DNA of 64,000 bases. It comes from Patescibacteria group bacterium. GTDB lineage: Bacteria > Patescibacteriota > Minisyncoccia > Phycocordibacterales > PALSA-1337. The notes under the pieces were generated by a model, which saw only the letters and a program-made list of their open reading frames with translations, ran no database searches and was not told where the DNA came from. Shown here one piece after another: positions 1-64,000 of this stretch. Numbering within the stretch: the first letter of the stretch is position 1; each line of letters begins with the position of its first letter. The position numbers and the translations under genes are program-made. Where the stretch lies: the NCBI GenBank assembly GCA_038065415.1, contig JBBTRA010000002.1, positions 13,646-77,645 of the forward strand. The letters run 5' to 3'.

Positions 1-743
1 GACTTTTTGGCGCGCAGAAAAATACGATTTGCATCGCCTTGCTTGCCGTTCTCAGTCCAAACCGCGTCGGTGAGAGGTTGGTTCACATCCGCTATCTCGA
101 TGGTGCCTTGTTTGATGCCGCTACCGTAGAGACCATCTTCTGGGTATGCAACCGCGTGAGAGTAGTAGATCTTTACTGGAGCTGATTCTTGGTATGCAAC
201 CTGATGTATTACGAGTACATGATCTCGTTCACCTTCTTCGGTATTATCGAGCATGGTGATGATGTCGCCAGGGAGGATATCTTTGATCGCAACGATCGCG
301 CTGTTGTCATCGTGTGCAAGAGTGGCGACGTCACAATTCTCGATCGGGCGGAGAGTGCTGCGCAATTTTGCCATGAAACCAGTGCAGCGGACGAATGAGA
401 TACGCTTGCCGAGTACACCTTTCTTGAGTTCTAGGGACTCAGCATTGAGGATGTAGTAGGCGAATCCAGAACAGTCGATACCGATGTTCTCGTCAGTTAG
501 TACCTTCTTCAGGGCATCCCCAGTCAGTGCAGCTATCGAAACATGAGATTTGATAATGATGGTTTGTACTTCATCCAGTATATCGTGCGGTGATCCTTTG
601 CCAGCATTCACGCGCAGAGCTCCACGTGCGAGAACGGTCTTGTTGTTGAAGTAGGGGATCGAGCAGGAAGCTGAACCTACAGTGAAATGGAGATACTGAT
701 CGATCACGGACAAGGCTCGAGGCGTGAGAGTTTTTGTATTCAT
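1..743 (-). CDS. Hypothetical protein, 5' part only (runs off left edge); conserved Cys/His residues (…IDCSGFAYYILN… / …DHVLVIH…) suggest a papain-like/NlpC-P60-like or amidase-type hydrolase
   Basis: Manual translation of reverse strand from ATG (revcomp of 741-743) gives open frame to position 1 with no stop: MNTKTLTPRALSVIDQYLHFTVGSASCSIPYFNNKTVLARGALRVNAGKGSPHDILDEV…IDCSGFAYYILNAESLELKKGVLGKRISF…ERDHVLVIHQVAYQ…; not in ORF track because no stop inside window. Immediately downstream (same strand) of ATP-grasp gene. Confidence 0.4.
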   Translation of the reverse strand, partial: MNTKTLTPRALSVIDQYLHFTVGSASCSIPYFNNKTVLARGALRVNAGKGSPHDILDEVQTIIIKSHVSIAALTGDALKKVLTDENIGIDCSGFAYYILNAESLELKKGVLGKRISFVRCTGFMAKLRSTLRPIENCDVATLAHDDNSAIVAIKDILPGDIITMLDNTEEGERDHVLVIHQVAYQESAPVKIYYSHAVAYPEDGLYGSGIKQGTIEIADVNQPLTDAVWTENGKQGDANRIFLRAKK

Positions 744-753
744 TAGCTTTGAA

Positions 754-1965
754 CTAGTGTTTCTTGGTCATCATGGTGACTATCTCTTTGCCACGCTCAT
801 TGAAAACGCCGTGTCTCTCCATGATTCCGCGGGCACCTTGGATCCTGAGGAGGTCGGTATTGTATTCAGTATTAGGATAGGGAATGACATTATAGCCAGC
901 CGATTCAAGGGCAGTGATTGCATCGTTTGAGATAGAGTTCACGGTTTTGGTCACTCGCTGGATGATTTGTGCGCCATCATTCACGGGAATAATCTCTTCC
1001 TCGATACTTTCGCCGAGGAGCGCTTTGATGTGTGCCTCGAATGTGGTGAGTCCCGCAACTCCTTGGAGACGGTTCTCTTTTTGCAAGAAGGATTCGAAAG
1101 TTGTAGATGCTGGCTGGCGAGCATTGATCTCGATCAGATGGATGGTGCCACGCTCATCGTCGCGGATGAGGTCTACGCCGTAGAGACCGCGCCATCCGCT
1201 TGCGGTGAGCTTGGTGCCGATGTCTCTGACCATGGTTTGTACATACTCGAGCTCAGTGTCGCTCAGTAAATCATGCGATATGCTCCAGTCATTGCCGACA
1301 GTCGTGAAGACTCCGTCGGTGAATGGTTCCATGCCGGTGATCTGGTAGCTCACACTGCCCATGAGTATCTTGTTGGGCGCGACGATTGCATTGACGGTGT
1401 ACGATGATCCATGGATATACAGACTGCGGCGGGCCATGCGGTTGGGAAACTTTTCTTGGAGGGATGTGAGCTGGGCCTCGGAGTTCACAAGGATAGTACC
1501 GCCACCGGTATGGCCGTGTGCCCATTGGAGGACAAAAGGTTCGCCGTTCCAAGAGAGCTTCTTGGTAGGAGTGATCGTGTGTGGCGGGAGATATTTTTTA
1601 CCGAGGTCACCGAGCCACTCGATCTGAGTCATCTTATTTTCGACCATCTCGGAGAGGGAGGCCTTGGGATTGAGGAGTGTGAGACCGGCTTTGGTAGCTG
1701 CTTCTTCGACACGTGAAGTATTCTTGAAGACGATAGTGTCGGTGTTGGGTGGGATCATGCGGGCTGCATAGGCCTGCTCAATGAGGTCGCGAGTACCAAG
1801 AGTTGTATCCCCGTCGATGAGCTGGATATGGCCGGGGAATTGAGCGGCCAGCTTCTCGCCATAGGGGGTTTTGCCGGCTACCACATAGTAGTTACCCACG
1901 GGGTCTGCGCCCAGCGCACGCTCTATTTCACGGGTTATATAGGTGATGGTGCGGTCTGAATTCAT
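754..1965 (-). CDS. ATP-grasp domain protein (carboxylate-amine ligase superfamily)
   Basis: ORF 754..2178(-); realistic start at Met72 (revcomp ATG at 1963-1965) avoids overlap with divergent rsmI. C-terminal ATP-grasp signatures: …GGGTILVNSEAQL…, …GLYGVDLIRDDERGTIHLIEINARQP… (E-x-N motif). Confidence 0.6.
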   Translation of the reverse strand: MNSDRTITYITREIERALGADPVGNYYVVAGKTPYGEKLAAQFPGHIQLIDGDTTLGTRDLIEQAYAARMIPPNTDTIVFKNTSRVEEAATKAGLTLLNPKASLSEMVENKMTQIEWLGDLGKKYLPPHTITPTKKLSWNGEPFVLQWAHGHTGGGTILVNSEAQLTSLQEKFPNRMARRSLYIHGSSYTVNAIVAPNKILMGSVSYQITGMEPFTDGVFTTVGNDWSISHDLLSDTELEYVQTMVRDIGTKLTASGWRGLYGVDLIRDDERGTIHLIEINARQPASTTFESFLQKENRLQGVAGLTTFEAHIKALLGESIEEEIIPVNDGAQIIQRVTKTVNSISNDAITALESAGYNVIPYPNTEYNTDLLRIQGARGIMERHGVFNERGKEIVTMMTKKH

Positions 1966-2043
1966 GGATTCAATGTAGCAGAAAATGACGCTGATTTCTA
2001 GGCTTGGATTGAACTTATCAGTGAAGTGGAGTAGATTAACTCC

Positions 2044-2754
2044 ATGACCACCTTTTCCGTTATAGGAACCCCTATCGGCAACCTTGGAGACATCACGCTC
2101 CGAGCTCTCGAGACGCTCAAGAAGGCAGACCTCATTCTCTGCGAAGATACTCGTATGACCAAGAAGTTGCTCAGTCACTACGCTATCTCAAAGCCGACTC
2201 TGTCATATCATGCCCAGAGCGCTATATCGCGCACAGAAGATATCTTGAAGTACATTAAAGAGGGGAAGAATCTTGCGCTGGTTTCTGATGCTGGTACGCC
2301 GGGTATATCGGATCCGGGGTCGCATTTGATGCAGATTATTCGAGCGGAATTCAGGGCAGAGCTTGCGTCGGGTGCTTTGAAGATCGAAACTATCCCTGGA
2401 CCGTCAGCGCTTGCGAGCGCACTTTCTATTGCAGGAGTTCCGTGTGCGGATTTTACTTTTTTGGGATTTTTGCCACACAAAAAGGGAAGAGAGACTCTGT
2501 TCAAGGAGATTGCGGTATCCGAACGAACTATGGTGTTCTACGAATCACCGCATCGTATCATGAAGACGCTGGAGGCACTGGAGAAGCAGGGAGAACATAA
2601 TAAATTGATTACGGTCTGCAGGGAGCTGACGAAAATATTCGAGGAAGTTGTGCAGGGTAGTGCCGAAGAAGTAAAAAAATACTTTGAGGATAATAAGGAT
2701 AAGGTCAGAGGAGAGTTTGTGGTGATCGTGTCACCGCAGAAATCTACCGTATAA
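2044..2754 (+). CDS. rsmI: 16S rRNA (cytidine1402-2'-O)-methyltransferase
   Basis: N-terminus MTTFSVIGTPIGNLGDITLRALETLKKADLILCEDTR is the canonical RsmI (tetrapyrrole-methylase fold) signature; 236 aa. Confidence 0.85.
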   Translation: MTTFSVIGTPIGNLGDITLRALETLKKADLILCEDTRMTKKLLSHYAISKPTLSYHAQSAISRTEDILKYIKEGKNLALVSDAGTPGISDPGSHLMQIIRAEFRAELASGALKIETIPGPSALASALSIAGVPCADFTFLGFLPHKKGRETLFKEIAVSERTMVFYESPHRIMKTLEALEKQGEHNKLITVCRELTKIFEEVVQGSAEEVKKYFEDNKDKVRGEFVVIVSPQKSTV

Positions 2755-2912
2755 ACTATCTCAGCCGGAATAAACTACCTCGCAGCAGAGCTGCGGAGCA
2801 TGGACTCGTTTTTTCCGTCGTCGCTCGGACGCTGTGAATGCAGGACGCATTCACGCGCTCCTCGCTAGCCGGAATAAAAGGGCCGCGCATGTTTTGAATA
2901 TGGCGGCCTGAT

Positions 2913-3353
2913 TCACGCACCGAATGATTCTAGGAATCTGATCGCCTCATGCACCTCCCCGATATCTTTGCGTCGCCGTGAGACCACCGCTGCGCCGCCA
3001 TCGAAGCGTATGACAAGAATGTTTTGTAGATTTTCACCATGAATCACTCGCTGAGCGTTCTTGAGCCGGAATGGCAACTCGCCCGTCCGGATGCTGTTTT
3101 TGATGAGCCTGTCATTTTGCCTGAACAGTGTGTCTCCTGGATCTTGTGGATCGAGGTGGTCATTGTGTCCGAAGCGTATGAAAGGATCCATACCCAAAAG
3201 GAAGCAATCTTCCTCATGTCCTATCCGGTTGCATAGGCCTATGTACCAGCCTTTGTGCTCTGTGAAGAGTCGCACCGCTGTCTCATTTCCGTTCGATGGT
3301 TCGAATGGGTCGGTGTCGTGCTTCGTGAGAGCGTCGAATGTGACGTCGCTCAT
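2913..3353 (-). CDS. Hypothetical protein (146 aa); His/Asp-rich segment GHEEDCFLLGMDPFIRFGHNDHLD could be a metal site
   Basis: ORF with hairpin terminator candidates downstream (2870-2912 on reverse strand); no confident family assignment from sequence. Confidence 0.3.
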   Translation of the reverse strand: MSDVTFDALTKHDTDPFEPSNGNETAVRLFTEHKGWYIGLCNRIGHEEDCFLLGMDPFIRFGHNDHLDPQDPGDTLFRQNDRLIKNSIRTGELPFRLKNAQRVIHGENLQNILVIRFDGGAAVVSRRRKDIGEVHEAIRFLESFGA

Positions 3354-3396
3354 AAATTTCTGGCGTTATCGTATCACCCTGTGGTATATTTGCAAT

Positions 3397-3639
3397 ATGT
3401 CAAAAAGACAGCTTCTGATAGTGCTCGGTATATGGAACATGGCGTTCCTCTTTCTCGGCTTCCCGGCAGCGGCGGACAAGATTTTTGCCCTCGCTTCTGG
3501 AGCCATTATTCTTACGATCGCAGTGGCGATGAAACCTAGGGAGAAGATAGCGCCAAAGGGTCCTGTTCCGTTCGTTGACCATAAGGTTCCCGTTGCAGAA
3601 GCACACATTACCAACACTGATGCATCGATGAGTTCATGA
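3397..3639 (+). CDS. Small membrane protein (80 aa, two predicted TM helices)
   Basis: Internal Met113 of track ORF 3061..3639 (ATG 3397); MSKRQLLIVLGIWNMAFLFLGFPAAADKIFALASGAIILTIAVAM…; fills gap between 3353 and 3636; stop overlaps next start (ATGA). Confidence 0.35.
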   Translation: MSKRQLLIVLGIWNMAFLFLGFPAAADKIFALASGAIILTIAVAMKPREKIAPKGPVPFVDHKVPVAEAHITNTDASMSS

Positions 3640-4907
3640 TACGGCTTTGGCGTGAGGGCGGATCGACACGCACCACGATCGTGATCGTGGCAGCTTTTAT
3701 TATAGTTGTAGGTTTGATTGTTGCGCTGTGGCGCTTGCCTCTGGGGCGTATTACGTATACGAGTATGGTTGACTCCACGGATTTGTCGGCGGCTGTTGCG
3801 TCATCGACCCCTCTCGTAGAAGTGGCTTCATCGACCCCGGTATGGAAGGCGACACACCTCGATACTCCCGAGGCGGTGAGAGCTGTATACATGACGAGCT
3901 GGGCGGCAGGTAGTCAGAAGTTCAGGAAACACCTTTTCGACCTAGTGGATACGACGGAGATCAATGCTGTTGTTATCGATGTGAAGGATTATACCGGGCG
4001 CATTGCTTTTGATGTTGACGACCCTATGCTCATTGAGACCGGTGCAGTCGAAAGGAGAATACCGGATGTCAAAGAGTTGATCGAAGAACTCCATAAAAAG
4101 GGAGTCTACGTGATTGGTCGCGTCTCTGTTTTTCAAGATTCATATCTCATCAATGTGCATCCGGAGTGGGCGGTCAAGACGAAGGCAGGGGAGATATGGA
4201 AGGACTACAAGGGTGTCAAATGGCTCGATGCCGCAGCAAAGCCTGTATGGGATTATGCTATTGCCATCGGGCATGCAGCCTATGATGTTGGGTTCGACGA
4301 GCTCAATTTTGATTATGTGCGATTCCCGTCAGACGGCAACCTCGAAGATATAGCCTACACATGGGCTGAGGGTAAACAACGCTCCGAGGTTATGAAAGGA
4401 TTTTTTGAGTACGTCCACAATCATTTTTCAGGTACGGGCATACCAACCTCGGTGGATTTCTTCGGACTTACCACGAGTGCGGAGGGAGATCTCGGTATCG
4501 GACAGATACTTGAGCATGGTCTCGAATATTTTGATTATGTTGCGCCGATGGTGTACCCATCTCATTATGGCAAAGGATTCCTTGGATATACCAAACCAGC
4601 TCAGTATCCTTACGAAGTAATCGCATCCTCAATGGGTAGCGCCATCGCCAAGGCCGAGGCAACTACTACTCGCTCAGCTGTGCTTGGTGTGGAGCCGATC
4701 GCTTCTACCACGCCGCAACTCTATACGAAGAAATCGTATGATAAGCGAAAATTGCGCCCCTGGTTCCAAGCATTCGATCTGGGTGCAGTCTATACGCCCG
4801 AGATGGTGCGTAAGCAGATAGAGGCGGCTCATGATCTCGGTCTCGATAGTTGGATGTTGTGGGATGCGGCAAGCGTCTACGACAAGAATGATCTTCTCCC
4901 CAAGTAG
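3636..4907 (+). CDS. Membrane-anchored putative glycoside hydrolase (DUF4015/GH-like TIM-barrel family)
   Basis: N-terminal TM helix then …RAVYMTSWAAGSQKFRKHLFDLVDTTEINAVVIDVKDYTGRIAFD… resembling the 'putative glycosyl hydrolase domain' family; 423 aa. Confidence 0.5.
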   Translation: MIRLWREGGSTRTTIVIVAAFIIVVGLIVALWRLPLGRITYTSMVDSTDLSAAVASSTPLVEVASSTPVWKATHLDTPEAVRAVYMTSWAAGSQKFRKHLFDLVDTTEINAVVIDVKDYTGRIAFDVDDPMLIETGAVERRIPDVKELIEELHKKGVYVIGRVSVFQDSYLINVHPEWAVKTKAGEIWKDYKGVKWLDAAAKPVWDYAIAIGHAAYDVGFDELNFDYVRFPSDGNLEDIAYTWAEGKQRSEVMKGFFEYVHNHFSGTGIPTSVDFFGLTTSAEGDLGIGQILEHGLEYFDYVAPMVYPSHYGKGFLGYTKPAQYPYEVIASSMGSAIAKAEATTTRSAVLGVEPIASTTPQLYTKKSYDKRKLRPWFQAFDLGAVYTPEMVRKQIEAAHDLGLDSWMLWDAASVYDKNDLLPK

Positions 4908-5288
4908 AGGTGTTGTACACTTGCATCTTATTTTATAAGGAGTACCATTTACTTCCGGAAAGTGATACTCATGTACAACGATTGATTCGAGACCAAAGGC
5001 CTTGGTCGTTGTGCGTGCACAAGCAAGTAGTACAACACACAAAATAAAGTTATGGCAAAGGAAATCAAAGGAGCTCGAATCCGTCCGAGCTCAACCGCAT
5101 CTGACATTCTGGGCGGCTACAAGGTCGGGGAGCTTCCTCCGAAGTTCGCCGAACTCGCAGCCTCGCAGGAGCGTCGGGAAAATGCTCAGTCTAGCAGTTC
5201 ACGGCCTTCCACACAAAGAGTCCGTGCACATTGATCCGCCATGACACCTTGATTCCTCCAGCGACTTAGGAAATCGCATGAGAGACCG

Positions 5289-5321
5289 GCCCCCGTGCTT
5301 TTGCAGACGGGGGCTTTCGTT
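5289..5321 (+). terminator. GC-rich hairpin (GCCCCCGT-loop-ACGGGGGC) followed by TTTCGTT; terminator or leader structure
   Basis: Stem 5289-5296 / 5307-5314, loop gcttttgcag; lies 12 nt upstream of the 5333 start codon and downstream of small ORF 5052..5234. Confidence 0.4.
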
Positions 5322-5332
5322 ATGGTACAATA

Positions 5333-7342
5333 GTGTCATATATGGCTCCCGTATCAACTGATGAGAACCGAATAACATACTTTGCCGAGACTGATGCGCG
5401 CAGCAAACGCCTCAAATTTGGCATCAAAGCCAAGGATCGCACTCGCCACGTCTACGTCATCGGTAAGACGGGTATGGGAAAGTCGACTCTGCTCGAAAAT
5501 ATGGCGGTACAGGACATTCAGACTGGTGAAGGGATGTGCTTCATTGACCCTCACGGTAAGACTGCTGACCTCATGCTTGAATATGTTCCCAAGGAACGCA
5601 TTCGTGATGTGATATATATTGCTCCGTTCGATTTGGATCACCCGATCTCATTTAACGTGCTCGAGAGTGTGGATGCAACCAAGAGGCACCTCGTCGTCGG
5701 TGGTCTCATGAGTACCTTCAAGAAGATCTGGGAAGATGCGTGGTCGGCGCGTATGGAGTACATCCTGACCAACACACTCCTCGCTCTTCTTGAAGCTCCC
5801 AACACTACGTTGCTCGGGGTGAATCGTATGCTGTCTGACAAGGCGTACAGGAATGAGATTGTCTCGCATGTCACTGATCCGTCGGTCAAATCATTCTGGG
5901 TCAAGGAGTTCGCCAACTATACCGAGCGTATGGCAGCTGAGGCGGTACCAGCTATCCAGAACAAAGTCGGTCAATTCACCGCAAATCCCCTCATCAGGAA
6001 TATGATCGGACAAGCGCAGTCGTCGTTCGATTTCCGCAAAGCCATGGATGAACGCAAGATCATCATCATCAACCTTTCGAAGGGAAGGATCGGTGATGAG
6101 AATATGAAGCTCCTCGGGGGACTTCTGGTTACCAAGATATATCTTGCTGCGATGTCTCGCGCCGATGTTCCGGACCGCGTCATGAAGATGCTCCCCAACT
6201 TCTATCTCTTTGTGGACGAATTCCAGAACTTCGCCAACGCCTCATTTGCGGACATTTTGTCCGAAGCTCGCAAATACAAACTCAATCTGACTATCGCGCA
6301 TCAGTATATCGAGCAGATGGATGAGGTAGTCCGTCCTGCCGTGTTCGGTAACGTGGGAACCATGATAGCCTTTCGCGTCGGCGCGACCGATGGGGAGGTA
6401 TTCGAGAAGGAATTTGCTCCAGTTTTCGTACTTGAGGATCTGGTTAACCTAGGCTTCGCGCAGATTTACCTCAAACTCATGATCGATGGGTTGAGCTCAT
6501 CTCCATTTTCAGCAACGACATTGCCACCGATACCACATCCAGATACTTCGTATGTGGAGGAGATTATCGCTGCTTCGCGAGAGCAATTCTCGCGTCCACG
6601 TGCAGAAGTCGAAGAGCTGGTTGCCCGCTTCCACGATTCTACACCAGCCGTGAAGAAGATTGAGGCCTTGGGCGATCGCGAGAAGCCGTCACCAAAAGTT
6701 GGGTCTACTTCAATGGCGGCTGTCTCTGCGGCGCCTCGACCCCCAGTAGAAGCGCAGAAATCGACAACGCCAGTGCCACGGCCTCTCGTGGTCTCAAAAC
6801 CTGTTGTAGCAGTTCCAAAACCACCGCTCGAAGGACATTCCAGCCTGAAGGATGCACTTACTTCAGTTATTTCAAAGCCAAAGTCAGTGATTGAAGCACC
6901 AAAGCCTGTTGTTGAAGTTCAAAAACCTGCCCCTGTAATTCCCGTTGCTCCAGTACCTCCTGTGGTTGCCCATGCGGTTGCTCCTGTGTCCAAGCCGGTT
7001 GTTCAGGTTCAAAAAGCACCTGTAGAAATTCCAAAACCAGTGTCGCTCTCAGCTCTCGCACCAAAGCCACAAACACCTCGACAAGATCCAAAGGCTCAAT
7101 CAAAAGAGAATGTAAGCAGTCTCAAGAATGCTTTGGCAGCTGCCATGGCGAAGAAGGGGGATAGTGCTCCACAAGTAGCGAATGTTCAGCCCCTCAAGTC
7201 TCTCGAAAATCTTAAACAGGTGCCCAAGGCTCCGTTGGTAGATTCCAAACCTCCTCAGGCAAATACTGCACACACAACACCAAAACAGGTTCCGCATGAG
7301 GTTCCCGAAGATGTCCTGAAGCGGGTATTGAAAGTAGACTGA
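5333..7342 (+). CDS. VirD4/TraD/TrwB-like P-loop NTPase (type IV secretion coupling-protein DNA-binding-domain family) with C-terminal Pro/Val/Lys-rich low-complexity tail
   Basis: Walker A VIGKTGMGKSTLLEN, Walker B LFVDEFQNFA, …LTIAHQYIEQM…; no N-terminal TM segments; residues ~440-669 are repetitive KPVV/PKP/VQKP low-complexity (…KPVVAVPKPP…APKPVVEVQKPAPVIPVAPVPPVV…). Confidence 0.55.
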   Translation: MSYMAPVSTDENRITYFAETDARSKRLKFGIKAKDRTRHVYVIGKTGMGKSTLLENMAVQDIQTGEGMCFIDPHGKTADLMLEYVPKERIRDVIYIAPFDLDHPISFNVLESVDATKRHLVVGGLMSTFKKIWEDAWSARMEYILTNTLLALLEAPNTTLLGVNRMLSDKAYRNEIVSHVTDPSVKSFWVKEFANYTERMAAEAVPAIQNKVGQFTANPLIRNMIGQAQSSFDFRKAMDERKIIIINLSKGRIGDENMKLLGGLLVTKIYLAAMSRADVPDRVMKMLPNFYLFVDEFQNFANASFADILSEARKYKLNLTIAHQYIEQMDEVVRPAVFGNVGTMIAFRVGATDGEVFEKEFAPVFVLEDLVNLGFAQIYLKLMIDGLSSSPFSATTLPPIPHPDTSYVEEIIAASREQFSRPRAEVEELVARFHDSTPAVKKIEALGDREKPSPKVGSTSMAAVSAAPRPPVEAQKSTTPVPRPLVVSKPVVAVPKPPLEGHSSLKDALTSVISKPKSVIEAPKPVVEVQKPAPVIPVAPVPPVVAHAVAPVSKPVVQVQKAPVEIPKPVSLSALAPKPQTPRQDPKAQSKENVSSLKNALAAAMAKKGDSAPQVANVQPLKSLENLKQVPKAPLVDSKPPQANTAHTTPKQVPHEVPEDVLKRVLKVD

Positions 7343-7344
7343 AG

Positions 7345-8547
7345 ATGTGGAAGTATGGAGATATGAATACCTCCTCTGGGAACACTCGACCGAAGCGTGT
7401 ACTCATATTCTCTCTTGTATATTATCCTCGCACGATCGGCGGGGCAGAAGTCGCTGTAAAAGAGATCGCTGATCGTATCAGTCCATCTGAGATTGAGTTC
7501 GACATGATCACGCTCCGCAAGCATGCGCCTGCATTCGACCGTGTTGGTACCATCAATGTCCATCGTGTCGGGTTGCCGTGGATCGGCAAGAATACCCGGA
7601 GCTCAAAGCTTTTTCCGCTATCAAAAATCCTCTACATCCCGCTGGCTGGACTCAAGGCGATCTCGCTTCACAGAAAAAATAATTATGATGTCCTGTGGCC
7701 GATCATGGCGAGCTATGCTGGATTCTCCACACTTATATTCAGGGCATTTTTCCCGAAGGTGCCGGTCCTCCTCACTATACAAGAAGGAGACAACTTTGAG
7801 TGTCGTACAGGTGTTCTTGGTTACTTTTTCAGAAAGATATTCAAGAGTGCTAATCAGATTCAAGCCATATCGAACTTTCTTGCTGACTGGTCGAAGGACA
7901 TGGGTGCGACATGTCCGGTAACCGTCATTCCAAATGGTGTTGATGCTGATGTTTTTTCAAAAAAAATATCAGACACTGAAGCACAGGCTCTCAGAGATAA
8001 GCTTGGTAAGAAAACCGGCGATATATTCCTCGTGACCACTTCTCGCCTCGTTCCTAAAAATGGCATAGCTGATGTGATAGCTGCGCTTGAGCATCTTCCG
8101 GTGAATGTGAAGTTTTTGATTATTGGCAGTGGTCAACTGGAGGAGAGTCTCAAGTCACAAGTAGCAAGTAGCAAGTTGGAAGACAGGGTGATCTTTGGTG
8201 GCTTCATGCCGCACGAAGAAATGGCAAAATATGTACAGGTCTCTGATATCTTCATCCGCCCATCGCTGTCTGAAGGTCTGGGCAACTCATTCCTGGAAGC
8301 GATGGCTGCTGAAATACCTGTGATTGCCACCCCTGTTGGAGGTATACCGGATTTCTTGGTCGATGGTGAGACTGGCCTCTTTTGTGATGTGAGCAGTCCC
8401 AAGAGTATTGCCCAGAAGGTGGAGAAGCTCATCAAGGATCGTGAGTCGCGCGACTACATGGTCAGGAACGCGAAGAAGATGGTTGAAGAGAAATATGGAT
8501 GGAAGGGGATTGCTGAGGAGATGAAGAGGTTAATGATCAAGATTTAA
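7345..8547 (+). CDS. Glycosyltransferase family 4 (GT-B, retaining)
   Basis: EX7E motif region EGLGNSFLEAMAAEIPVIATPVGGIPDFLVDGETGLF; N-terminal …YPRTIGGAEV…. Confidence 0.7.
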   Translation: MWKYGDMNTSSGNTRPKRVLIFSLVYYPRTIGGAEVAVKEIADRISPSEIEFDMITLRKHAPAFDRVGTINVHRVGLPWIGKNTRSSKLFPLSKILYIPLAGLKAISLHRKNNYDVLWPIMASYAGFSTLIFRAFFPKVPVLLTIQEGDNFECRTGVLGYFFRKIFKSANQIQAISNFLADWSKDMGATCPVTVIPNGVDADVFSKKISDTEAQALRDKLGKKTGDIFLVTTSRLVPKNGIADVIAALEHLPVNVKFLIIGSGQLEESLKSQVASSKLEDRVIFGGFMPHEEMAKYVQVSDIFIRPSLSEGLGNSFLEAMAAEIPVIATPVGGIPDFLVDGETGLFCDVSSPKSIAQKVEKLIKDRESRDYMVRNAKKMVEEKYGWKGIAEEMKRLMIKI

Positions 8548-8572
8548 ATACAAAATTAAGTATAGAACTTTT

Positions 8573-9346
8573 ATGACTACCAATCGACACGCATTCATCC
8601 TCTCCACCATTGTTGATGCGGGAAATTTACTCCTTAAGACGCGTGATGAGAAATTCACTATTTCTTTCAAGAATGGTGACAGCAGTGACTTAGTCACATC
8701 AGTTGATATTGTCGTCGATGAATTTATCAAAAAGGCGATTCAGGCTACTTTTCCTAGTGACAAAATCTATTCAGAAGAATCTGCGAAAGATGATTCTGAT
8801 GAACATGATGCATGCTGGACGATTGATCCCATAGATGGAACCTCTAATTTTGCGCGCGGTATTCCGCATTTTGCTGTCTCGCTCGGGTATGTTGAAAAGG
8901 GTGTGTGTATCGTGGGTGCTGTGTACAACCCGATCACAAAAGAGCTTTTTAGTTTTGAAAAAGGAAAAGGCGCCTTTTTGAATGGGGGAGCGATACATGT
9001 ATCAGGAATAGAGTCGTTGAAGGATGCATACGTTTTATTGCATATCGGTCGTCCAGAATCGCTCCGTGAATGGGGTTTGGGTATGCAGAGGAAGCTCCTT
9101 GGATCTGCGAAGAAGACCATCAACCTTGGCTCATCAGCGCTCGATCTCTGTTTTGTGGCCGCAGGGAAAGTAGATGTAACTATTTATGGGACTTTGACTA
9201 CGCTTGATTGTGCGCCTGCAGTTGGAATAGTTCGAGAGGCGGGAGGAGAGATATATGATGGAGAAGGAAAAGCTATTGAATTGAAGACGGGGCCTCAGAA
9301 GATATTTGCGGTAGCAACTAGGAATCTATTTGAGCACGTGCGATAA
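8573..9346 (+). CDS. Inositol monophosphatase family protein (SuhB/CysQ-like)
   Basis: Signature WTIDPIDGTSNFARGIPHFAVSLG and downstream …GSSALDLCFVAAGKVD…. Confidence 0.75.
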   Translation: MTTNRHAFILSTIVDAGNLLLKTRDEKFTISFKNGDSSDLVTSVDIVVDEFIKKAIQATFPSDKIYSEESAKDDSDEHDACWTIDPIDGTSNFARGIPHFAVSLGYVEKGVCIVGAVYNPITKELFSFEKGKGAFLNGGAIHVSGIESLKDAYVLLHIGRPESLREWGLGMQRKLLGSAKKTINLGSSALDLCFVAAGKVDVTIYGTLTTLDCAPAVGIVREAGGEIYDGEGKAIELKTGPQKIFAVATRNLFEHVR

Positions 9347-9549
9347 GAGATGGGTAACAAATTTTGAGGAGGGAGGAGGGCACCCTTCCCCGATGTTTTT
9401 TCTAAGGCAACTTCTTTTTCAAATGTGGTGTAGTTTGGAAAATCACGGCTTCAAACCTCAGCCTTTTAAAACACAAAAACGGATTTCTGTGAATGAAAAA
9501 GTGTGTGGTACCTGCCTATCTTTTGTACCCCCAAGTTTCACTGCATGGC

Positions 9550-10653
9550 CTACGCCTTCGCAAATTCCTGCTGTCTCTCTTTTTCTTCTTGCGAACGCAG
9601 TCCGTCACGCCCCGCCCTGTAATCTTCTGAGATCTTCGGATCTGGAGGTGTATCTTTGACGATTGCCTTGAGCATTTCTAGCCAGAATGAGAGGCGTAGT
9701 TTGGTAAGCTCACGCAGGTCGCCCGAGGTCTTTTCGAGTGATGTTGCGTAATAGCTGAGCAGGTACCCGATCTTGTAGATACGCATCAGGCGAAGATCAA
9801 GATGCTCATTCTCACCACGATTGACTCGGATATATGAACTGAGCACCTTCTCCAGTGCAGGATTGTGAATGAGCATATAGTTGAGGAAGCGTGCCCAGCC
9901 TTCGTACTTATTGCCAAAATGAACTGCAGAACAGTCGAGCATGTATAGTGCATGGTCTTGCACGCGGAAGTTGTGCGGTACGAAATCGGTATGCGTTAGG
10001 TAGTTGGCATACTTGGCGAGGGTGGCGGAATTTGACTCGAGCAACTTGAGGGCGTCGGCGAGAGGTTGTGGATCAGCCTTGATTTCAGTGAGTGCGGGAC
10101 GCATTTTTTCTGGGAATGCCTTGAATGATTCGATATATTTTTCCGAGCTGAAAACAGTGAAGTTCTTCTGGATTGTCTTGAGATGTTCGAAGGTCGTCGC
10201 ATGGAATGATTCTTGTGCCTCGAATGCACGCAAGATGAGGAAGAATTGCTCTTCAGTGCTGTGATCTACGAAAACTTTGTCCTGGGGGACATATTCCGCG
10301 ATCCAGAACATATATCCGCTCTTCGTGCCGGAATACATTTCTGCAGGGAAGAGAATATACTCAGAAGCAAAGTCGATCGACATGAGGGTATCGCGAGCCG
10401 TCTTTTCTGCGATGATCTCCTTCTGTCCGTCAGGATGATTGCTCGCCTTAACGATGACTGCTTTCTTGTCGGAGGTCCGTATGGCTGCGAGTACGAGTTT
10501 GTTGCGGGTCATGAGATATCTCTCGCCACTCACGTGCGGCTGGTGCTCGTCGAGCTCGTAGCCGAGCGGCTTGAGCAGAGCGGATATGTTCGAGAGCTGG
10601 CCGGCGACATACTGCTTCCAGTCTGCTTCGGAGTGCATTGATTTCATCACCAT
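9550..10653 (-). CDS. Kinase-fold protein (aminoglycoside/choline-kinase-like phosphotransferase family)
   Basis: Catalytic-loop-like HTDFVPHNFRV and …YMLDCSAVHFGNKYEGWARFLNYML… resembling APH/CotS-type HxDxxxxN … D motifs. Confidence 0.45.
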   Translation of the reverse strand: MVMKSMHSEADWKQYVAGQLSNISALLKPLGYELDEHQPHVSGERYLMTRNKLVLAAIRTSDKKAVIVKASNHPDGQKEIIAEKTARDTLMSIDFASEYILFPAEMYSGTKSGYMFWIAEYVPQDKVFVDHSTEEQFFLILRAFEAQESFHATTFEHLKTIQKNFTVFSSEKYIESFKAFPEKMRPALTEIKADPQPLADALKLLESNSATLAKYANYLTHTDFVPHNFRVQDHALYMLDCSAVHFGNKYEGWARFLNYMLIHNPALEKVLSSYIRVNRGENEHLDLRLMRIYKIGYLLSYYATSLEKTSGDLRELTKLRLSFWLEMLKAIVKDTPPDPKISEDYRAGRDGLRSQEEKERQQEFAKA

Positions 10654-10688
10654 TTTATCCTATAGTACCTAGTGATTTTCCGCAATCT

Positions 10689-11648
10689 ATGGATACCGTA
10701 CTCGTAACTGGGGGAGCAGGATTCATCGGGTCTCATGTGGTCCGCAAGCTTATCGACGGCGGATATCGAGTCGTCTGTGTCGACAATTTCAATAGTGTAT
10801 ATGACCCGGCATTCAAAGAAGAGAATATCGCGCCTCTCCTTGTGTATCCGGATGTTTTCAAGCTAGAACGTGTCGATATTCGTGACAAAGTAGCACTCAA
10901 GGTTGTCTTTGAGAAGGAGAAGCCGGTATACGTTATCCACTTAGCGGCATTGGCAGATACACGCAACGCGGTAGATGTCCCTGGAGAGTATGTTGATGTG
11001 AATATAAACGGCACACTCAATGTTCTTGATTTTGCCCGCGACTACAAGGTCAAGAATGTGGCTCTGGCATCATCCTCATCGGTATATGGTAATACGCCAC
11101 GCTTCCCATGGGTCGAATCAGAGAATGCCGATATGCCGCTTTCCCCATACGGAGCCACTAAGCGTGCGATAGAGCTTTTCGCTTATGCATATCATCACAA
11201 TTTTGGACTCAACGTGACCTGCCTGCGTTACTTCAACGCCTATGGTGAGAACAATCGTCCAGGAATGGTGCCGTATGTCTGGACTAACGCGTTGCTTACA
11301 GGAAAAGAAATCGAAATATCTGGTGATGGTTCCCGCAAGCGCGACTACACCTATGTGGGTGATGTAGCTGATGCTACGATCCTCGCGATGCAAAAGCCGC
11401 TCGGGTATGAGATTTTGAATATTGGTAATAGCAACCCGATTTCCTTGGTAGAACTTTTGGTGGTATTAGAAAAGGCAACGGGCAAGACAGCGACCCGTAA
11501 GATGCGCCCGAGTCACTCAGCAAGTGTGGAGACGACGTGTGCAGATATTTCAAAAGCAAAGAAGTTGATCGGTTGGGAGCCGAAGGTTTCTCTCGAAGAA
11601 GGGATGGGGAAGTTGGTGGAGTGGTTTAGGGAGAAGAGGATCAACTAA
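10689..11648 (+). CDS. NAD-dependent nucleotide-sugar epimerase (UDP-glucuronate/UDP-GlcNAc 4-epimerase-like SDR)
   Basis: Start at internal Met (ATG 10689): MDTVLVTGGAGFIGSHVVRKLIDGGYRVVCVDNFNS; …SSSSVYGNTPRFPWVES…YGATK… (YxxxK). Confidence 0.75.
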   Translation: MDTVLVTGGAGFIGSHVVRKLIDGGYRVVCVDNFNSVYDPAFKEENIAPLLVYPDVFKLERVDIRDKVALKVVFEKEKPVYVIHLAALADTRNAVDVPGEYVDVNINGTLNVLDFARDYKVKNVALASSSSVYGNTPRFPWVESENADMPLSPYGATKRAIELFAYAYHHNFGLNVTCLRYFNAYGENNRPGMVPYVWTNALLTGKEIEISGDGSRKRDYTYVGDVADATILAMQKPLGYEILNIGNSNPISLVELLVVLEKATGKTATRKMRPSHSASVETTCADISKAKKLIGWEPKVSLEEGMGKLVEWFREKRIN

Positions 11649-11755
11649 GCACGCTAATGGTGCGGGCGTGTCGGGGAGACTTTGACAGGAGTTGTTATTT
11701 TTGATATAAAAAATTAGGTAAATTGAGTTAGAAAATTGAAAAAGAAAGGGAACCA

Positions 11756-12754
11756 ATGAACAGTGTACCAAGTCGGATCCAAGGCTGTCTCCTGGGCGTC
11801 GCCATCGGCGATGCGCTGGGTATGCCTGTTGAAACCATGTCTCATGATCGAATTATGGAAGCCACAAAAGGGATTGGAATCGATCGCTTCATCGAACCGA
11901 TCAATCGCCGAGACTGGACCAAAGGCATGAAGGCTGGTGCCACGACCGATGATTGGCAACTCACGCGAGCCGTTCTGACGTCACTCATCCGCACTCAAGG
12001 GGTCTTCAGTGTCGCTGATTGCGCAGCTGAACATGTTCGTGAGTCTAGCCAAAGCCTTTTTGGCTGGGGAAAGACGACGCAGGGTGCAATCGATGCGATC
12101 AAGCGGGGAGAACGCGATCCTGAGAAAGATCCACTTCCACCTGCTCCTGTCGGCGGTGGCTGTGGAAATGGGATTGTCATGAAGGTTGCACCGGTTGCTA
12201 TCGCCAACTTTCTACGCCAAAAAGATCACAAAGATCTCTGGCGAGACGTGAAAACCCTTGGTTCGATCACTCACCCAGATATTCTGGCGAGCGTTTCGGC
12301 GTTCGCGGTCGCTGTAATGTTGTGTAAAGTTCTCCAACCCGGAATACTTTCCGCTGGCCAAGTAGGTTTTCTGTTTGAGCAAATGCTTGCTGTCGTTATA
12401 AATTTGGAAAAGGAGGAGAAAATTCCACCTCACGTGTCGAATCGTCTGCTTAAAATTCCCGATTTTTGGAACGATGCAGGGTATCTTCGTAAAGGTGTCG
12501 GTTGTGGATTCTACGCGATCGATACGGCTGCCTTTGCGATTGGCACATTCTTACGGCACACGAATTCTTTCCGACAAGGAGTGCTCGAGGCGGTGAATGC
12601 TGGTGGTGACACAGACACCAACGCATCCGTAGTTGGTGCTCTCATTGGAGCCAATGTTGGCCTCGAAGGAATTCCTGATGAGTGGAAATGCTTCAGTGAG
12701 GAGTTCAAAGAGCCTCAAGTTCTCGGTCACCAACTGTCGCTCATTACGGCCTAA
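11756..12754 (+). CDS. ADP-ribosylglycohydrolase family protein
   Basis: GCLLGVAIGDALGMPVE…TTDDWQLT…GGDTDTNASVVGALIGA: Mg-binding motifs of ARH (DraG-like) fold; AT-rich promoter and RBS aaaggga upstream. Confidence 0.7.
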   Translation: MNSVPSRIQGCLLGVAIGDALGMPVETMSHDRIMEATKGIGIDRFIEPINRRDWTKGMKAGATTDDWQLTRAVLTSLIRTQGVFSVADCAAEHVRESSQSLFGWGKTTQGAIDAIKRGERDPEKDPLPPAPVGGGCGNGIVMKVAPVAIANFLRQKDHKDLWRDVKTLGSITHPDILASVSAFAVAVMLCKVLQPGILSAGQVGFLFEQMLAVVINLEKEEKIPPHVSNRLLKIPDFWNDAGYLRKGVGCGFYAIDTAAFAIGTFLRHTNSFRQGVLEAVNAGGDTDTNASVVGALIGANVGLEGIPDEWKCFSEEFKEPQVLGHQLSLITA

Positions 12755-12766
12755 CGAGCATACAAC

Positions 12767-12797
12767 CCGCTGATTCTATCAGCGGTTTTTTATTTTT
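12767..12797 (+). terminator. Rho-independent terminator (CCGCTGA-ttcta-TCAGCGG + T-run)
   Basis: Perfect 7-bp stem followed by TTTTTTATTTTTT, 13 nt after ARH stop; overlaps stop of convergent GT4 gene. Confidence 0.65.
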
Positions 12798-13935
12798 TCA
12801 CAACCTTCCCAAAAATCCCTTCCAAACCTTTAAGGTGGCCTTCCCAGGAGAATTTTTCATGCAGTAATTTTGTCCCACCCGCGACCAACTTCTTACAGAG
12901 CGCCTGATCTGTGAACAGTCTCTCTATTGCCGCGGCAAGCGCAGCATCATCACCGGGCTTCACAAGGAGGCCGGTTTGCTCATGATAGATGGCCTCATTT
13001 GTGCCAGAGATATCTGTGGCGACCACTGGTATCTCAGCCGCAAAGCTGGTGAGTACAGTGTGGGGAAGTCCTTCATAGGTTGAGTTCAGGACATATACAG
13101 AAGAATTCTTACGGACATGCCAAGTCTCCGCGCGTGATACTTTTCCAAGGAATGAGATGTTGTTTTCGACACCGAGATCCTGGGTGAGCTTTTTGAGGTT
13201 TTCGGTCTCTGGTCCATCGCCGGCAATGACTGCGCGCACATCAGGGAACCTCTTGCGGACGATGGCCATGGCTCGGATGATGCCGTCGATGCCTTTCCAT
13301 GCGGTGAGGCGAGCGGTGACCGCGATTTGGTGTGCGATAGGAGGTTTTGGTTCGAAAGGAAGCACCTCTGTTTCCTCGGCAGCATTGTAGTTCACGACGC
13401 TGCGCTCACGGCGGACGCCGTAGGCCTTGATGAGTTCCTCGGAGAGATATGCAGACGGTGTGGTCACACATGCTGCACGACGGAGCACCCAACCTTGGAC
13501 GCGCATCATCGCGCGAATCTTCCAGTCACCCTCAGGATTCGTGAGGAACTCCTCGAGGCGTTTCTTGGTGAGGCGTCTTTGAGTTGCGCGTTCCCATGCT
13601 TCGTCACCCACGAACTTGAGTACGAATGGTGTTCGCAATACGCTACAGACGATCGCTGTCGGTAGACCTGCAGCCATCGCATTTTGCACATATACGAGGT
13701 CTGCACCGCGAGCAGCTTTGAGCAAGGTGAGGAGATACAGAGGAAGGCGAACAGGCAGCGGCTTACGCTTGCTCACGGGCATCAGCTTTGTTCCCTCAAA
13801 AGCCGTGCCAACATCCGTGTATGCGACAACTGTTATGTCGTGGGTGCCATGGAGTCGCTCGCAAAGCTCTTTGGTATAGGTGGCTGGACCGCCGATTTCA
13901 GGAGGGTATATAGGAGTTGCTATGACGATCTTCAT
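12790..13935 (-). CDS. Glycosyltransferase family 4
   Basis: Start at Met10 (revcomp ATG 13933-13935): MKIVIATPIYPPEIGGPATYT…; …EGLPHTVLTSFAAEIPVVATDISGTNEAIYHEQTGLLV…. Confidence 0.7.
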   Translation of the reverse strand: MKIVIATPIYPPEIGGPATYTKELCERLHGTHDITVVAYTDVGTAFEGTKLMPVSKRKPLPVRLPLYLLTLLKAARGADLVYVQNAMAAGLPTAIVCSVLRTPFVLKFVGDEAWERATQRRLTKKRLEEFLTNPEGDWKIRAMMRVQGWVLRRAACVTTPSAYLSEELIKAYGVRRERSVVNYNAAEETEVLPFEPKPPIAHQIAVTARLTAWKGIDGIIRAMAIVRKRFPDVRAVIAGDGPETENLKKLTQDLGVENNISFLGKVSRAETWHVRKNSSVYVLNSTYEGLPHTVLTSFAAEIPVVATDISGTNEAIYHEQTGLLVKPGDDAALAAAIERLFTDQALCKKLVAGGTKLLHEKFSWEGHLKGLEGIFGKVVKK

Positions 13936-13969
13936 GCAAGTAAAGTAACACAAAAACAGCAAATAGTGT

Positions 13970-14845
13970 ATGATACTTCGTACCTATATGAGTGCTTCTC
14001 TCTCGCCCAAGCCACGCATCGGATTTATCGGTCAGGGATTTATTGGCAAGAATTATGCCGATGACTTCGAAGTTCGCGGGTATTCTGTGACCCGGTATGC
14101 AGCAGAACCTGCATATGTCGGCAACAAGGATGTAATCAAGGAATGCGACATTGTATTCATAGCTGTCCCCACTCCGACGACCCTGAAAGGGTTTGATGAC
14201 CACATAGTGCGAGAGGTCGTGAAGCTAGTCGGCAAAGGTAAAATTGCAGTGATCAAGTCGACACTCATTCCGGGAACAACAGTTTCGATACAAAAAGAGA
14301 ATCCCGATATATTTGTTTTTCATTCACCAGAGTTCCTTACGGAGGCTACTGCATCGAAGGATGCTGCTCATCCTCTGCGCAATATTGTCGGCGCACCTAT
14401 TGATTCTAGCGAGTACAAAAATAAGGCACAGGAGGTCATCGCGATCTTGCCGAAGGCGCCCTATGAGCTTGTCTGCTCTTCGCAGGAGGCCGAGCTCATC
14501 AAGTATGGCGGCAACTGCTTCCTCTATACGAAAATCGTGTATATGAATATGCTTTATGACTATGCAGCATCGCTCGGGTGCAATTGGGATGTGATTTCTG
14601 AGGCGATGGTGCACGATCCGCGTATCGGTGTAAGTCATATGAAGCCGCACCACGCATCAGGTCGGGGTGCGGGAGGTAATTGCTTCATCAAGGATTTCGA
14701 GGCGTTCATCGAGGGGTATAAGAAGAATAATCCACATGATATTGCGGGTATCGAAGCACTGGAAGGATTCAAGAACAAGAATTATGATTTACTGAAATCA
14801 TCAGGGAAAGATCTCAATCTGCTCAAAGAGGTAACGGGGGAATGA
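13970..14845 (+). CDS. UDP-glucose/GDP-mannose dehydrogenase-family protein, short form (291 aa; lacks most of C-terminal UDP-binding domain)
   Basis: RIGFIGQGFIGKNYADDF (Rossmann), CDIVFIAVPTPT, HSPEFLTEATASKDAAHPLRNIVG, catalytic-Cys motif GGNCFIKDFEAF (cf. UGDH GGSCFPKD). Paralog of 20178..21071. Confidence 0.55.
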   Translation: MILRTYMSASLSPKPRIGFIGQGFIGKNYADDFEVRGYSVTRYAAEPAYVGNKDVIKECDIVFIAVPTPTTLKGFDDHIVREVVKLVGKGKIAVIKSTLIPGTTVSIQKENPDIFVFHSPEFLTEATASKDAAHPLRNIVGAPIDSSEYKNKAQEVIAILPKAPYELVCSSQEAELIKYGGNCFLYTKIVYMNMLYDYAASLGCNWDVISEAMVHDPRIGVSHMKPHHASGRGAGGNCFIKDFEAFIEGYKKNNPHDIAGIEALEGFKNKNYDLLKSSGKDLNLLKEVTGE

Positions 14846-14850
14846 AAAAA

Positions 14851-14879
14851 GCGGCGCAGGAATCAGATTCCTGCGCCGC
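14851..14879. terminator. Terminator hairpin between convergent genes (GCGGCGCAGGAAT-cag-ATTCCTGCGCCGC)
   Basis: Perfect 13-bp inverted repeat; A-run upstream gives T-run for the minus-strand transcript. Confidence 0.6.
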
Positions 14880-14899
14880 TGTCAGTGTGGGTGACTGCC

Positions 14900-15691
14900 T
14901 CAGTCTTTTGTCCGAATTTTGATCTTGAATGATCCCGGAACTGACTTTTCGGATATAACAAAGAGGTAGCCTCCACCACATCCAGAGTACATCGCACCCA
15001 GACTGTGCCTCTGGTATGTTTTGAGGATACCTTTGAGGTCTGTCTTTATCGTACGATGCCGGATCGTTGCGGGGAGAATCGTCTCCCAGCATTCCATGCA
15101 CTCATTGAACGACCTTCCAAGTTTGCGGGGGTCCATCTCCGTAATTGCTCGGAAACAATCTGTGCCGCTTTGCCCGAGTCGTGCGATCCATTCTGGATCG
15201 AGATGTTTGATTCCGAGAGGATCGTATCCGGGTGGTCGTGGTGCGATAGGTAAAACATGCAGTACCTCCTCGAGCCAGTGAGCGTGAGCGGCGTCAGTAA
15301 TCGATGCTATATTCGTGGGGAATACACCTCGATGTGAACTGTAATTGTAGTCAAGCCGATTGATCCCTGGATACAATAGGCCGATCATGTCTTGGGAACC
15401 GCTCGGAGCGGACTTACCTTTGTTCTCTGCAACATAGAGCTCGCGAACGAGGGATTCTCGTGGCCGCCAGGGGAGACCATCTGGCCAGAGTTTGATGGCT
15501 GTGGAGCGTGTGCTTCCTGCGAGACCCGAGCGCTCCATGGGCAGGAAGTCAGGTTCGATCTGGGCGACAACCATTGATCCGAAGGGTTGTGTATTGAGTT
15601 TTGACACAAACGGCTGGTCAATCCATCCTCCGGCGAGGGCGATCCGATGCGGCATTGAGCCGATGATCGGTGTGATGGGATATTTCTTCAT
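14900..15691 (-). CDS. GHMP-kinase-family protein (short, 263 aa; sugar/sugar-phosphate kinase candidate)
   Basis: …RSGLAGSTRS… (GHMP motif-II-like) and C-terminal …SGCGGGYLFV… (motif III); lone minus-strand gene among plus-strand glycan genes. Confidence 0.45.
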   Translation of the reverse strand: MKKYPITPIIGSMPHRIALAGGWIDQPFVSKLNTQPFGSMVVAQIEPDFLPMERSGLAGSTRSTAIKLWPDGLPWRPRESLVRELYVAENKGKSAPSGSQDMIGLLYPGINRLDYNYSSHRGVFPTNIASITDAAHAHWLEEVLHVLPIAPRPPGYDPLGIKHLDPEWIARLGQSGTDCFRAITEMDPRKLGRSFNECMECWETILPATIRHRTIKTDLKGILKTYQRHSLGAMYSGCGGGYLFVISEKSVPGSFKIKIRTKD

Positions 15692-15794
15692 ATGAGGTGA
15701 GCAGGGCTTCTCTGGAGCCTACGCTAGCACGACGGAGCGGCCTCAGACAATGCCGCCGTACACAAAAAATCGAAATAGTGTACTATTACATGAT

Positions 15795-16814
15795 ATGAGA
15801 ATCCTCATTGCTTCAGGTATATATCCACCAGATATCGGCGGGGCGGCGCAGTATGCCCGCAATCTCTATGAGGCGTGGAAGTCTTCGGGCAACGACGTCA
15901 AAGTTGCCGCCTACCGTTGGGAGCGCGCATTCCCGCCACTGGTGCGTCACATACTCTTTTTCCTCAAGATTATCCGTAAGGGTTGGAACGCCGACCTCAT
16001 CCTTATTCTCGATACCTGGAGTGCTGCTGTTCCGGCGATGTATGCATGCAAGCTCATGCGCAAGAAGTATCTCATTCGCACCGGAGGAGACTTCTTATGG
16101 GAGAGCTATACTGAGCGAACTGGCGATCTGGTTTTGTTCAGGGATTTTTATTCAACAAGCATGAGCAAGCTCTCAACCAAAGAGAAGCTGGTGTTCAAAC
16201 TTGGAGGTGATGCTCTGCGCGGTGCAGCAAAAATCATATTCAGTACTTCGTGGCAAAAAGAAATATTCGAAAAAGCATATACTCTCGACTCGCACAAGAG
16301 CGTCATTATCGAGAATTATTGTGGCGAACGTGAGCCTACGGTAGAGCCAGAAAATCGTATGTTCGTTGCTGGTACTCGTCCGCTCAAATGGAAGAATGTG
16401 GAGTTCCTCAAAGAGTGTTTTACTGAAGCCAGTGACGCATTGCAGAAGCTTGGTCTCGAACCTATAGAGCTCGATTGTGGAAAGGCGGTGTATGACAGCT
16501 TCCTGGAGAAGATTCATCGTTCCTATGCCGTGATCCTGGTGTCTCTGGGTGATATCAGTCCAAATATGATCTTTGACGCAGTAAAATGTGGCACGCCGTT
16601 CATCGTCACGCAGGAAATCGGTATCCGCCATCGTATCGAGGATGCCGCACTCTTTGTGGATCCGAAAAATAAGAAGGATATCGTGGACAAGATCATATGG
16701 CTCGCAGATCCGAAGAATAGGGCGATACAAGCGGGGAAAGTGAGAGGTTTGTCATTTACCCATTCCTGGGCTCAGATAGGTAGTGAGATTGTCGAGGTGT
16801 GGAAGAGTTTGTAA
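15795..16814 (+). CDS. Glycosyltransferase (GT-B fold, GT4-like)
   Basis: Start at internal Met (ATG 15795): MRILIASGIYPPDIGGAAQYARNLYEAW (same N-terminal pattern as 12790 gene). Confidence 0.6.
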   Translation: MRILIASGIYPPDIGGAAQYARNLYEAWKSSGNDVKVAAYRWERAFPPLVRHILFFLKIIRKGWNADLILILDTWSAAVPAMYACKLMRKKYLIRTGGDFLWESYTERTGDLVLFRDFYSTSMSKLSTKEKLVFKLGGDALRGAAKIIFSTSWQKEIFEKAYTLDSHKSVIIENYCGEREPTVEPENRMFVAGTRPLKWKNVEFLKECFTEASDALQKLGLEPIELDCGKAVYDSFLEKIHRSYAVILVSLGDISPNMIFDAVKCGTPFIVTQEIGIRHRIEDAALFVDPKNKKDIVDKIIWLADPKNRAIQAGKVRGLSFTHSWAQIGSEIVEVWKSL

Positions 16815-16818
16815 GATC

Positions 16819-17835
16819 ATGCAGCAGAAGAAATTACTCATGATAAGCACGGACCGTAAGATCTTCCAAGAAGGGAGTGCTGTCAGAGCGCGTCAGGCTG
16901 AATATGCAAAAGGATGGGCAGAGGTGCACATACTGGTTTTCGATGACGCGCGGAGTTTGAATGGGGAAACAGTCATCGCACCAAATTGTTGGGCGTATCC
17001 CATACAGTCCCGAGCCAAAATTCTGCACCCATTTGGCACGATGAAGCTCGGGAAATTCCTTGTTGTGAAGAGAGGAATCACAGATGTTACATGTCAGGAT
17101 CCGTTTTTGACGGCTATGGCAGGCATCGGGCTCAAGAAGGATTTTCCACAGGTGCGCCTAGAGATGCAGGTACACAGTGATATTGGTAGTACCTACTTCA
17201 CATACTCCTTCGGCAATAAGATCAGGAAATCTCTCGCATTGAGCTATCTCCCAAAGGCTGATCATGTGCGTGTCGTTTCGGGCAAGATTAGGGATTTCCT
17301 TGTCGAGAAACTAGGGACTCCAGATTCGAAGATTGAAGTCAGGCCGATATTTGTGGATACGGAGAAAATCAAGACTGCACCGGTCATCGAAACCGCGGAT
17401 CTCCGCAAGAAATATCCTCAGTTCGGAAAGATCGTACTGGTAGCCTCACGTCTTGAAAAAGAGAAGAATGTCGCTTTGGCTATAAGCTCATGGAAAAAGA
17501 TCACCGAGAAGGCGCCGAGTGCTGGCTTGGTTATTGTGGGTTCTGGGTCAGAGCTGGCGACCTTGAAAAGCATGGTCACGGATCTAGGACTAAATACCAC
17601 CGTTGTCTTCGAAGGTTGGGCTGATCAGGCTACACTGTATTCGTACTACAAGACTGTTGATGTTTTCGTGAATACGTCCCTCTTCGAAGGGTATGGCATG
17701 ACGCTTGTCGAAGCTCATGCGGCTGGATGTCCGATCGTATCGACGGATGTTGGTGTCGCCAAAGAAGTCGGTGCTATCATAGCTGCGTGGGATGAATCAG
17801 ATGTTGCGGACAAAGTCGCTTCAGTCCTCGTATAA
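16819..17835 (+). CDS. Glycosyltransferase family 4
   Basis: Start MQQKKLLMIST… (ATG 16819, 4 nt after previous stop); …EGYGMTLVEAHAAGCPIVSTDVGVAKEV…. Confidence 0.65.
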   Translation: MQQKKLLMISTDRKIFQEGSAVRARQAEYAKGWAEVHILVFDDARSLNGETVIAPNCWAYPIQSRAKILHPFGTMKLGKFLVVKRGITDVTCQDPFLTAMAGIGLKKDFPQVRLEMQVHSDIGSTYFTYSFGNKIRKSLALSYLPKADHVRVVSGKIRDFLVEKLGTPDSKIEVRPIFVDTEKIKTAPVIETADLRKKYPQFGKIVLVASRLEKEKNVALAISSWKKITEKAPSAGLVIVGSGSELATLKSMVTDLGLNTTVVFEGWADQATLYSYYKTVDVFVNTSLFEGYGMTLVEAHAAGCPIVSTDVGVAKEVGAIIAAWDESDVADKVASVLV

Positions 17836-17847
17836 TACATATTCACT

Positions 17848-18291
17848 ATGATGGAAAAGATAGCAACTACATATACCAACCTCGGAACCGCGTATCCGTT
17901 CTGGTTCAAATTGGGGCGCTTTTGTATATCTGGGGGCGCGGGAGCAGCCATTAATATCGGTATTCTTTTTCTGCTCACGCATATTTTCAGTGTCTGGTAT
18001 CTGCTCTCGTCGGTTATTGCTTTCCTCATATCATTTTGCGCAAGCTTCATATTCCAGAAATTCTGGACTTTTGGTGATACCAAGACTGAACGACTTCACG
18101 TACAAGCGGGATGGTATCTCATTGTTGCTGTGGTTAATCTCGCACTTAACATCTCAATCATGTATGCATTGGTTGAATGGGCCGGGTTCCACTATATCGG
18201 CGCACAGCTCATCTCAAGTGCGACCATAGCACTTGAGAGTTATTTCGCGTATCAGGCAATATTCAAAGCATCTCAGCAAGTCCGCTCGTAG
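17848..18291 (+). CDS. GtrA-family membrane protein (polysaccharide-synthesis associated; putative lipid-linked sugar translocation)
   Basis: 147 aa, four TM helices, …FWFKLGRFCISGGAGAAINIGILFLLTHIFS…. Confidence 0.65.
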   Translation: MMEKIATTYTNLGTAYPFWFKLGRFCISGGAGAAINIGILFLLTHIFSVWYLLSSVIAFLISFCASFIFQKFWTFGDTKTERLHVQAGWYLIVAVVNLALNISIMYALVEWAGFHYIGAQLISSATIALESYFAYQAIFKASQQVRS

Positions 18292-18328
18292 GCTCGCTTT
18301 TGAGTCCGCATATGATATCCTTACCGGC

Positions 18329-19027
18329 ATGAAACTTTCCATAGTCATCCCTGCGTATAACGAAGAAAAGACAGTCGAAAAGATCCTGGCTGCGGTCGAT
18401 GCGGTCGTATTGCCAGGAGGTATAACCAAGGAGATTATCGTCGTTGATGATTGTTCCAAGGACAAAACATTTGAGGTGCTCCAGAGTCTCCAGAAGAGGT
18501 ACAACCTTATTTTGTCCCGTCATGCCATCAACCAGGGTAAGGGTGCTTCAGTTACCGATGGTATACGTATTTCGACGGGTGATGTAGTGGTTATACAAGA
18601 TGCTGATCTTGAATACGACCCGAAGGAGTTTTCACTTCTCTTGGAGCCGATACTTGCAGGCGATGCTGATGTGGTCTACGGTTCGCGCTTCATCAGCAAT
18701 CGTCCGCACCGCGTGCTCTATTTCTGGCACTCTATGGGCAATAAGTTTTTGACCCTGTTCTCCAACATCTTCACTGATCTCAATATCACCGATATGGAGA
18801 CCTGCTACAAAATGTTCACGAGGAAAGTCGTTGATGATATCAAGGACAAGTTGGTCTCCAAGAGATTTGGCATCGAGCCGGAGATTACGGCACGGGTCAA
18901 GAGATATCGTATATACGAAGTAGGTATTTCATACAAAGGCAGAACGTACGCTGAAGGCAAGAAAATCGGCTGGAAGGATGGATTCTCTGCGCTCTGGTGC
19001 ATCATCCGCTTCAATCTATTCGCATGA
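18329..19027 (+). CDS. Glycosyltransferase family 2, polyprenyl-phosphate sugar synthase-like (GtrB/DPM1-like)
   Basis: Start at internal Met (ATG 18329): MKLSIVIPAYNEEKTVEKIL…VVVDDCSKDKTFEV…VIQDADLEYDP… (DxD). Confidence 0.75.
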   Translation: MKLSIVIPAYNEEKTVEKILAAVDAVVLPGGITKEIIVVDDCSKDKTFEVLQSLQKRYNLILSRHAINQGKGASVTDGIRISTGDVVVIQDADLEYDPKEFSLLLEPILAGDADVVYGSRFISNRPHRVLYFWHSMGNKFLTLFSNIFTDLNITDMETCYKMFTRKVVDDIKDKLVSKRFGIEPEITARVKRYRIYEVGISYKGRTYAEGKKIGWKDGFSALWCIIRFNLFA

Positions 19028-20145
19028 CTTCATTTTTGAAGGCTCATTGGCATTGGTGTGCGATTGCGCTGACAATGCTCGCATCGATGGCACTTGTCTT
19101 CTCAGTCAATGGTTTTTTTGATACACGTATAGACGCGCGTATCTATGCCGCGCAAATATCTTCATTTGAGAGTGGTGATGTATTTTCGGGTGACCCACAT
19201 GTGATCATGCGCCTCTTCAAACCGCTCTACGGCATCATTGGTGGGTGGATATTCCAGTCGACACATCCTTATGGCATGATCCTGGGGCTCAATATATTTT
19301 TTTACGCCATTCTCGCTTTTTTCGCGTATCGTATCTTCAAAGCACTTGATTTCTCTGAAAGAGAATCGGTCGTCGGAACACTCTGGATAGTCACCGCATA
19401 TCCTGTCCTCAAATATGGTCTTGCACTGGGTACCGACATGTCGGGCTGGGCCTTGGCGGCAGTAACGGTGGCTATTGGTCTCGTTGCGATCAAGAAAGAT
19501 TCAAATTTTTTGTTGGCACTTGCTTCGGTTGCTGGATTTCTAGGAGCGGCAACAAAAGAGACGGGCCCGCTCGGACTGGGTGCGATCGGATTGTTGGTCG
19601 TGTGGACATATAGGAAACAGGGGATCAAGATTCTTGCTACTCGGTTGGCATCCGTATGTCTGCCATTCATTATTTTGTATGGAGTATTGTTTGCTACTAT
19701 TTCAGGCAGTGCCCCTACACTCTTCGACTGGTTCAATGCCAATACAACAGAGTATAGCGGCAAAGGCACGTATTCTGTAATCAAACTTGTCGCTGTTGCA
19801 GGCTCTACATTTGGTCTGTACTGGCTTGGTGTTGTGTATGCGATACGCATGATGATACGGGAACGACGAATGTTCGATCACATCGGCTATATTGTCGGGG
19901 CATTGATTGCTACTCTGCCGATACTTATGTGGCCGCTGTTTATTTCGAGAATAGTGTTCATACAATTTTTGTGGGTCATGCCACTTGCGCTCTACGGCTA
20001 TCGGGTGATGTCTGGTCGTATTCAGAGCAGGTATCCTGAAAAAGGAAAGATCATCATGATATTCGTTGCACTCGTTCCTATCGTGTTTAGTGCAGCGCTT
20101 TTCTTGGTTGGCGCGCGAGGCTCGCTCTTTACTTTGATGCATTGA
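19024..20145 (+). CDS. Polytopic membrane protein, putative GT-C-fold glycosyltransferase (third component of GtrA/GtrB module)
   Basis: ATGA overlap with preceding gene; ≥9 hydrophobic helices; first loop …DTRIDARIYAAQISSF… resembles the DExRY-type motif of ArnT/PMT-like GT-C enzymes. Confidence 0.45.
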   Translation: MTSFLKAHWHWCAIALTMLASMALVFSVNGFFDTRIDARIYAAQISSFESGDVFSGDPHVIMRLFKPLYGIIGGWIFQSTHPYGMILGLNIFFYAILAFFAYRIFKALDFSERESVVGTLWIVTAYPVLKYGLALGTDMSGWALAAVTVAIGLVAIKKDSNFLLALASVAGFLGAATKETGPLGLGAIGLLVVWTYRKQGIKILATRLASVCLPFIILYGVLFATISGSAPTLFDWFNANTTEYSGKGTYSVIKLVAVAGSTFGLYWLGVVYAIRMMIRERRMFDHIGYIVGALIATLPILMWPLFISRIVFIQFLWVMPLALYGYRVMSGRIQSRYPEKGKIIMIFVALVPIVFSAALFLVGARGSLFTLMH

Positions 20146-20177
20146 AAAAGGGCCGAAATTGGCTATAATGAGCCTCT

Positions 20178-21071
20178 ATGAAGAAACCCCTCATCGGCTT
20201 TATCGGACAGGGTTGGATTGGCAAAAATTACGCCCTCGACTTCGAAAAGCGCGGATATGAGGTTGTCCGCTATGGTCTTGAAGAGGCATATGCAGATAAT
20301 AGGGATAGGATCGGAGCATGTGACATCGTTTTTATTGCTGTACCCACACCGACGAGTAAAAAAGGTTTTGATGATAGCGTCATCCGTCACGTTTTACCGC
20401 TTGTCGGTGAAGGGAAGGTTGCAGTGATCAAGTCCACAATCATCGTGGGTACGACAGTAAAACTCCAGAAATCATTTCCGCGCATCATTGTTCTGCACTC
20501 GCCAGAGTTCTTGAGCGAACGTACAGCTGCATATGATGCTGCGAATCCGGACAGGAATATTGTGGGTGTTCCACAAAAAGGTTCGAAATATGCTGATGCC
20601 GCTAATCTCGTCATGTCAGTGCTTCCACCGTCACCGTTCTCACTTGTCTGTACTTCAGCGGAAGCCGAGTTGATCAAGTATAGCCATAACATCCATGGGT
20701 ATATCCAAGTAGTATTCGCCAATATCCTGTATGACCTCGCAGACGAGTTCTCGATGGACTGGGATGTGCTCTTCAAAGCATTTTCTGCCAATCCTCTCAT
20801 GGTCCCGCGCTACCTTCAACCGATTCATCAGAGCGGTCGTGGTGCTGGAGGTAATTGTTTTATCAAGGACTTCGAGGCCTTCATCCGACTCTATGAGAAG
20901 TCAGTGAAGGATGCGGTGGGACTCAAAACTCTCAAGGCTATCCGCGATAAAAATCTGGAGCTCCTCGTCTCGTCAGGAAAGGATCTCGAGAAGATAGCAG
21001 CAATCTATGGTCCAGCAAAAGCGAAACAGAGGGGGAAAACAATCCGAATCCAGAAGCGCATCAAGAAATAA
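20178..21071 (+). CDS. UDP-glucose/GDP-mannose dehydrogenase-family protein, short form (297 aa); paralog of 13970..14845
   Basis: MKKPLIGFIGQGWIGKNYALDF…CDIVFIAVPTPTSKKGFDD…HSPEFLSERTAAYDAANPDRNIVG…GGNCFIKDFEAF. Confidence 0.55.
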   Translation: MKKPLIGFIGQGWIGKNYALDFEKRGYEVVRYGLEEAYADNRDRIGACDIVFIAVPTPTSKKGFDDSVIRHVLPLVGEGKVAVIKSTIIVGTTVKLQKSFPRIIVLHSPEFLSERTAAYDAANPDRNIVGVPQKGSKYADAANLVMSVLPPSPFSLVCTSAEAELIKYSHNIHGYIQVVFANILYDLADEFSMDWDVLFKAFSANPLMVPRYLQPIHQSGRGAGGNCFIKDFEAFIRLYEKSVKDAVGLKTLKAIRDKNLELLVSSGKDLEKIAAIYGPAKAKQRGKTIRIQKRIKK

Positions 21072-21072
21072 T

Positions 21073-22164
21073 ATGAAACTCCTTGTCACGACACAAAAAG
21101 TAGACCGCGCAGATCCAATACTAGGCTTTTTCCATGCGTGGATCATCGAACTGGCAAAGCACTTCGATGTAGTCACGATCATCTGTCTGGAGGAAGGTGA
21201 GCATGAATTGCCCGCCAATGTCAGAGTGTTGACGCTCGGAAAGAGTAACCAGAAGCTCGTGCCAGTGGAGGCTCAGGTAAAAAGAAGGATAGGGTACGTA
21301 TGGAAATTCTATACGTACATCCTGAAGGAGCACAAAAATTATGACGCTGTCTTCGTGCACATGAACCCGGTATATAGTGTACTCGGTTGGCCAATCTGGA
21401 GATCGCTCGGCAAGAAAGTGTCACTCTGGTATGTGCATCGATCAGTCGATCTGAAGTTGCGTGCAGCAGCGATTTTGGTTGATCGTATATTTACCGCATC
21501 GAAGGAAAGCTTCAAAATTTCTAGCAAAAAAGTCCTGGTTGTTGGTCATGGTATAGAGACAGGACGGTTTGCCGGCATCACTCGTCCCTTGCCGCTTCCC
21601 GAAGATCCGATACGAGTCCTCCATGTAGGCCGTATCACAAAGATTAAGAATTGCGATGTTCTTATCGAAGCTGCCGGCATTTTGTCACAGTCATGGAGCC
21701 GTCGTGTAGAAGTGATATTTGTTGGAGAAATGGTCACACCTGCTGATCATGAGTATCGGAAAAAGTTGGATGATCAGATCAAGAACCTTGGCTTGACTGA
21801 CATGGTCCGTTTTGTCGGTCCAATCCCAAATCACGATATCGGCACTTGGTACGCGCAGGCGGATCTCACCGTCAATCTGGCTCCAACTGGTGGTGTCGAC
21901 AAGGCAGTGCTCGAGTCGCTCGCCTCGGGTGCGCCGGTCTTCTGGTCAAATGAATCATTTAGCGACATATTTCACCCGTATGAGAGTATCTTTCACATAG
22001 CGTACAAGGATGCAGGTATGCTTGCAGAAAAGATACGTTTGTACTGTGGGCGTATGGATGCTTCATCGATTGAGGCCGAGCTTCGTGCACGCGTCGTAGA
22101 ACGTTTCAGTATCGATGCACTTATTTCACGCATTTCACTAGATATTCATGACTCAAGTCGATAA
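21073..22164 (+). CDS. Glycosyltransferase (GT-B fold, GT1/GT4-like)
   Basis: Start MKLLVTTQKVDRADPILGFFHAWIIELAK (ATG 21073, 2 nt after previous stop); …ESLASGAPVFWSNES…. Confidence 0.6.
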   Translation: MKLLVTTQKVDRADPILGFFHAWIIELAKHFDVVTIICLEEGEHELPANVRVLTLGKSNQKLVPVEAQVKRRIGYVWKFYTYILKEHKNYDAVFVHMNPVYSVLGWPIWRSLGKKVSLWYVHRSVDLKLRAAAILVDRIFTASKESFKISSKKVLVVGHGIETGRFAGITRPLPLPEDPIRVLHVGRITKIKNCDVLIEAAGILSQSWSRRVEVIFVGEMVTPADHEYRKKLDDQIKNLGLTDMVRFVGPIPNHDIGTWYAQADLTVNLAPTGGVDKAVLESLASGAPVFWSNESFSDIFHPYESIFHIAYKDAGMLAEKIRLYCGRMDASSIEAELRARVVERFSIDALISRISLDIHDSSR

Positions 22165-22765
22165 AAAAGCATATCATCTGAGCACGTATTCGACTGCTGA
22201 CCGCTGGGTGAGCTACTATCATCAGCTGCGCTTGGCGACCGCATGTGCACCTCGAAACATTCTCGAGATTGGCGTTGGCGATAAGGTTTTTGGTTCGTAT
22301 ATCAAAGAGAATACGAATATTGCGTATGTGGGGGCGGATTATGATGCCACGGTTTCTCCTGATGTTATTGCGGATATCTTGAAGTTACCATTCAAAGATG
22401 AGGAGTTCGATGTGGTGTGTGTGTTCGAAGTTCTTGAGCATCTCCCATTCGGGCAGTTCGAGAAGGCACTGGCTGAACTGAGTCGCGTCTCTGTCAAGCA
22501 TGTCTTGATCAGCTTGCCGCATTTTGGTCCGCCGGTGAAGCTCAGCTTCAAGATTCCGTTCCTGCCGGAGGTGAAGCTGGCGTGGAAGCTTCCGTGGCCC
22601 AAGAAACATGTTTTCAATGGCCAGCATTATTGGGAAATTGGCAAGAAGGGATATTCGATCGACATGCTGCGCTCGGTGTTCAGGAAGCATTTTGTGCTAA
22701 AGCAAGATTTCGTTCCGTTCGAGAATCAGTATCATCACTTCTTTGTGCTTGAGAAAAAACCATGA
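22148..22765 (+). CDS. Class I SAM-dependent methyltransferase
   Basis: …ILEIGVGDKVFGSYI… (motif I), …FDVVCVFEVLEHLPF…. Confidence 0.6.
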   Translation: MTQVDKKAYHLSTYSTADRWVSYYHQLRLATACAPRNILEIGVGDKVFGSYIKENTNIAYVGADYDATVSPDVIADILKLPFKDEEFDVVCVFEVLEHLPFGQFEKALAELSRVSVKHVLISLPHFGPPVKLSFKIPFLPEVKLAWKLPWPKKHVFNGQHYWEIGKKGYSIDMLRSVFRKHFVLKQDFVPFENQYHHFFVLEKKP

Positions 22766-23826
22766 AAGTCCTCTATATATACTCTGGATCCCGCAAGGAT
22801 AAATTTAAGGGAACGATAGGGATAGATTATCCTGATACGCAATTTTATGGACTCAATCATCTGGGCAAGTTCGGTATTGAAACAGATTACGCAGAGTTTA
22901 GTGATGTTTTGACTTTCAAACCATTCAGATGGATTCTTTCCTTCCGGTTGAGGCACATCATCGCAACCCTCTATTTTTCTTTGAAAGGTGATTATGACGT
23001 TATCTTCGGTTCATCACTAGTGTATGGACTCCTCTTCAAAAGGTTGTTTGGTTTGAAGCAGAAATATGTTCTGCTTGATATCAGCATCGGCCGCACCCTC
23101 ACTGCGAATAGGGGTCGGACTTTACGATATAAGTTCTTCATTTGGTTGCTCGGCGCTGCTCATGGGATTGTGTCTCTATCAAACGTCCAAAAGGTGAGGC
23201 TTGAACAGGAATTGCCTCAGTTTATCGGTAAGGTATATTTCGCACACCTTGGTGTCGATACGAAATACCATACACCAATCTTCGAAGATAGGAATGGTCC
23301 CATACTCTCTGCGGGCCGTGATAATGGACGTGATTATGGGACTGTACTGGAAGTGGCTCGTCTCATGCCCGAGGAAAGATTTGAAATTGTTTGTAGTCGT
23401 CGCAATCTGGCGGGGTTGGGCGAAATTCCTGTGAATGTATCGGTGACCTATGATTTGCCGCCCCATGACCTGTATGATAGATTTGGCACAGCAGAGATGC
23501 TGCTTCTCATCACCCATGACGACTCATACGCTGATGGATCCGATTGTTCTGGTCAGACGGTACTTCTCGAGGCCCTGGCCAAAGGATTGCCGGTGATTGC
23601 TTCTACTAAAAAGTACCTCGCAGATTATGTAGAAGATGGCAAGGATATTCTCGAGGTCGATTTCTATGATGCTACAGGTATCGTAGAGAAGATACATGAG
23701 ATCAGAGCAGGAGACATGGCCGCACGGCTCGCGCGGAATGCTCGTGAGACTGCTGCATCATCGCTCTCGACTGAGAATATGGCGCGCGAGCTCTCGGATA
23801 TTTTTACCAAAATAACTACAAACTAA
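22762..23826 (+). CDS. Putative glycosyltransferase (GT-B C-terminal domain)
   Basis: ATGA overlap with previous; C-terminal …GQTVLLEALAKGLPVIASTKKYLADYVEDGKDILEV…. Confidence 0.45.
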   Translation: MKVLYIYSGSRKDKFKGTIGIDYPDTQFYGLNHLGKFGIETDYAEFSDVLTFKPFRWILSFRLRHIIATLYFSLKGDYDVIFGSSLVYGLLFKRLFGLKQKYVLLDISIGRTLTANRGRTLRYKFFIWLLGAAHGIVSLSNVQKVRLEQELPQFIGKVYFAHLGVDTKYHTPIFEDRNGPILSAGRDNGRDYGTVLEVARLMPEERFEIVCSRRNLAGLGEIPVNVSVTYDLPPHDLYDRFGTAEMLLLITHDDSYADGSDCSGQTVLLEALAKGLPVIASTKKYLADYVEDGKDILEVDFYDATGIVEKIHEIRAGDMAARLARNARETAASSLSTENMARELSDIFTKITTN

Positions 23827-24395
23827 TGGAACCGCAACTCAAGATCGTAGACAAGCTGGTGGCAGGCAAAGAGCGTGTGCTCGAGCTTGGCTGTGGCAAT
23901 GGCAAGCTCATCAACGGCATTGCCGCCGCATATCCGCATCTCAAGGCAATTATTGGCGTTGATTTTTACAATGCACCGCCTGTCATCGATCCGCGAGTCC
24001 AATTCATAAAACAGGATCTCGAGAACCTCTCTATTGAAGGTACATTCGACCTCATCATCCTCAATCACGTTTTTGAGCATATTAAGAATCCGCTCGGTCT
24101 CGTGGAGCGCATCAAGAAAAATCTCGCTCCTCGCGGTAAGCTCCTCATCATCGTCCCGAATAGGCGCGGCTTCCAGAATGAGGCGCGCACGTATCTTCCT
24201 GAGCATGGTAAGCACTATTTTCTCTGGGATCGTGAGAGTCTCGAGTACAGCCTCAATCGCCTGGGTATGGTTTGCCGCTTCCACAACCTACATTTCACCT
24301 CGACCCGCGGCAATCTCCTCAAGTTCATCCCGGCATTGCTACGCATAGAGAATCCAAACCTCATGTGTATTGCAGCGATGGATGTTCAGGAATAA
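23826..24395 (+). CDS. Class I SAM-dependent methyltransferase
   Basis: …RVLELGCGNGKLINGI…FDLIILNHVFEHIKNP…GKLLIIVPN. Confidence 0.65.
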   Translation: MEPQLKIVDKLVAGKERVLELGCGNGKLINGIAAAYPHLKAIIGVDFYNAPPVIDPRVQFIKQDLENLSIEGTFDLIILNHVFEHIKNPLGLVERIKKNLAPRGKLLIIVPNRRGFQNEARTYLPEHGKHYFLWDRESLEYSLNRLGMVCRFHNLHFTSTRGNLLKFIPALLRIENPNLMCIAAMDVQE

Positions 24396-25538
24396 ATGAC
24401 TAAGCTCACCTACATCACTAATGTCCGCATGCCTACCGAGAAGGCTCATGGCATCCAGATCGCTCGCATGTGCGAAGCCTTCGGTACGGCAGGAATTGAT
24501 CTCGAATTGGTGGTGCCGCGTAGGAAGGGAACGAATCCAGAGAGTGCGTATGCCTTTTATGGCATCAAGAATAATTTCAAGATACGCCCCCTCTGGTGCA
24601 TCGACATAGTCGAGAAAGTTCCATGGTTCGGTTACTGGCTCCAGCTTGCAACCTTCACTCTCTCTGTTTTGGTGCGCTACACATTCGCCTCACGCACAGC
24701 ATCAAGACTCTATACGCGCGAGTTTATGCTGGCTGTCCTGTTACGCCGTCTTGGCTATGACGTTGTCTATGAGTCACATCGCATTTTGTTGAAGAAGAAG
24801 CTCTTCTTTGGTTTGCTCCGCGGTGTGAACCGCATCATTACCAACTCACGCGGCGTCGCCGAGGAATTCAAGGCCAATGGCTTCAAGGATGTTCTGCCGC
24901 TACCCAATGGTATCGACCTTGCAGAGTTCGATCTGAAACAGAGCAAGGCAGAGCTTCGTCGAGAGCTTGGCTGGGTAGAGTCAGATCGTATCGCCCTGTA
25001 TACCGGCTACCTCTACAAATGGAAGGGTATCGATACACTCATGGCTGCGGGTGAGCTTATCTCCAAAACAGGTTCTTCGTTCAAGCTGGTGATCCTCGGA
25101 GGTAGCGTGGCGGACGTTAAGACATATAGCGATATCGCCCGCGAAAAGGGAATGATCAAGATGGAGTTCCTCGGACACAAGGATCGGAAGGTGATGCCCA
25201 AATACATGAAGGCGGCCGACGTTCTTTTGCTGCCTAATAGCGCAGTAAGCGAAGAGTCGGTCAAATATACTTCGCCCATCAAACTTTTTGAATACATGGC
25301 GAGTAGAGTTCCGATTGTGGCGTCGGATATGCCCTCGATTAGAGAGATCGTGAGTGATGAGAGTGCAGTGTTGGTCAAGCCGGATGATGCTGCTGCGTTG
25401 GTTGCAGGTATAGAAAAAACTCTTGCTGATGAGGCGGAATCAAAAGTACGCGCAGAGAAAGCGTATCAGGATGTGACGGAGCTCACGTGGGATGGTCGTG
25501 CAGCGAAGACGCTAGACTTTATCGGGCTGCGTGCTTAG
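24396..25538 (+). CDS. Glycosyltransferase family 4
   Basis: N-terminal …VRMPTEKAHGIQIARMCEAF…, C-terminal …FEYMASRVPIVASDMPSIREIV…. Confidence 0.7.
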   Translation: MTKLTYITNVRMPTEKAHGIQIARMCEAFGTAGIDLELVVPRRKGTNPESAYAFYGIKNNFKIRPLWCIDIVEKVPWFGYWLQLATFTLSVLVRYTFASRTASRLYTREFMLAVLLRRLGYDVVYESHRILLKKKLFFGLLRGVNRIITNSRGVAEEFKANGFKDVLPLPNGIDLAEFDLKQSKAELRRELGWVESDRIALYTGYLYKWKGIDTLMAAGELISKTGSSFKLVILGGSVADVKTYSDIAREKGMIKMEFLGHKDRKVMPKYMKAADVLLLPNSAVSEESVKYTSPIKLFEYMASRVPIVASDMPSIREIVSDESAVLVKPDDAAALVAGIEKTLADEAESKVRAEKAYQDVTELTWDGRAAKTLDFIGLRA

Positions 25539-26362
25539 ATACCGATGACTGTACGTATGAAGGACTTGAATCCGCTCCAGCCAGGGCGGAAGTTCTTTTT
25601 TATAGAATAGTCAGCATGCATTTTGAATGCAGTGCCATCGATAGTGAGTGTGTCCATCTTGCCCACGATGAAGGAAAGATTCTGGAGTGCTTCGGGTTGA
25701 GATTTCCTCTCGTGACGCTCATGTCCAGGACGGTACGGATGATTCTGGTGAATGGCCGTGACGACGGGGGTGATATCTATCGATGATATATTATTCTTCC
25801 TGCAATACCAGATCATCCAGTTATCCCAACCGATGCGTCCGACTACGAGTGCCGGCATGTCCGTGAAGATCTCCTTCCTGAAGATAAAATAATCCATGGC
25901 CGCAACAGAATGAAGCGCACCTTCTTTGTGAGCACGATCTTTGAGTGGACGTTCCCAGTTTGTATCCTTAAAATCTATTTCCTCGGTGATATCTAGATCC
26001 CATCGACGGCCGCAGAGTAGGAAAGGACTGGCACTTGCGGCATCGGCCTTCTTGATTGCAGGAATGAAATCTGAGGTCAGTATCATGTCGGCATTTGCAT
26101 ACATGAGGATGGAGTGACGCGCCGTGTTCCGCGCGAGCGCGAATGCAGAGTCGAGTCGTGGCGTCCCCTGATCGGTGATGGCGACTCCAGGGATGTGGGT
26201 CAGCCCCAATTCTTGTGCAGTTTCGGCGATGCCTGCATCGGTGCCGAGCGCTATGATCTCGACGTCTGGATGTATGTGCTTCCAGCTCTGGAGTGCATTG
26301 CGCTGTATGAGGCGGATATGCGGGTCAGTGAAGGGCTTGGGGATGGTGAAGAGGGTGATCAT
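25535..26362 (-). CDS. Putative nucleotide-diphospho-sugar transferase-like protein (hypothetical)
   Basis: MITLFTIPKPFTDPHIRLIQRNALQSW…ILMYANADMIL…; last gene of the long minus-strand run; 4-bp overlap with convergent GT4. Confidence 0.35.
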   Translation of the reverse strand: MITLFTIPKPFTDPHIRLIQRNALQSWKHIHPDVEIIALGTDAGIAETAQELGLTHIPGVAITDQGTPRLDSAFALARNTARHSILMYANADMILTSDFIPAIKKADAASASPFLLCGRRWDLDITEEIDFKDTNWERPLKDRAHKEGALHSVAAMDYFIFRKEIFTDMPALVVGRIGWDNWMIWYCRKNNISSIDITPVVTAIHQNHPYRPGHERHERKSQPEALQNLSFIVGKMDTLTIDGTAFKMHADYSIKKNFRPGWSGFKSFIRTVIGI

Positions 26363-26365
26363 ATA

Positions 26366-28270
26366 TTAGGGAACTATAGCATAGAGGCGGATATGGGTGT
26401 CACGCTTCTGATCGTAGTATTCATAAACCTTCATCCCGTAGTCTAGGAAGTACTGAGCCGTGCGAAGCTTGGCTACCTCATCGCGCATCCATGGATTCCC
26501 CCTGGTCTTGGTATCGTCGATGAAGTAGCGGACATTCATTTCCTGGAGGCAGGTACGAATTGCAGCATCGTCATTCGTGGAGCAAAAGTCATCGATATAC
26601 GAGTTGCCGTTTTTCATCGAATAGCGGTAGAAGACGTTCCAGTACTCGAGAACCTTCTCATCCTTCAAATGCGTATTGATATAGTCGGTCACATAGATAG
26701 CGCCGCCTTCTATCTCACGGAAACAGGTATTGCGGTCACGTAGACCAGTCGCGCAGACGATCTCTTTCTTGAATGATACGATGCTTGCGCCGAGGAGGGT
26801 GAGGGCGATGACGATGAGTAGGTGAGGTACTACCTTCTTCGCGTATGAGATATAAATTGAGCCTTTGTCAGCGATGGACTTCATGAGGACATCGAGTGCG
26901 AGGACCAGGAAAATATTATTCAATATGAGGGCGGGGATTATGAAACGTATCTGGTGCGACCAGATGAATACGAACGCAAGGTATATCTCCAGTGCAACCA
27001 GTGTATAGAGAAGAATCCCGCGCAGATTGCGTTTGAAGGCCAGGTATATTGCGAGAGCATATGTCGCCATGAAGCTGACTGATAGGAATATGCCGAAGGG
27101 CAGGTGGTAGGTCTCTTTGCCGAAAAGGTAGAAGGGAAAGATGAAGAAGTTGTACCAGGTCTTGTTGAGTATGAAAGCATTGACCTCCACAGTGAACTCC
27201 ACACCTCCGCCAGCGGCGAATATAGGAAAAAAAGGATTTCCTGTCAGTATGAGGTTCTTGATATACCAGAAGCCGCCAATAATGAGTGCCGACAGGAAAT
27301 ATATGCCGCATACCTTGGCAATGTGCACAGCAGGTTCTTTATGGAGCCTTGATATCAAGATGATCTCAATCAGGCCTATCGCACCGAAGAAGAGTGAGAG
27401 GTATTTGATTCCGAGTCCCAGGCCGAGAAGCGCGCCGGCAAGAATGACACCGGGGTATGCTGTGCGAAGGTGCTCATGCGCTATGTGCCTCCTGGAGAGA
27501 GTGTCTATGAGTAGGAGGAGGCTAGCGATACTGAAAAGGAACGACCATATATCTATCATGCCGCCGCTGAGTGCATTGCGGGCCAATGGCATACAGGCGA
27601 GGAGGAGTATCACGGTCAGGTAGGTGAATCTTTTGTCGGTGAAATATCGGTGTGATAGAAGGGCAGCAAAAATAATGAGTAAGAGGTATGCGGCAAACTC
27701 GATGAGCTTGGAAACGCCCAGATTGTCGAAAAGGACGATAGTGACTGCGTAGAGGATTTCGCCAAGAACAGGGAGTTGGCCGTATTCGGGGTCCTCCATG
27801 ATGGGGAATGAAATAGGTTCACCGCTCGCTATCTCTGCGGAGAACGGTAGATGATATGCGAGACCATCTTTACCCATTGCTGATGCGGAGAGTGCTATGC
27901 CGGTATATATGATGGTCCAGGCGATGAGTATGAAGAGTAGGACGGATTCTACCTTTGTTTTTGGGATGAGTTTCTTCATCGTGTGCTTCCATGATTTGAA
28001 GCCAGCAAGTAAGTGCACATGGTAATAAATCGTCTTTCTAGAGATATAGAGGATGATGATCGTTATTAGACCGAGCCAAAAGATGTTCAAGATGCCAAAA
28101 AGGGAAAGCATCAATCCGACCATTGCGACGGCTCCATAGCCGAGAATAAGCGATACGGTGCTATGAAGTAGCACCTCTTTGCGCCAACAGATTGCCTTGA
28201 GGAGCGACCTTCCGAGAAGGAATGAGATGTAGCTGAATATGAGTGTTTGAATAATATAGAGAAACCACAT
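26366..28270 (-). CDS. Large polytopic membrane protein (634 aa) with C-terminal soluble domain; candidate GT-C glycosyltransferase/polymerase
   Basis: >12 hydrophobic helices across residues 1-470; C-terminal ~150 aa hydrophilic; no confident family motif. Confidence 0.4.
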   Translation of the reverse strand: MWFLYIIQTLIFSYISFLLGRSLLKAICWRKEVLLHSTVSLILGYGAVAMVGLMLSLFGILNIFWLGLITIIILYISRKTIYYHVHLLAGFKSWKHTMKKLIPKTKVESVLLFILIAWTIIYTGIALSASAMGKDGLAYHLPFSAEIASGEPISFPIMEDPEYGQLPVLGEILYAVTIVLFDNLGVSKLIEFAAYLLLIIFAALLSHRYFTDKRFTYLTVILLLACMPLARNALSGGMIDIWSFLFSIASLLLLIDTLSRRHIAHEHLRTAYPGVILAGALLGLGLGIKYLSLFFGAIGLIEIILISRLHKEPAVHIAKVCGIYFLSALIIGGFWYIKNLILTGNPFFPIFAAGGGVEFTVEVNAFILNKTWYNFFIFPFYLFGKETYHLPFGIFLSVSFMATYALAIYLAFKRNLRGILLYTLVALEIYLAFVFIWSHQIRFIIPALILNNIFLVLALDVLMKSIADKGSIYISYAKKVVPHLLIVIALTLLGASIVSFKKEIVCATGLRDRNTCFREIEGGAIYVTDYINTHLKDEKVLEYWNVFYRYSMKNGNSYIDDFCSTNDDAAIRTCLQEMNVRYFIDDTKTRGNPWMRDEVAKLRTAQYFLDYGMKVYEYYDQKRDTHIRLYAIVP

Positions 28271-28271
28271 G

Positions 28272-29315
28272 TTATTTGAGGCGTGCAGATATCACTATGC
28301 AGTCGCCGCTCTGGAGAAGATCCACGATACGGTTGCAAAGGGAGATGAGATTGAGAACTAGAAGATATACAGCTCTTTTCAGGACGGATTTGAGTTTTGC
28401 AGGGAAGCCATGGTTTTTCGAAGGTTTTTCCTGGGAAGCTGCTGCATCTTTTTGTTCGTATGCCCACAAAGGATTCTTCATGCCTTGCTGAGGTGTGAAG
28501 CGGAGACGATTGAGCGTATGGATCATCCATGTGGTCGGACTCACTGTCCTCTTTGAGATGACCTCAAAGCCATGGCGCGCGAGCAAGATGCCGATCGCAC
28601 GTGAGGTCAAAATGTGTTGGTGATAGGGGATGTGCCAGTGCGCCCATGCCCGACCGAATATCCTGCGATATATGCTGTCAGCATTGGGTGTACTGAGGAT
28701 GAGTGTGCCATTCTTCACCATGAATTGTTTTGTATGAGCAATGAAGCTCTCAAGATCGATGATGTGTTCGATGACTTGGTTGGCGATGGCATAGTCGAAA
28801 GTGCCTTGAGGAAAAGGACAATCTTCGATCGTACCGATGTGGAGATTGAGCTTAAGGGCGTCTCGGACTATGGATATGTTCTCATCTGTTTCTATGCCGT
28901 ATGCTTCAAATCCACGTCGCTCGAGTTCGATGAGCGATGCGCCGTCACCACAGCCAATGTCGAGGACTCTCTTGCTGTCGCCCTGAAGCGGGAGCATATG
29001 CTGTATCTTGTGGTTGCCATACCACCAATACATGAAGCGCTGATGGAGTGTCTCAGACCTGTTGCCGCGAGCTTCGACAGACTGTAGGTCGATGATGTGA
29101 CGAGGATAGTAGTCGGTGTAGAGTGGTCCGATATCTTCTGGTTTGAGTGGTGGTTCGGTCGTGAGCGTGCCGCAGGAATGACATCGCATGATGGAATACG
29201 ATCCGGGGTGGCCATAGCGGTCATCGTAGATGTGGGGGATGTAGGGGACAGTGGGGCTGCTACAGACAGGGCATGGAGATGAAGCCACTAAATTTTTTTT
29301 GGTGGATGTGGTCAT
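28272..29315 (-). CDS. SAM-dependent methyltransferase with N-terminal Cys4 zinc-ribbon
   Basis: CPVCSSP…CHSCGT then …VLDIGCGDGASLIELERRGFEAYGIE…FDYAIANQVIEHIIDL…. Confidence 0.6.
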   Translation of the reverse strand: MTTSTKKNLVASSPCPVCSSPTVPYIPHIYDDRYGHPGSYSIMRCHSCGTLTTEPPLKPEDIGPLYTDYYPRHIIDLQSVEARGNRSETLHQRFMYWWYGNHKIQHMLPLQGDSKRVLDIGCGDGASLIELERRGFEAYGIETDENISIVRDALKLNLHIGTIEDCPFPQGTFDYAIANQVIEHIIDLESFIAHTKQFMVKNGTLILSTPNADSIYRRIFGRAWAHWHIPYHQHILTSRAIGILLARHGFEVISKRTVSPTTWMIHTLNRLRFTPQQGMKNPLWAYEQKDAAASQEKPSKNHGFPAKLKSVLKRAVYLLVLNLISLCNRIVDLLQSGDCIVISARLK

Positions 29316-30703
29316 GTGGTTCTACGTTTCAAGGCTAGCTCTATCGGACGTATCACGCAATATGCGCTATAAGCCTTCGATTCTGCATTGGTCTTGCCAT
29401 AGAGCTCTCCCATACCTAGATGTCTGAGTAGGCCGTATATTTTGGGGATTGACAGTATTTTTTGCACTCCTTTTTTCCAAGCAAGTTTCTTATGAGCCTT
29501 CGTAAGGGTTGAATTTATCGAGCGAACATAGGCAGGATCGAGTACTTCTCCGAGGATCGCCTCATCGAGTGGAGGCAGCTGACCTTCCTGTATTATCTGG
29601 AGATTGAGAGTGTTATTGCCATCACAGGTGAGACCATCATTTTCGATATCGAGTTTGTGATCTGCAAAGTATTTCTTTTGCCATGATCGGCCAGAGCGTT
29701 CATCTGCTCCGATTGAGAGCATACCGAGTGCAACTTCTGGATCGAGGAAGGGAGACCATGGTTTCCAGGAAAAATGCTCGGGAATCTGATAGAGATAGGT
29801 GAGCAGAATGAGCTTCATACGGGCAAAAAGTATTGGTTGGTAGAATGAGTCATTTATCCTGTTTTTGTGGCGCTCGAAATACGCGGTTCGAAGTGCACGA
29901 TCTGATTTCAGAAGAGATTTGGTATGGTCAGCATGGTCTCCGTGATTACGGGACAAGTTGACGAGGTCACCCTCCGAAGTAATGGGATCAAAATGCACAT
30001 GTCCCGCCCAGAGGTCCCCGATGATGCCACTCAAGAATGCCTGTGCTCCAGGAGCGCTCTTCTTGCGAACTTCTCCGAAGAAATCTAGATGATACATGCC
30101 GTGTGCGTGCACCGCGGGTCCGAACATACCATCCCATTCTTTGAGATATGCTTGAGAATTATGAAGAGGGATGAAGCTCCATTCGAACCCGAGGCGTTTG
30201 GAGGTTTCTGCTGCTCGTATCACTTCGCAGGAACGATGCTGTTCTTCAGATGTGCCATAGGTGAATGCACGCACGCGTGCAGGTTCGCCCAGCATGCTGC
30301 CGAGCAAGCGTGAATCGTAACCACCACTCAAAGGAAGGGTGATAGGTCCCTCGATGCTTTTTTCCCATGTTCTGACTTTGTCTGTGAGTAGGGCAGTCAT
30401 TTCTTCCGGAGTACATATACGCCTATCCGCTGACTCGATCGGGTCAGGAAGCTTTTCTATGAACAATTTTCCTGACTCATCGACGGTGATACGTTCACAT
30501 GCTCCGAGGAATTTTACGTCCTGTATAGGCGTCTGTCCGAAGACCGAGTAGCCAAATTCGAGATAGTTGTTGAAGCCTTCAGGATGGAGCGTCAAATTAG
30601 AATAGTTGATGACGTCGTGTATCGAATGACTCACGGCACCTGTCTTCTCGTTGTAGAAGACAGGTCGCGATGCTAGCCAATCTGTTTCAAAGGTCTTCTT
30701 CAT
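29312..30703 (-). CDS. Asparagine-synthetase-like PP-loop ATP pyrophosphatase (amidotransferase candidate, no obvious N-terminal glutaminase Cys)
   Basis: PP-loop ITLPLSGGYDSRLLGSMLGE (cf. AsnB SGGLDSS); start placed at MKKTFETDW (1 nt after upstream stop); alternative upstream starts would overlap DUF362 gene. Confidence 0.5.
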   Translation of the reverse strand: MKKTFETDWLASRPVFYNEKTGAVSHSIHDVINYSNLTLHPEGFNNYLEFGYSVFGQTPIQDVKFLGACERITVDESGKLFIEKLPDPIESADRRICTPEEMTALLTDKVRTWEKSIEGPITLPLSGGYDSRLLGSMLGEPARVRAFTYGTSEEQHRSCEVIRAAETSKRLGFEWSFIPLHNSQAYLKEWDGMFGPAVHAHGMYHLDFFGEVRKKSAPGAQAFLSGIIGDLWAGHVHFDPITSEGDLVNLSRNHGDHADHTKSLLKSDRALRTAYFERHKNRINDSFYQPILFARMKLILLTYLYQIPEHFSWKPWSPFLDPEVALGMLSIGADERSGRSWQKKYFADHKLDIENDGLTCDGNNTLNLQIIQEGQLPPLDEAILGEVLDPAYVRSINSTLTKAHKKLAWKKGVQKILSIPKIYGLLRHLGMGELYGKTNAESKAYSAYCVIRPIELALKRRTT

Positions 30704-30704
30704 A

Positions 30705-32255
30705 TTAGAGTTCAATATGTCCACGCCAACCTCTTTGCGGAATGAAATTCGCATGATTTTTGCGTATACCATCGACGGAGACATATGAAGGATCGTTGCT
30801 CTTCACGGGTATAGCATCGAGGTTACCCTTCCATCTCTTCAGCCAGGATCTCTTGAGTCCGACACGGAGTGTGGCCATCTTATCTGCATCGAATCCCATG
30901 TAGGTCACGCTGACCGCATCGGCCGCTAGCGGGTTGAGACTGCCTATGAGCGTGCCAACCCTTTTATCCGAAGGGCGGAGCGGACCCTCAGCTTCTCCAG
31001 CGATGATACCGTCGGTGAGCGCCAAGAATATTCTCTGTGGAGTATTTTGCAGGGCTCCTTGTCTGTCGGAATACAAGATGATGCGGATGAGATCGAGGCT
31101 CATGCGCCATGCGGTATCGTTGCCGTACCATGATCCACCGTTGATGTTGCCAATATAGTCTTTTCCACATTTCTTGCGACCGATACGATCTGCGACGCCT
31201 TGTCCGTAGTATTGTATCGGACGTAGGAACCAGCGGTATATGGTATCTGCCAGCTTGTTCTCATGGGAGAGTACATGAAGCTCGCCCCACATGCGGAAGC
31301 GATTGAGTGCATTCTGGAACATGCCAAGATCAGGGTACTCGTCTCCACCGCGTGACGGGTCGCCGATCCTGCAGTGGGGGATATAATTCTTATCTCCCTG
31401 GGTTCCGACCATTGATTTGATATTCAGTGTGGCGCCAACCTTCATGTGTGTCTTGAGCTTGGGTACGGAGATGATGACGTCGGCATTGAGGAATGTCTGA
31501 GCAACCTTGTAGCGATGTGCGCCACCGGTATGGTTGCGTACCGTGTGTTGATTGTCGTAGTCGGCACCATAGAAGAGTGAGCATTGTTTCTCGGTGAGTT
31601 TCGCAAATTCGCTGCTGCCGCGGAGATCGATCTCACGATATCCGGCGGGGTCGCGTTCTTTGATTTCGCGTAGACTCGATGGGCTATAGCCACTCTTTGC
31701 ATCCCACGGAGCGATGAGGGTGCGCAAATCGTAGACTTCGAGATCGAAATTCTTTTCCTTCTTATAAAGTGCAATCATCTCATCCATACCTGTGATCTTC
31801 CTCCAGTTGTCGAAATTCGAGGGTATGATCGGCGCATCAGCGATGACGATTCTACCGGTGCCGCCGAGCGCGATGTACGCATAGTCGACAAGCGCGCGCA
31901 TGACTGATCCGTGGGTGATGCTCGCAAATGAAGATGCTGCGCGATTGAGGTTTTTGTCCCAGACGGCATTGGGCTTGATGACTACAGTATTACCCTTAGC
32001 TATGATGTCCGAGAGAGGGTTCCAATTCTTCGTTCCGTAGTTTTGTGCATCGAAGCCAAGGGTGTGTAGTACTTCGCGTACCCCCGAGTATGCGGGATTC
32101 TTCACCCCTGTACTTATGGTATCCACGCCAAAAGGATATTCTGGATATGCCTCGTCGGGATGGTAGGGTGCTGTCTCGAAATATTCGGTTGCGCCTGTTT
32201 TCCAGATTGCTACGGTTGCCTGCTCGAGAAAATCTTTTTTGGTGAATCGGGTCAT
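30705..32255 (-). CDS. DUF362-family protein (516 aa)
   Basis: …KGNTVVIKPNAVWDKN…GGTGRIVIADAP… matches DUF362 hallmark (xLIKPNLV … IVGD/AP). Confidence 0.5.
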   Translation of the reverse strand: MTRFTKKDFLEQATVAIWKTGATEYFETAPYHPDEAYPEYPFGVDTISTGVKNPAYSGVREVLHTLGFDAQNYGTKNWNPLSDIIAKGNTVVIKPNAVWDKNLNRAASSFASITHGSVMRALVDYAYIALGGTGRIVIADAPIIPSNFDNWRKITGMDEMIALYKKEKNFDLEVYDLRTLIAPWDAKSGYSPSSLREIKERDPAGYREIDLRGSSEFAKLTEKQCSLFYGADYDNQHTVRNHTGGAHRYKVAQTFLNADVIISVPKLKTHMKVGATLNIKSMVGTQGDKNYIPHCRIGDPSRGGDEYPDLGMFQNALNRFRMWGELHVLSHENKLADTIYRWFLRPIQYYGQGVADRIGRKKCGKDYIGNINGGSWYGNDTAWRMSLDLIRIILYSDRQGALQNTPQRIFLALTDGIIAGEAEGPLRPSDKRVGTLIGSLNPLAADAVSVTYMGFDADKMATLRVGLKRSWLKRWKGNLDAIPVKSNDPSYVSVDGIRKNHANFIPQRGWRGHIEL

Positions 32256-32264
32256 ATGTGTGAG

Positions 32265-33221
32265 TTAGTAGAATACACGATTCGGCTTGGTGGTCACGAA
32301 GAATTTCTCCTTACCCTTGTAGTACTCCCAGTCGATGCCTGTACGATCAAATATGATGAAAGGTACATTGCCATACCATGCGGCAAAAGGGCCAAAGGTG
32401 CTGTCTGAGCCGATGATCACGTCGGTTGCGGCCAAAGTGAAAAGGTCTTCCGCAGGAGATCCTGTGGGGAAGAATGCGTTAATACTTTTGAAATGGTCAG
32501 GGTTGAGCTTCTCATCGGAGCATATCACGAAGCAGATGTCTTGGGTTTGCATGCCGGATTGTGTGACATACTCAGTGAGTATTTTTTCAACCTGCTGTGG
32601 TTCGAAGAAGAATTTCTTCTCTTCGACATAACGATAATCACCGAGGCGGAAGTGGACACCGACGACGTGTTTGAAATTAGCACGAGGATAAGCGAGTACA
32701 GAGGAGACGTGGGTTCGCACTTTTTTCTTAGGTTTAATCGCGGTCATGATGTCAGCTCGATATTTTTCCATGCCAATCGGATTGCGGTACATCCATCCAG
32801 TCACATATGCAGCACTGTCGCCTGAGTCCTCAATCATTTTGAGTTTGCGTGCCTGATCCGTATCAGCTACCTCGGTCGGCGGCAAATAGAAAGGACGCCA
32901 AGAATCAACTTCTACAGTATCGTTGATTGTTTCTGGATGTTTGGCGAGAGTGCGTTTGGTATATTTTGGAAATACCCAATGTCTGAGTGGAGACCATTTC
33001 CTGAAGGATATTTTCCGGAGCGGCGAATAGAATAGCAACCAAATCAGCCAGTTGCCTACAGGCATCTCTATTTCATCGCTGTATGTTGAGAAACAATAGT
33101 TCCTGAACTCATAGCCCTTCTCTATGCAGTACGCATAGAGCGCAGCAGAAGGCCAGAGCTGGTTGCCGAGACGGCCGCCATAATGTTGAAGGTAGACTAT
33201 TTTTTTCTTGGAGGGTGTCAT
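32265..33221 (-). CDS. Glycosyltransferase family 11-like (alpha-1,2-fucosyltransferase family)
   Basis: HFRLGDY (cf. GT11 HxRRGDY), …VICSDE…, …IIGSDSTFGPFAAWYGN…. Confidence 0.6.
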   Translation of the reverse strand: MTPSKKKIVYLQHYGGRLGNQLWPSAALYAYCIEKGYEFRNYCFSTYSDEIEMPVGNWLIWLLFYSPLRKISFRKWSPLRHWVFPKYTKRTLAKHPETINDTVEVDSWRPFYLPPTEVADTDQARKLKMIEDSGDSAAYVTGWMYRNPIGMEKYRADIMTAIKPKKKVRTHVSSVLAYPRANFKHVVGVHFRLGDYRYVEEKKFFFEPQQVEKILTEYVTQSGMQTQDICFVICSDEKLNPDHFKSINAFFPTGSPAEDLFTLAATDVIIGSDSTFGPFAAWYGNVPFIIFDRTGIDWEYYKGKEKFFVTTKPNRVFY

Positions 33222-33234
33222 GAGATAGTTTGAT

Positions 33235-34326
33235 CTAAAATGAATTGAGCGCCTTGATCACAGTGTCGACCTCTGCGTCCGTGAGTTCAGGGAATATCGG
33301 CAGAGAAATTATCTCGTCAGCTGCCTTTTCTGTGTTGGGCAGATCGCCTTTCTTACCGCCCAATCCTTCATACGCCGTCTGCAGGTGAACCGGATGTTTG
33401 TAGTGGAAACCATGGCCGATCGAATGCTGTTCCAGATGCTTGATCAAGGTGTCTCTGTCAGCTGTTCGTATCACGAAGAGGTGGTACGTATGCCATGCAC
33501 CTGGCCTTTCTGTGGGTAAAATAAGCTTCGGATTCTTGATGCTGTTTGCGTATTGCGCAGCAATCTCTCGGCGGCGCTCATTGGCTGCTCCGAGTAGGGG
33601 GAGCTTCACGCGTAGGATTGCGGCCTGGATCTCGTCCATACGGCTGTTCCAACCTTCCACCTCGGCAAAATACGTCTTTTTCATACCATACATGCGCATA
33701 GCCCTGCAGGTGTCCGCAACTTCCTGGCTGTTTGTGACGATCATACCACCATCGCCATAGGCTCCTAGATTCTTTGTAGGGTAGAAGCTGAAGCATGCAG
33801 CATTGCCGAAGCTACCGATCGTCTTTCCGTTCAGTTGTGTCCCCGTCGATTGTGCGCAGTCTTCGACGACGATGAGCTTGTGTTTGTGCGCAATTTTCAT
33901 GATTGCATCCATATCGCAGGCATTGCCATAGAGGTGGACGGGTACAATCGCACGAGTCTTTGTTGTGATTGCAGCCTCTATCTTACTTGTGTCGATGGTG
34001 AAGTAGTGGTCTGTGTCTACAAAAATGGGGGTTGCGCCGAGTTCCCGGATCGCGCTCACGGTTGGTACGGCAGTATTCGCTACGGTGATCACTTCATCGC
34101 CAGCCTGTACGCCGAGTGCTCGCAGGGCGATTTTGAGCGCATCAGTGCCAGAATTCACAGCGATGGCGTATTTTGCACCAATGAACGCGGAGAATTCCTG
34201 TTCGAGAGATTCACCCTCTTTTCCGAGAATATACTTGCCCGAGTCGAGGACGCGTTTGATGGCGGCCATTACTTCCGGCTCTATCTTTTTCCAGCTGCGC
34301 TGACTATCGAAGAAGGGGATTACCAT
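33235..34326 (-). CDS. DegT/DnrJ/EryC1/StrS-family PLP-dependent sugar aminotransferase (FdtB-like)
   Basis: …FIGAKYAIAVNSGTDALKIALRALGV…; …CFSFYPTKNLGAYGDGGMIVTN… (Lys in PTKN). Confidence 0.85.
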   Translation of the reverse strand: MVIPFFDSQRSWKKIEPEVMAAIKRVLDSGKYILGKEGESLEQEFSAFIGAKYAIAVNSGTDALKIALRALGVQAGDEVITVANTAVPTVSAIRELGATPIFVDTDHYFTIDTSKIEAAITTKTRAIVPVHLYGNACDMDAIMKIAHKHKLIVVEDCAQSTGTQLNGKTIGSFGNAACFSFYPTKNLGAYGDGGMIVTNSQEVADTCRAMRMYGMKKTYFAEVEGWNSRMDEIQAAILRVKLPLLGAANERRREIAAQYANSIKNPKLILPTERPGAWHTYHLFVIRTADRDTLIKHLEQHSIGHGFHYKHPVHLQTAYEGLGGKKGDLPNTEKAADEIISLPIFPELTDAEVDTVIKALNSF

Positions 34327-34754
34327 GGCTTTTTCTCTGCAACGAATTTCATGAAGTCGTCGTAACTTCGGATGTAGTCTTTCTCGTCATATTCGGTGTC
34401 GGCGATGACGAGCAGGATCGCGTCATCGCTGAAGCTATGCATGACATGCCACACATACGGGAGGAGCAGTACACCTTCATTGGCCGCTGAGAGCGCGACG
34501 GACGTCTTCTCAGAGCCATTGTCGAGATCTACCGAACATGATCCCTGGAGGCAGAAAAGTATCTGGTTCGTCTCGTGATGCGTATGACCGCCGCGGGTGT
34601 CGTCGTTCTTCATGCCCTGCATGGTCAGTATCCTTTTCGGTTGGAAGGGAAGTTTCTCGACGCCTTTATTCTGTACATATTCATACATGGTCAAAACTCC
34701 GTTCTTGGTATCGCGGCTCGGGAACTTCAGCATTTTGTAGAATTCTTTTTTCAT
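34320..34754 (-). CDS. WxcM/FdtA-like cupin (dTDP-4-keto-6-deoxyhexose 3,4-ketoisomerase family)
   Basis: 144 aa; …RGGHTHHETNQILFCLQGSCSVDLDNG… cupin His motif; overlaps aminotransferase gene by 7 nt. Confidence 0.65.
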   Translation of the reverse strand: MKKEFYKMLKFPSRDTKNGVLTMYEYVQNKGVEKLPFQPKRILTMQGMKNDDTRGGHTHHETNQILFCLQGSCSVDLDNGSEKTSVALSAANEGVLLLPYVWHVMHSFSDDAILLVIADTEYDEKDYIRSYDDFMKFVAEKKPW

Positions 34755-34764
34755 TTGGGGCGGC

Positions 34765-35769
34765 TTATTTACCGATAAGCCCTTTGATCTTGCTAGCGAT
34801 CTTTGCCTTCATGCCTTGTTTGATTTTGGCGGTGCCTGTCTCGCAGAGCTTGAGATATTCGGGTATATAGGCATCGAGGGTCATCTTCGGAGTCCAACCG
34901 AGTGAGCGGATCTTATCAGCAGCAATGGCATAGCGTACATCTTGACCGCTCCTGTTGCCCACGAACTCATAGAAGTCCTGTGGCTTGCCCATATGTTTGA
35001 GGATCATTTTGATGACTTCGAGGTTGGTGTGGCTTTCTCCGGATGAGATATTGTATATCTCATCATCCTTTCCTTCCTCCATGACCTTGAAGACTGCTTC
35101 GCAATAATCCTTCACATATATCCATTCACGAATGTACTTGCCGTTGCCATGAACAGGAACCTTGGAGCCTTTGGTAGTGAGCTTGATGGTCTTGGGGATG
35201 AGCTTCTCCGCCTGCTGACCGTAACCATAGTTGTTGCTACCACGGCAGAGACGCGAGCGGACACCGTAGGTGCGCGACCATGCGAACACGAGCTGATCGG
35301 CGGCAGCCTTGGTTGCAGAATAAGGGCTCGATGGCTTGAGCTTGTCTTCTTCTGTGAAGAAGTCGGTATCACGGTCTCCGTAGACCTCGTCGGTCGAGAT
35401 ATGGACGAGGAGTGGGCGATCGACGGCATCCTTGCGGCGAAGAAGTTCGAGCAGGGTATGGACTCCCTTGACGTTGCTCTTGAAGAAAACTTCGTTGGAT
35501 GCGATGGAGTTGTCGACATGAGACTCGGCGGCGAAGTTCACAATGGTTGATATGCCACCTGGAAGCGCTTTGAGCTCGGCAATATCGGCGCGGATGAACT
35601 CGTAGTTTGGATGCTGGTCAAAATTGGTGTCCTTGCGGGCGGCATAGGTCATCTTGTCGATGTTGACCACGCGATAGCCTCGTTCGAGCGCCATCTCGAT
35701 GAAGTTGGAGCCAATGAAGCCTAATCCTCCGGTTACCATGATCTTCTTGGATGTAGTCATATTCATCAT
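34765..35769 (-). CDS. rfbB: dTDP-glucose 4,6-dehydratase
   Basis: KIMVTGGLGFIGSNFIEMALERGYRVVNIDKMTYA…NFAAESHVDNSI…HISTDEVYGD…. Confidence 0.8.
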   Translation of the reverse strand: MMNMTTSKKIMVTGGLGFIGSNFIEMALERGYRVVNIDKMTYAARKDTNFDQHPNYEFIRADIAELKALPGGISTIVNFAAESHVDNSIASNEVFFKSNVKGVHTLLELLRRKDAVDRPLLVHISTDEVYGDRDTDFFTEEDKLKPSSPYSATKAAADQLVFAWSRTYGVRSRLCRGSNNYGYGQQAEKLIPKTIKLTTKGSKVPVHGNGKYIREWIYVKDYCEAVFKVMEEGKDDEIYNISSGESHTNLEVIKMILKHMGKPQDFYEFVGNRSGQDVRYAIAADKIRSLGWTPKMTLDAYIPEYLKLCETGTAKIKQGMKAKIASKIKGLIGK

Positions 35770-35770
35770 A

Positions 35771-36835
35771 TTATACCGCCTTTCGGGGCCTGAATATATT
35801 GATAATAGGCTGCAAAAATGGCCTGATGAGATCCTTGAACGCCCACCACCAGAGAGGGAAGGCGACAGTCTTCAGCTCATCCGAAATACCTGTACGCTGG
35901 ATAGTTCCGGCGATAAAATCGGGCTGTATCATGCGGATGGTTTTCATCGCCTTGTAGAGCTCGTTGCGGTACTGATTATAGATGAGCCTTTTGATGAAGG
36001 TTGGTTTACCATAGTTGTGAGCCGTCTTGGCTATAGAGACCCTGAACGGTGATGGCAGAAAATATATTTTGAAGCTTGAGAAATGGAAAAAGATGAGTGG
36101 AACATCATCGATCATTACTACTCCATTTTTACGGTATATTTTGTCCTTGAAATTGCCAATGCACCATGGGGCGAGATTGGATCCCTTGTGGGTGAGAATG
36201 TAAACGCCTTTGAATTTTTCTTCAAAAAAGTCGAGATACTTCTGATCGCCAAAACGGTCAGGTTCTACTCGCGCGTAACACCATTCGATACATTTGTCGC
36301 TCCACCAGGTTAGACATGCTCGACCATCGTCATCGTTTCTGAAAATCACCATGCCGACATTGTATTTCCCCACATCCTTCTCTTTGTGGCGACGATTCTC
36401 TGGGTGATTGTGTGGAATGATAAGAGTCGAATTGTTCCCGAAGAGGTCAAATATAGGCTGTACCGATGAATAGAAGTAAAGGTCGGCGTCGACGTAGATG
36501 ACGAGTTGAGACGCATCACCTGGATCTGTATAGTTTTTCATTACATGCTGAGTGAATCCGCTTCCGAGCGTCCAACAGTATTCTTCGAGAGTTCTGGTTT
36601 TTTTCGTGGCGGCAATCGCTGGCTCTTTTTGTTCGAATTCAACACGACTTACGAGAGTGACGCGTGGTAGCGCGAGTTTCGTGAGTAATGCATGAGATTC
36701 TTCGTCAACGCAGAGGATATAGAGTTGGAAAGGCTGGGGTGCATATCTTATGAGCGACGCATGAAGTGCGAGTCCACGATTGGTGAATCCTTTATCGAAC
36801 AATGTTACGTAGAGATGCTTCATGATTTTTTGCAT
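35771..36835 (-). CDS. Putative GT-A-fold glycosyltransferase (DxD: …IYVDADLYF…)
   Basis: MQKIMKHLYVTLFDKGF…; 1-nt gap to rfbB start; no confident family. Confidence 0.4.
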   Translation of the reverse strand: MQKIMKHLYVTLFDKGFTNRGLALHASLIRYAPQPFQLYILCVDEESHALLTKLALPRVTLVSRVEFEQKEPAIAATKKTRTLEEYCWTLGSGFTQHVMKNYTDPGDASQLVIYVDADLYFYSSVQPIFDLFGNNSTLIIPHNHPENRRHKEKDVGKYNVGMVIFRNDDDGRACLTWWSDKCIEWCYARVEPDRFGDQKYLDFFEEKFKGVYILTHKGSNLAPWCIGNFKDKIYRKNGVVMIDDVPLIFFHFSSFKIYFLPSPFRVSIAKTAHNYGKPTFIKRLIYNQYRNELYKAMKTIRMIQPDFIAGTIQRTGISDELKTVAFPLWWWAFKDLIRPFLQPIINIFRPRKAV

Positions 36836-37617
36836 AGATAGCTGGTTATTAATACGGGCTCACCAAGACCTGGAACATTCATCGAACTGATGGTTTCACT
36901 CGCTGCAACGTCGAGACCGTATTTCTTGAAGAGGTCGAATAGTTCAGACTCATTGAAGAATATCTCGAACATTGGCAGGCCATAGCCGATCTTTTCTGCA
37001 TAGGTTGTCGATGTCGATCTCACGACTGGCGTGCGGTGAAATAATGCATACTGCGTAGCGACGCGAGCGGTCTCGGCAATAGCCTTCTCGTAATCGATAA
37101 TATGGAGTATACAGCAGCCTGATATGGCGATATCGAAAGATGTATCAGGATATCCGAGTTTTGTAGCGTCTTCAGTCCGAAATGATATACCCGGATGCAG
37201 TTCTTTTGCTTTTGCTACAAAAGCCTCTGAATAATCACATCCTTCATATGAGACCTCGAGTCCTGCGTCTTTGAATACATCTGCGTAATATCCTGTCGAG
37301 CAGCCAATTTCGAGGATGGTCGGCTTGGTCAAATGTGTTGCACGGATAAGTTTAACTGCAGCTTCATAGACAGGTGCGCTTTTAGGGGATCGAGCGTTAA
37401 CTTTGAGCTGTTGGGCAGGAATAGATGAATCCTTCCAGATATCCTCATATTTTCTTTTAAGTTCTGCGAGATTTGGATTTTTCAGAATACTATAGTGGCC
37501 CGAAGCTTTTTCTGTGCGAGGACGCAGAGTATACAAACACTTTTTAGCGAATGACCAAAGTGGCGTTGGTATGACGGACTTCAGATTGCGGAGCTTGTTT
37601 TTTAGAGTATTCTTCAT
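36820..37617 (-). CDS. Class I SAM-dependent methyltransferase
   Basis: …ILEIGCSTGYYADVFKDAGLEVSYEGCDYSE…FDIAISGCCILHI…. Confidence 0.65.
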   Translation of the reverse strand: MKNTLKNKLRNLKSVIPTPLWSFAKKCLYTLRPRTEKASGHYSILKNPNLAELKRKYEDIWKDSSIPAQQLKVNARSPKSAPVYEAAVKLIRATHLTKPTILEIGCSTGYYADVFKDAGLEVSYEGCDYSEAFVAKAKELHPGISFRTEDATKLGYPDTSFDIAISGCCILHIIDYEKAIAETARVATQYALFHRTPVVRSTSTTYAEKIGYGLPMFEIFFNESELFDLFKKYGLDVAASETISSMNVPGLGEPVLITSYLCKKS

Positions 37618-37623
37618 GTCAGT

Positions 37624-38340
37624 TTATTTCTTTGCCACGATAATATTATCCATGTAGAGATCATTATTCTTCGGCAGTATCCGGTACAGGATGGATCCGA
37701 TTATTGTTACCGGCGCTATGAGTATGGCATAGCTGAGTAGCTTCAGGTAGTAGTTCTTGAAAGGGAGCGACTTGTGGATATAGCAGGCGATAAGCTGGAA
37801 TATCACGCGAATATCGTTGAGGCTTTTTCGGTGCTCGATAATCGTGAAGCCATGTTCTTTGAGGAGATGTGCAACGCCAAATGAAGAATACCGCGCATAG
37901 TCGTAAGGTTGGGAGTGCTCGTCCCAGACGAACGGCACGCTCATGAGTATGCTGCCGCCCTTCTTGAGGGTGCGGTTGATTTCTGTAAGGAATTCGTCGG
38001 GATTGAAGACGTGTTCAAGCACTTGAGTGAATATGATGCCGTCAAAGGTTTCGTCTGCAAAAGGGAACTTCTTAGTGTCGTAGAACACATCTATCTGCTT
38101 GATCTTCCTATTCTCCGGAGAGTCGTAGTCCATGCCGATATATTCGGTTGCGTGCGTGAAAAGCTTCTCATAGGGCTTGGTGCCGCAGCCGACATCCAGA
38201 ACTTTGCCGGTGATGTGGCTGCTCAACTCCTTCATATTCTGGTGCAAGGCGCGGCGCACGAAATAGAATGGGTTGAAGACCATGCCGAGGAGCTTCGGGT
38301 TGTATTTCTGCGACTGAATTTTTTGGAAAAATTTCGACAT
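37624..38340 (-). CDS. Class I SAM-dependent methyltransferase (paralog of 39259..40035)
   Basis: Start at Met36 (revcomp ATG 38338-38340): MSKFFQKIQ…FNPFYFVRRAL…VLDVGCGTKPYEKLF…. Confidence 0.6.
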   Translation of the reverse strand: MSKFFQKIQSQKYNPKLLGMVFNPFYFVRRALHQNMKELSSHITGKVLDVGCGTKPYEKLFTHATEYIGMDYDSPENRKIKQIDVFYDTKKFPFADETFDGIIFTQVLEHVFNPDEFLTEINRTLKKGGSILMSVPFVWDEHSQPYDYARYSSFGVAHLLKEHGFTIIEHRKSLNDIRVIFQLIACYIHKSLPFKNYYLKLLSYAILIAPVTIIGSILYRILPKNNDLYMDNIIVAKK

Positions 38341-38362
38341 GCGAGTGTAGGTTTGAGCAGGC

Positions 38363-39262
38363 TTATGAGCGGATCTTATTGATAATTCGACGGATGATGC
38401 TCGGTTTTTTTGGTCGGAGATAGTCGGCGAACAGTGCGCGTGCACGAGAGTCTTCTTGGAGCGGGATCCGTTCGGCCCGGATCTTCCGGTCAGATAGCGT
38501 ACTGCGGTATTTCAGTGTCTTCTTGGAGTGTGTACCGGTCGTGTCATGACCGATGTTATCGACGAGCGATATGCCCGGATAGAGCGTGAGTTTTGCTGCT
38601 AGAAATGAGGAGGCGTGCCAGCGTACTGCCCAGGAATTGTTTGTGCCGGCAATCTGACCTTTCAACATATCAGTGAAAGGGTACGATCCATCGAGATCGA
38701 ATGCTTGTGTCAGATTTTGTTCCTCGAGTTGTATCAAGAGGGCCTTACCGTCTGGATTGAATTCGGCCCAGGCTCTCTTCCAAGTAGCCCAGCCCCAGCA
38801 GTCTGCACCTCGCAGAAAGAATGTCTCGGGAAGTTTTTCCTTTACAGCGTAGCTGTACCCGTGGATGCTCGCTACTTTGTTATCGTGTTTGTAGAGGTTG
38901 AGTCCGTCGTTCATATAGGTGAGGAAATATGGTGAAGTGACGAGATCGTCCTCAACGATAATTATCTGCTCGTATGTGTTCACGATCTCGGTGACACCAG
39001 TGATGATTGATTTGGCCAGGCCGTAATTTTCCGCACGCTCTACTATATGCACAGATTTGAAACCTGCAACTGATTTGAGGTATGTGCGAACAGCAGTGAC
39101 TCCTTCCAGTGCCGCTTCATTCTTGGCTCCATCGGCGAAGATGAAAAGATCGCTTTCGGCAGCAAGCATATTCTGCTGCAGAGCTTCAATCGTTTTTTGT
39201 GTATGCTCAGGACGATTGTAGACAAAGAGGGCTATGGGGGCGTAATTTTTCATGGAGTTCAT
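38363..39262 (-). CDS. Glycosyltransferase family 2-like
   Basis: …APIALFVYNRPEHTQKTIEAL…IIVEDDL… (DxD); start MNSMKNY forms ATGA overlap with upstream stop. Confidence 0.6.
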   Translation of the reverse strand: MNSMKNYAPIALFVYNRPEHTQKTIEALQQNMLAAESDLFIFADGAKNEAALEGVTAVRTYLKSVAGFKSVHIVERAENYGLAKSIITGVTEIVNTYEQIIIVEDDLVTSPYFLTYMNDGLNLYKHDNKVASIHGYSYAVKEKLPETFFLRGADCWGWATWKRAWAEFNPDGKALLIQLEEQNLTQAFDLDGSYPFTDMLKGQIAGTNNSWAVRWHASSFLAAKLTLYPGISLVDNIGHDTTGTHSKKTLKYRSTLSDRKIRAERIPLQEDSRARALFADYLRPKKPSIIRRIINKIRS

Positions 39263-40035
39263 ATTTTTCGGGCCGTCACAATATAGTCGAGAGTGATACC
39301 TTTCTTGCTGAAGATACGATCGAACACGAGGCCGATGATCTGTATTGGCGCACATACAATAGCTATGATTATGCGTGAACCAATGAATTTCAACTTATAT
39401 CTGAGGCCTGATAATCCACCACGATCGAGCAGGGAGTTTGTCCAGTCTATAAGGAAGTCAGACATAATCTGTGCACATGTTCCGAAAATACCTGTGGTGT
39501 GCTCGATCTTCTTGATCTCGAAGCCGCATTCCTTGAGTAGCTTCTGGTGTCCGAAGGAGGTGAATCTCTGAAAATCGTAGGGTTTTTCATGTTCGGGCCA
39601 TACAAATGGCATCGATAAAAATAGTGTTCCTCCGGGTTTGAGTACACGATGTATATCCTTGGTCAATTCGGGCAGGTACTCTACATGCTCGAATACCTCA
39701 GAGGCTATAACAATATCGAACTTCTCTGCAGGGAAAGGTATATTTTTACCATCGAAGAAAAGATCAGCATCCATAGCGCCACGATCATGGCCGCTTTCGG
39801 AAACTTCGATGCCGGTATACTCGTTCCCTTTGAAAAGTTGCTCGTAAGGCTTGATGCCGCAACCGACATCAAGGATGGAATTTCCGGGCTTGAGCGTTTT
39901 GGAGAACTCAAAGAATTTTCGGTATAGATGCCTTCGTGTGATAAAAAATGGGTTCAAGAATATTCCGAACCAGCGTGGGTTAAACGCGTGGGCATCCTCA
40001 ATCTGGCGTATTTTGTTTTCTATGAATTTCTTCAT
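39259..40035 (-). CDS. Class I SAM-dependent methyltransferase (paralog of 37624..38340)
   Basis: MKKFIENKIRQIED…FLNPFFITRRHLYRKF…ILDVGCGIKPYEQLF…; ATGA overlap with upstream gene. Confidence 0.6.
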   Translation of the reverse strand: MKKFIENKIRQIEDAHAFNPRWFGIFLNPFFITRRHLYRKFFEFSKTLKPGNSILDVGCGIKPYEQLFKGNEYTGIEVSESGHDRGAMDADLFFDGKNIPFPAEKFDIVIASEVFEHVEYLPELTKDIHRVLKPGGTLFLSMPFVWPEHEKPYDFQRFTSFGHQKLLKECGFEIKKIEHTTGIFGTCAQIMSDFLIDWTNSLLDRGGLSGLRYKLKFIGSRIIIAIVCAPIQIIGLVFDRIFSKKGITLDYIVTARKI

Positions 40036-41141
40036 GATAGATTTTCTTGCAGCATGCTGCATAGTTCTCTCATCCGGTGCTCGTAGGTATGCTCGGTGAG
40101 TGTTCTGTGCTGCCCAGCCTTCGCTATCTGAGCTCGTTCGGACTCGTTCGTAAGATAGTACTGTATTTTTTGTACGAGATCCTCTGGTGAGTCATAGGTG
40201 ACCACTTCTTTTCCTGGCACGAATATATCCCCAATATTCTTTTTGTTATCGACCATAAGGAGGCATCCGACGCCCGTAGCTTCATACATACGCATATTGT
40301 TGGCGTAGTCTCCAGCCACTTTCTTCACATGTCCCGTTATGGTTATTTTGCTATTTCTCAATATGGAGAACATCTCTGAGCCCCATGCTTCGCCGTGATA
40401 ATTTTTCCGTATAGCTGACTCGGCGGGAAGGTTTTCAATCCCATAGCCCCATGCATCAAGCTTTATCGCGTGCGCGACTGCTTCCAAGGTGCGGTTGCGG
40501 TCTGCGTGAATCTGATCATAGCCTCCGATGTGGGTGATGTCATATGTCAACGCTGCTGGCTGTAGATTTTCCAATATAGTCTGATCGAATGCGAGCTTCA
40601 GATAGTAGGATTTTGTACCGTGATTGTGTAGGTACTCCACCTGATTTGGAAGAGAAGAAACTACAAAATCGTAGGGCTTGAAAGCGTCCATGGTTGGCAG
40701 TTTGCTGGCGATCTGGAGTACATAGAGTTTCGTCAGCTTCTTTATACGCATGTTGAATGCGGTATCGAGGTCGCGGGTAATCGAATATATAACATCGGGC
40801 TTATATGCGCGTACTTGGGCCTCGAGTATTTCTTCTTGCCAGCCCCATTTCTTGTGAATCAGGTAGTGCAGCTTTGCTGAAAGCGTAGGAGTTTTTTGCG
40901 GTGAATTTAAGGAGTGTTCCTTTATCCATGCTTTTTGTAGTCTTTCATTGTTCACGATGATCAATTCGACCTCATGTCCCAATAAGGAGAGTGCTCGTAC
41001 ACACGGGAGAGCTGGACCTGAATTTTCTTGTTCGAGAGCCTTTTTCTGCTCGACATACGAAAGCGACGACAGATTCGGATATTTCCGATAGGAATTCTCT
41101 ATATGTTCCTGATAGTCTGTGTCTATGACGAGTATCTTCAT
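40032..41141 (-). CDS. Putative glycosyltransferase (CgeB-like/GT1-like)
   Basis: MKILVIDTDYQEHIENSYRKYPNL…; C-terminal …YEATGVGCLLMVDNKKNIGDIFVPGKEVVTYDSPEDLVQKI…. Confidence 0.45.
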   Translation of the reverse strand: MKILVIDTDYQEHIENSYRKYPNLSSLSYVEQKKALEQENSGPALPCVRALSLLGHEVELIIVNNERLQKAWIKEHSLNSPQKTPTLSAKLHYLIHKKWGWQEEILEAQVRAYKPDVIYSITRDLDTAFNMRIKKLTKLYVLQIASKLPTMDAFKPYDFVVSSLPNQVEYLHNHGTKSYYLKLAFDQTILENLQPAALTYDITHIGGYDQIHADRNRTLEAVAHAIKLDAWGYGIENLPAESAIRKNYHGEAWGSEMFSILRNSKITITGHVKKVAGDYANNMRMYEATGVGCLLMVDNKKNIGDIFVPGKEVVTYDSPEDLVQKIQYYLTNESERAQIAKAGQHRTLTEHTYEHRMRELCSMLQENLS

Positions 41142-41145
41142 GGAT

Positions 41146-41844
41146 TTATTCCTTAGTGAATACAGCTACGTATCCATTTGTTTTACTACGGGGCCATCCG
41201 GTCATTGTCCAGAACCACAGCGAGATACGATTGATGATCGATATACCTGGTAGCGGCCATGAGAATTCGAGTCCTTCGCGACGATTCCAATTGCTGATGA
41301 GATTGACTTGGTGTGCACCCTGCTTTTGTTGCTGCTCGAGGGTGAAATAGTGCATGATCGCCTTGGGTGGGTATGGCTTGATATGGTCGAGTTCATTGTA
41401 GAAACCAGGGTACATGAGAGGGCTTCGTATGATAACGATACCCCCCGGCTTTACCACACGGAAAAGTTCCTCAAGGAGAAGGGTTACTTCGGGATAACTG
41501 AAATGCTCGATGACATGTGCGCAGTGGACGATATCGAACGATGAGTCTGCGTAGGGCATTTTTGTTGCAGATGCTGCTGCAGTCTTGAACCCTTTTTCCG
41601 TGAGTTTTTGTGCGACGGTTGTGTTGACTTCGAGGCACTCGATGTCGAGCTTCTCTTTGGGGTGGATGGTGCGAAGCTTGAGAGGGAAGCGTCCGAGACC
41701 TGCTCCTACCTCGAGATATTTTGTGGGTACGCCTGTAGGAGTGTTTGAAGAGGGTGCCTCTATGGTGTGCACGATCGCATCGAGTGCAGGAGCATCTTCG
41801 CGCTCGACCGACTTCATGTTGTATCTATCTCGAATAGTCATATG
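41146..41844 (-). CDS. Class I SAM-dependent methyltransferase
   Basis: …YLEVGAGLGRFPLKL…FDIVHCAHVIEHFSYPE…VKPGGIVIIRSP…. Confidence 0.6.
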   Translation of the reverse strand, partial: HMTIRDRYNMKSVEREDAPALDAIVHTIEAPSSNTPTGVPTKYLEVGAGLGRFPLKLRTIHPKEKLDIECLEVNTTVAQKLTEKGFKTAAASATKMPYADSSFDIVHCAHVIEHFSYPEVTLLLEELFRVVKPGGIVIIRSPLMYPGFYNELDHIKPYPPKAIMHYFTLEQQQKQGAHQVNLISNWNRREGLEFSWPLPGISIINRISLWFWTMTGWPRSKTNGYVAVFTKE

Positions 41845-41852
41845 ATTGATAG

Positions 41853-43127
41853 TTATTTCCGCTCTACGACACTCCACTTTTGGTCAATGAAGATGGGGCT
41901 ATGTGCGGTCTGCACGCCTGTGCCGTAATAGTCACCTTCATCAACACGGAACACGGCTACATTCTTGACATGGTCTTCACGATTTTCACCTGCATGGAGA
42001 TCCACTGAGACGCCATAGGTCCCTACATTGAGTGGGAACTTCTGGTCGATGCTACAGCGGATGACTCCTTTTTGTGGGAGGGTGGCAAATTGTTCTTTGG
42101 TCAGATTGGTCGAAGCGAGGATGAGTGGTGTACCAGACTCTGCAGTGATGGAGAAAGTTGCGTTCACGTCATTCACAGGAGACCCGTCAGTCGTATATTC
42201 GAAGCAGAGTGTGTATGAGCCTCCTGTCTTGAGTGTGTTGACCTTTTTGCCATTTTCCTCAATGAAGAATGAATCTATCTTCACGCGCCCCGCACCTTTG
42301 CGGTCATGGCGCATGCGGACATCGACACCTTTTTCGCGCACGAGCGGATCCTTGAGATACATGCTGATAATTTCATCAGTGTCTCCTGATGCTTTGACCA
42401 CACCCTTCTCGATGAGGATGCAACGGTTGCAGAGTTTCCTGACAGCTTCCATGTTGTGACTGACGAATAAGATCGTGCGGCCGTCCTCACGGGTGATCTG
42501 ATCCATTTTGCCGAGACATTTCTTCTGGAAATCGGCATCGCCCACAGCGAGCACCTCATCGATGATGAGGATGTCTGGCTCCATGTGTGCTGCCACCGAG
42601 AAGGCGAGGCGTACGTACATACCGCTGGAATAGTATTTTACCGGCGTATCGAGGAATTTTTCGATCTCTGCAAATCTGACGATCGCATCGAACTTGGAGG
42701 CCATCTCTTTTCGGGTCATGCCGAGGATGGCGCCATTCAAGAATATGTTCTCGCGGCCAGTGAGTTCCGGATGGAAGCCGGTTCCGACTTCGAGCAGGCT
42801 GCCGACCTTGCCGTGAAGCGTGATCTCGCCTTCGGTGGGCGAGGTGATCTGGGAGAGGATCTTGAGTAGGGTAGATTTTCCGGCCCCATTGTGACCGATG
42901 ATGCCGACCACTTCACCAGGATTCACTGTGAAGTTGATATCTTTGAGTGCCCAGAAGACCTCTTTCTTGGTGAGCCCTGTCATATCCTTGAATTTCGAGC
43001 CGAGGTAACGCAAGGGATGCTTGAATGCATCGGTGATCACGTCGCGCAGAGCGATATATCCACCACGTTCATGTGTGATCTTGTAGCTCTTGGCGATATT
43101 CTTTACTTCGATGATGGGGGAGGACAT
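41853..43127 (-). CDS. wzt: ABC transporter ATP-binding protein for glycan export (Wzt/TagH-like) with ~170-aa C-terminal extension
   Basis: Walker A GHNGAGKSTLLKIL, signature YSSGMYVRLAFSVA, Walker B ILIIDEVLAVGD, H-loop FVSHNM; residues ~255-424 form an extra β-rich domain. Confidence 0.8.
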   Translation of the reverse strand: MSSPIIEVKNIAKSYKITHERGGYIALRDVITDAFKHPLRYLGSKFKDMTGLTKKEVFWALKDINFTVNPGEVVGIIGHNGAGKSTLLKILSQITSPTEGEITLHGKVGSLLEVGTGFHPELTGRENIFLNGAILGMTRKEMASKFDAIVRFAEIEKFLDTPVKYYSSGMYVRLAFSVAAHMEPDILIIDEVLAVGDADFQKKCLGKMDQITREDGRTILFVSHNMEAVRKLCNRCILIEKGVVKASGDTDEIISMYLKDPLVREKGVDVRMRHDRKGAGRVKIDSFFIEENGKKVNTLKTGGSYTLCFEYTTDGSPVNDVNATFSITAESGTPLILASTNLTKEQFATLPQKGVIRCSIDQKFPLNVGTYGVSVDLHAGENREDHVKNVAVFRVDEGDYYGTGVQTAHSPIFIDQKWSVVERK

Positions 43128-43141
43128 ATATATATAGAATG

Positions 43142-43984
43142 TTAGACGATATCAGCGAAGTACCTCTCGACCTTTTTGAAGACATAGATTCCCACAATGA
43201 GCAGTATGAAGCAGGCGATGAGCGAGATGCCAAGGAGGAGCCAGTTGATCGGCGCGGTACCGAGGAGTGCCGCGCGGGCATTCTGGATGACTCCCATCAT
43301 CGGGTTGATGGCCAAGAATTTCGAATATGCTCCGGCGATCGAGGCGGGGTAGATGACCGGAGTTACGAAGAGGAGGAGCTGAATGAAGAAAGGCAGTGCG
43401 TAACGGACGTCACGGTATTTTACATTGATCGAGGCAAGGATCAGTCCACCGCCAACCGCTGCCATGAAAGTGATGAGAAGGAGAAGCGGTATGAGAAGCA
43501 GGCCGCTGATGTGCGGCGTATATCCATAGTAGAACATCAGGCCGACGAGGATGGCCGCAGCAATGGCAAAATCTACGAGCTTGGTGATGACCGAGGAGAT
43601 GGGGAGTATGAGGCGCGGGAAGTAGACCTTGGTGATGATTGCCTGGTTGCTGATGAGTACATTGCTGGTGTCGCCGAGCGCGCTCGAGAAAAATTGCCAG
43701 AAAATAAGACCGACATAGACGAAGATCGGGTAGGGGACGCCGTCAGAAGGCATCTTGGCTAGTCCTCCGAAGAAGATGGAGAAGACCACCATGGTGATGA
43801 AAGGTTGGAATATTGCCCAGCCTGCACCGATGACAGTCTGCTTGTAGCGGACCTTGAGGTCACGCCAGGTGAAGAAGTAAAGGAGCTCCTTGTAGTTCCA
43901 GAGTTCGCGGAGATCCGAGAAATGGAATATCTTCTTTGGTTTGATAGTCGTGATGATGCTCATGAGAGAAATGTATTCTAGCAC
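43142..43984 (-). CDS. wzm: ABC-2 type transporter permease (Wzm-like)
   Basis: 280 aa, six TM helices; adjacent upstream of Wzt; first gene of minus-strand run. Confidence 0.75.
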   Translation of the reverse strand: MLEYISLMSIITTIKPKKIFHFSDLRELWNYKELLYFFTWRDLKVRYKQTVIGAGWAIFQPFITMVVFSIFFGGLAKMPSDGVPYPIFVYVGLIFWQFFSSALGDTSNVLISNQAIITKVYFPRLILPISSVITKLVDFAIAAAILVGLMFYYGYTPHISGLLLIPLLLLITFMAAVGGGLILASINVKYRDVRYALPFFIQLLLFVTPVIYPASIAGAYSKFLAINPMMGVIQNARAALLGTAPINWLLLGISLIACFILLIVGIYVFKKVERYFADIV

Positions 43985-44012
43985 TTTTTACCCAGTAGGT
44001 GATCCTGCTGGA

Positions 44013-44261
44013 TCACCACTTATTTATCTTGTCCACGACCTTCTTCTTGAGACCGAGGTATGACTTGACTGCTTCTTGTTCGAGTTCAGGGGAGAGGACG
44101 CGGAGTATTTCTTTGCCGAGGATACGATACTGCCCGCCGACTTTGTTGGCGCGGAGGAGTCCTTTCTTGAGCATGCGCTTGATCGTGCTCTCGCTTACAC
44201 GGAGTATGTCTTGTGTTTCGCTTGTCGTATAGACGCCATGAGGTTTTATCTCTTCTGTCAT
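44013..44261 (-). CDS. Small helix-turn-helix DNA-binding protein (excisionase/MerR-type HTH)
   Basis: 82 aa; …YTTSETQDILRVSESTIKRMLKKGLLRANKVGGQYRI…. Confidence 0.6.
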   Translation of the reverse strand: MTEEIKPHGVYTTSETQDILRVSESTIKRMLKKGLLRANKVGGQYRILGKEILRVLSPELEQEAVKSYLGLKKKVVDKINKW

Positions 44262-44364
44262 AGAGCTCTATTCTAGCAAAGTGTCAAAAGGTGTCAAGTT
44301 GGTTCACTAGTAAAAAGCCTTTGATTGGGGCCCTATTTAAGCTTTAATTAGCGCTCTATAAATA

Positions 44365-44393
44365 TTGACAAATAGCATTATATATGCTATACT
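44365..44393 (+). promoter_or_regulatory. Near-consensus sigma70-type promoter (TTGACA-17 nt-TATACT)
   Basis: TTGACA at 44365-44370, 17-nt spacer, TATACT at 44388-44393; followed by RBS AAGAGG 8 nt before ATG 44466; region also carries GTGTCAA direct repeats (44291-44309) and TAGAGCTCTA palindrome (44261-44270). Confidence 0.5.
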
Positions 44394-44465
44394 TAGTACA
44401 GGATTTAAGCTCCCAATTGTGGGAGATTCGTGGGTATAACCAAAAACAAAAAGAGGACATTTACA

Positions 44466-44801
44466 ATGAAATATCGTATTACATTAGCGGCCGTTGTGAT
44501 GTGTCGCCCCGATGTTGCTCGACAACTCGGCTTCATTCCGGCGACGGACAAAGAAATCGTACTCGACACGCAGGATGGTTTGGGAAGGGAGATCTGGTTC
44601 GGGTATCTTTCTGAGCGGCAGAAGCAACAACAGGAGCCGCTTTCCGAGGACAGCTGGTTGAAAATCCGTGTTCCGGAAGACGGCGATCCGCTCAACGAAA
44701 TCCATAAATTTGCCGAGGCGGTCAATTTATTCTTTCGGTTTATGGCCGATGGGATTCGGGACAACTGTCTTGCGGTAAGAAGGATTGAGGTCATGGTCTA
44801 A
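44466..44801 (+). CDS. Hypothetical small protein (111 aa)
   Basis: MKYRITLAAVVMCRPDVARQLGFIPATDKEIVLDTQDGLGREIWFGYL…; strong promoter/RBS upstream, terminator downstream. Confidence 0.45.
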   Translation: MKYRITLAAVVMCRPDVARQLGFIPATDKEIVLDTQDGLGREIWFGYLSERQKQQQEPLSEDSWLKIRVPEDGDPLNEIHKFAEAVNLFFRFMADGIRDNCLAVRRIEVMV

Positions 44802-44823
44802 CCACCGTTACATATCAATGGGA

Positions 44824-44852
44824 AACCGTTGATGTGTAACGGTTTTTCATTT
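44824..44852 (+). terminator. Rho-independent terminator (AACCGTT-gatgtgt-AACGGTT + TTTTCATTT)
   Basis: Perfect 7-bp stem 23 nt after stop of 44466..44801. Confidence 0.6.
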
Positions 44853-44956
44853 GCGGAGCTTCCTCGTGGCGGCGTCGATTACATGTCCGTGGCATGTTTG
44901 GGATAGGCGTGGTATATTTTGCGGTACTTACCAAATAACCATCAGCGTCCATTACT

Positions 44957-47170
44957 ATGAACCTCCAGAAAATCCTCCGTTCGTTGTCCGTTGGTCTCAT
45001 TTTTCTCATACCTATCTTCCCACTGATCGTCGCGGACGGGTTCTTCTTTCCATTTATTACGGGCAAAGCGTTCTATTTCCGCATCTTGGTTGAGGTTGCT
45101 TTCGTTGCATGGATCCTGTTGGCATTTCTTGATGCAAAGTATCGTCCTCGATTCACCGCGCTTACCATCAGTGTAACGCTCTTCGCTGTCATCACCCTGA
45201 TCGCCGATCTTCTCGGAGTCAATCCAGTCCGCAGTATGGTCTCAAACTTCGAGCGCATGGAGGGCTGGTTGGTTATTGCTCATCTCTGGATGTTCTACAT
45301 GACCGCTACTCATCTTTTTGGCCATGATGAAGAGGGTAAGCGCATGTGGCGTCGTTGGTTCAACTTCTCGCTGGGTGTCGCGGTCGTAGTAGTAGGATAC
45401 GCGTTTGCTCAGATGTTTGGCTGGGCGGAGATTCATCAGGGTAGTGTCCGTCTCGATGCTTCACTCGGCAATGCTGCATATCTTGCGGTGTACATGCTCA
45501 TGCATGTAGGTATAGCTGCGTACCTCTCCTTCGTTGCCTATGCCGGCAAGATCGCTAATGCTAGTTTTCTGAAGTGGGCGTATCCGCTCCTGGCGCTTGT
45601 ATTCAGCTTCATTATTATCCAAACACAGACTCGCGGAACGATCATCGGCTTGGCAGGTGGTGCTCTGCTCGCCCTTGCTCTATATGCTCTCTTTGCCAAG
45701 AAAGAGTCGATACGCTCCCGTTCTATAGCGGCTGGTGCCATTGGCCTCATCTTGGTACTTACTGGTGCACTCTTCTTGAGCCGCGATACAGCCTTCGTCA
45801 AGAATAGCCCGTCCCTCAACCGTATCGCATCTATCTCGCTCACTGATACCAAGACGCAGGCACGTGCCTATGTGTGGCCGATGGCTCTCAAGGGCTTCAC
45901 TGAGCGCCCAATTCTCGGATGGGGTCAGGAGAATTTCAACTATGTGTTCAATCAGCACTACAATCCGAAGATGTGGAATCAAGAGCAGTGGTTCGACCGC
46001 GCTCACAGCGTCTTCCTTGATTGGTTGGTCGCGTCAGGGGCTGTTGGTGTGCTCTCGTATCTCGCACTCTATGTTTTTGCACTCATGGCTGTGTGGAAGT
46101 CGAGGATTACTATAGCTGAGAAGAGCACTCTCACGGGTCTCATCGTGGGATATGCTGTCCACAATATTTTCGTGTTCGACAACCTCGCCAGCTACGTCTT
46201 CTTCTTTGCGATCCTGGGATTTGCCGGTTCACTCGGATCTGCTGAACGATCTTCCAAGTCCAAAGTAGAGAAGTGGCTCGAGACCAAGACATTCAGCCGT
46301 GATGCAGTCGAGTATATCGTCGCCCCGATCGCTATCGTCGCGCTCGCTGCAGGAATATACTTTCTTAATGTTCGTAATATTCAAGCCAACACTAGCTTGA
46401 TAGACGCTTTGAGAGCGTGCTCCACGGCTGGTCGTGCGGATATTGCGCTTTTTGAAGGTCTTTTCAAGATTGATTCCGCAATGGCTGCTCAGGAAGCACG
46501 TGAACAGCTCATTTCATGTGCTACTGGCGTAGTTAGCAACCCATATCCAGGTCCGGTCAAGCAAGCTTTCTACGATCTGACAGTCAAGCAGATCCAGGAA
46601 CAGATTGCGGATGCTCCCGAAGATGCACGCATGTATATTCTCGGAGGTCTCTTCCTGAGCAATCTCAATCAGACCGCAGAAGCGAAGAAGCTCCTTGAGA
46701 AGGCTCGCGAACTGACTCCAGGTAAGCAGGCGGTAGCATTCCAGCTCGCCACTTTGTATGTGGCCGAGGGCAAGAAGGATGAAGCACTTGCATTGCTCAA
46801 GACAGCGTATGATGCAGATCCTACATATGATGATGCTCGCTCAGCATATGCAACCTCTATGATTATTGCCGGCAAGGATGCTGAGGCGCGCGTGCAGTTC
46901 GATAATGACCCTACTATCTTCGAGACCCAGCGCGCAGCTCAGGCATATGCCTCGCTCAAGCAGTATGATAAGGCGATAGCTATATACAATAGGCTTATCG
47001 CTGCCGATGCCAAGAACGTCAATCTCCGTACGGCACTTGCACAGACACAGTATTCTGCTGGCATGACCTGGTCAGCGACTGAGACTTTGCGCGCTATTGC
47101 CAAGGATTTCCCTGAGTACAAGGAACAGATAGATGCTGCTATCAAGGAGGTACAGGCTGGCGCAAAATAG
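44957..47170 (+). CDS. O-antigen ligase/polymerase-like (Wzy_C-type) membrane protein with C-terminal TPR repeats
   Basis: ~10 TM helices in N-terminal 470 aa; C-terminal …AEAKKLLEKARELTPGKQAVAFQLATLYVAEGKKDEALALLKTAYDADPTYDDARSAYA… TPR-like. Confidence 0.55.
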   Translation: MNLQKILRSLSVGLIFLIPIFPLIVADGFFFPFITGKAFYFRILVEVAFVAWILLAFLDAKYRPRFTALTISVTLFAVITLIADLLGVNPVRSMVSNFERMEGWLVIAHLWMFYMTATHLFGHDEEGKRMWRRWFNFSLGVAVVVVGYAFAQMFGWAEIHQGSVRLDASLGNAAYLAVYMLMHVGIAAYLSFVAYAGKIANASFLKWAYPLLALVFSFIIIQTQTRGTIIGLAGGALLALALYALFAKKESIRSRSIAAGAIGLILVLTGALFLSRDTAFVKNSPSLNRIASISLTDTKTQARAYVWPMALKGFTERPILGWGQENFNYVFNQHYNPKMWNQEQWFDRAHSVFLDWLVASGAVGVLSYLALYVFALMAVWKSRITIAEKSTLTGLIVGYAVHNIFVFDNLASYVFFFAILGFAGSLGSAERSSKSKVEKWLETKTFSRDAVEYIVAPIAIVALAAGIYFLNVRNIQANTSLIDALRACSTAGRADIALFEGLFKIDSAMAAQEAREQLISCATGVVSNPYPGPVKQAFYDLTVKQIQEQIADAPEDARMYILGGLFLSNLNQTAEAKKLLEKARELTPGKQAVAFQLATLYVAEGKKDEALALLKTAYDADPTYDDARSAYATSMIIAGKDAEARVQFDNDPTIFETQRAAQAYASLKQYDKAIAIYNRLIAADAKNVNLRTALAQTQYSAGMTWSATETLRAIAKDFPEYKEQIDAAIKEVQAGAK

Positions 47171-47256
47171 GCTCTTGACTCGATAGAGGGCAGTGATATA
47201 CTAGCGATGTGAGTACCCATGTGTGGGACTTCCAATAAATAAATGTTTCGCAAAGT

Positions 47257-47277
47257 CCCGCCCTCGGCGGGCTTTTG
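47257..47277 (+). terminator. Rho-independent terminator (CCCGCC-ctc-GGCGGG + CTTTTG)
   Basis: 86 nt downstream of 47170 stop. Confidence 0.5.
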
Positions 47278-47700
47278 CGTAATTCACCGCGCGAATTCCA
47301 TCATATTCAAATAACAAGAGGAATGTGGGCTCGGAAAACGCTTGGAGTCCAGTACATAGTTTCTTCAATTTTTTTCATTCACAGAAATGAATTTTTGTGC
47401 TGTAGAATGTTGAGGTTTGGGGCCGTCGTTTGGCATACTACACCACATCAAAAGAAGAAGTTGCCGAAGAAAATTTTTTGGAAAAGTGCTTCCTCGTGAC
47501 GTGGACAATGAGGCCTTTGTCACCACCCAGAAGGGTCTCGGCATACTCAGTGAATCTCTACTATTTGATTGTATGTGTACATTTGTATATAATTGCGAAT
47601 AGATTGTACCAAGTGACGGCGACGGCTGTACTCACATAAATTTAAACATTTTATTTGGAGCTCGCACCCGTCGCCATCAGTTGGCGCAAAAACAACAATC

Positions 47701-48729
47701 ATGGCATTGATCATCAAAGAAAAGGTATCGCTTGCCCCCTATACTACATTCAAACTCGGTGGGCTGGCGCGATTTTATTGCTCCGTCAACACAGAAGACG
47801 AGCTTGTTGAGGCGTGCCAGTTTGCGCGAGAGAAGGATCTCCAGATCTTTATCTTGGGAGGCGGATCGAACATCCTTATTTCAGGAAAAGGGTTCAATGG
47901 ACTCGTCATTCGCATGCGTATCAAGGGTATCACCATAGAAGAGAAGGAGAGTGGAGCTGTCTGTGTTACTGCAGCAGCTGGCGAACTCTGGGATGACTTG
48001 GTAGAAAAGACTGTTTCTGAAGGGATATATGGGTTGGAGAATCTTTCTGCGATACCGGGTACAGTCGGTGCGGCGCCTGTTCAGAATATCGGTGCATATG
48101 GGGCAGAGGTTTCAGAGACAATCATCGAGGTGCGTGCGTTCCACATCCCAACGCTCACCTTTGTGCAACTTTCAAAAGCTGAGTGTGGTTTTTCATACCG
48201 GGATAGCGTCTTCAAGCATGACAAGGGTAAGTATGTTATCACGAGAGTGTATTTTGGGCTTTTCAAAAATGGGAAGGTGAATACGAGCTATAGGGAAGTC
48301 CAGCAGTATTTTGCCGAAAAAGAAATTGCAGAGCCTACATTGCAAGAAGTACGTGATGCGGTCATTGATATTCGATGGGGTAAACTACCTGATTGGAAGT
48401 TGTGGGGAACGGCAGGATCATTTTTTAAGAACCCTGTTATTAGTGCGGTAGCATTCGCTGAGCTCAAGAAACGGTATCCTGATTTACCGGGATTTCCTGA
48501 ACCTGATGATAGGGTCAAGGTTTCACTCGGGTGGATACTCGACAAGGTCTGTAATGTGAAAGGGCTCTGTGTCGGCAATGTCTGTGTGTATGAGAAGCAG
48601 GCGCTGGTACTTGTGGCCAAGCCCGGTGCGACGTCTGAGGAAGTGGTCAAGTTGGCGCAAGATCTCATGAAGGCGGTCAAGGAGAAGACGGGCATAGATA
48701 TAGAGGGAGAGGTTGAGTGGGTCAATTAG
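47701..48729 (+). CDS. murB: UDP-N-acetylenolpyruvoylglucosamine reductase
   Basis: …YTTFKLGGLARFYCSVNTEDELVEACQFAREKDLQIFILGGGSNILIS… FAD-binding MurB signature. Confidence 0.8.
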   Translation: MALIIKEKVSLAPYTTFKLGGLARFYCSVNTEDELVEACQFAREKDLQIFILGGGSNILISGKGFNGLVIRMRIKGITIEEKESGAVCVTAAAGELWDDLVEKTVSEGIYGLENLSAIPGTVGAAPVQNIGAYGAEVSETIIEVRAFHIPTLTFVQLSKAECGFSYRDSVFKHDKGKYVITRVYFGLFKNGKVNTSYREVQQYFAEKEIAEPTLQEVRDAVIDIRWGKLPDWKLWGTAGSFFKNPVISAVAFAELKKRYPDLPGFPEPDDRVKVSLGWILDKVCNVKGLCVGNVCVYEKQALVLVAKPGATSEEVVKLAQDLMKAVKEKTGIDIEGEVEWVN

Positions 48730-48756
48730 TTTTTTTATTGTCCCAAATATGGTACA

Positions 48757-51288
48757 GTGCCATCTACTCTTATGGCTATATTTTCCAACATATTCACCCG
48801 CACCCATACCAAGAATGTCAAAGCATTCGAACCTATCGTCGCACGCATAAACGCCCTTGAAGATACAATCAAGGCTCTTTCTGATACTGATCTTCGAGCC
48901 AAGACCGACGAGTTCAAGAAGTCGCTCGCTGAAGGAAAAACACTTGATAATATTCTCCCCGAAGCGTTCGCTGTTGTGCGCGAGGCATCACGCCGTACAC
49001 TCGGTCAGCGTCATTTTGACGTACAGCTTCTGGGTGGCATGGTACTCAATTCTGGCGGTATCGCAGAGATGAGGACGGGAGAAGGTAAGACCTTGGTGGC
49101 GACATTTCCTGCATATTTGAATGCTCTTACAGGCAAAGGAGTGCATGTTGTCACAGTTAACGACTACCTCTCAAGGCGTGATGCAGTCTGGATGGGCCAG
49201 ATATACGCCTTTCTCGGACTCTCTGTCGGTGTGATCGGCAATGAGACATCATTTTTGTATGATCCGACACACAAGGAGGCGCCAGCGTCCGTAGAATCTT
49301 CTGATGAGCTCGATACGGAACGCGATCAGCTCGGTGCATTCAAGGTGGTTCATGAATTCCTGCGCCCGGTATCTCGCCGAGACGCGTATGCAGCTGATAT
49401 CACCTATGGTACGAACAATGAGTTCGGTTTTGATTATTTGCGTGACAACCTCGTGTACAGCCCTGATAGGCTTTGTCAGCGTGAACCAAGCTATGCTATC
49501 GTCGACGAGATCGACTCTATCCTCATCGATGAGGCGCGCACACCACTGATCATTTCTTCGCCGACTCGTGATGCTGAATCTACATACAAACAGTTCGCAA
49601 CACTGGTGAAATCGTTTGCACAGGAGTCTGACTACACTGTCGATGAGAAGCATCGCTCGATCTCGCTCACGTCTGACGGTATCACCAAAGCTGAGAAGGC
49701 TCTCAATATTGAAAATATCTACACCGACAAGGGTATCAAGTCGGTTCATCATCTGGAGACCGCTATCAAAGCAACCGCACTCTATAAGAAGGATATCGAC
49801 TATGTAGTCAAAGAAGGTCAGATTGTGATTGTTGATACATTTACGGGGCGTATGCAACCAGGCCGTCGTTGGTCCGATGGTCTCCATCAGGCTATTGAGG
49901 CCAAGGAAGGTGTCGGTATCCAACAGGAATCTCGTACCTACGCATCGGTCACATTCCAGAACTTCTTCCGCATGTATCCCAAGCTTTCTGGTATGACGGG
50001 AACCGCAGCAACTTCCGCAGAGGAATTCTTCAAGGTGTATGGCCTCGAAGTTTCTGTTATCCCAACCAACAATAAGCCGGTTCGTATCGACCGCAATGAT
50101 CAGATATTCCAGACCGAGCTTGGTAAGTTCAAGGCCCTCGCACGCACTATCAAGGAATTGCACAAAAAAGGCCAGCCGGTCCTTATTGGTACAGTATCTA
50201 TCGAGAAGAACGAGTTGCTCTCACACTTCCTCAAGGCCGAAGGCATACCGCACCAGATGCTCAATGCCAAGAACCATGAGAAGGAAGGGGAGATCATTGC
50301 TCAGGCTGGTAAGAAGGGAGCAGTTACTATTGCTACCAACATGGCAGGTCGCGGTGTCGATATCAAACTCGGCGGTAACCCGAGCACACCTGAAACATCA
50401 CAGGAAGTAAAAGCCGCCGGAGGTCTCTTTGTGATCGGCACCGAACGTCATGAGGCACGCCGTATCGACAACCAGCTCCGCGGTCGTTCAGGTCGCCAAG
50501 GAGATCCAGGCGAAACACAGTTCTTCGTGTCTCTCGAGGATACGCTCATGCGCGTGTTTGCCTCGGATATGCTCAAGTCTATGATGGGTAAGCTCGGTGT
50601 CGCCGAGGATGAGCCGATCGAGCACAAGCTCATTTCCAAGTCCCTCGAGAGTGCCCAGCAGAAAATCGAAGGATTCAACTTCGATTCCCGTAAGCATGTG
50701 CTCGAGTTCGATGACGTCATCAACACACAGAGAAAGAACATGTATGGCCGCAGAAGGAAGGTTTTGCTCGGAACAGTAGATGAAGTTGAGACGGAATTGA
50801 AGGAGATCGTTGGTGATGATTCTCTCGGTGAGGTTATTTCCAAGAAATCCGTTGAATTCGGCCGCGACATGTTCTTTGACGCGATTCGCATGGTGCTCCT
50901 TCAGGCAATCGATATGTATTGGGTTGAGCACCTTGAAGTCATGGATTACACCCGTTCGAGCGTTAATCTGCGCGCCTACGGTCAGCGTGATCCTCTCGTA
51001 GAATACAAGAAGGAAGGTTTGAGGCTTTTCAAGGAGATGCAGGCGGCCATGCGTGAGCAGGTCGTGAAAGTGATTCCTCATGTGGTACCTGTAGGTAACG
51101 CTGCTCCGGTTGTACAGGAGCAGAAGGACCTCAAGGAAGTCCATGAAAATGCATCCATCATTGGAGGGGGTGACGGATCAGGTAACGCGCAGTCTTCAGT
51201 AAAGAAAGAACCGGAAGTTGGCAGGAATGACTTGTGTCCATGCGGAAGCGGCAAGAAATACAAGAAGTGCCACGGAGTTGGGAAGTAA
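48757..51288 (+). CDS. secA: Preprotein translocase ATPase SecA
   Basis: …IAEMRTGEGKTLVATFPAYLNAL… (Walker A), DEAD-like motor, C-terminal zinc finger CPCGSGKKYKKCHG; 843 aa. Confidence 0.9.
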   Translation: MPSTLMAIFSNIFTRTHTKNVKAFEPIVARINALEDTIKALSDTDLRAKTDEFKKSLAEGKTLDNILPEAFAVVREASRRTLGQRHFDVQLLGGMVLNSGGIAEMRTGEGKTLVATFPAYLNALTGKGVHVVTVNDYLSRRDAVWMGQIYAFLGLSVGVIGNETSFLYDPTHKEAPASVESSDELDTERDQLGAFKVVHEFLRPVSRRDAYAADITYGTNNEFGFDYLRDNLVYSPDRLCQREPSYAIVDEIDSILIDEARTPLIISSPTRDAESTYKQFATLVKSFAQESDYTVDEKHRSISLTSDGITKAEKALNIENIYTDKGIKSVHHLETAIKATALYKKDIDYVVKEGQIVIVDTFTGRMQPGRRWSDGLHQAIEAKEGVGIQQESRTYASVTFQNFFRMYPKLSGMTGTAATSAEEFFKVYGLEVSVIPTNNKPVRIDRNDQIFQTELGKFKALARTIKELHKKGQPVLIGTVSIEKNELLSHFLKAEGIPHQMLNAKNHEKEGEIIAQAGKKGAVTIATNMAGRGVDIKLGGNPSTPETSQEVKAAGGLFVIGTERHEARRIDNQLRGRSGRQGDPGETQFFVSLEDTLMRVFASDMLKSMMGKLGVAEDEPIEHKLISKSLESAQQKIEGFNFDSRKHVLEFDDVINTQRKNMYGRRRKVLLGTVDEVETELKEIVGDDSLGEVISKKSVEFGRDMFFDAIRMVLLQAIDMYWVEHLEVMDYTRSSVNLRAYGQRDPLVEYKKEGLRLFKEMQAAMREQVVKVIPHVVPVGNAAPVVQEQKDLKEVHENASIIGGGDGSGNAQSSVKKEPEVGRNDLCPCGSGKKYKKCHGVGK

Positions 51289-51326
51289 TATGTCTGTCAT
51301 AAGGAAAAGTAGACTATTAGCAATTT

Positions 51327-51824
51327 ATGGAGACAAAACCAAGAAAACTCTTTACGCTCTGCATAGTCCATCAGGATGGTAGAGTGCTTCTTGGTATGAA
51401 GAAGAGGGGATTTGGTGCGGGGAGATGGAACGGGTTTGGTGGCAAGGTTATGCCCGATGAAGGTATTGAGGGCGCTGCTCACCGAGAATTGACTGAAGAG
51501 GCAAGTATCAAAGCTTTGAAACTCGAAAAGGCGGGCATATTGGAGTTTGAATTTGAAAATGACCCGAAGATGATGGAGGTTCATGTGTTCAAGATAGAAA
51601 GCTTCGAAGGGGAACCGGTAGAAAGTGAGGAAATGAGACCTCAGTGGTTCAATGTTCAGGAGATACCTTTTGATGATATGTGGTCCGATGACCGTTATTG
51701 GTTGCCATTGCTTTTGCAAGGCAAGAAATTTACAGGGAAGTTCCTTTTCGATAAGCCATCGACAGCTGAATATTCTGCAAAAATCCTCAAAGAGGAACTT
51801 GTCGAAACTGCGGATCTTCCTTAG
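51327..51824 (+). CDS. NUDIX hydrolase (MutT/MTH1-like)
   Basis: Nudix box GGKVMPDEGIEGAAHRELTEEASI. Confidence 0.7.
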   Translation: METKPRKLFTLCIVHQDGRVLLGMKKRGFGAGRWNGFGGKVMPDEGIEGAAHRELTEEASIKALKLEKAGILEFEFENDPKMMEVHVFKIESFEGEPVESEEMRPQWFNVQEIPFDDMWSDDRYWLPLLLQGKKFTGKFLFDKPSTAEYSAKILKEELVETADLP

Positions 51825-51895
51825 ATATACGGGTGCTGTATATCCCGTAAAGACAAAAAATTCACAATAATTTGATAGTGTGGTAATGTAATATC

Positions 51896-52945
51896 ATGAT
51901 AACCACACCTCCAAGTCAGTTCTTCTTCGGCCTCCTTTTGGCTGCGATAGTCTTGGCAGTTCTCATTTTTATGCCCTTCCTGACGCCAATCGTCCTTGCG
52001 GCAGCCCTTGCGGTCGTTGCGGGTCCTGCACATCGTCTCATGATACGGATATTGTTCCGTGATCGGGAGCGCAGTAGTCTCGCCGCGGTGATTACGACCA
52101 TACTCATCATAGTGGTGATATGTGTGCCAGTACTTCTTGTTGCGGGTAAGATATACACCGAAGTGCAGACCATGTACGCATTCTTGACTGATGAGGCCGG
52201 TAGATCTCAGGTGATCACCTCTCTCAACGCAGCAACATCCGGGCTTTCACGCGTGTTCCTCGGCCTCTATCCGGCGTATTCATTTGATTCGTTCAACATC
52301 ACTACAATCCTCCAGAGGGCGCTCGAATGGCTCTTTGCCAATCTGGATGTGGTCTTCGGTGGCGTATCGAAGATAGCGCTCAGTGTGTTCATCATGTGTC
52401 TGGCGCTCTTCTACTTCCTCCGTGATGGCCGTGAACTCAAGCGTCAGATCATTTCGCTGTCTCCACTGGGAGACGCTGATGATGAACGTATATTTGGCAA
52501 GCTTGAACAGACTATATACTCCATATTCGCAGGAAGCATCTCGGTCGGTATCGTTCAAGGTGTGCTCACGGGTATCGGCTTTGCTATCTTCGGCGTGCCA
52601 AGTCCTGCTTTGTGGGGATCGATCGCAGCTATTTCCGCACTCATCCCAGGTATCGGCACCGCGCTCGTGATCGTGCCTGGCGTTGCGTACCTCTTCTTCA
52701 CGGGTGCCACGGGTCCGGCCATCGGTCTCCTTATTTGGGGAGTGGTCGCTGTCGGTTTTATCGACAATTTCTTGGCTCCTATCATCATCAACAGGAGGGT
52801 CAAGATTCATCCGTTCATGATTCTGCTTTCGGTGTTGGGAGGTCTTATCTTCTTTGGACCGGTCGGATTTGTGCTCGGACCGATAGCGCTGGCTTTCCTT
52901 TTTGCACTGCTCGATATCTATAAGACGAGGCCCAAAGTAAACTAA
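51896..52945 (+). CDS. AI-2E family transporter (PerM/UPF0118)
   Basis: 349 aa, 7-8 TM helices; typical AI-2E topology and C-terminal …IDNFLAPIIINRRVKIHP…. Confidence 0.65.
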   Translation: MITTPPSQFFFGLLLAAIVLAVLIFMPFLTPIVLAAALAVVAGPAHRLMIRILFRDRERSSLAAVITTILIIVVICVPVLLVAGKIYTEVQTMYAFLTDEAGRSQVITSLNAATSGLSRVFLGLYPAYSFDSFNITTILQRALEWLFANLDVVFGGVSKIALSVFIMCLALFYFLRDGRELKRQIISLSPLGDADDERIFGKLEQTIYSIFAGSISVGIVQGVLTGIGFAIFGVPSPALWGSIAAISALIPGIGTALVIVPGVAYLFFTGATGPAIGLLIWGVVAVGFIDNFLAPIIINRRVKIHPFMILLSVLGGLIFFGPVGFVLGPIALAFLFALLDIYKTRPKVN

Positions 52946-52950
52946 CCGAT

Positions 52951-53922
52951 ATGGCCTTCATAGATGAAATCACATTCCACGCGAAAGCGGGCGACGGCGG
53001 CACCGGCGTGGTTCGTTGGCGTCATGAAAAAGGCAAGGAATTCGCTGGCGCAGCTGGCGGTAACGGCGGCCCGGGAGGCGATGTCTATGTACGTGCGGTA
53101 CGCGATATCAATATCCTCGCGCGCCATCGCTCGGTCAAACAATTTCGTGCGACCGACGGCAACGCGGGCGAGAATTGGAGCAGGCAGGGTAGTGCTGGTG
53201 AAGATATATATGTAGAGCTCCCGATCGGTTCTTTGGTCAAAAACGTGCAGAGCGGCCGTGAGGTCGAACTCATCGAGGATGGTCAAGTTTCCAAAATACT
53301 GCATGGCGGTAGGGGTGGTCTCGGCAATGAGCATTTCAAGGCTTCGACCAACGTTAAGCCTGAGCAGTCTACAGACGGCATGATCGGCGATGAAGCGGAT
53401 TTCACTGTTGAGCTCAACCTGATCGCAGATGCTGGCTTCATTGGTTTGCCGAATGCAGGCAAATCTAGCCTTTTGAATGTATTGACCCGTGCTAATGCCA
53501 AGGTGGGCAGTTACGCCTTCACCACGCTCGATCCGAACCTCGGCGCGCTGCATGGATATGTGCTCGCTGATATCCCTGGTCTTATTGAAGGTGCATCTGA
53601 AGGCAAAGGTCTTGGACACAAATTTTTGAAACATGTGAAGAGAACCAAGGCGTTGTTCCACCTTGTTTCTCTCGAGAATCCGGCTGATAAGATAGAGGAA
53701 GTCTATACAACTATCCGCAAGGAATTGGAAAAGTACGGACAGGGGCTTACCGATAAAAAGGAAGTTATCATTTTGACGAAGACAGATCTCGTGGATGCGG
53801 AGGCGGTCAAGACTGCACGCAAGATCCTCGAGAAATACAATCGCGAGATACTAGAAGTTTCTATACTGGATGATGCGTCTATCAAGAAGATAGGTGAGGA
53901 GATCGCAGGGAGGCTTGCATAA
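52951..53922 (+). CDS. obg: GTPase Obg (short form without C-terminal OCT domain)
   Basis: MAFIDEITFHAKAGDGGTGVV… Gly-rich Obg fold; G1 GLPNAGKSSLL, G3 DIPG, G4 TKTD. Confidence 0.85.
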   Translation: MAFIDEITFHAKAGDGGTGVVRWRHEKGKEFAGAAGGNGGPGGDVYVRAVRDINILARHRSVKQFRATDGNAGENWSRQGSAGEDIYVELPIGSLVKNVQSGREVELIEDGQVSKILHGGRGGLGNEHFKASTNVKPEQSTDGMIGDEADFTVELNLIADAGFIGLPNAGKSSLLNVLTRANAKVGSYAFTTLDPNLGALHGYVLADIPGLIEGASEGKGLGHKFLKHVKRTKALFHLVSLENPADKIEEVYTTIRKELEKYGQGLTDKKEVIILTKTDLVDAEAVKTARKILEKYNREILEVSILDDASIKKIGEEIAGRLA

Positions 53923-53932
53923 GCAAAGCTTT

Positions 53933-54616
53933 CTATTTTTGCGGGAGAGAATACATTGGTATCCCATAAGCGTACCGGATACCACCACAATGAAGTTTAT
54001 TTTCTGTAATTAAGTTTTTTGTGTTACCTATGGTGACTGTAGCCCCTGTAGTATTTTGGGGCAGTATACTAAGTGCTTTTATGTTACTACGGTTAATAGA
54101 AAGGACGCGGTTTACTTTTGTTTGCAGTCCGTGCTCGTTTAGAGAAGGAGTACTAAATCCTAAGAGAAATATGTCTCTATTTTCATATATCTTGCAGACA
54201 CGAGCCGTTTCTATATGTCTACTTTTTTCTGGGGCTTCTGCAAAGGATATGCCAAGCACCCTAAGTTTTTCAAGCTCTTCTTCATCAGCAATAATACTCG
54301 CAAGGTATGGCTTTGCTCCACCCAGCCATTGAGGTATAAAAGGAAAAAAGAAATTACTAAAAATATATATCCAAATCAACAAACAGGAAAATTTGAGTAA
54401 AAAGTTTGTCTTGGAAAAACGAATTCTAACCCATTTCCAGATGCCAATAGTTAGTATAGGAGGAAATAATATTAAAGTACCGGCGGATAAAAACCGTGTT
54501 TGTAACAGATCGTATTCAAATATCCCAAAGTGACCAAGATATAAATTCCATGCAAAAAATCCGCTTGCATATGCTGTAGCCAGTAACATAACAGTTTTTT
54601 TCTCAAGTAAATCCAT
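53933..54616 (-). CDS. Hypothetical membrane protein (227 aa) in locally AT-rich DNA
   Basis: Several hydrophobic helices; codon usage visibly AT-skewed relative to neighbours. Confidence 0.35.
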   Translation of the reverse strand: MDLLEKKTVMLLATAYASGFFAWNLYLGHFGIFEYDLLQTRFLSAGTLILFPPILTIGIWKWVRIRFSKTNFLLKFSCLLIWIYIFSNFFFPFIPQWLGGAKPYLASIIADEEELEKLRVLGISFAEAPEKSRHIETARVCKIYENRDIFLLGFSTPSLNEHGLQTKVNRVLSINRSNIKALSILPQNTTGATVTIGNTKNLITENKLHCGGIRYAYGIPMYSLPQK

Positions 54617-54630
54617 CGCCGTTAATAAAT

Positions 54631-56097
54631 TTATCCGAGTTTCTCCAACAACAACTTCTTGATCATCTCAGGGTTGCCTGCACCCTTGGTTGCTTTCATC
54701 GCCATACCGACGAGGAACTGGAGTGAAGCGAGCTTGCCGGCCTTATATTCAGCGATGGCTTTTGGGTTATCGGCGAGTACTTGTTCGATAGCGGGAATGA
54801 GTGCTGAAGGGTCGTTTTTCTGGATGAGACCCTTGGCCTCAGCGACCTTCTTTGCAGATATTCCCTTCTCGGTAAAGAGGATTTTGAGGAGATCTTTGGC
54901 GCCGCGAGATGAGAGTTCACCCGCGTTGATCATGCTGATCAGCTCGGCAAAAACAGAGGGTGATACCTCCCACAGAAGGGAAGTAGTGCTGACGGGTGAT
55001 TGGGTAGATGAGTCCTTTATAAGCCTTATATAATCAGTGAGAATATAGTTGGTAGCCAGCTTCACAGATTTTGAGTCTCCAGCAGCGAAGTAGTTTACCA
55101 CCTCTTCATAGTAGTCAGCGGTCTCGGGTGATTCGACAAACACCGCAACTTCTTTGTCAGTCATGCCAAAGTCCTTGGTGAAGCGCTCGCGCTTGATCCA
55201 TGGGAGCTCAGGCAACTCCTTCTTCAAAGTCTCGGCAGAGAACTCTGGGATTTCGGAGAGCTTCAACTTTGGTATATCAGGATCCGGGAAGTAGCGGTAA
55301 TCGTGAGAGCTCTCCTTTTTTCTTTGAGAGTATGTTTCGTTTTTGCCATCGTCCCAACCACGAGTTTCTTGTATGACCTTGTCACCAGAACGGATGAGGT
55401 CGGACTGACGTTCGATCTCATACTCGATTGCTTTTTCAACTGAACGGAATGAATTGAGGTTTTTGACTTCGGTCTTCGTTCCAAATTTTCCGGCAGTAGT
55501 GTCAGCAGGGGATGCGACAGAAATATTTGCTTCGATACGCATCTCTCCCTTTTCCATGTTTGCTTCACCCGCACCGAGATAGCGGAGGAGGAGCTGGAGC
55601 TCGCTCGCAAACTTCACTGCAGTTGCTCCGTCGTGAATGACAGGTTTTGTCACGAGTTCCATGAGAGGTACTCCAGCACGATTGAAGTTCACCAAACTTT
55701 TGTCATGGGTGTCGTGTGTCGACTGAGCAGTGTCTTCTTCGAGATGTATACGCTCAAGCTCGACACCAGAAAGGGAGCCTCCCGTGATGAGCGGATATTT
55801 GTACTGACTGATCTGGTAACCTTTTGGGATGTCAGGATAGAAATAATTCTTGCGATCCCACTCTGTGAAGTCGGCGAGAGTTCCGCCAAGAGCGACACCC
55901 ATTTTGAGCACATGATTGATTGCCTCCCTGTTCAGGACGGGAAGGGTACCTGGATGACCAAGACAAACAGAACAGACATTCTTGTTAGGAACCTCTTCAT
56001 CGGGGTCATTCTTGCATGAGCAGAACATCTTTGAATTCGTAGCGAGTTCCGCATGTATCTCGAGTCCTATGGTGGCGATGAATTCCTGGTCAGTCAT
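54631..56097 (-). CDS. gatB: Asp-tRNA(Asn)/Glu-tRNA(Gln) amidotransferase subunit B
   Basis: MTDQEFIATIGLEIHAELATNSKMFCSC…VCLGHPGTLPVLN… canonical GatB N-terminus; 488 aa. Confidence 0.9.
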   Translation of the reverse strand: MTDQEFIATIGLEIHAELATNSKMFCSCKNDPDEEVPNKNVCSVCLGHPGTLPVLNREAINHVLKMGVALGGTLADFTEWDRKNYFYPDIPKGYQISQYKYPLITGGSLSGVELERIHLEEDTAQSTHDTHDKSLVNFNRAGVPLMELVTKPVIHDGATAVKFASELQLLLRYLGAGEANMEKGEMRIEANISVASPADTTAGKFGTKTEVKNLNSFRSVEKAIEYEIERQSDLIRSGDKVIQETRGWDDGKNETYSQRKKESSHDYRYFPDPDIPKLKLSEIPEFSAETLKKELPELPWIKRERFTKDFGMTDKEVAVFVESPETADYYEEVVNYFAAGDSKSVKLATNYILTDYIRLIKDSSTQSPVSTTSLLWEVSPSVFAELISMINAGELSSRGAKDLLKILFTEKGISAKKVAEAKGLIQKNDPSALIPAIEQVLADNPKAIAEYKAGKLASLQFLVGMAMKATKGAGNPEMIKKLLLEKLG

Positions 56098-56234
56098 AAT
56101 GGGTTTATAGTATATGAAAAGGAGCAGGATTTCAATCGGAGTTGATGCTATAGCGATAAATCCAAGAGGACTAGAAAACCCGCCATAGCGGGTTTCTTGG
56201 AGGTTGCTGGGAGAGCTCTCTCTTCGTCTCCAGT

Positions 56235-56495
56235 TTAGTCCTGATCGAGGTGCTTCACCTGAAGCTTCCTGACAGCTTTCTTAGGTGTTCGTGTTGCTCG
56301 GGTAGGAGATTCATTTTTGCCGATCACCTCGATAAGTTTCTCGATGTCCTCTCTCTTATATACTCGGTAATTATTGATGGGGTGTCTGAGGGCCTTGAGC
56401 TTGCCCTTGTTGTCCCAATTACGGAGGGTAAGAGGGGTGACCCCGAGCATTCTAGAGGCTTGCTTTATAGTGACTATTTTTGATTCTTGGCTCAT
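56235..56495 (-). CDS. MerR/excisionase-type HTH DNA-binding protein (86 aa)
   Basis: …IKQASRMLGVTPLTLRNWDNKGKLKALRHPINNYRVYKREDIEKL…. Confidence 0.55.
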   Translation of the reverse strand: MSQESKIVTIKQASRMLGVTPLTLRNWDNKGKLKALRHPINNYRVYKREDIEKLIEVIGKNESPTRATRTPKKAVRKLQVKHLDQD

Positions 56496-56582
56496 GCGTG
56501 TGTGATATGGCTTATAAGTACCCGCTTAGTATAACACTTATAAACATTGATAAACCATATATAAACTGTGGACAATTATATC

Positions 56583-56599
56583 AATCTATAAAATAGATT
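56583..56599. promoter_or_regulatory. Palindromic operator candidate AATCTAT-AAA-ATAGATT in AT-rich divergent intergenic region
   Basis: Perfect 7-bp inverted repeat between divergent HTH gene (56495) and 56810 gene. Confidence 0.3.
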
Positions 56600-56809
56600 A
56601 GTAATGTTTTATTAAAAACGTCGAATTTGATCGGTGCACTAAAAAATATTTTTCAGCTACTTCGAGTGGCTATTATGAGAGTAAAAAATATCGACCAAAA
56701 TCTAAAACGACCCTTTAAAATGCGATATGAGACTTTTATTTTTTGATACATGATATTAGTGCTATCCACAGAGCTTTTTCATATCGATGATTGCTATACT
56801 TATCACTGA

Positions 56810-57943
56810 ATGAAAGATTCAATTTTAATCGATGCTCGTGAGTTCATCTCGGTTGTCCGAGCCTCCGAGATAACCAAGTACAGCAACGACTATATCGGGC
56901 AACTCTGCCGCGAGGGTAAGATTGCTGCACGCATGGTTGGCCGCACCTGGTTCATCGATCGCGAATCTCTCTCCGTCTACAAAAATTCCGTTGATGCTGC
57001 ATTCGCCGGACAGGGCAAGCAGAAGGAGGCCATCCTGCCAAAGGGGTCGGTCGAGTCGAACATGATCGATGGGCGCGAATACGTCGAAGTCGCCAAGGCG
57101 GCTGAGATGACCAAATACTCCAAGGACTATATCGGGCAACTCTGCCGCGAGGGTAAGATTGCTGCGCGCATGGTTGGCCGCACCTGGCTCATAGACCGTG
57201 AATCTCTTGCCACCTACAAGAGCTCAGTCGACTCCTTCTTTGCTGGTCACGGTAAGCAAAAAGAGCCGGTGCTTCCGCGTGTTGTTGTTGAGTCGAAGAT
57301 GGTCGCTAAGTCGACGGTCATGTTTGTCGAAAAGCAAAAAGAGTCGCTTGCAAGGAACGCATCAGTGACGTACATGCCGGACACCGGCGCGACGTTACCA
57401 GTGTTGCAAAAGAAATATGATGCATCTGTCGCCGTGACACATGTTCCAAATAGTGATCAGCGCATTGTGTATCGTGAATCTAGGAAGTCATCGCCAATGC
57501 GTACTGCATTTACGGTTGTTGCGATTGCGCTCGTTCTCGTCTCTGGCTCAGTAGCTTTTCTTCGCATCTCTAATCGCTCAGGTCAGGGTCATGTTGCAGT
57601 CGAGATGATGGCCCCGAACACAGCCTCTGTTGGCAGTATCATCTATGCGATTGAAGATTTCTTCAGAAGGGTCTTCAACATGGAGTCTCGATCATTAGCA
57701 ACGAATGATGTGGAGAAGCCTCCACCGAACCCTGGAGGGCTCGCCATCGTACCGTCGTCAAATTCGAAAGCACAAGATGAACTTATAAAACAAAAGATAC
57801 GAGGATCGTTCTCGGATGAAGTCCGAGTCGCTCCAGACGAAAGTGGCACCGCGGGGGTGATCACGCCAGTCTTCAAGAAAGCAACGGGAGATAACTTCGT
57901 ATATGTATTGGTCCCCGTCGCAGAGCAAGCAAATAATCAGTGA
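56810..57943 (+). CDS. Membrane-tethered protein with two tandem excisionase-type HTH domains, one TM helix and ~120-aa extracytoplasmic C-terminus
   Basis: Repeat unit …EITKYSNDYIGQLCREGKIAARMVGRTWFIDRESL…AGQGKQKE… occurs twice (63-bp near-identical DNA repeat 56888-56950 / 57125-57187); TM …TAFTVVAIALVLVSGSVAFL…. Confidence 0.5.
   Translation: MKDSILIDAREFISVVRASEITKYSNDYIGQLCREGKIAARMVGRTWFIDRESLSVYKNSVDAAFAGQGKQKEAILPKGSVESNMIDGREYVEVAKAAEMTKYSKDYIGQLCREGKIAARMVGRTWLIDRESLATYKSSVDSFFAGHGKQKEPVLPRVVVESKMVAKSTVMFVEKQKESLARNASVTYMPDTGATLPVLQKKYDASVAVTHVPNSDQRIVYRESRKSSPMRTAFTVVAIALVLVSGSVAFLRISNRSGQGHVAVEMMAPNTASVGSIIYAIEDFFRRVFNMESRSLATNDVEKPPPNPGGLAIVPSSNSKAQDELIKQKIRGSFSDEVRVAPDESGTAGVITPVFKKATGDNFVYVLVPVAEQANNQ
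56888..56950 (+). repeat. 63-bp intragenic direct repeat copy 1 (second copy 57125..57187, 1 mismatch)
   Basis: gactatatcgggcaactctgccgcgagggtaagattgctgc[a/g]cgcatggttggccgcacctgg; 237 bp period = 79 codons = one HTH unit. Confidence 0.8.
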
Positions 57944-58059
57944 TCGTACTCAAGTGTCTCGGCTGTTTCGAAGAAGAACCAAGACACATGAGCAGGATTA
58001 CTCATGAGATCGAAGACAGAATTATCAAGGATCGAATTTATATCATAAGCATTATTACC

Positions 58060-58731
58060 ATGAAAGAAATCATTCAGACGCTCAGAATAAGCATGACGAC
58101 GCTACTCATAGTGGCAGTCGCATTCTTCACTCTTGAGCCCGCAGTTAGCAACGCAATCGAAGATCAGTTCACAGTTACGCAAGTGGTCACCGCTGAGATA
58201 TCCTTCCTCACGCCGAGCTCGGATATCGTCATGAGTCCACAGCTCGCGGGTATCACAGGAGGAACTTCCAATGGATCGACCTATGTTCGTGTCCTTACCA
58301 ACAATGCGCTTGGCTATAGCATGACGCTCACATCAAGCTCCTCCTTGGGTATGATCGGCAACACTCAGGGCGGAAATATTCCCGCTTACACGCCAGCAAC
58401 TGGTATCGTTCCAGACTTCAGCTTCTCAGTACCAGTGAACAGGGCTGAGTTTGGGTATACGGTAGAAGCATCGACGACACCAGATCTTGCTCAGGCATTC
58501 TTGGATAACGGTACGACAACCTGCGATACAGGGTCGGCTGATACAGTCGATGCATGCTGGGTTAATGCAAGTACGTCTGCACGTACGATCATCAATCGTA
58601 CCACTGAGACAGCTGCTTCAGGTGCTACGACGACTATCAAATTCCGCGTCACTATCAACTCCAATCCATCTCCAGCAGTTCCTCAGGATACATATGTAGC
58701 AACCACCACTCTTACTGCCACCACGAACTAA
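58060..58731 (+). CDS. Secreted Ser/Thr-rich protein with conserved Cys pair (paralog of 59756..60544)
   Basis: Start at internal Met (ATG 58060): signal peptide MKEIIQTLRISMTTLLIVAVAFFTLEPAVSNA; …TCDTGSADTVDACW…. Confidence 0.45.
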   Translation: MKEIIQTLRISMTTLLIVAVAFFTLEPAVSNAIEDQFTVTQVVTAEISFLTPSSDIVMSPQLAGITGGTSNGSTYVRVLTNNALGYSMTLTSSSSLGMIGNTQGGNIPAYTPATGIVPDFSFSVPVNRAEFGYTVEASTTPDLAQAFLDNGTTTCDTGSADTVDACWVNASTSARTIINRTTETAASGATTTIKFRVTINSNPSPAVPQDTYVATTTLTATTN

Positions 58732-58761
58732 CGAAGCGTCTTTACACTTCACATCACTACC

Positions 58762-59748
58762 ATGACATTACAAACACTCTTCAGAATGATATCCGGTTGT
58801 GCGATTGCGCTGGCCTTGCAGGCCGGCTCGCCAGTTCTTTCCGTTGCGCATGCAGCTCCGTACAGCATCGAGACTCTCCCCGATGCAACTGTCTACAATG
58901 ACTTCGTCGTGGGTCCCGGCAAATACCAGGTAGATGCAAAACCAGGCGAGACCAAGACGGTCAATATGATCGTGACGAACCGTCTCGGCAAAGAGAAGGC
59001 GTTTCAGATCCAGCTCGAGGATTTCGTAGGTTCACGCGATTTGCAGAAGACGGTTGTACTTCTCGACAACGAGCGTGGCCCGTATTCGCTCAAGGATTAT
59101 CTCAGAATTGCCTCGAGTACTTTCGTACTCAACAATGCTGAGAGAGTGACTATACCGGTGACCATCCAGATCCCAACAGATGCTCAGCCCGGTGGTCTTT
59201 ATGGCAGCGTGGTCATCAGTACAGTGACTTCGCCTGCGGAGCAGAGGCCTGCAGGATCAGCAGGTATCAGCCCGATTGTTACTCGCATCGGTTCACTCTT
59301 CTTCATTCGTGTAGCTGGAGAGGTCAAGCAAGATTTGATCCTCAAAGAATTCTCCCTGAAAGGAGATTCGCGCATCGTAGGATCGAGTCCGGTAGATTTC
59401 CAATTGCTCTATGAGAACAACGGCTCCATTCACGAGAATCCATCCGGATCCATCAGGGTCAGGAATATGTTTGGCTCCGAGGTTGCTACTTTGGAAGTCG
59501 AACCGTGGTTCGTCATGCCAGACTCACTTCGTCTCAGGGAGGTTTCTTGGAACTCTCCATTTCTCTTCGGTAGGTATGTCGCAACCGCAGAGATACACAA
59601 GGGGTATGACAATTTGACAGATACGGCTTCGGTCGCATTCTGGGTCATACCTTGGAAGATCATCCTGGCTGTATTCATCGTCATCGTGATCATTGTCGCA
59701 GGGATCAGATTCATCGCATCGAAGATCAACATATCACTCAAGAAGTAA
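58762..59748 (+). CDS. Cell-surface protein with signal peptide and C-terminal TM anchor (DUF916/DUF3324-like architecture)
   Basis: …SVAHAAPYSIETLPDATVYNDFVVGPGKYQVDAKPGETKTVNMIVTN… β-rich; C-terminal …IPWKIILAVFIVIVIIVAGIRFIASK…. Confidence 0.45.
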   Translation: MTLQTLFRMISGCAIALALQAGSPVLSVAHAAPYSIETLPDATVYNDFVVGPGKYQVDAKPGETKTVNMIVTNRLGKEKAFQIQLEDFVGSRDLQKTVVLLDNERGPYSLKDYLRIASSTFVLNNAERVTIPVTIQIPTDAQPGGLYGSVVISTVTSPAEQRPAGSAGISPIVTRIGSLFFIRVAGEVKQDLILKEFSLKGDSRIVGSSPVDFQLLYENNGSIHENPSGSIRVRNMFGSEVATLEVEPWFVMPDSLRLREVSWNSPFLFGRYVATAEIHKGYDNLTDTASVAFWVIPWKIILAVFIVIVIIVAGIRFIASKINISLKK

Positions 59749-59755
59749 ATCAACC

Positions 59756-60544
59756 ATGCACTTCGCTAGCAAACAACCATCGACCATATCGAAAGCCGCC
59801 TTCCCGGTATTTTTCGCGTTGGTTGTCCTTGCTGCAGTGTACTCGTCTCCGTACGCGGCAGGTCAGACTATGACAAGTGGTTCGTACAAGATACAGAGCG
59901 ACAGCGTCAACTTCGGTGGTGCTCGTTCATCATCAGCAACCTACACGATCGAGGATACTGCTGGCGAGGTTGCTACGGGCATATCGTCGAGCACCAACTA
60001 TCAGGTCAAGGCTGGATATCAGCAAATGCAGGAGACATATATCGCACTAGCTCCAGCTGCGGATGTGGCCATGAGTCCAGCGATCGGCGGTATCACTGGT
60101 GGGATATCGAATGGTTCCACTGGCTTCACCGTGACTACAGACAATCCTGCAGGATACACCGTGACTATCAAGGCGAGCTCCACTCCAGCTATGCAGTCAC
60201 CGTTGGATACAGTTGCAGATCATAGCGCAGGTGCAGCGAATCCAAGTTTCGGATTCACTGTACCGGTGACTGCTTCTGCATTTGCATTCACGCCAGAGGG
60301 AACTGATATAGCGAGCACATTCAAGGATGATGGTGCATCTTGTAATACTGGTTCGGGCGACACCTCCTTCGCATGCTGGGCTGGCCTCTCTACAGCTCCT
60401 CAGACGATCGTAAGCAGGACATCGGCAAATCATCCATCGGGAACTCTTACGACAATCAACTTCCAGGTTCGCTCTGGATCAGAGCATGTGTTGGTGGCGG
60501 GCATCTATGTAGCCACTACGACTATAACCGCATTGCCGTTGTAA
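59756..60544 (+). CDS. Secreted Ser/Thr-rich protein with conserved Cys pair (paralog of 58060..58731)
   Basis: Start MHFASKQPSTISKAAFPVFFALVVLAAVYSSPYAAG (ATG 59756); …SCNTGSGDTSFACW…; shared MSPxxGGITGGxSNGST motif. Confidence 0.45.
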   Translation: MHFASKQPSTISKAAFPVFFALVVLAAVYSSPYAAGQTMTSGSYKIQSDSVNFGGARSSSATYTIEDTAGEVATGISSSTNYQVKAGYQQMQETYIALAPAADVAMSPAIGGITGGISNGSTGFTVTTDNPAGYTVTIKASSTPAMQSPLDTVADHSAGAANPSFGFTVPVTASAFAFTPEGTDIASTFKDDGASCNTGSGDTSFACWAGLSTAPQTIVSRTSANHPSGTLTTINFQVRSGSEHVLVAGIYVATTTITALPL

Positions 60545-60549
60545 AACTC

Positions 60550-62127
60550 ATGAAGAAGTACACAGCACAACTCATGCATATCGGACTGGCGCTCTTGGTT
60601 GGAGCATCTTTTGCTTTTGCGGCAGAGAATACATTCCAGGTGCAGCTTGCGGTCATACCAGAGGGGAATACGGCTCCGTCGGTTCCAGCTAACCTTGTGG
60701 CGACTGCAGTTTCATCTTCGCAGATCGATCTTTCATGGGACACATCTACCGATGATGTCGCTGTAGATGGATACAGAATATTCAGGGACGGTATCGTTGT
60801 GGCTTCTACGACTGCTCTCACATACTCGGATATAGGTCTGACTGCATCGACCGCGTATACCTATGAGGTGGAGGCGTTCGACACAGCTCCGCTCTATTCG
60901 GGTCTATCCGCACCTGCGACAGCGACGACGCTTGCTGTTGGAGTTACTCCGCCAGGTCCTGGTGGACAATCAGGAGATGGTCAGCTCACACTGATCTTGA
61001 GCAACATCAATGCCACACCTGCACAACGCTCTGCTGTTGTGAGCTTCTCGACCAATCAGGCGACACAGGCGAAGGTTTACTGGGGTACAACAGCTGAATA
61101 CGAGCTCGGTTCGATCTCGGGCCTTTTCTATGACGTCAACCATGCAGTGACCATAGATAGCCTTGTTCCCGGTACACAGTACTTCTTCAGGGTTGAAGTT
61201 GTGAATTCTATTGGAGCGATGAAGTCAGCCGAAGGTTCATTTGAGACTTTGTCAGTAGTCCAGCAGGAAGTTCTGACTAACGTGACTGGCTTCAAAGCAA
61301 CTCCACGCACATCAGATATCGCTCTTTCATGGAAGAATCCTTCCCAGAGCATTTTCGATAGCGTTCGTATCGTCCGTTCAGATAAATTCTTCCCGAGGGA
61401 TATCTATGACGGACAAGTCGTATACGAGGGGCGCGCTCAGAATCATGTGGATGCGGATGTTCGCATTGGAACGACCTACTACTACACGATATTTGCACGC
61501 GACACAGCTGGCAACTACTCGTCGGGAGCGCTTGCCAAAGCTCGCATCGCTCCGGCAGGCGAGATTGTCATATCGCCAGATTCTACGGATCCGTTCATCG
61601 GCATACCGGTGCTCGAAAATGTTGATCCGGGCATAGCACGCCTAACCCTGCTTGATTTCGATTTCTTCCAGGAAGGGAAGAAGCTCGTCAATATCGGCAA
61701 TCAAATCGGGATCGATGGCTCGAAGGATCTCACTATACGCCTTGAGTATGGCAAAGTTCCAGAGATATTGAAGACTATCGCAATCACTCTGGCTGATCCT
61801 GAGGATCCGACGCAAGTGTTTCCATTCTTGCTCCGCGTGAATCAGGACAAGACTGCGTACGAGGCTACCATCGCTCCACTCGGTAAGCGTGGCAAGTACA
61901 AAATGAACATCGTCATCCTCGACTACAAGAATCAAGGATTGAGGAGGTTGGACGGCAATCTGAGAGCGTTCGTCTTTGGTTCGATTCCGGGCCTTGTAGG
62001 AGCCAGGGGAGGTGTGTCATACCGCGTGGTTGATCTTTTCTTCTTGCTTGTGGCATTGATCATGATCCTGCTCGCTATTGCATATCGCAGGCACAAGAAA
62101 ACAACTCAAGAAACATATGGAGTATAA
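60550..62127 (+). CDS. Cell-surface protein with fibronectin type III-like domains and C-terminal TM anchor
   Basis: Start MKKYTAQLMHIGLALLVGASFAFA (signal); …LVATAVSSSQIDLSWDTSTDDVAVDGYRIFRDGIVVASTTALTYSDIGLTASTAYTYEVEAFD… (FN3); C-terminal …LFFLLVALIMILLAIAYRRHKK. Confidence 0.55.
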   Translation: MKKYTAQLMHIGLALLVGASFAFAAENTFQVQLAVIPEGNTAPSVPANLVATAVSSSQIDLSWDTSTDDVAVDGYRIFRDGIVVASTTALTYSDIGLTASTAYTYEVEAFDTAPLYSGLSAPATATTLAVGVTPPGPGGQSGDGQLTLILSNINATPAQRSAVVSFSTNQATQAKVYWGTTAEYELGSISGLFYDVNHAVTIDSLVPGTQYFFRVEVVNSIGAMKSAEGSFETLSVVQQEVLTNVTGFKATPRTSDIALSWKNPSQSIFDSVRIVRSDKFFPRDIYDGQVVYEGRAQNHVDADVRIGTTYYYTIFARDTAGNYSSGALAKARIAPAGEIVISPDSTDPFIGIPVLENVDPGIARLTLLDFDFFQEGKKLVNIGNQIGIDGSKDLTIRLEYGKVPEILKTIAITLADPEDPTQVFPFLLRVNQDKTAYEATIAPLGKRGKYKMNIVILDYKNQGLRRLDGNLRAFVFGSIPGLVGARGGVSYRVVDLFFLLVALIMILLAIAYRRHKKTTQETYGV

Positions 62128-64000
62128 GAACATATACAAGAGAATAGTCTACATGGTTGCCGTCTTCGCGGTGGCTTTGACGGTTGTCTCTGCATATGTG
62201 TTTGTGGCACACGCTGCGATCAATCGTGAGATCAACTATCAGGGTAAGTTGACCAATGCATCCAATGTCGCTGTCGCCGATGGTCTCTACACGATGTCCT
62301 TCAGCCTCTACACAGTCCCTACGGCTGGATCGGCGATCTGGACTGAGCTCCTGAATGGTGCAAATGAGGTTCAGGTCACCAATGGTCTCTTTAGTGTCAT
62401 GCTCGGTTCGACGACACCATTCACTGGCGTGGACTTCAATCAGGAGTTGTACCTCGGTGTCACGATCGAAGGTGACAGCGAGATGACTCCGCGCAAGATC
62501 CTCGGCACAGTACCAGCTGCATTTGTTGCAGATACGCTCGACAATCTTTCGAGCGAACAGTTTCTTCGTTCCGATGCACAGAATTCCACTTCGACAGCAT
62601 CTACCTTCTTGACCATTATCCAGAACGGAGCAGGTAAGATCGCAGAATTCTTTGGCGCTGCATCCAATAGTGTGTTCTCTCTGCTTTCGAATGGAAATGT
62701 GGGCATCGGCACCACCACTCCATATGCAAAGCTTTCGGTTGCAGGTCAGGTAGTAGCTGAGAATTTTGTGGGAACATCGACGGCTACATCAACCTTTGGT
62801 GGAAATCTTGCTCTACGAGGAGGATTTGAGGTTCGGTATGAGGATGCTACAGAAACTCTTTTCATAGACAAACCATCGTCTGCATTTGAACACATACGAG
62901 TAAGAGATCTCACTGCCACCGACGCACTCTCTTCTTTGACCCAGGTATATACACCGCGCGTTGATGCTACTACTGATCTTTTGCTTAAGGCAAATACTGA
63001 TTTGGGTGAGGATACTACCGTTACAATTGATTCGACTTTCGGATATTTTACGGGGAGAGTAGGCATCGGCACCACCACTCCATATGCAAAGCTTTCGGTT
63101 GCAGGTCAGGTAGTCGGAGAGTACTTCACTGCAACTTCAACCACTGCTTCTAGATTCCCATACGCTTCAACTACAGCTCTCACAGTCTCAGGTACCAATG
63201 GTCTCCAGCTTGCTTCAGGTCTCAACGGATCTCTTCAGGCGATCAACGGTCTTGTGTCAGCTACCTCAACTCTCTCTACTGCATTTGGTGGTACGGGTAT
63301 CTCTACGAAGCCTGCGTATGGGGAGCTTCTCTTGGGTCAAGCAAATGGAACATATGCGCTGACATCCACAACATCTTTGAACATTGCTGCAAACAGTCTT
63401 GTTGGGACGCTTGGTGTTTCGCAGGGCGGCACGGGGTCTTCGTCATTCGGACAGGGTTGGATATATTCGAATGGTGGAACCAATGCGCTCAATTCCTCCT
63501 CATCTCCAACGGTGAACTATGTTATTGCTACGAGCACCACGAAGAAGAGTATATTTGTAGGAGGTATAGATTCACGCAATACCTCGACCTTCTATAGTCC
63601 GATTGATGCTGCTACGCTCACGGTGAATAGCTACTCGAGTGTTTCGTTGACATCGTCTGATGGAATCATCAACATTGGTGATGAGAGTGTCAATCAGGAG
63701 ATGCGCTTTGTTACAACCTCGGCGGGTACAATAGGTGCTGCAATTAGCACTACAGATTCATATTTTGCACAATATGGCGGCAATGTCAGGGTAGGACCAG
63801 TATCTCCACTCACTGATTATGGGTCACGCCTCTTTGTGACCAGTGAGAATCTCTCAGACGCATGGATCAATCTCAAGCAAACCTCCGGTGATAGTCAGCT
63901 TGTCATCGGAGCTATGACCAATCCACGCGATGTGAATGGGTTGGCGGCTCCATATTTGCAGTCATATAATGATGGGTCTGCGTACGCGCTTATTTTGAAT
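62118..64000 (+). CDS. Large fibre-like surface protein, N-terminal part (open to window end; ≥627 aa), with repeated GIGTTTPYAKLSVAGQVV motif
   Basis: Manual translation from ATG 62118 (MEYKNIYKRIVYMVAVFAVALTVVSAYVFVAHA…) shows no stop to 64000; not in ORF track (no stop in window). Motif resembles β-helical repeats of tail-fibre/S74-chaperone-type fibre proteins. Confidence 0.5.
62699..62755 (+). repeat. 57-bp direct repeat copy 1 (encodes NVGIGTTTPYAKLSVAGQVV)
   Basis: Near-identical (1 mismatch) to 63059..63115, 360 bp (120 codons) apart, inside the fibre gene. Confidence 0.8.
63059..63115 (+). repeat. 57-bp direct repeat copy 2
   Basis: See 62699..62755. Confidence 0.8.

Follow-up and report, generated by a model that had tools for sequence, protein, structure and literature searches.

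The window analysed here, a 64,000-nt stretch of Patescibacteria DNA, encodes a protein that is probably (with a probability of roughly 0.6) a cytoplasmic ATPase from the type IV coupling protein (VirD4/TrwB) branch within the FtsK-HerA superfamily, a member of a family detached from conjugation and a motor with a tethering tail. The gene is genuine. Its coding sequence (5342..7342, + strand; 666 aa plus the stop codon) lies in a single long ORF (5333..7342, + strand), as the first-pass annotation had reported. The mechanical ORF opens at GTG 5333. ATG 5342 is the likely translation start, because close homologues all open with MAPVSTDENR and an identical protein (P0001), present in public databases, is annotated as 666 aa.

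The ATPase contains a conserved core and a long C-terminal tail. The core (residues 1-435; 5342..6646, + strand) is predicted to be a P-loop nucleotide-binding domain into which an all-alpha domain is inserted, and its columns are >90% identical in an alignment of 119 homologues. Specifically, Walker A GKTGMGKS (residues 41-48; 5462..5485, + strand) is invariant in three alignments and aligns to the P-loop of TrwB. Walker B FYLFVDE (residues 287-293; 6200..6220, + strand) aligns to TrwB LFIDEL, with D292 and E293 conserved at at least 90% in the alignments. The AHQYIEQ motif (residues 319-325; 6296..6316, + strand) is aligned with TrwB ...GLQSTSQL, with Q321 and Q325 conserved to the same degree (at least 90%), and is the counterpart of the glutamine motif conserved among coupling proteins. 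The Walker motifs and the TIAHQYIEQM segment noticed on first reading are therefore all present, as GKTGMGKS, FYLFVDEF and ...TIAHQYIEQM....

The structure of the core was modelled with AF2 from an alignment of 142 more diverse sequences, with a pLDDT of 90.5. An earlier full-length model, built from 24 close homologues, reached a pLDDT of 50 and was kept out of the fold comparison. The all-alpha insertion domain (residues 112-236; 5675..6049, + strand), whose absence would have spoken against a coupling protein, is found in the core model. It contains eight helices as assigned by DSSP on the model (112-129, 136-151, 159-165, 167-174, 180-192, 195-214, 216-222 and 231-236), is flanked by strands 90-93 and 240-244, and lies between the strand next after Walker A and the one heading to Walker B. 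In a Foldseek search, the best matches of the core model are TrwB, Cag-beta and DotL, over ~420-440 columns, with TrwB at an E-value of 3e-13 and a TM-score of 0.62-0.64. Residues 1-435 are thus confidently modelled as a VirD4/TrwB-type coupling-protein fold. No hydrophobic segment was found in residues 1-435 by Kyte-Doolittle analysis. The top mean over a 19-residue window is 1.53 and is located in the Pro-rich tail, which agrees with the earlier statement that the protein has no N-terminal anchor.

Profile searches point to the same family. The Pfam models TrwB_AAD_bind, T4SS-DNA_transf, DUF87 and TraG-D_C all match, each only slightly over its gathering score (31.2, 28.5 and 24.1 bits for the domain models against cutoffs of 20.5, 20.1 and 22). 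A sequence-profile search of the PDB returned coupling proteins only (TrwB, 4e-7; DotL, 4e-5), which bears out the initial family call. Among the NCBIfam TraD/VirD4 models searched, none came near its cutoff. The widest NCBIfam match is to the CD1115-family VirD4-like model NF045973 (residues 33-350 against profile positions 20-358, E 4.7e-11), which at 42 bits is far under its cutoff of 250, and there is no sign of a conjugative element here.

VirB4 (Thermoanaerobacter, 4ag5) is structurally similar to the core as well, but in its C-terminal ATPase domain only, with a TM-score of 0.52 versus 0.62 for TrwB. The ATPase lacks the VirB4 N-terminal domain, its P-loop being ~40 residues from the protein start, and no VirB4 profile is near threshold (NCBIfam matches of 12-15 bits against cutoffs of 590-1020). 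Fold likeness by itself cannot tell VirD4 apart from DptH or from the C-terminal domain of VirB4.

The ATPase thus resembles the type IV coupling proteins TrwB, VirD4, Cag-beta, DotL and TraD both in its P-loop domain, which bears the Walker A, Walker B and glutamine motifs, and in the all-alpha domain between Walker A and Walker B. Like TraD and DotL, it is extended at the C-terminus, and the extension might recruit partners. Its identity to solved coupling proteins is only 14-16%, however, and it differs from type IV coupling proteins in three respects: it has no N-terminal transmembrane domain, its gene is not encoded with a type IV secretion system (T4SS) or a relaxase, and it is chromosomal, near-universal in one phylum and conserved to a degree similar to SecA. 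Unlike TrwB-type proteins, it and its homologues carry a Pro/Val/Ala/Lys-rich tail of 147-328 aa with motifs of its own.

The tail (residues 436-666, 231 residues; 6647..7339, + strand) is a linker rich in Pro (17%), Val (16%), Ala (13%) and Lys (12%). Among the 119 homologues it is 35% identical, versus 88% for the core, and its length differs as widely as the range given above. Its pLDDT in the full-length model is below 50. The tail is therefore probably a disordered, fast-evolving linker. It had been described on first reading as an extreme repeat tract serving as a spacer; the biased composition and the variable linker stand, whereas the repeat does not, and there are conserved short motifs inside. 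The label 'repeat tract' was discarded after Tandem Repeats Finder found no tandem repeats in the tail DNA.

The 119-homologue alignment defines two conserved islands in the tail. The first (residues 565-605; 7034..7156, + strand) has the consensus KPVSLSxLAPK..PRxDPK..NVxxLKNALAAxxAK, and its second half is a predicted helix (residues 588-603, pLDDT up to ~80 in the full-length model). The second is the C-terminal peptide (residues 651-666, EVPEDVLKRVLKVD; 7292..7339, + strand), a conserved sequence predicted to form a short amphipathic helix, with the consensus EVPEDVLKxVLKVD at the extreme C-terminus. VP[ED] occurs inside the last 30 residues of 106/120 close homologues; the remaining 14 have close variants of the motif, save one truncated sequence. 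Many homologues of 68-75% identity have E-[IV]-[PS]-E-[DE]-x-L-[KR]-x-h-L at this position, at times followed by a few residues.

The ATPase has more than 8,000 close homologues, which, where named, are from Patescibacteria, Parcubacteria or Paceibacterota, and 6,063 clusters at the 50% identity level match it at E <= 1e-30. The earlier word 'orphan' thus fits the gene neighbourhood and not the protein itself. In 80 species-representative genomes, the median identity of the core is 72.7%, with 46%, 60% and 46% for the neighbouring genes DUF4015, RsmI and GT4, respectively. Compared with SecA, the core is 73% versus 66% identical between near relatives, and 56% versus 55% for one more distant relative. 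In these few comparisons, the core diverges about as slowly as SecA. VirD4-type homologues have been found in 2,918/3,035 Patescibacteria genomes (96%) (PMC12102498). Near-universality, rarity near virB4 and possible exaptation are already known from the same 2025 paper (PMC12102498). The gene already carries the annotation of a T4SS DNA-binding-domain protein, its orphan status is published, and the gene itself would not surprise specialists.

Relatives of the ATPase in other lineages are linked to a domain of ~350 aa with an N-terminal membrane helix, DUF8128. Specifically, DUF8128 is fused to, or directly followed by, the ATPase in 74/75 metagenomic loci, and also in loci L086-L091. A sigma-region-4/HARE-HTH DNA-binding protein is encoded within 700 nt upstream in 45/64 DUF8128-type loci. 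The DUF8128-linked ATPases, fused forms included, are 45-57% identical over the whole core to the ATPase here (56% for L086 and L088, residues 7-430), and the core is by this measure an orthologue or paralogue of theirs. They are found in Saccharimonadia, Microgenomates, Berkelbacteria and other Patescibacteria, are likewise chromosomal, and also have long tails of low complexity in which short L-[KR]-x-x-L-type motifs occur. Whereas these relatives are anchored via DUF8128, the ATPase here instead follows DUF4015. No DUF8128 homologue was found in the reading frames of the window or within 10 kb in 80 related loci. Similarly, no sigma-4/HARE-HTH homologue was found in the reading frames of the 64-kb window, and the 80 related loci gave one marginal match (L063, E 0.0012, 17 bits, ~7 kb downstream of the ATPase gene). 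A DUF8128 profile gave one spurious low-complexity match only against solved structures; NCBIfam has no model of DUF8128, and no mention of it was found in the literature. The association with DUF8128 and sigma-4/HARE-HTH elsewhere, and the replacement of DUF8128 by DUF4015 in this lineage, are new here.

The strongest alternative, which we consider possible and on balance rather unlikely, is that the ATPase is the coupling protein of a chromosomal T4SS (monoderm MPF-FATA-like) whose gene is simply remote from the virB4 genes. Effector proteins or DNA would be recruited by the ATPase and passed on to the channel, and its tail would be an adaptor-binding extension like those of DotL and TraD. 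The fold and the profile matches point to coupling proteins, and some systems are known in which the coupling-protein gene is away from virB4. A T4SS is present in ~80% of Patescibacteria genomes (PMC12102498), and the T4SS cluster of Southlakia has no recognisable coupling protein of its own, leaving a vacancy for the ATPase (PMC10633639). On the other side, the genomes with a VirD4-type homologue (2,918) outnumber those with VirB4 (2,417/3,035), only 148/5,713 VirD4-type homologues are near virB4, and the homologue of Southlakia is not essential although its T4SS genes are (PMC12102498). Conservation similar to that of SecA is also unusual among coupling proteins. The dispensability of this Saccharimonadia homologue in co-culture, the only genetic datum, fits awkwardly with SecA-level conservation and counts against our preferred reading as well. 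In the loci examined, the conserved neighbours are DUF8128 with sigma-4/HARE-HTH, or DUF4015, and never T4SS genes. Consistent with the first-pass statement that no VirB-type gene is nearby, no T4SS, pilus or relaxase family was found in the window among the ORFs of at least 150 aa that were scanned with Pfam, which are a part of all ORFs, and no T4SS or relaxase genes were seen in related loci with annotated neighbours. There is no second related ATPase among all reading frames of at least 50 aa in the 64-kb window, and no tRNA or Rfam family in it. Independence of the ATPase from T4SS is what these observations suggest; a DUF8128 gene or a T4SS elsewhere in the genome could be its partner.

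The neighbours in the window are those named on first reading; the glycoside-hydrolase-like gene is upstream of the ATPase gene, and GT4 is downstream. The upstream gene (3636..4907, + strand) matches Pfam DUF4015 at 1e-93, and its product has one N-terminal membrane helix, with the hydrophobic stretch TIVIVAAFIIVVGLIVALW. The GT4 glycosyltransferase gene (7345..8547, + strand) begins 2 nt past the ATPase stop codon and opens a glycan-synthesis region of ~40 kb. Further neighbours encode an inositol monophosphatase and sugar enzymes, with Mur ligase, MraY and MurB genes nearby. A small ORF between DUF4015 and the ATPase (5052-5234) is conserved only in identical contigs, and is therefore probably not a gene. 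The DUF4015 neighbour hints at the cell envelope and not at DNA, which counts against our preferred reading.

These neighbours suggest a second alternative, which we regard as doubtful at best, namely that the ATPase, the DUF4015 wall-glycan hydrolase-like protein and the peptidoglycan and glycan clusters share an envelope process. One form of it would be that passage of a macromolecule through the wall is powered or gated, as with a T4SS ATPase and a VirB1-type hydrolase. DUF4015 is directly upstream of the ATPase on the same strand in 52/62 loci, and the pair is kept in L172 and L173, at 64-68% core identity and in otherwise different surroundings. The two genes are often 19-110 nt apart, and the close GT4 start and the Mur ligase, MraY and MurB genes fit the same process. 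Firmicutes have fusions of DUF4015 with a regulator domain of wall-modifying enzymes (PMC12700454). However, DUF4015 is predicted to have its catalytic domain outside the membrane, with only ~14 residues remaining in the cytoplasm, so direct contact with the ATPase is unlikely. DUF4015 is also missing from all 80 DUF8128-type loci; its link to the ATPase is therefore lineage-specific. Moreover, adjacency of the two genes is weak evidence because gene order in Patescibacteria is generally conservative.

In addition, a strong hairpin and a −10-like element (5289..5331, + strand) separate DUF4015 from the ATPase in this window. Read directly from the sequence, the hairpin is a perfect, GC-rich 8-bp stem (5289-5296 paired with 5307-5314) followed by TTTCGTT, and TGgTACAAT at 5323-5331 ends 10 nt ahead of the ATG. 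A promoter consensus scan there gave the hairpin in a weaker form and no promoter with both hexamers complete, and the function of both elements is putative.

Much less probable is a third alternative, in which the ATPase is a DNA motor of the FtsK or HerA type that serves chromosome segregation or repair and is brought by its C-terminal peptide to the division site or to a nuclease. The layout of linker and C-terminal peptide is reminiscent of the tails of FtsZ or SSB, and cell-wall synthesis genes adjoin the ATPase gene. However, neither FtsK nor HerA, which the first-pass annotation had named as the hits that would count against its call, reaches E <= 0.01 in the PDB profile search, and the Pfam FtsK_SpoIIIE profile scores 12 bits, far under its cutoff of 24. 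The set of features expected of FtsK/SpoIIIE (motor profile and fold, gamma domain and N-terminal membrane segments) was not found, nor was a HerA core with its usual NurA, Sir2 or DUF4297 partner; specifically, the neighbourhood annotations contain no NurA-like protein. Two observations further weaken the idea of an FtsK substitute: the C-terminal motif is out of register with the peptide of FtsZ, and one Saccharibacteria genome carries an annotated ftsK of its own.

The remaining alternative, an anti-phage defence component like mad8 of the MADS operon or DptH, is rejected as very improbable: mad8 is the top PADLOC match (4.5e-16, 57 bits, residues 23-356), but PADLOC matches the ATPase alone, the other seven genes of the MADS operon are missing, next to it there is neither a further mad or dpt gene nor a methyltransferase-nuclease set nor any hallmark of a mobile element, neither conserved mad/dpt partners nor a patchy strain distribution is seen, and its near-universal occurrence, stable chromosomal position and slow divergence are a core-gene pattern, the opposite of how defence genes behave.

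The preferred reading of a motor detached from conjugation suggests the following mechanism. The ATPase would be the Paceibacteria-lineage form of a near-universal chromosomal Patescibacteria family, whose usual form is fused to, or encoded behind, the membrane-anchored DUF8128 domain. It keeps the nucleotide-binding and all-alpha substrate-binding domains and lacks a membrane anchor itself. It may assemble into a ring, as the analogy with TrwB, Cag-beta and DotL suggests, and ATP would drive the engagement and movement of a polymer at the inner face of the membrane. The substrate would more likely be DNA, with protein as the alternative. The long flexible tail would serve as a tether, and its two conserved, predicted helical peptides may attach the motor to a partner or bring in substrate, like the C-terminal extensions of TraD and DotL; conservation and this analogy are what point to a docking role.

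On first reading the ATPase was proposed to be co-opted for competence or a surface appendage, a putative role that the findings neither favour nor contradict. The competence set reported for Patescibacteria comprises ComEC, ComFC and DprA, and a ComFA-type ATPase is not listed. Tentatively, the ATPase, membrane-anchored DUF8128 and sigma-4/HARE-HTH may constitute an undescribed, near-universal and T4SS-independent core machine of Patescibacteria, possibly the missing cytoplasmic DNA-uptake motor, that is remodelled here, although we hold this to be unlikely. If it is true, the lineage here would have dropped DUF8128 and tethered the motor via peptide motifs on the ~230-residue tail, and would have coupled the ATPase gene to a wall-glycan hydrolase gene.

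Patescibacteria account for much of bacterial diversity, and with their tiny genomes they rely on other cells. An ATPase that is present in ~96% of their genomes (PMC12102498) and, in the few comparisons made here, conserved like SecA is unlikely to be a relic of conjugation; instead, it should mark a core process, plausibly DNA or protein trafficking at the membrane, that is central to the Patescibacteria lifestyle. The analysis turns a bare HMM match into testable parts, namely a structural model of high confidence, DUF8128 as the partner domain of most lineages, its replacement in one lineage, and two short conserved tail peptides usable directly as baits. Saccharibacteria are now genetically tractable, and these questions are thus open to experiment.

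The ATPase gene occupies one long open reading frame (ORF) on the plus strand of the window (5333..7342 in the ORF scan), whose translation contains a Walker A motif (GKTGMGKS), a Walker B motif (FYLFVDEF) and the motif TIAHQYIEQM. A public protein of 666 residues, P0001, from a Patescibacteria-group MAG, is 100% identical to the window protein and carries the annotation 'type IV secretion system DNA-binding domain-containing protein'; assembly GCA_964357625.1 likewise encodes this 666-residue protein on one of its contigs. Because P0001 and all close homologues begin with MAPVSTDENR, the start codon is most likely the ATG at 5342 rather than the GTG at 5333.

Four Pfam families match the protein just above their gathering scores, namely TrwB_AAD_bind (31.2 bits), T4SS-DNA_transf (28.5 bits), DUF87 (25.4 bits) and TraG-D_C (24.1 bits); all three profiles suggested by the first-pass annotation are among them. 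No NCBIfam model comes near its own cutoff, the widest match being the CD1115 VirD4-like family (42 bits against a cutoff of 250). Searches of PDB sequences with the single protein and with a 47-sequence profile returned coupling proteins only (TrwB, 4e-7; DotL, 4e-5), aligned at the P-loop and Walker B regions. The structure of residues 1-440 was predicted from an alignment of 142 sequences (A4; 45-86% identity) with pLDDT of 90.5 and pTM of 0.89; an earlier prediction from a shallow alignment had pLDDT of 50. The model contains a RecA-type core and an eight-helix all-alpha insertion (residues 112-236) between strands 90-93 and 240-244, so the all-alpha domain on which the coupling-protein assignment depended is present. 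Fold comparison of the model places the ATPase in the VirB4/VirD4 branch of the FtsK-HerA superfamily, and within this branch both the sequence-profile searches and the global superposition point to coupling proteins of the VirD4 type. The coupling-ATPase call holds, its best matches being neither FtsK nor HerA. An N-terminal membrane anchor is a defining feature of coupling proteins, but the window ATPase lacks one, as had been read from the sequence; its most hydrophobic 19-residue segment (1.53) lies in the Pro-rich tail. It is a soluble ATPase of the VirD4 branch that has the all-alpha domain.

The ATPase belongs to a phylum-wide chromosomal family that is conserved about as strongly as SecA. 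A word-indexed search gave at least 8,000 matches, the best 120 of which are 62-100% identical to the window protein; named sequences among these 120 are from Patescibacteria, Parcubacteria or Paceibacterota. An exhaustive search of cluster representatives matched 6,063 clusters at a cutoff of E <= 1e-30 and 22,212 when the cutoff was relaxed to E <= 1e-3. Across 80 species-representative genomes, median identity to the window's proteins is 72.7% for the ATPase core, 60% for the RsmI-like methyltransferase, 46% for both DUF4015 and GT4, and 44% for the ATP-grasp protein. The ATPase diverges in step with SecA: on the same contigs, SecA is 66% and the ATPase 73% identical in near relatives, and the values are 55% and 56% in the more distant locus L086.

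The C-terminal tail (residues 436-666) is variable and carries conserved peptides. It consists of 17% Pro, 16% Val, 13% Ala and 12% Lys. The first-pass annotation had described an extreme low-complexity repeat tract; the compositional part of this description stands, and the repeat does not, since Tandem Repeats Finder reports nothing in the tail-coding DNA. Among 119 homologues, tail length varies (147-328 residues, median 221), and the alignable tail is 35% identical compared with 88% for the core, while the share of Pro, Val, Lys and Ala is held at about 50%. Two islands are conserved, residues 565-605 (KPVSLSxLAPK..PRxDPK..NVxxLKNALAAxxAK) and the last 16 residues (EVPEDVLKxVLKVD), and short helices are predicted within both in the shallow-alignment model (pLDDT 50). 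Many homologues of 68-75% identity share the terminal motif, E-[IV]-[PS]-E-[DE]-x-L-[KR]-x-h-L; in more distant subfamilies the conserved peptide at the C-terminus is another one, h-x-P-G-[EQ]-x-h-x-F. A slow folded domain, a fast linker and conserved terminal peptides suggest the layout of a tethered docking motif. In some family members the disordered tail contains a zf_Tbcl_2 zinc ribbon, CxxC...CxxC (...FKPDGxRPxYCxxC...) (Pfam; L086 9299-10921, L087 7123-8988, L172 3239-5215), which is absent from the window protein.

Upstream of the ATPase gene, Mur ligase and MraY genes (to the left of the window, on the same contig) and an ATP-grasp gene lie on the opposite strand, followed on the plus strand by genes for an RsmI-type methyltransferase and DUF4015. 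The DUF4015 protein has one N-terminal membrane helix, and because three arginines precede this helix its hydrolase-like domain is predicted to be extracellular. Between the DUF4015 and ATPase genes are a perfect 8-bp GC hairpin (GCCCCCGT/ACGGGGGC) with a T-rich tail, TTTCGTT (5289-5319), and, 3' of it, a TGgTACAAT element ending 10 nt before the ATG. Because the hairpin separates the two genes and the element lies near the ATG, the sequence suggests a promoter dedicated to the ATPase gene and a very short leader, which would give a nearly leaderless mRNA. No Shine-Dalgarno-like sequence is visible before the ATG (5289-5344), and a consensus scan found no full promoter. A 60-residue ORF annotated publicly in the same gap (5052-5234) has a counterpart in no related locus and is probably not a gene; in locus L003 the gap holds an unrelated ORF of 96 residues. 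GC content is ~0.49 throughout the window, which contains no tRNA and no Rfam family.

DUF4015 is the lineage-specific upstream partner of the window ATPase. Of the 62 related loci with at least 2 kb of upstream sequence, 52 have DUF4015 upstream in the same orientation as the ATPase gene, and the pair is kept at 64-68% core identity despite otherwise different surroundings, for example in the order MurB, DUF4015, ATPase, S41 peptidase (L172) and in yet another arrangement in L173. Downstream, only 2 nt separate the ATPase stop codon from the start of the GT4 gene; both neighbours named in the first-pass annotation are as described. The GT4 gene opens a glycan-synthesis region of about 40 kb (7345-47170) with at least ten GT4, GT2 or GT1-like glycosyltransferase genes, several methyltransferases, sugar enzymes (UDP-glucose-dehydrogenase-like proteins, epimerases, dehydratases and a DegT aminotransferase, sugar-nucleotide enzymes included), a Wzt-type ABC ATPase (41853-43127, minus strand) and an O-antigen-ligase/TPR protein (44957-47170). 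ORFs in this region without a Pfam match, including ones of 634 and 490 residues, lie at 26366-28270, 29312-30784, 9550-10653, 35771-36835 and 38363-39355 (minus strand) and at 15750-16814 and 18997-20145 (plus strand). MurB, SecA and GatB genes lie beyond it. A possible surface-protein gene cluster (56810-62127) encodes an HTH_17 protein (Pfam), a weak, just sub-threshold match to the WxL-interacting-protein peptidoglycan-binding domain (58762-59748) and a 584-residue protein with fibronectin-III and purple-acid-phosphatase-N-like domains (60373-62127). The reading that no VirB-type gene is nearby agrees with the absence of any match to a type IV secretion system (T4SS), type IV pilus or relaxase family among those window ORFs of at least 150 residues that were scanned with Pfam; no second related ATPase occurs among all window reading frames of at least 50 residues.

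In other lineages the usual membrane partner is DUF8128 (Pfam PF26449). Many relatives of 45-57% identity carry an N-terminal extension of 340-460 residues comprising one or two membrane helices and DUF8128. Three layouts occur: fused, with DUF8128, ATPase and tail in a single protein (from sources named Saccharimonadia, Microgenomates and Berkelbacteria, among others); split, with a DUF8128 gene followed by an adjacent ATPase gene (L086-L088, 56% identical to the window ATPase over residues 7-430); and the anchorless form in the window. Scanning metagenomes with the DUF8128 profile identified 80 loci. Of the 75 that extend far enough downstream, 74 have the ATPase core directly after DUF8128, mostly in one reading frame, and DUF4015 is absent from all 80. 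Nine (L092, L093, L094, L096, L099, L101, L103, L107 and L154) hold two tandem modules, both on one strand, and the first of the two is more divergent from the window core (39-44% identity) than the downstream copy (46-51%); this is in keeping with a published mean of roughly two coupling-protein homologues per genome. DUF8128 has no homologue in the window or in the 80 loci of the window's lineage. In loci L090 (9001-11636) and L091 (9001-11654), with DprA and topoisomerase I upstream, the fused protein is divided between two ORFs, with the break at a different position within the ATPase in each locus (520+348 and 635+250 residues); a frameshift, a misassembly or a true gene split could account for this.

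Among loci L086-L091 and L092-L171, the gene for a protein of about 350 residues mostly sits directly upstream of the DUF8128-ATPase module: of 64 loci, 45 have it at a distance of up to 700 nt and 50 at up to 1.4 kb. The N-terminal part of this protein (residues 10-77) is a sigma-70 region-4 helix-turn-helix, and residues 222-282 match an RNA-polymerase-delta-like HARE-HTH domain at 41.9 bits, where the cutoff is 42; L090 7881-8954 is an example. Farther upstream lie SecA/SecD/SecF in one locus group and DprA/topoisomerase I in another. The protein has no homologue in the window, and its queries gave one marginal match in the 80 window-lineage loci (L063, E 0.0012, 17 bits).

By analogy with TrwB, Cag-beta and DotL, the ATPase would assemble into a ring motor, and it would act on DNA or protein at the membrane; its tail peptides may dock to a partner or recruit substrate, as do the C-terminal extensions of TraD and DotL, and it is probably not a conjugation component. 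We assign this overall picture a probability of about 0.6. DNA is the likelier substrate, given the family's ancestry and the fact that other lineages conserve a gene for a DNA-binding protein upstream.

The main alternative, a coupling protein encoded in trans to the Patescibacteria T4SS, is tenable and considerably less probable. VirD4-type homologues number 5,713 in 2,918 of 3,035 Patescibacteria genomes, and VirB4 is present in 2,417 genomes; only 148 of the homologues lie near virB4, relaxases are rare, and in Southlakia epibionticum the T4SS genes are essential but the VirD4-type homologue is not, exaptation being left as a possibility (Quinonero-Coronel et al. 2025, PMC12102498). The essential Southlakia cluster has no recognisable coupling protein or relaxase, and the conserved competence core comprises ComEC, ComFC and DprA, with no ComFA (Wang et al. 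2023, PMC10633639). An envelope role together with DUF4015 is unlikely. In the single mention found in the literature searched, DUF4015 is an enzymatic domain fused to a YkyA domain, and stand-alone YkyA proteins are partners of polysaccharide deacetylases. An FtsK- or HerA-like role is more doubtful still, the FtsK_SpoIIIE score being 12 bits against a cutoff of 24. A role in defence, to which similarity to mad8 and DptH points, is the least probable. The best defence-library match, mad8 of the MADS operon (57 bits, residues 23-356), outscores every Pfam coupling-protein match, which points to mad8 also being a soluble ATPase of the VirD4 branch.

Because the public annotation of the gene is correct and the orphan status of such ATPases is already published, the bare finding is not new. 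As far as could be found, there is no description of the partner-domain pattern (DUF8128 versus DUF4015; DUF8128 has no mention in the literature searched), the anchorless architecture in the window lineage, the quantified conservation of the family or the tail motifs.

Follow-up and report, generated by a model that had tools for sequence, protein, structure and literature searches.

What does a CPR bacterium build with a dense cluster of glycosyltransferase and methyltransferase genes, and how would the product reach the cell surface? We addressed this question in a window of 64,000 nucleotides, the whole stretch of DNA analysed, from a MAG of Patescibacteria (CPR) from Hainich groundwater, which carries the NCBI name 'Patescibacteria group bacterium' and whose nearest SecA sequences belong to CPR in every case. 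The host is an uncultivated, ultra-small groundwater bacterium.

The original prediction had described positions 12790-43984 as a glycan biosynthesis island with an ABC exporter. Its open reading frames lie where it had placed them and its core holds: the locus is a variable cluster predicted to build, methylate and export a cell-surface sugar polymer. In our reading, to which we assign a probability of roughly 70%, this variable ('flexible') CPR island makes a surface glycan via an ABC-transporter-dependent route, through to handover to WzyC-TPR, the product of a conserved neighbouring gene.

Extent and variability of the island

Comparison with related CPR genomes bore out the idea of a variable island. 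They retain a backbone of WzyC-TPR ligase, murB and secA genes and differ in what lies upstream of it. WzyC-TPR (44957..47170, plus strand), a polytopic membrane protein of the O-antigen-ligase family with a C-terminal TPR domain (Pfam Wzy_C E-value 5e-20, 72 bits, cut-off 31.7, and TPR families), adjoins murB-secA in no fewer than 12 loci of related CPR and is a member of the conserved backbone, outside the variable island. At the island site, loci L006 and L015 carry Wzm/Wzt together with different glycosyltransferase and methyltransferase genes, and other relatives have unrelated genes. In L011, a TraG-like gene abuts WzyC-TPR; here, a GT4 gene (7345..8547, plus strand; Pfam Glycos_transf_1 E 1.4e-42; 50% identity to its orthologue in locus L085) starts 2 nt past the TraG-like gene. 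Since the flanking genes are directly adjacent in L011, the island extends leftwards to this gene and spans about 37 kb (~7345-44300). The left border of 12790 proposed earlier thus shifts, and the ADP-ribosylglycohydrolase gene once taken as the boundary falls within the island.

A second genome, represented by L085 and L086, shares about 20 orthologues with the island (38-66% identity). Their order is conserved and they span both of its convergent gene runs, which argues for the functional coherence of the two.

Two convergent gene runs

From 43984 down to 25535, 18 minus-strand genes follow one another without interruption, as predicted. The run is tightly packed: measured from the gene caller's starts, the gaps lie between −50 and +13 nt in its distal part (12 genes) and do not exceed 22 nt elsewhere. 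By chance it should contain 25.4 promoter-like and 15.6 terminator-like sites; the observed counts, 24 and 17, stay at this level, which speaks against independent internal units. Wzm and Wzt, predicted to head this operon, do sit at its start, but a gene for an 82-aa HTH_17 (excisionase/MerR-like) DNA-binding protein (44013..44261; Pfam HTH_17 E 5e-12) precedes wzm on the same strand and is the first gene of the minus-strand unit. In front of both lies a minus-strand promoter-like site (44270..44297, TTGACA-16-TAGAAT with TG upstream), a consensus match only, which at 11 of 12 positions is among the two best in 25400-45000.

This run and the 11-gene plus-strand run at 15750-25538 converge and are hence necessarily separate transcripts. 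They might serve two or more separate glycoconjugates, the minus-strand operon making the exported methylated polymer and the plus-strand run, together with 7345-15691, another product, for example a second wall polymer, a monosaccharide linked to protein or the anchor of a glycolipid. In line with this, strong terminator-like hairpins after the ADP-ribosylglycohydrolase gene (12767-12785) and after the first 'mini' dehydrogenase gene (14850-14880, 14-bp stem) divide the left part into small units, an 11/12 promoter-like site lies directly upstream of the gene at 20178, and several genes of that part (those for the IMPase, the ADP-ribosylglycohydrolase, a mini-UGDH and the GT4 at 12790) are missing in L085. 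We nevertheless consider such a division unlikely. In the related genome both convergent runs stay side by side, and its polyprenyl-P-sugar GT2 has relocated to the Wzt-side operon, beside a GT-C gene, which ties the halves functionally; further, a single exporter is present.

The exporter

The exporter is encoded on the minus strand, and profile searches confirmed both of its components. Wzm (43142..43984) is an ABC-2 permease (Pfam ABC2_membrane E 4e-15), and Wzt (41853..43127) combines an ABC nucleotide-binding domain (ABC_tran E 7e-25) with a C-terminal carbohydrate-binding domain (Wzt_C E 1.2e-17, 64.7 bits, cut-off 30.4). The best PDB matches of Wzt are O-antigen Wzt proteins, and its alignment to the Aquifex O-antigen Wzt (8dku, E 3.5e-66) covers residues 56-384 and runs through the binding domain. 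This strengthens the proposed export route, as does the lack of a Wzx flippase and of a Wzy polymerase in the window. Relative to their counterparts in L006 and L015, Wzm (73-77% identity) and the nucleotide-binding domain of Wzt (66-73%) are well conserved, whereas the binding domain has just 28-29% identity, a pattern expected if each Wzt reads a different chain end.

In the PDB, the nucleotide-binding domain also matches TarH (E 8e-54) and TagH (E 2e-52) well, as would suit a teichoic-acid-like or secondary cell-wall polymer that is exported in the TagG/TagH manner and linked to peptidoglycan by an LCP enzyme instead of WzyC-TPR. A Gram-positive-like envelope is generally assumed for CPR cells, and the region has peptidoglycan genes (murB, mraY, mur ligases) on its flanks. 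However, TarH and TagH lack the Wzt_C domain that the island Wzt has, no TagF/TagB-type polyol-phosphate transferase, CDP-glycerol/CDP-ribitol or LytR-CpsA-Psr gene was matched in the window, and the enzyme conserved next to the variable locus in relatives is of the Wzy_C family. We therefore regard a polymer of this kind as very unlikely.

Glycosyltransferases and lipid-linked donors

The methyltransferases and glycosyltransferases fell into the expected families. Around 14 glycosyltransferases had been claimed for 12790-43984; this span holds 13, and the 14th is the GT4 at 7345. Three assignments (15750, 32265, 38363) rest on sub-threshold Pfam matches. Eleven of the 13 are soluble proteins of the GT-A or GT-B type and the other two are membrane proteins of the GT-C fold.

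Left of the plus-strand run lies a minus-strand GT4 (12790..13962; Glycos_transf_1 E 3e-40). The run itself opens with a GT4-like gene (15750..16814; Glyco_transf_4 25.6 bits, cut-off 28.5; L085 orthologue 46% identical) and contains two further GT4 genes (16783..17835, Glycos_transf_1 E 1e-27; 21007..22164, E 3e-20) and a GT-B gene (22762..23826; Glyco_trans_1_2 E 1e-7, 32.5 bits, cut-off 25), before closing with a GT4 convergent with the minus-strand run (24396..25538; Glycos_transf_1 E 2e-26; L085 orthologue 55% identical). The soluble minus-strand enzymes are a weak GT11-like protein (32265..33221; Glyco_transf_11 E 1.5e-3, below cut-off), whose L085 orthologue (38% identity) likewise has a weak PF01531 match; a GT8-like GT-A protein (35771..36835) without a direct Pfam match, assigned via 2836 homologues, many of which match PF01501 or PF03407 and go by the name 'glycosyl transferase' in MAGs of Parcubacteria; a GT-A protein with weak GT2/GNT-I similarity (38363..39355; GNT-I E 4e-5, Glycos_transf_2 E 1.4e-4, both slightly below cut-offs); and a GT-B protein (40032..41141; Glyco_trans_1_2 E 1.4e-33), whose orthologue in L086 (40% identity) adjoins Wzt.

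Three adjoining genes of the plus-strand run point to lipid-linked donors. A GtrA-family small membrane protein (17848..18291; GtrA_DPMS_TM E 2.7e-23) is a putative polyprenyl-P-sugar flippase. It is followed by a GT2 of the polyprenyl-phosphate-sugar-synthase type (18233..19027; Glycos_transf_2 E 8e-32), with AglJ, PgfS, PpgS, Dol-P-hexose transferase and ArnC as top NCBIfam models, every one below its cut-off. The third gene, at 18997..20145, encodes a polytopic protein of 382 aa; a second polytopic protein, of 634 aa, is encoded on the minus strand at 26366..28270. Structure models (AF2 pLDDT 83 and 80, pTM 0.86 and 0.81, respectively) compared with Foldseek showed the GT-C fold for both. 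The smaller one matched STT3, PglB, AglB, ArnT and ALG3/9 (TMq 0.5-0.66) and has just 13 homologues, one with PMT_2 and one with a GtrA fusion. For the larger one, with about 14 TM helices and a C-terminal α/β domain, the top 27 PDB matches were all GT-C enzymes (AglB E 7e-6, ArnT, STT3, AftA, PglB); it has just 8 homologues in 5.8e9 proteins, one with PF02366 (PMT), and Asp135 and Asp240 are invariant.

The predicted absence of Wzx and of WecA/WbaP-type initiating transferases was borne out, with no match to PF01943/PF13440, PF00953 or PF02397 anywhere in the window. An initiating phosphoglycosyl transferase was likewise not found in the ~8 kb of contig to the left or rightward to the locus end (L087); the sole PF00953 protein, in the left contig stretch, is MraY (180 bits for mraY, 34 for wecA). 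With MraY and Mur ligases encoded on the same contig, a polyprenyl-phosphate carrier is probably in use.

Methyltransferases

All seven genes predicted to encode SAM methyltransferases were confirmed by Pfam as members of class-I families (E 4e-9 to 2e-27, all above gathering scores). Two are on the plus strand (22148..22765, Methyltransf_11 E 4e-9, L085 orthologue 53% identical; 23826..24395, Methyltransf_23 E 7e-21) and five on the minus strand: 28272..29315 (Methyltransf_23 E 1.6e-27; L085 orthologue 40% identical), 36820..37617 (Methyltransf_11 E 5e-15; L085 orthologue 50% identical), 37624..38445 (Methyltransf_23 E 3e-16), 39259..40062 (Methyltransf_23 E 2e-18) and 41146..41877, directly downstream of wzt (Methyltransf_11 E 6e-16). 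The protein at 28272 (347 aa) is extended at its N-terminus by 100 aa and carries a C-terminal hydrophobic helix (residue 315); those at 37624 and 39259, 37% identical to each other, also have such a helix (residues 234 and 224). Its presence in at least three of the enzymes is consistent with action at the membrane.

The unusually high methyltransferase content noted earlier stands: 7 methyltransferases and 13 glycosyltransferases in 32 genes are far above any genome-wide frequency, and by a crude count 4 methyltransferase-like ORFs lie within 10 kb of wzt, compared to 0-2 in 32 metagenomic Wzt-relative loci. None of the seven matched a characterised sugar O-/N-methyltransferase, TylM1/DesVI or WbdD; the heavy O-/N-methylation of the polysaccharide that had been predicted is an inference.

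High methyltransferase density is a feature of mycobacterial loci for polymethylated polysaccharides and glycopeptidolipids. This likeness, together with the missing initiating transferase, would fit an intracellular polymethylated polysaccharide (MGLP/MMP-like) or a natural product that is a methylated glycoside, with an ABC transporter either unrelated to it or exporting small molecules. We find this hardly credible for a locus with Wzm and a carbohydrate-binding Wzt at the operon head and a Wzy_C ligase-family gene adjoining, where two GT-C enzymes and GtrA would use lipid-linked donors outside the membrane and PKS, NRPS or acyltransferase genes are absent.

Nucleotide-sugar enzymes and remaining genes

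The surface glycan would draw on a donor made within the island. The nucleotide-sugar enzymes that had been predicted include RmlB (34765..35769, minus strand; NCBIfam TIGR01181 346.6 bits, cut-off 365; Pfam GDP_Man_Dehyd and Epimerase), a dTDP-6-deoxy-3,4-keto-hexulose isomerase of the FdtA/QdtA type (34320..34754, minus; Pfam FdtA E 3e-36; PDB matches FdtA 2pa7 E 5e-27 and QdtA 4zu7 E 2e-21) and a PLP-dependent, FdtB/QdtB/DesV-like sugar 3-aminotransferase (33235..34326, minus; DegT_DnrJ_EryC1 E 4e-120; DesV 2oga E 5e-94, QdtB 3frk E 1.5e-93). By these matches, the dTDP-3-amino-3,6-dideoxyhexose pathway is confirmed; RmlA (glucose-1-phosphate thymidylyltransferase) and an FdtC/QdtC-type N-acyltransferase were not found.

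In addition, there are two 'mini' nucleotide-sugar-dehydrogenase-like paralogues, 56% identical, on the plus strand. In the one at 13970..14845, Pfam recognises an N-terminal (UDPG_MGDP_dh_N) and a central domain, while the UDP-binding domain is missing (the NCBIfam TIGR03026 match covers model positions 72-280 of 413); it retains the Rossmann GxGxxG and the GGNCFIKD Cys motif; the one at 20178..21071, recognised by Pfam, also retains the catalytic Cys motif.

Further plus-strand genes on the left encode an inositol-monophosphatase-family phosphatase (8573..9346; Inositol_P E 4e-57), a GalE-like NAD-dependent sugar epimerase/dehydratase (10638..11648; Epimerase E 2.5e-59; TIGR01179 galE 186 bits, under cut-off; L085 orthologue 38% identical) and the ADP-ribosylglycohydrolase-family protein (11756..12754; ADP_ribosyl_GH E 1e-56). 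Three minus-strand proteins gave no family assignment: 367 aa at 9550..10653 (no Pfam, NCBIfam or PADLOC match), 263 aa at 14900..15691 (no Pfam or PADLOC match and a faint NCBIfam match only, E 0.005) and 275 aa at 25535..26362, the last of its run (no family match), which is kept beside the GT-C gene in L085 (41% identity). Also on the minus strand are an asparagine-synthase-like PP-loop ATP-pyrophosphatase without glutaminase domain (29312..30784; Asn_synthase E 1.4e-4, 22.1 bits, cut-off 21), from a family of 647 representatives whose long members carry fusions to Methyltransf_23, Glyco_trans_1_2, GT2 or PGA_cap, and a 516-aa DUF362 protein (30705..32255; DUF362 E 3.7e-22), whose gene is absent from L085. 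DUF362 and the LarA family share the Pfam clan CL0471 (PMC11770544).

A proposed pathway

We propose that synthesis would begin on a polyprenyl-phosphate primer provided by an initiating transferase whose gene lies in another part of the genome. At the cytoplasmic face, about 11 soluble GT-A/GT-B transferases would extend it, one donor being a dTDP-3-amino-3,6-dideoxyhexose of the Fuc3N or Qui3N type from RmlB, FdtA and the DegT aminotransferase. The sugars may be methylated by as many as seven cytoplasmic SAM methyltransferases, with one methyl group probably forming a chain-terminating cap. The binding domain of Wzt would recognise the finished chain, to be exported by Wzm/Wzt. Outside the membrane, the two GT-C enzymes could add side residues from a polyprenyl-P-sugar made by the GT2 and flipped by GtrA. 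WzyC-TPR would finally transfer the glycan to a surface protein (S-layer protein or pilin) or to a lipid or wall anchor.

Loci of this type are familiar in bacteria. Most of the interest of this one comes from its CPR host, for which its size and its richness in methyltransferases are unusual.

A glycan-biosynthesis island replaced at a fixed site

The window sequence corresponds, in reverse complement, to a stretch of the 87.6-kb contig CAYHMB010000004.1 from the MAG GCA_964357625.1, and the same sequence is present in contigs from the 0.1-µm filter fraction of Hainich groundwater well H41. NCBI names its proteins 'Patescibacteria group bacterium', and, compared with GTDB species representatives, its SecA has its best matches (82-60% identity) exclusively in CPR MAGs, labeled Paceibacterota, Nomurabacteria, Kaiserbacteria and 'Saccharibacteria'.

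To the right of the island (about 7345-44300) lies a backbone kept in at least ten related loci, comprising WzyC-TPR (44957-47170, plus strand), an O-antigen-ligase-family membrane protein with a C-terminal TPR, followed by murB, secA, (NUDIX), AI-2E, obg and gatB. In the related locus L011, the TP-methylase, DUF4015 and TraG-like genes (window 2044-7342) run straight into WzyC-TPR, which follows the TraG-like gene after 2 nt; L011 therefore has no counterpart of window 7345 to about 44800. The content of the site differs in L006, L015, L008-L010, L037, L046 and L052. In L006 and L015, Wzm and Wzt adjoin WzyC-TPR with different partner genes (a GT2-GtrA fusion, a Methyltransf_23 gene, FkbM methyltransferases and a GT-FkbM fusion), and other relatives have unrelated genes at this position. 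With its flanks adjacent in one relative and its content differing in others, the locus is a flexible island, and the comparison with related genomes, suggested as a check with the original prediction, shows it to be variable.

A more distant genome, GCA_034680565.1 (L085/L086), has about 20 orthologues (38-66% identity) in the same order over both convergent gene runs of the island, including the GT4 at 7345 and the epimerase at 10638. It has neither the DUF362/PP-loop pair nor the mini-UGDH genes, and no counterpart of the small GT-C or of the methyltransferase pair 37624/39259; instead it has tailoring genes of its own: an acetyltransferase-GtrA fusion, a deacetylase and five methyltransferases. 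The common gene order argues that the region is one pathway with swappable accessory modules.

An interpretation as a mobile element was rejected, since no tRNA, integrase or IS element was found at the island borders and GC is uniform (0.45-0.52 throughout island and flanks, with no compositional shift). We also rejected a defence island, as PADLOC matched none of the uncharacterized genes; for the TraG-like and HTH proteins it returned generic ATPase and HTH similarity alone. The conserved left border is a TraG/TrwB-like coupling-ATPase homologue (669 aa, 5333-7342), which is 70% identical in L011 and has a weak PADLOC match to 'mad8'.

The sole repeat is a 103-nt inverted one (9398-9500 and 47371-47473, 80% complementary), whose arms are 37.9 kb apart and enclose most of the island together with WzyC-TPR. 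One arm is flanked by two convergent genes, and the other sits in the gap that separates WzyC-TPR from murB. A role as RNA was discarded, given no Rfam family, no significant fold and no further copy in the 87 fetched loci.

Export machinery and chain end

Our gene assignments are based on an ORF listing and a Pfam scan of each window ORF of at least 100 aa, and they match the gene-by-gene description in the original prediction. The components fit an ABC-transporter-dependent route, which had likewise been proposed. Both exporter subunits are encoded in the locus: Wzm (43142-43984, minus strand) is an ABC-2 permease (PF01061, E 4e-15) and Wzt (41853-43127, minus strand) combines an ATPase domain (PF00005, E 7e-25) with a C-terminal Wzt_C domain (PF14524, 64.7 bits vs a cut-off of 30.4). 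Wzt aligns with the Aquifex O-antigen Wzt (PDB 8dku, E 3.5e-66) through the binding domain to residue 384. With its Wzt_C domain, it belongs to the Wzt subclass by which a capped chain end is read. Compared with the Wzt of L006 and L015, the nucleotide-binding domain is 66-73% identical and the binding domain just 28-29%; the Wzm proteins are 73-77% identical.

As predicted, no Wzx flippase and no initiating transferase of the WecA/TagO or WbaP type was found in the window by Pfam; no window ORF matched PF01943, PF13440 or PF14667, and a Wzy polymerase is absent as well. The only Wzy_C protein of the window is the ligase-like WzyC-TPR (PF04932, 72.2 bits vs a cut-off of 31.7), which has about 11 hydrophobic segments and of which the TPR part alone was matched in a PDB sequence search. 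Apart from the initiator, the features that define a Wzm/Wzt pathway are present in the locus. Since initiators are often encoded outside Wzm/Wzt loci, absence from the window is not disqualifying. A PF00953 gene just left of the window was ruled out for this role because it is MraY (TIGR00445 180 bits vs wecA 34 bits); the presence of MraY and Mur ligases on this contig does show that a polyprenyl-phosphate carrier is in use. With respect to a chain terminator, one of the seven methyltransferases of the island is encoded directly after wzt, and none of the seven matches WbdD or any kinase domain.

Methyltransferases and sugar-tailoring enzymes

All seven genes originally named as SAM-dependent methyltransferases score above the Pfam gathering thresholds as class-I enzymes. 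Their pairwise identity is 25-37% and they are therefore not recent duplicates; three have a C-terminal hydrophobic helix. Searches for their substrates in NCBIfam and PDB, including one with a concatenated query, yielded generic class-I matches alone, without a TylM1/DesVI, WbdD or sugar O-methyltransferase equivalogue. The high methyltransferase load noted from the start was compared with 32 metagenomic loci of at least 12 kb containing a Wzt relative, using phmmer with the window's own methyltransferases. Within 10 kb of wzt, these loci have 0-2 methyltransferase-like ORFs, against 4 in the island and 5 in L085, a crude ranking in accord with the claim and a rough one only, since the count favors the window's own families and misses FkbM types.

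Three adjacent genes together define a dTDP-3-amino-3,6-dideoxyhexose (Fuc3N/Qui3N) branch: RmlB (TIGR01181, 346.6 bits, slightly under the cut-off of 365), FdtA (PF05523, E 3e-36; PDB FdtA 2pa7, E 5e-27) and a 3-aminotransferase (PF01041, E 4e-120) resembling DesV and QdtB in PDB (about E 1e-93). No NTP_transferase or LbH acyltransferase match, as expected for RmlA and an FdtC/QdtC N-acyltransferase, was found in the window or the inspected flanks. RmlA may be encoded elsewhere, and the 3-amino group may stay unmodified, be methylated, or receive an acyl residue from a different enzyme.

The island also encodes less studied enzymes. A PP-loop asparagine-synthase-like protein (29312-30784) lacks a glutaminase domain; its family counts about 650 representatives, and the long members carry fused Methyltransf_23, Glyco_trans_1_2, GT2 or PGA_cap domains. 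In the window, its gene shares 4 nt with the start of a Methyltransf_23 gene. Upstream of it, with an overlap of 50-80 nt, lies a DUF362 gene (30705-32255), and the pair is absent from L085. DUF362 and the LarA racemase family belong to the same Pfam clan, CL0471 (PMC11770544). PDB sequence searches with the PP-loop and DUF362 proteins gave no match. A role in sugar amidation or acylation would be plausible. Two 'mini' nucleotide-sugar dehydrogenases of the UDP-glucose/GDP-mannose-dehydrogenase family (13970-14845, 291 aa; 20178-21071, 297 aa) are 56% identical paralogues in which the NAD-binding GxGxxG and the GGNCFIKD motif with the catalytic Cys are retained and the whole C-terminal nucleotide-sugar-binding domain is missing.

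A single-sample ENA assembly of the same population is broken at about 30954-30969, inside the DUF362 gene. The end of contig R1_883 and the start of R1_551 are at most about 15 nt apart there, and co-assemblies bridge the gap; the break may reflect strain heterogeneity within the island.

Glycosyltransferases and proposed extracytoplasmic decoration

Of the roughly 14 glycosyltransferases originally predicted within 12790-43984, nearly all hold, the count from Pfam, homologues and models being 13: five GT4, two Glyco_trans_1_2, two GT2-type, one GT11-like, one GT8-like and two polytopic membrane proteins. The GT4 assignment of 15750 and the GT2-type assignment of 38363 are sub-threshold in Pfam, the GT11-like assignment is weak, and the GT8-like gene was identified via its homologues alone (2836, many with PF01501 or PF03407).

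Neither polytopic protein had a family match, and we therefore modeled their structures. The larger one (634 aa, 26366-28270, minus strand) has 8 homologues in 5.8 billion sequences; its model has a pLDDT of 80 and its best 27 PDB matches are all GT-C proteins (AglB, ArnT, STT3, AftA, PglB). For the smaller one (382 aa, 18997-20145, plus strand) we found 13 homologues, one of them a GtrA fusion and one with PMT_2, and its model (pLDDT 83) resembles STT3, PglB, ArnT and ALG enzymes with a TMq of 0.5-0.66. At the level of predicted structure, this confirms a GT-C fold for both.

The smaller GT-C is encoded consecutively with GtrA (PF04138, E 3e-23) and a polyprenyl-P-sugar GT2 at 17848-20145, so that all three components of three-component extracytoplasmic glycosylation are present and linked. 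The nearest models for this GT2 are AglJ, PgfS, PpgS and ArnC, each scoring under its cut-off.

Probable operon organization

The 18 genes of the minus-strand run (43984 down to 25535) are separated by -50 to +22 nt, using gene-caller starts and our own start analysis. Internal promoter-like and terminator-like sites, named beforehand as possible evidence against a single operon, occur in this run at a number equal to shuffle expectation in consensus scans. The best promoter-like matches are a back-to-back pair of sites (11/12, with TG), 44270-44297 on the minus strand and 44365-44393 on the plus strand. Since the minus-strand site precedes an HTH_17 gene (82 aa, 44013-44261) co-directional with wzm, this small regulator, rather than wzm, probably heads the unit. 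Thus, of the originally proposed 18-gene operon headed by Wzm/Wzt, the tight packing stands, whereas its first gene is probably the HTH_17 gene. The 11 plus-strand genes at 15750-25538 form a second tight run, which converges on the first.

A perfect 8-bp palindrome, GGTGATCC-N4-GGATCACC (43998-44017), with no T-run following, lies between the stop of the HTH gene and the start of wzm and could be an operator for the HTH protein. The space between the island and WzyC-TPR holds a further unit, comprising the divergent plus-strand promoter-like site, an ORF without family match (44430/44466-44801, 111-123 aa) and, 3' of it, a terminator-like hairpin with an 18-bp stem (44804-44843). Start-codon contexts in the island are A/T-rich, with a recognizable Shine-Dalgarno sequence upstream of almost no gene.

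Comparison with known systems

From these components we propose a route in which the polymer would be built on polyprenyl phosphate and methylated by SAM-dependent enzymes in the cytoplasm, after which the finished chain would be recognized by the Wzt binding domain and exported. Outside the membrane, GtrA, the polyprenyl-P-sugar GT2 and the GT-C (17848-20145), together with the large GT-C (26366-28270), would decorate the glycan, and the Wzy_C-family enzyme would transfer it last. By analogy, we infer the Wzy_C transfer step, the capping logic and the methylation targets.

In this presumed logic, the island agrees with the loci of capped O-polysaccharides, of S-layer glycans in thermophilic bacilli and of Gtr-decorated streptococcal wall polysaccharides. 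The closest capped O-polysaccharide pathways are those of E. coli O8/O9a and Klebsiella O3/O5 (WbdA-D, Wzm, and Wzt with a carbohydrate-binding domain), and Aquifex Wzm/Wzt (6amx, 7k2t, 8dku). With these pathways, the island has in common Wzm and a Wzt_C-bearing Wzt, the lack of both Wzx and a Wzy polymerase, a presumed initiator outside the locus, exclusively cytoplasmic elongating transferases, methyltransferase genes adjoining wzt, and a binding domain that diverges much faster than the nucleotide-binding domain. It differs from them in having no detected WbdD-like kinase/methyltransferase terminator, seven methyltransferases instead of one, GtrA, GT2 and GT-C decoration genes, and a CPR host, in which LPS is not expected.

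Geobacillus stearothermophilus NRS 2004/3a and Aneurinibacillus thermoaerophilus L420-91 have S-layer glycoprotein glycan (slg) clusters that combine a Gram-positive-type host, Wzm/Wzt export and an O-methyl cap with a dTDP-Fuc3N pathway (FdtA, FdtB) and a Wzy_C-family oligosaccharyltransferase, WsaB, that moves the glycan to protein. Of these features, the island would share the host type, the exporter, the sugar pathway and a Wzy_C-family enzyme, and perhaps an O-methyl cap. Unlike the slg clusters, it lacks the FdtC acetyltransferase and the rhamnose genes rmlA, rmlC and rmlD, has many more methyltransferases, and has its Wzy_C protein, with a TPR tail, in the conserved backbone; no S-layer gene was identified adjoining it.

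The streptococcal rhamnose polysaccharide/Group A carbohydrate locus (GacA-L) and further three-component decoration systems (GtrA/B/C, ArnC/ArnT) resemble the island in joining an ABC exporter and cytoplasmic glycosyltransferases to a GT2 polyprenyl-P-sugar synthase, a small GtrA-type membrane protein and a GT-C that decorates the polymer outside the membrane. In contrast to GacA-L, the island has two GT-C of very rare families (8 and 13 homologues), no rhamnan or glycerol-phosphate transferase genes, and a methyltransferase load absent from Gac.

A glycan locus swapped among relatives at a fixed chromosomal site is also typical of the flexible 'glycotype' islands of free-living aquatic bacteria, from which ours differs by its flank-like base composition, the lack of tRNA, integrase or IS borders, and a host from an episymbiont lineage with a very small genome. 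In lake bacterioplankton, hypervariability of glycosyltransferase genes has been described as a route to phage evasion (PMC9426551).

The island does not reveal a new kind of machinery, as each module has a well-studied counterpart. Our literature search on Wzt or O-antigen-type loci in Patescibacteria found nothing specific and no such locus described; that CPR genomes encode many surface-modification genes is stated in general terms (bioRxiv 10.1101/2025.02.25.640227).

Biological significance

The locus draws its interest from the host, from its size and methyltransferase load, from being replaced between relatives next to a conserved gene of the ligase family, and from a few enzymes as yet unstudied. 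Candidates for heterologous expression are the Wzt binding domains of differing specificity, the seven methyltransferases, the two rare GT-C, and the PP-loop enzyme with relatives fused to methyltransferases and glycosyltransferases.

Farther along the contig, 3' of gatB, the region 56810-64000 and its right-hand continuation beyond the window (L087, 13392 onward) encode an HTH_17 protein, a WxL-interacting-domain protein, an fn3 protein, two uncharacterized paralogues (57940 and 59693, 42% identical) and the first part of a giant ORF (>3400 aa) that has a Peptidase_S74 domain. It looks like a cluster of large surface proteins.

A more far-reaching reading, which we consider unlikely, takes WzyC-TPR for a general oligosaccharyltransferase and the locus for a source of new sugar-tailoring chemistry. 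In these ultra-small episymbionts, the core-genome enzyme by murB-secA would then load whatever strain-specific glycan the adjacent hypervariable locus produces on surface proteins (S-layer or pili). The PP-loop protein, as an amide ligase, and the LarA-clan DUF362 protein would act on the 3-amino sugar or a uronic acid, and the mini-UGDH without a nucleotide-binding domain would also represent new chemistry. If this were true, recognition of host cells and evasion of phages would depend mainly on the methyl-rich glycan.

CPR/Patescibacteria are generally described as living on other cells, with very small genomes and limited biosynthetic abilities. About 37 kb for one surface glycan is a heavy investment, if this lifestyle applies here, and the replacement of the locus between relatives at a fixed site by a conserved ligase-family gene suggests strong diversifying selection on the glycan coat, by phages or host recognition.

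Follow-up and report, generated by a model that had tools for sequence, protein, structure and literature searches.

A methyltransferase family associated with NDP-3-amino-3,6-dideoxyhexose genes in a Patescibacteria glycan operon is a candidate for amino-sugar N-methylation

We analyzed a 64-kb stretch of DNA (the window) from a Patescibacteria/CPR MAG. Within a long Wzm/Wzt glycan operon, its minus strand carries in tandem the genes for an RfbB-like dehydratase, an FdtA-type ketoisomerase, and an aminotransferase. Judged by family, motif, and gene order, these three enzymes make up a predicted route to an NDP-3-amino-3,6-dideoxyhexose. From genomic association we tentatively propose, at slightly below an even chance, that this sugar is N-methylated by the product of a nearby gene, MT265 (36820..37617), which would represent a new methyltransferase family unrelated in sequence to TylM1/DesVI.

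The gene at 34765..35769 (minus strand) encodes a 334-aa NDP-glucose 4,6-dehydratase of the RfbB/RmlB type (PF16363/PF01370, TIGR01181). TIGR01181 (dTDP-glucose 4,6-dehydratase) is by far its best NCBIfam model (1.2e-103), and the score of 346.6 bits is a near-miss of the equivalog cut-off of 365.1 bits, as for a divergent protein. The translation contains the motifs looked for in an SDR enzyme, namely GGLGFIGS (the GxxGxxG NAD site), STDEVYG (catalytic Thr-Asp-Glu), and YSATK (Tyr-x3-Lys). The next gene (34320..34754, minus strand) encodes a 144-aa cupin that matches PF05523 (FdtA) at 3e-36 with 124.5 bits against a gathering score of 23. Its top solved relative is FdtA (2PA7, 4.6e-27), with matches also to QdtA, WlaRA, and FdtD, and the catalytic His-x-His (His49/His51 of FdtA) is kept, GHTHH corresponding to FHAHK of 2PA7. 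Because of the family match and the conserved His pair, an identity as RmlC was rejected and the protein is assigned as an NDP-4-keto-6-deoxyhexose 3,4-ketoisomerase of the FdtA/QdtA type, which is how the earlier note had read it. Bit scores of 97.7 with FdtA and 79 with QdtA differ by an amount that is not diagnostic of a galacto (FdtA) versus a gluco (QdtA) product.

The third gene (33235..34326, minus strand) encodes a 363-aa PLP-dependent C-3 sugar aminotransferase of the DegT fold (FdtB/QdtB/DesV-like; PF01041, 4.3e-120, 401.7 bits) with the PLP lysine in the motif FYPTKNLG. Its PDB matches rank in the order 7b0d, DesV, QdtB, 7n63, WlaRG, and WbpE, with the C-4 aminotransferases ArnB, PerA, and WecE below them. 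The top match, 7b0d, was deposited as a glutamine--scyllo-inositol transaminase, and the best named solved relatives are the C-3 sugar aminotransferases DesV, QdtB, WlaRG, and WbpE. The earlier note had described contiguous RfbB, WxcM/FdtA-type cupin, and DegT genes as a 3-amino-3,6-dideoxyhexose route. Its gene coordinates coincide exactly with the bounds of head-to-tail ORFs, all on the minus strand, and the families, motifs, and C-3 aminotransferase relatives agree with both parts of that description.

The genes of the amino-sugar stretch overlap or stand only 1–13 nt apart, so their adjacency is operonic rather than due to chance. They belong to a minus-strand operon of ~19 kb, running from about 44.3 kb to 25.5 kb, and the best explanation of this operon is that it builds and exports (Wzm/Wzt) a heavily methylated cell-surface glycan. 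It starts, behind a promoter-like 11/12 site at 44297..44270, with Wzm (43142..43984; PF01061), followed by Wzt (41853..43127; PF00005), which has a C-terminal carbohydrate-binding domain (PF14524, Wzt_C). Together, these two proteins (41853..43984) are predicted to export the glycan as an ABC transporter. The cluster encodes seven methyltransferases along with 12 or more glycosyltransferases, and its neighbor is a Wzy_C/TPR ligase-like protein. Pfam scans placed class I methyltransferases at 41146..41877, 39259..40062, and 37624..38445, interleaved with glycosyltransferases such as those at 40032..41141 (GT1_2) and 38363..39355 (GT2-like). MT347, a methyltransferase with a Zn-ribbon and a Methyltransf_23 domain (PF13489, 1.6e-27), lies at 28272..29315; all of these genes are on the minus strand. 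The Wzm/Wzt pair with Wzt_C, the methyltransferases among glycosyltransferases, and the ligase-like neighbor resemble systems for methyl-capped ABC-transporter-dependent glycans, such as E. coli O8/O9a (WbdD and the Wzt carbohydrate-binding domain) and Geobacillus stearothermophilus (WsaE, 2-O-methyl-rhamnose cap). Unlike in E. coli O8/O9a, no WbdD-like kinase/coiled-coil protein was recognized in the cluster, and the comparison bears on O-methylation, considered below, rather than on the amino-sugar branch.

Two well-studied pathways have the same core of a 4,6-dehydratase, an FdtA/QdtA cupin with its His pair, and a C-3 PLP aminotransferase. These are the dTDP-D-Fuc3NAc pathway of Aneurinibacillus thermoaerophilus L420-91T (RmlA, RmlB, FdtA, FdtB, FdtC) and the dTDP-D-Qui3NAc pathway of Thermoanaerobacterium thermosaccharolyticum (QdtA, QdtB, QdtC), both of which serve S-layer glycans. 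Their proteins are the best solved relatives of ours, and here too the glycan cluster is of the ABC-transporter type and the cell lacks an outer membrane. Unlike them, the window cluster has neither an FdtC/QdtC hexapeptide acetyltransferase nor RmlA, and a methyltransferase co-varies with the core instead. Pfam scans took in each window ORF of at least 150 aa that was not contained within a larger assigned gene, and nowhere in the 64 kb did they match Hexapep, GNAT, formyltransferase, or NTP_transferase. Likewise, tblastn of the window with the WlbB-like hexapeptide acetyltransferase from L040 or with RmlA from L031 gave no match, even at E ≤ 1. The earlier note had seen neither FdtC nor RmlA in the window, and rightly so. 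This absence holds for 64 kb of a roughly 1-Mb genome, and an acetyltransferase or RmlA may be encoded in the MAG outside the window. RmlA is encoded beside FdtA in homologous operons (L029, L031, L047, L069), and characterized FdtA/FdtB clusters usually have an adjacent acyltransferase. Three further CPR genomes (L007/L009, L010, L011) have syntenic clusters, and in these, too, no LbH, GNAT, or formyl acyltransferase was found.

The amine might instead be left unsubstituted, which would make the glycan cationic, or acquire a modification only once the chain has been polymerized, with all of the cluster methyltransferases O-methylating the backbone or cap. To our knowledge, free 3-amino sugars are rare in mature glycans, and such a scheme leaves the loss of MT265 together with FdtA/DegT, described below, unexplained. 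We therefore consider it quite improbable, even with the lack of a linked acyltransferase in the window and with seven methyltransferases and at least 12 glycosyltransferases that point to extensive O-methylation. It does have a precedent in Geobacillus sp. PSS1, which has FdtA/FdtB without FdtC and for which a non-acetylated sugar was suggested (PMC5109656).

MT265 (36820..37617, minus strand) is a 265-aa class I SAM-dependent methyltransferase of an uncharacterized family (PF08241/PF13649) and a candidate amino-sugar (N-)methyltransferase. Its homologs form >160 clusters (38–71% identity) from CPR lineages and from soil, sediment, and freshwater metagenomes. TylM1 and DesVI (also CalS10 and KedS8) N,N-dimethylate dTDP-3-amino sugars in the pathways to macrolides and enediynes. 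The earlier note had drawn an analogy to these enzymes, and a search for TylM1/DesVI-like signatures found none. None of the seven cluster methyltransferases is a member of that family, and the best match of a DesVI+TylM1 HMM to all window ORFs had 6.3 bits (E 0.19) over the SAM motif (motif I) only, where family members have at least 230 bits in common with each other. Neither protein is among the PDB matches of MT265 at E ≤ 0.01, and MT265 showed no similarity to any characterized sugar N-methyltransferase. The AF2 model (pLDDT 92.6) has a generic class I fold, no specific TylM1/DesVI-like structure was found beyond the class I core, and DesVI is at rank 37–43 among the structural neighbors. 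MT265 resembles TylM1/DesVI in being a class I Rossmann methyltransferase and in the chemistry proposed for it (SAM-dependent methylation of the C-3 amine of dTDP-3-amino-3,6-dideoxyhexose), but it has no detectable sequence relationship with them beyond motif I, and its context is a surface glycan, not a secondary metabolite.

The fold searches are flat, with the sugar O-methyltransferases AtmM and RebM ranking as high as N-methyltransferases, and these top matches fit another role. MT265 might O-methylate the amino sugar at O-2/O-4 or a residue added by the GT8-like glycosyltransferase encoded next to it, for example as a chain-terminating cap read by the carbohydrate-binding domain of Wzt, and acetylation of the 3-amino group would then fall to an enzyme from another part of the genome. 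The Wzt_C domain of Wzt is consistent with this role, the Wzt_C of E. coli O8/O9a-type systems being known to recognize a methylated terminus, and most of the roughly 1-Mb genome lies outside the visible 64 kb. On the evidence that follows, we hold this to be rather unlikely.

Among the CPR loci having the GT11-like gene, a full-length MT265 ortholog (51–54% identity) occurs in 4/4 with FdtA and DegT and in 0/7 without, in a sample that, like that of the metagenome loci, is small and not phylogenetically independent. Two loci (L008 and L092) lack FdtA, DegT, and MT265 and are otherwise syntenic (Wzm-Wzt ... GT8like::RfbB-GT11like ... MT347-like), with the GT8-like protein fused to RfbB. Both retain the GT8-like gene, Wzt_C, and other methyltransferases, and an O-methylation role of MT265 leaves unexplained why it was lost from them with FdtA/DegT. 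MT347 orthologs occur in both loci, and on this comparison of sequences MT347 is not specific to the amino-sugar branch. Orthologs of the methyltransferases at 41146..41877, 39259..40062, and 37624..38445 do not track FdtA/DegT either. Of the nearby methyltransferases put forward in the earlier note as candidates for N-methylation, then, the one at 36820..37617 has gained in standing by this co-variation and by its occupying the FdtC position elsewhere, and the others do not share this pattern.

A metagenome scan for MT265 homologs covered 80 loci. In each of the 11 loci with 10-kb flanks on both sides (two are duplicates), a DegT-like gene is found no more than 10 kb from the homolog, and six of these 11 have an FdtA-like gene; among the 18 loci whose two flanks each reach 6 kb or more, five show no DegT. 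Homologs follow DegT in the same orientation, 33–200 nt behind it, in 11/83 loci and are immediately upstream of FdtA in three. In soil metagenome loci the homolog comes straight after the aminotransferase in RfbB-RmlA-FdtA-FdtB-MT operons without an acyltransferase. Four operons (L029, L031, L042, L069) have the order RfbB-RmlA-FdtA-DegT-(Wzx-like)-MT-GT4, with Bac_transf additionally upstream of RfbB in L031; an acyltransferase is absent, and the methyltransferase therefore occupies the usual place of FdtC. Another homolog (L083) is coupled with an NDP-hexose 2,3-dehydratase and DegT, which make up another kind of pathway to 3-amino sugars. An O-methyltransferase role leaves unexplained the methyltransferase inside RfbB-RmlA-FdtA-DegT-MT operons that have no GT8-like gene, and equally the lack of a linked acyltransferase, normally adjacent in characterized FdtA/FdtB clusters, from four independent CPR clusters and the L029-type operons.

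Other observations on these loci weigh against N-methylation. The tightest linkage of the MT265 family is to the GT8-like gene, tighter than to DegT; this gene is the immediate neighbor in 41/83 loci and within reach in 52/83, which would also fit a pair of transferase plus O-methyltransferase. In one locus (L040) the MT265 homolog adjoins a DegT that comes with a WlbB-like acetyltransferase of its own (3MQG, 2.4e-95), so that methyltransferase and acetyltransferase coexist, and in another (L074) an LbH gene lies about 5 kb away. Single acyltransferases may have been missed in a family count of 105 neighbor ORFs because only families with at least three members were displayed.

A further possibility is that the amine is acylated in an ATP-dependent manner. 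Two genes further down the operon from the aminotransferase lies a pair encoding a DUF362 protein (30705..32255, minus strand; PF04015, 3.7e-22) and an AsnB-superfamily ATP-dependent amide synthetase-like protein (29312..30784, minus strand; weak PF00733). These could activate a carboxylic or amino acid by adenylation and then join it to N-3. The AF2 model of the AsnB-like protein (pLDDT 92.5) has its best fold matches in acyl-adenylate amide formers (carbapenam synthetase, beta-lactam synthetase, AsnB), and the N-terminal glutaminase Cys is absent. Uronic acid amidation is, however, the commoner role of such enzymes. Moreover, the pair is kept in Leptolyngbya, Pyrinomonadaceae, and another CPR locus (L002, L004, L005) with no FdtA/DegT within 10 kb, and it is missing from three other CPR clusters with RfbB-FdtA-DegT-GT11like; its distribution is thus independent of the amino sugar. 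We take the pair to be a separate modification module and a weak rival candidate, and acylation by it to be very doubtful. A documented parallel is the type B flagellin of Clostridium difficile, in which Fuc3N N-acylated with taurinyl-Ala-Gly is made with ligase-type genes (PMC5207245). It compares with the system proposed here in that an FdtB homolog makes the Fuc3N and that this sugar has an unusual non-acetyl N-substituent; methylated rhamnose occurs in the same glycan. It differs in having no FdtA and in that the products of acyltransferase and ligase genes attach the peptide, whereas our cluster has FdtA and its linked candidate is a methyltransferase.

In the N-methylation pathway that we favor, NDP-glucose, most likely dTDP-glucose from an RmlA encoded outside the window, would be dehydrated by the RfbB-like enzyme, and the FdtA-type cupin would isomerize the product to a 3-keto sugar. 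The FdtB/QdtB-like enzyme would then aminate C-3, yielding a gluco or galacto NDP-3-amino-3,6-dideoxyhexose. Gene co-variation and the missing acyltransferase suggest that the amine, rather than being acylated as usual, would receive one or two methyls from MT265. Going by gene position, the flanking GT8-like and/or GT11-like glycosyltransferase would put the sugar on the glycan.

As far as we know, nearly all amino sugars in the surface glycans of bacteria carry an N-acyl group, and N-methylated 3-amino-3,6-dideoxyhexoses have been described essentially in the pathways to macrolides and related antibiotics; CPR envelopes are almost uncharacterized. The episymbiotic CPR lifestyle depends on surface contacts. 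With still more reserve, we suggest that MT265 could be the founder of a widespread, unrecognized NDP-amino-sugar N-methyltransferase family, evolutionarily independent of TylM1/DesVI, that replaces N-acylation and gives surface glycans with (di)methylamino-6-deoxyhexoses. If so, mycaminose- or desosamine-like cationic sugars would occur outside secondary metabolism. If this family does methylate the amine, enzymes would have arrived at that chemistry a second time by convergence, CPR surfaces would be expected to bear methylated glycans with a positive charge, and new biocatalysts for glyco-diversification would become available.

The two flanking glycosyltransferases are both encoded on the minus strand. 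The GT8-like gene (35771..36835; weak PF01501, E 0.018), for a putative DxD-type enzyme (YVDADLYF), overlaps the MT265 stop by 16 nt. The GT11-like protein of the fucosyltransferase superfamily (32265..33221) matches PF01531 at E 0.0015, with 18.3 bits against a gathering score of 23.9. It contains HFRLGDY, an HxRxGDY motif, and PF01531 is in the precomputed annotation of many of its 67 homologs. The gene always comes after sugar-nucleotide genes, behind DegT in L007/L009 and L010 and directly behind RfbB in L008 and L092, and its product probably transfers the 6-deoxyhexose that the neighboring genes supply.

The open reading frames that the earlier note had assigned to an RfbB-FdtA-FdtB branch exist at exactly the coordinates given there, all on the minus strand. 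The dehydratase (RfbB, 34765..35769) was best matched by the model TIGR01181 (1.2e-103, 346.6 bits, slightly under the cut-off of 365.1), and its translation carries the GxxGxxG, STDEVYG, and YSATK signatures. The cupin at 34320..34754 matched PF05523 (3e-36), and its closest solved relative is FdtA of A. thermoaerophilus (2PA7, 4.6e-27), with QdtA, WlaRA, and the C-terminal domain of FdtD ranking after it. Together with the catalytic His-x-His, which is kept relative to 2PA7, these matches identify the cupin as a 3,4-ketoisomerase and not RmlC. The aminotransferase (DegT, 33235..34326) matched PF01041 (4.3e-120). Its top PDB match, 7b0d, was deposited as a glutamine--scyllo-inositol transaminase, and its best named solved relatives are the C-3 enzymes DesV, QdtB, 7N63, WlaRG, and WbpE, with C-4 enzymes lower. 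Based on these three assignments, the predicted product of the core enzymes is an NDP-3-amino-3,6-dideoxyhexose, either Fuc3N or Qui3N, between which sequence does not discriminate. The amino-sugar pathway itself is ordinary.

What is partly supported, and new relative to this ordinary pathway, is that a methyltransferase that co-varies with the pathway and belongs to an uncharacterised family takes the place of the N-acyltransferase. The earlier note had seen neither an FdtC nor an RmlA in the window, and both absences held. For this we scanned every ORF of at least 150 aa, except those within a larger assigned gene, against Pfam; hexapeptide, GNAT, and formyl transferases were absent, as was any NTP_transferase. 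Tblastn searches of the window gave zero matches, even at E <= 1, whether the query was a genuine RmlA (from locus L031) or a genuine WlbB-like acetyltransferase (from L040; 3MQG, 2.4e-95). The absence of an FdtC-type or other standard N-acyltransferase is drawn from the Pfam scans and the tblastn probe and not from our hexapeptide-repeat heuristic, which was poorly calibrated: a LacA sequence scored only 5, although the true hexapeptide-fold (LbH) gene of L040 was flagged and confirmed against 3MQG. An unlinked FdtC or RmlA may lie elsewhere in the genome, beyond the 64 kb window. Two Pfam-negative neighbouring ORFs were ruled out as hidden versions of these enzymes. The 318-aa ORF after the aminotransferase, a candidate acyltransferase, is GT11-like: it has an HFRLGDY motif and a match to PF01531 (E 0.0015), a domain also annotated in many of its homologs. 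The 354-aa ORF before RfbB, a candidate nucleotidyltransferase, shows weak GT8 similarity and a DxD motif and was not matched by the RmlA probe.

The methyltransferase in question is MT265, a class I SAM enzyme (36820..37617, minus strand). Its invariant residues H172, Y176, R185, R195, K209, E218, N222, and E223 are candidates for a nucleotide-sugar pocket. The cassette MT265-GT8like-(RfbB)-FdtA-DegT-GT11like occurs in three other CPR genomes, from Azambacteria (L007/L009), a MAG labelled Saccharibacteria (L010), and Parcubacteria (L011, within which RfbB was not seen). MT265 orthologs in these loci are 51-54% identical, and no standard acyltransferase is nearby. We compared these with seven CPR loci that lack FdtA and DegT and were retrieved via the GT11-like gene (L005, L006, L008, L092, L093, L094, and L095), none of which has an MT265 ortholog. 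The ortholog is therefore found in 4/4 CPR loci with FdtA/DegT vs 0/7 without, in samples that are small and non-independent. L008 and L092 are the most informative of these: both retain Wzm-Wzt, a GT8like::RfbB fusion, the GT11-like gene, and a gene like MT347 (a Zn-ribbon methyltransferase), and L008 also the membrane protein; FdtA, DegT, and MT265 are jointly absent. The methyltransferases MT347, MT243, MT267, and MT273 were ruled out as amino-sugar partners, since they have orthologs that are present in syntenic loci lacking the amine or that fail to follow the distribution of the pathway.

Searching metagenomes with an MT265 alignment of 37 sequences returned 80 loci. Where 10 kb was available on both sides (n = 11, two duplicates), DegT-like genes lay within 10 kb in 11/11, FdtA-like genes in 6/11, and GT8-like genes in 9/11; when 6 kb on each side sufficed (n = 18), these genes were present in 13, 9, and 10 loci, respectively. 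In 11 loci an MT265 homolog follows DegT in the same orientation at a distance of 33-200 nt, and in three one lies immediately upstream of FdtA. The order RfbB-RmlA-FdtA-DegT-(Wzx-like membrane protein)-MT-GT4-(Wzy-like) is seen in L029, L031, L042, and L069, with a Bac_transf gene upstream of RfbB in L031. RmlA in these operons was confirmed by Pfam, the unassigned ORFs encode 6-8-TM proteins, and there is no acyltransferase; thus the methyltransferase holds the operon slot of FdtC in characterised clusters. In L083, a metagenomic glycan-type locus, an MT265 homolog accompanies DegT and an NDP-hexose 2,3-dehydratase (PF03559, 3.4e-160; 14254..15924), an enzyme typical of antibiotic pathways to 2,6-dideoxy and 3-amino-2,3,6-trideoxy sugars. 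This gene set leads to 3-amino sugars by another route, and the sugar amine is the common denominator across MT265 contexts.

Some observations weigh against this role. The MT265 family is linked most strongly to the GT8-like gene, its direct neighbour in 41/83 loci and within reach in 52/83, and DegT is missing from 5/18 well-flanked loci. L040 has its WlbB-like acetyltransferase beside DegT (3MQG, 2.4e-95), and an LbH gene lies ~5 kb away in L074. Pfam family counts over 105 neighbour ORFs, which show only families with at least three members, limit rare acyltransferases without excluding them. On balance, MT265 probably acts in the amino-sugar branch. That it N-methylates the amino sugar, once or twice and either as the sugar nucleotide or after transfer, is a tentative reading, close to evenly balanced. 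Given a role in the branch, N-methylation is more likely than O-methylation because MT265 can be dispensed with precisely where there is no amine, and because there is no gene for an acyl cap.

The earlier note had reached N-methylation by analogy with TylM1/DesVI. We built an HMM from DesVI (3BXO) and TylM1 (3PFG) and ran it against 609 six-frame ORFs of at least 50 aa from the window. The best match was the methyltransferase the note had named, MT265, with only 6.3 bits (E 0.19) and in the SAM motif region alone, and neither template is among the mixed set of MT265 PDB matches. By sequence, MT265 is not a member of the TylM1/DesVI family. Our literature search found no paper describing such glycan clusters in CPR and none on N-methyl Fuc3N/Qui3N in glycans.

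It is conceivable that the amine is instead N-acylated in an ATP-dependent manner by the DUF362 and AsnB-like proteins encoded in the same operon. The predicted fold of the AsnB-like protein resembles carbapenam synthetase, beta-lactam synthetase, and AsnB, all ATP-dependent amide formers, and the peptidyl-amido Fuc3N of C. difficile (PMC5207245) provides a precedent. Against this, the pair is also conserved where no aminotransferase is present, in glycan loci of Cyanobacteria, Acidobacteria, and CPR, and it is missing from the other CPR FdtA/DegT clusters. It is therefore an independent module, and we demoted it as a dedicated N-acylation system. The genes are adjacent in the window (29312..32255, minus strand), L002 (8471..11383), L004 (8433..11377), and L005 (15705..18673); a PGA_cap (CapA-like) protein replaces DUF362 in L003 and L006. 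The DUF362 protein (~510 aa) belongs to the LarA-N clan, and the AsnB-superfamily protein (~460-480 aa) is without the glutaminase Cys and has >800 homologs, all 'hypothetical'. The pair may carry out an ATP-dependent, amide-forming glycan modification.

All of these window genes belong to a tightly packed, co-directional minus-strand run from ~44.3 kb down to 25.5 kb, with intergenic gaps of -16 to +13 nt. Assigned by Pfam/NCBIfam matches and motifs, and in order of transcription, it encodes a small HTH_17 ORF (44261..44013), Wzm (43984..43142), Wzt with a Wzt_C carbohydrate-binding domain (43127..41853), a methyltransferase (41877..41146), GT1_2 (41141..40032), a methyltransferase (40062..39259), a GT2-like protein (39355..38363), a methyltransferase (38445..37624), MT265, the GT8-like protein (36835..35771), the dehydratase, cupin, and aminotransferase, the GT11-like protein (33221..32265), the DUF362 protein (32255..30705), the AsnB-like protein (30784..29312), MT347 (29315..28272), a 634-aa multi-pass membrane protein (28270..26366), and a 275-aa protein with no family match (26362..25535). 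The sole strong promoter-like site (11/12; 44297..44270) is just upstream of the HTH_17 ORF, in a scan that overall was not above chance. Similar ~82-aa HTH_17 (excisionase/MerR-like) ORFs precede wzm or the cluster start in L008 (1297..1545), L092 (412..657), and L093 (3872..4117), and may be dedicated regulators of CPR glycan loci.

The GT11-like gene invariably comes after the genes for the sugar nucleotide: it succeeds RfbB where the amine is missing and DegT elsewhere. This position makes its product the most plausible 6-deoxyhexose transferase, with the GT8-like enzyme as the alternative. In the ~670-aa fusions of L008 (7983..10004) and L092 (7991..10000), the putative GT8-like transferase is physically joined to the RfbB-like 4,6-dehydratase, the enzyme of the first committed step in sugar-nucleotide synthesis. 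Giant metagenome ORFs (1,200-2,300 aa) fuse GT1_2, MT265-like, and GT8-like modules in L078 (6926..10651 and 12744..19574) and L081 (8033..11839 and 15380..18814), and the same block is kept as separate genes in L009, L011, L059, L068, and L091.

The cluster is most like the Gram-positive gene clusters for S-layer and wall glycans that depend on an ABC transporter. Because the source is a member of the Patescibacteria, 'O-antigen' is the wrong term for this glycan. The convergent operons at 15750..25538 (plus strand) and 25535..44261 (minus strand) encode at least 12 glycosyltransferase-like proteins and seven class I methyltransferases in ~29 kb, a very large investment for a ~1-Mb CPR genome. 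The 634-aa membrane protein has a weak LIC_10190-family match, its L007 ortholog carries PF02366 (PMT, GT-C fold), and it is likely an extracytoplasmic glycosyltransferase that acts after export. Divergently transcribed from the glycan operon is a gene for a 737-aa Wzy_C (O-antigen-ligase-like) protein with C-terminal TPR repeats (44957..47170, plus strand), in a host expected to have no outer membrane; homologous genes flank L005 and L006. By analogy with WsaB, this protein may move the finished glycan onto a protein or wall acceptor. Two plus-strand ORFs of ~290-297 aa (13970..14845 and 20178..21071) have the N-terminal and central UDP-glucose/GDP-mannose dehydrogenase domains without the C-terminal domain; they may have arisen by truncation of paralogues or form a short subfamily. 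A DUF4015 glycoside-hydrolase-like gene and a GT4 gene flank the gene for a 669-aa HerA/TraG/TrwB-like P-loop ATPase (5333..7342, plus strand), and a DUF87 ATPase also lies inside the L004 glycan locus.
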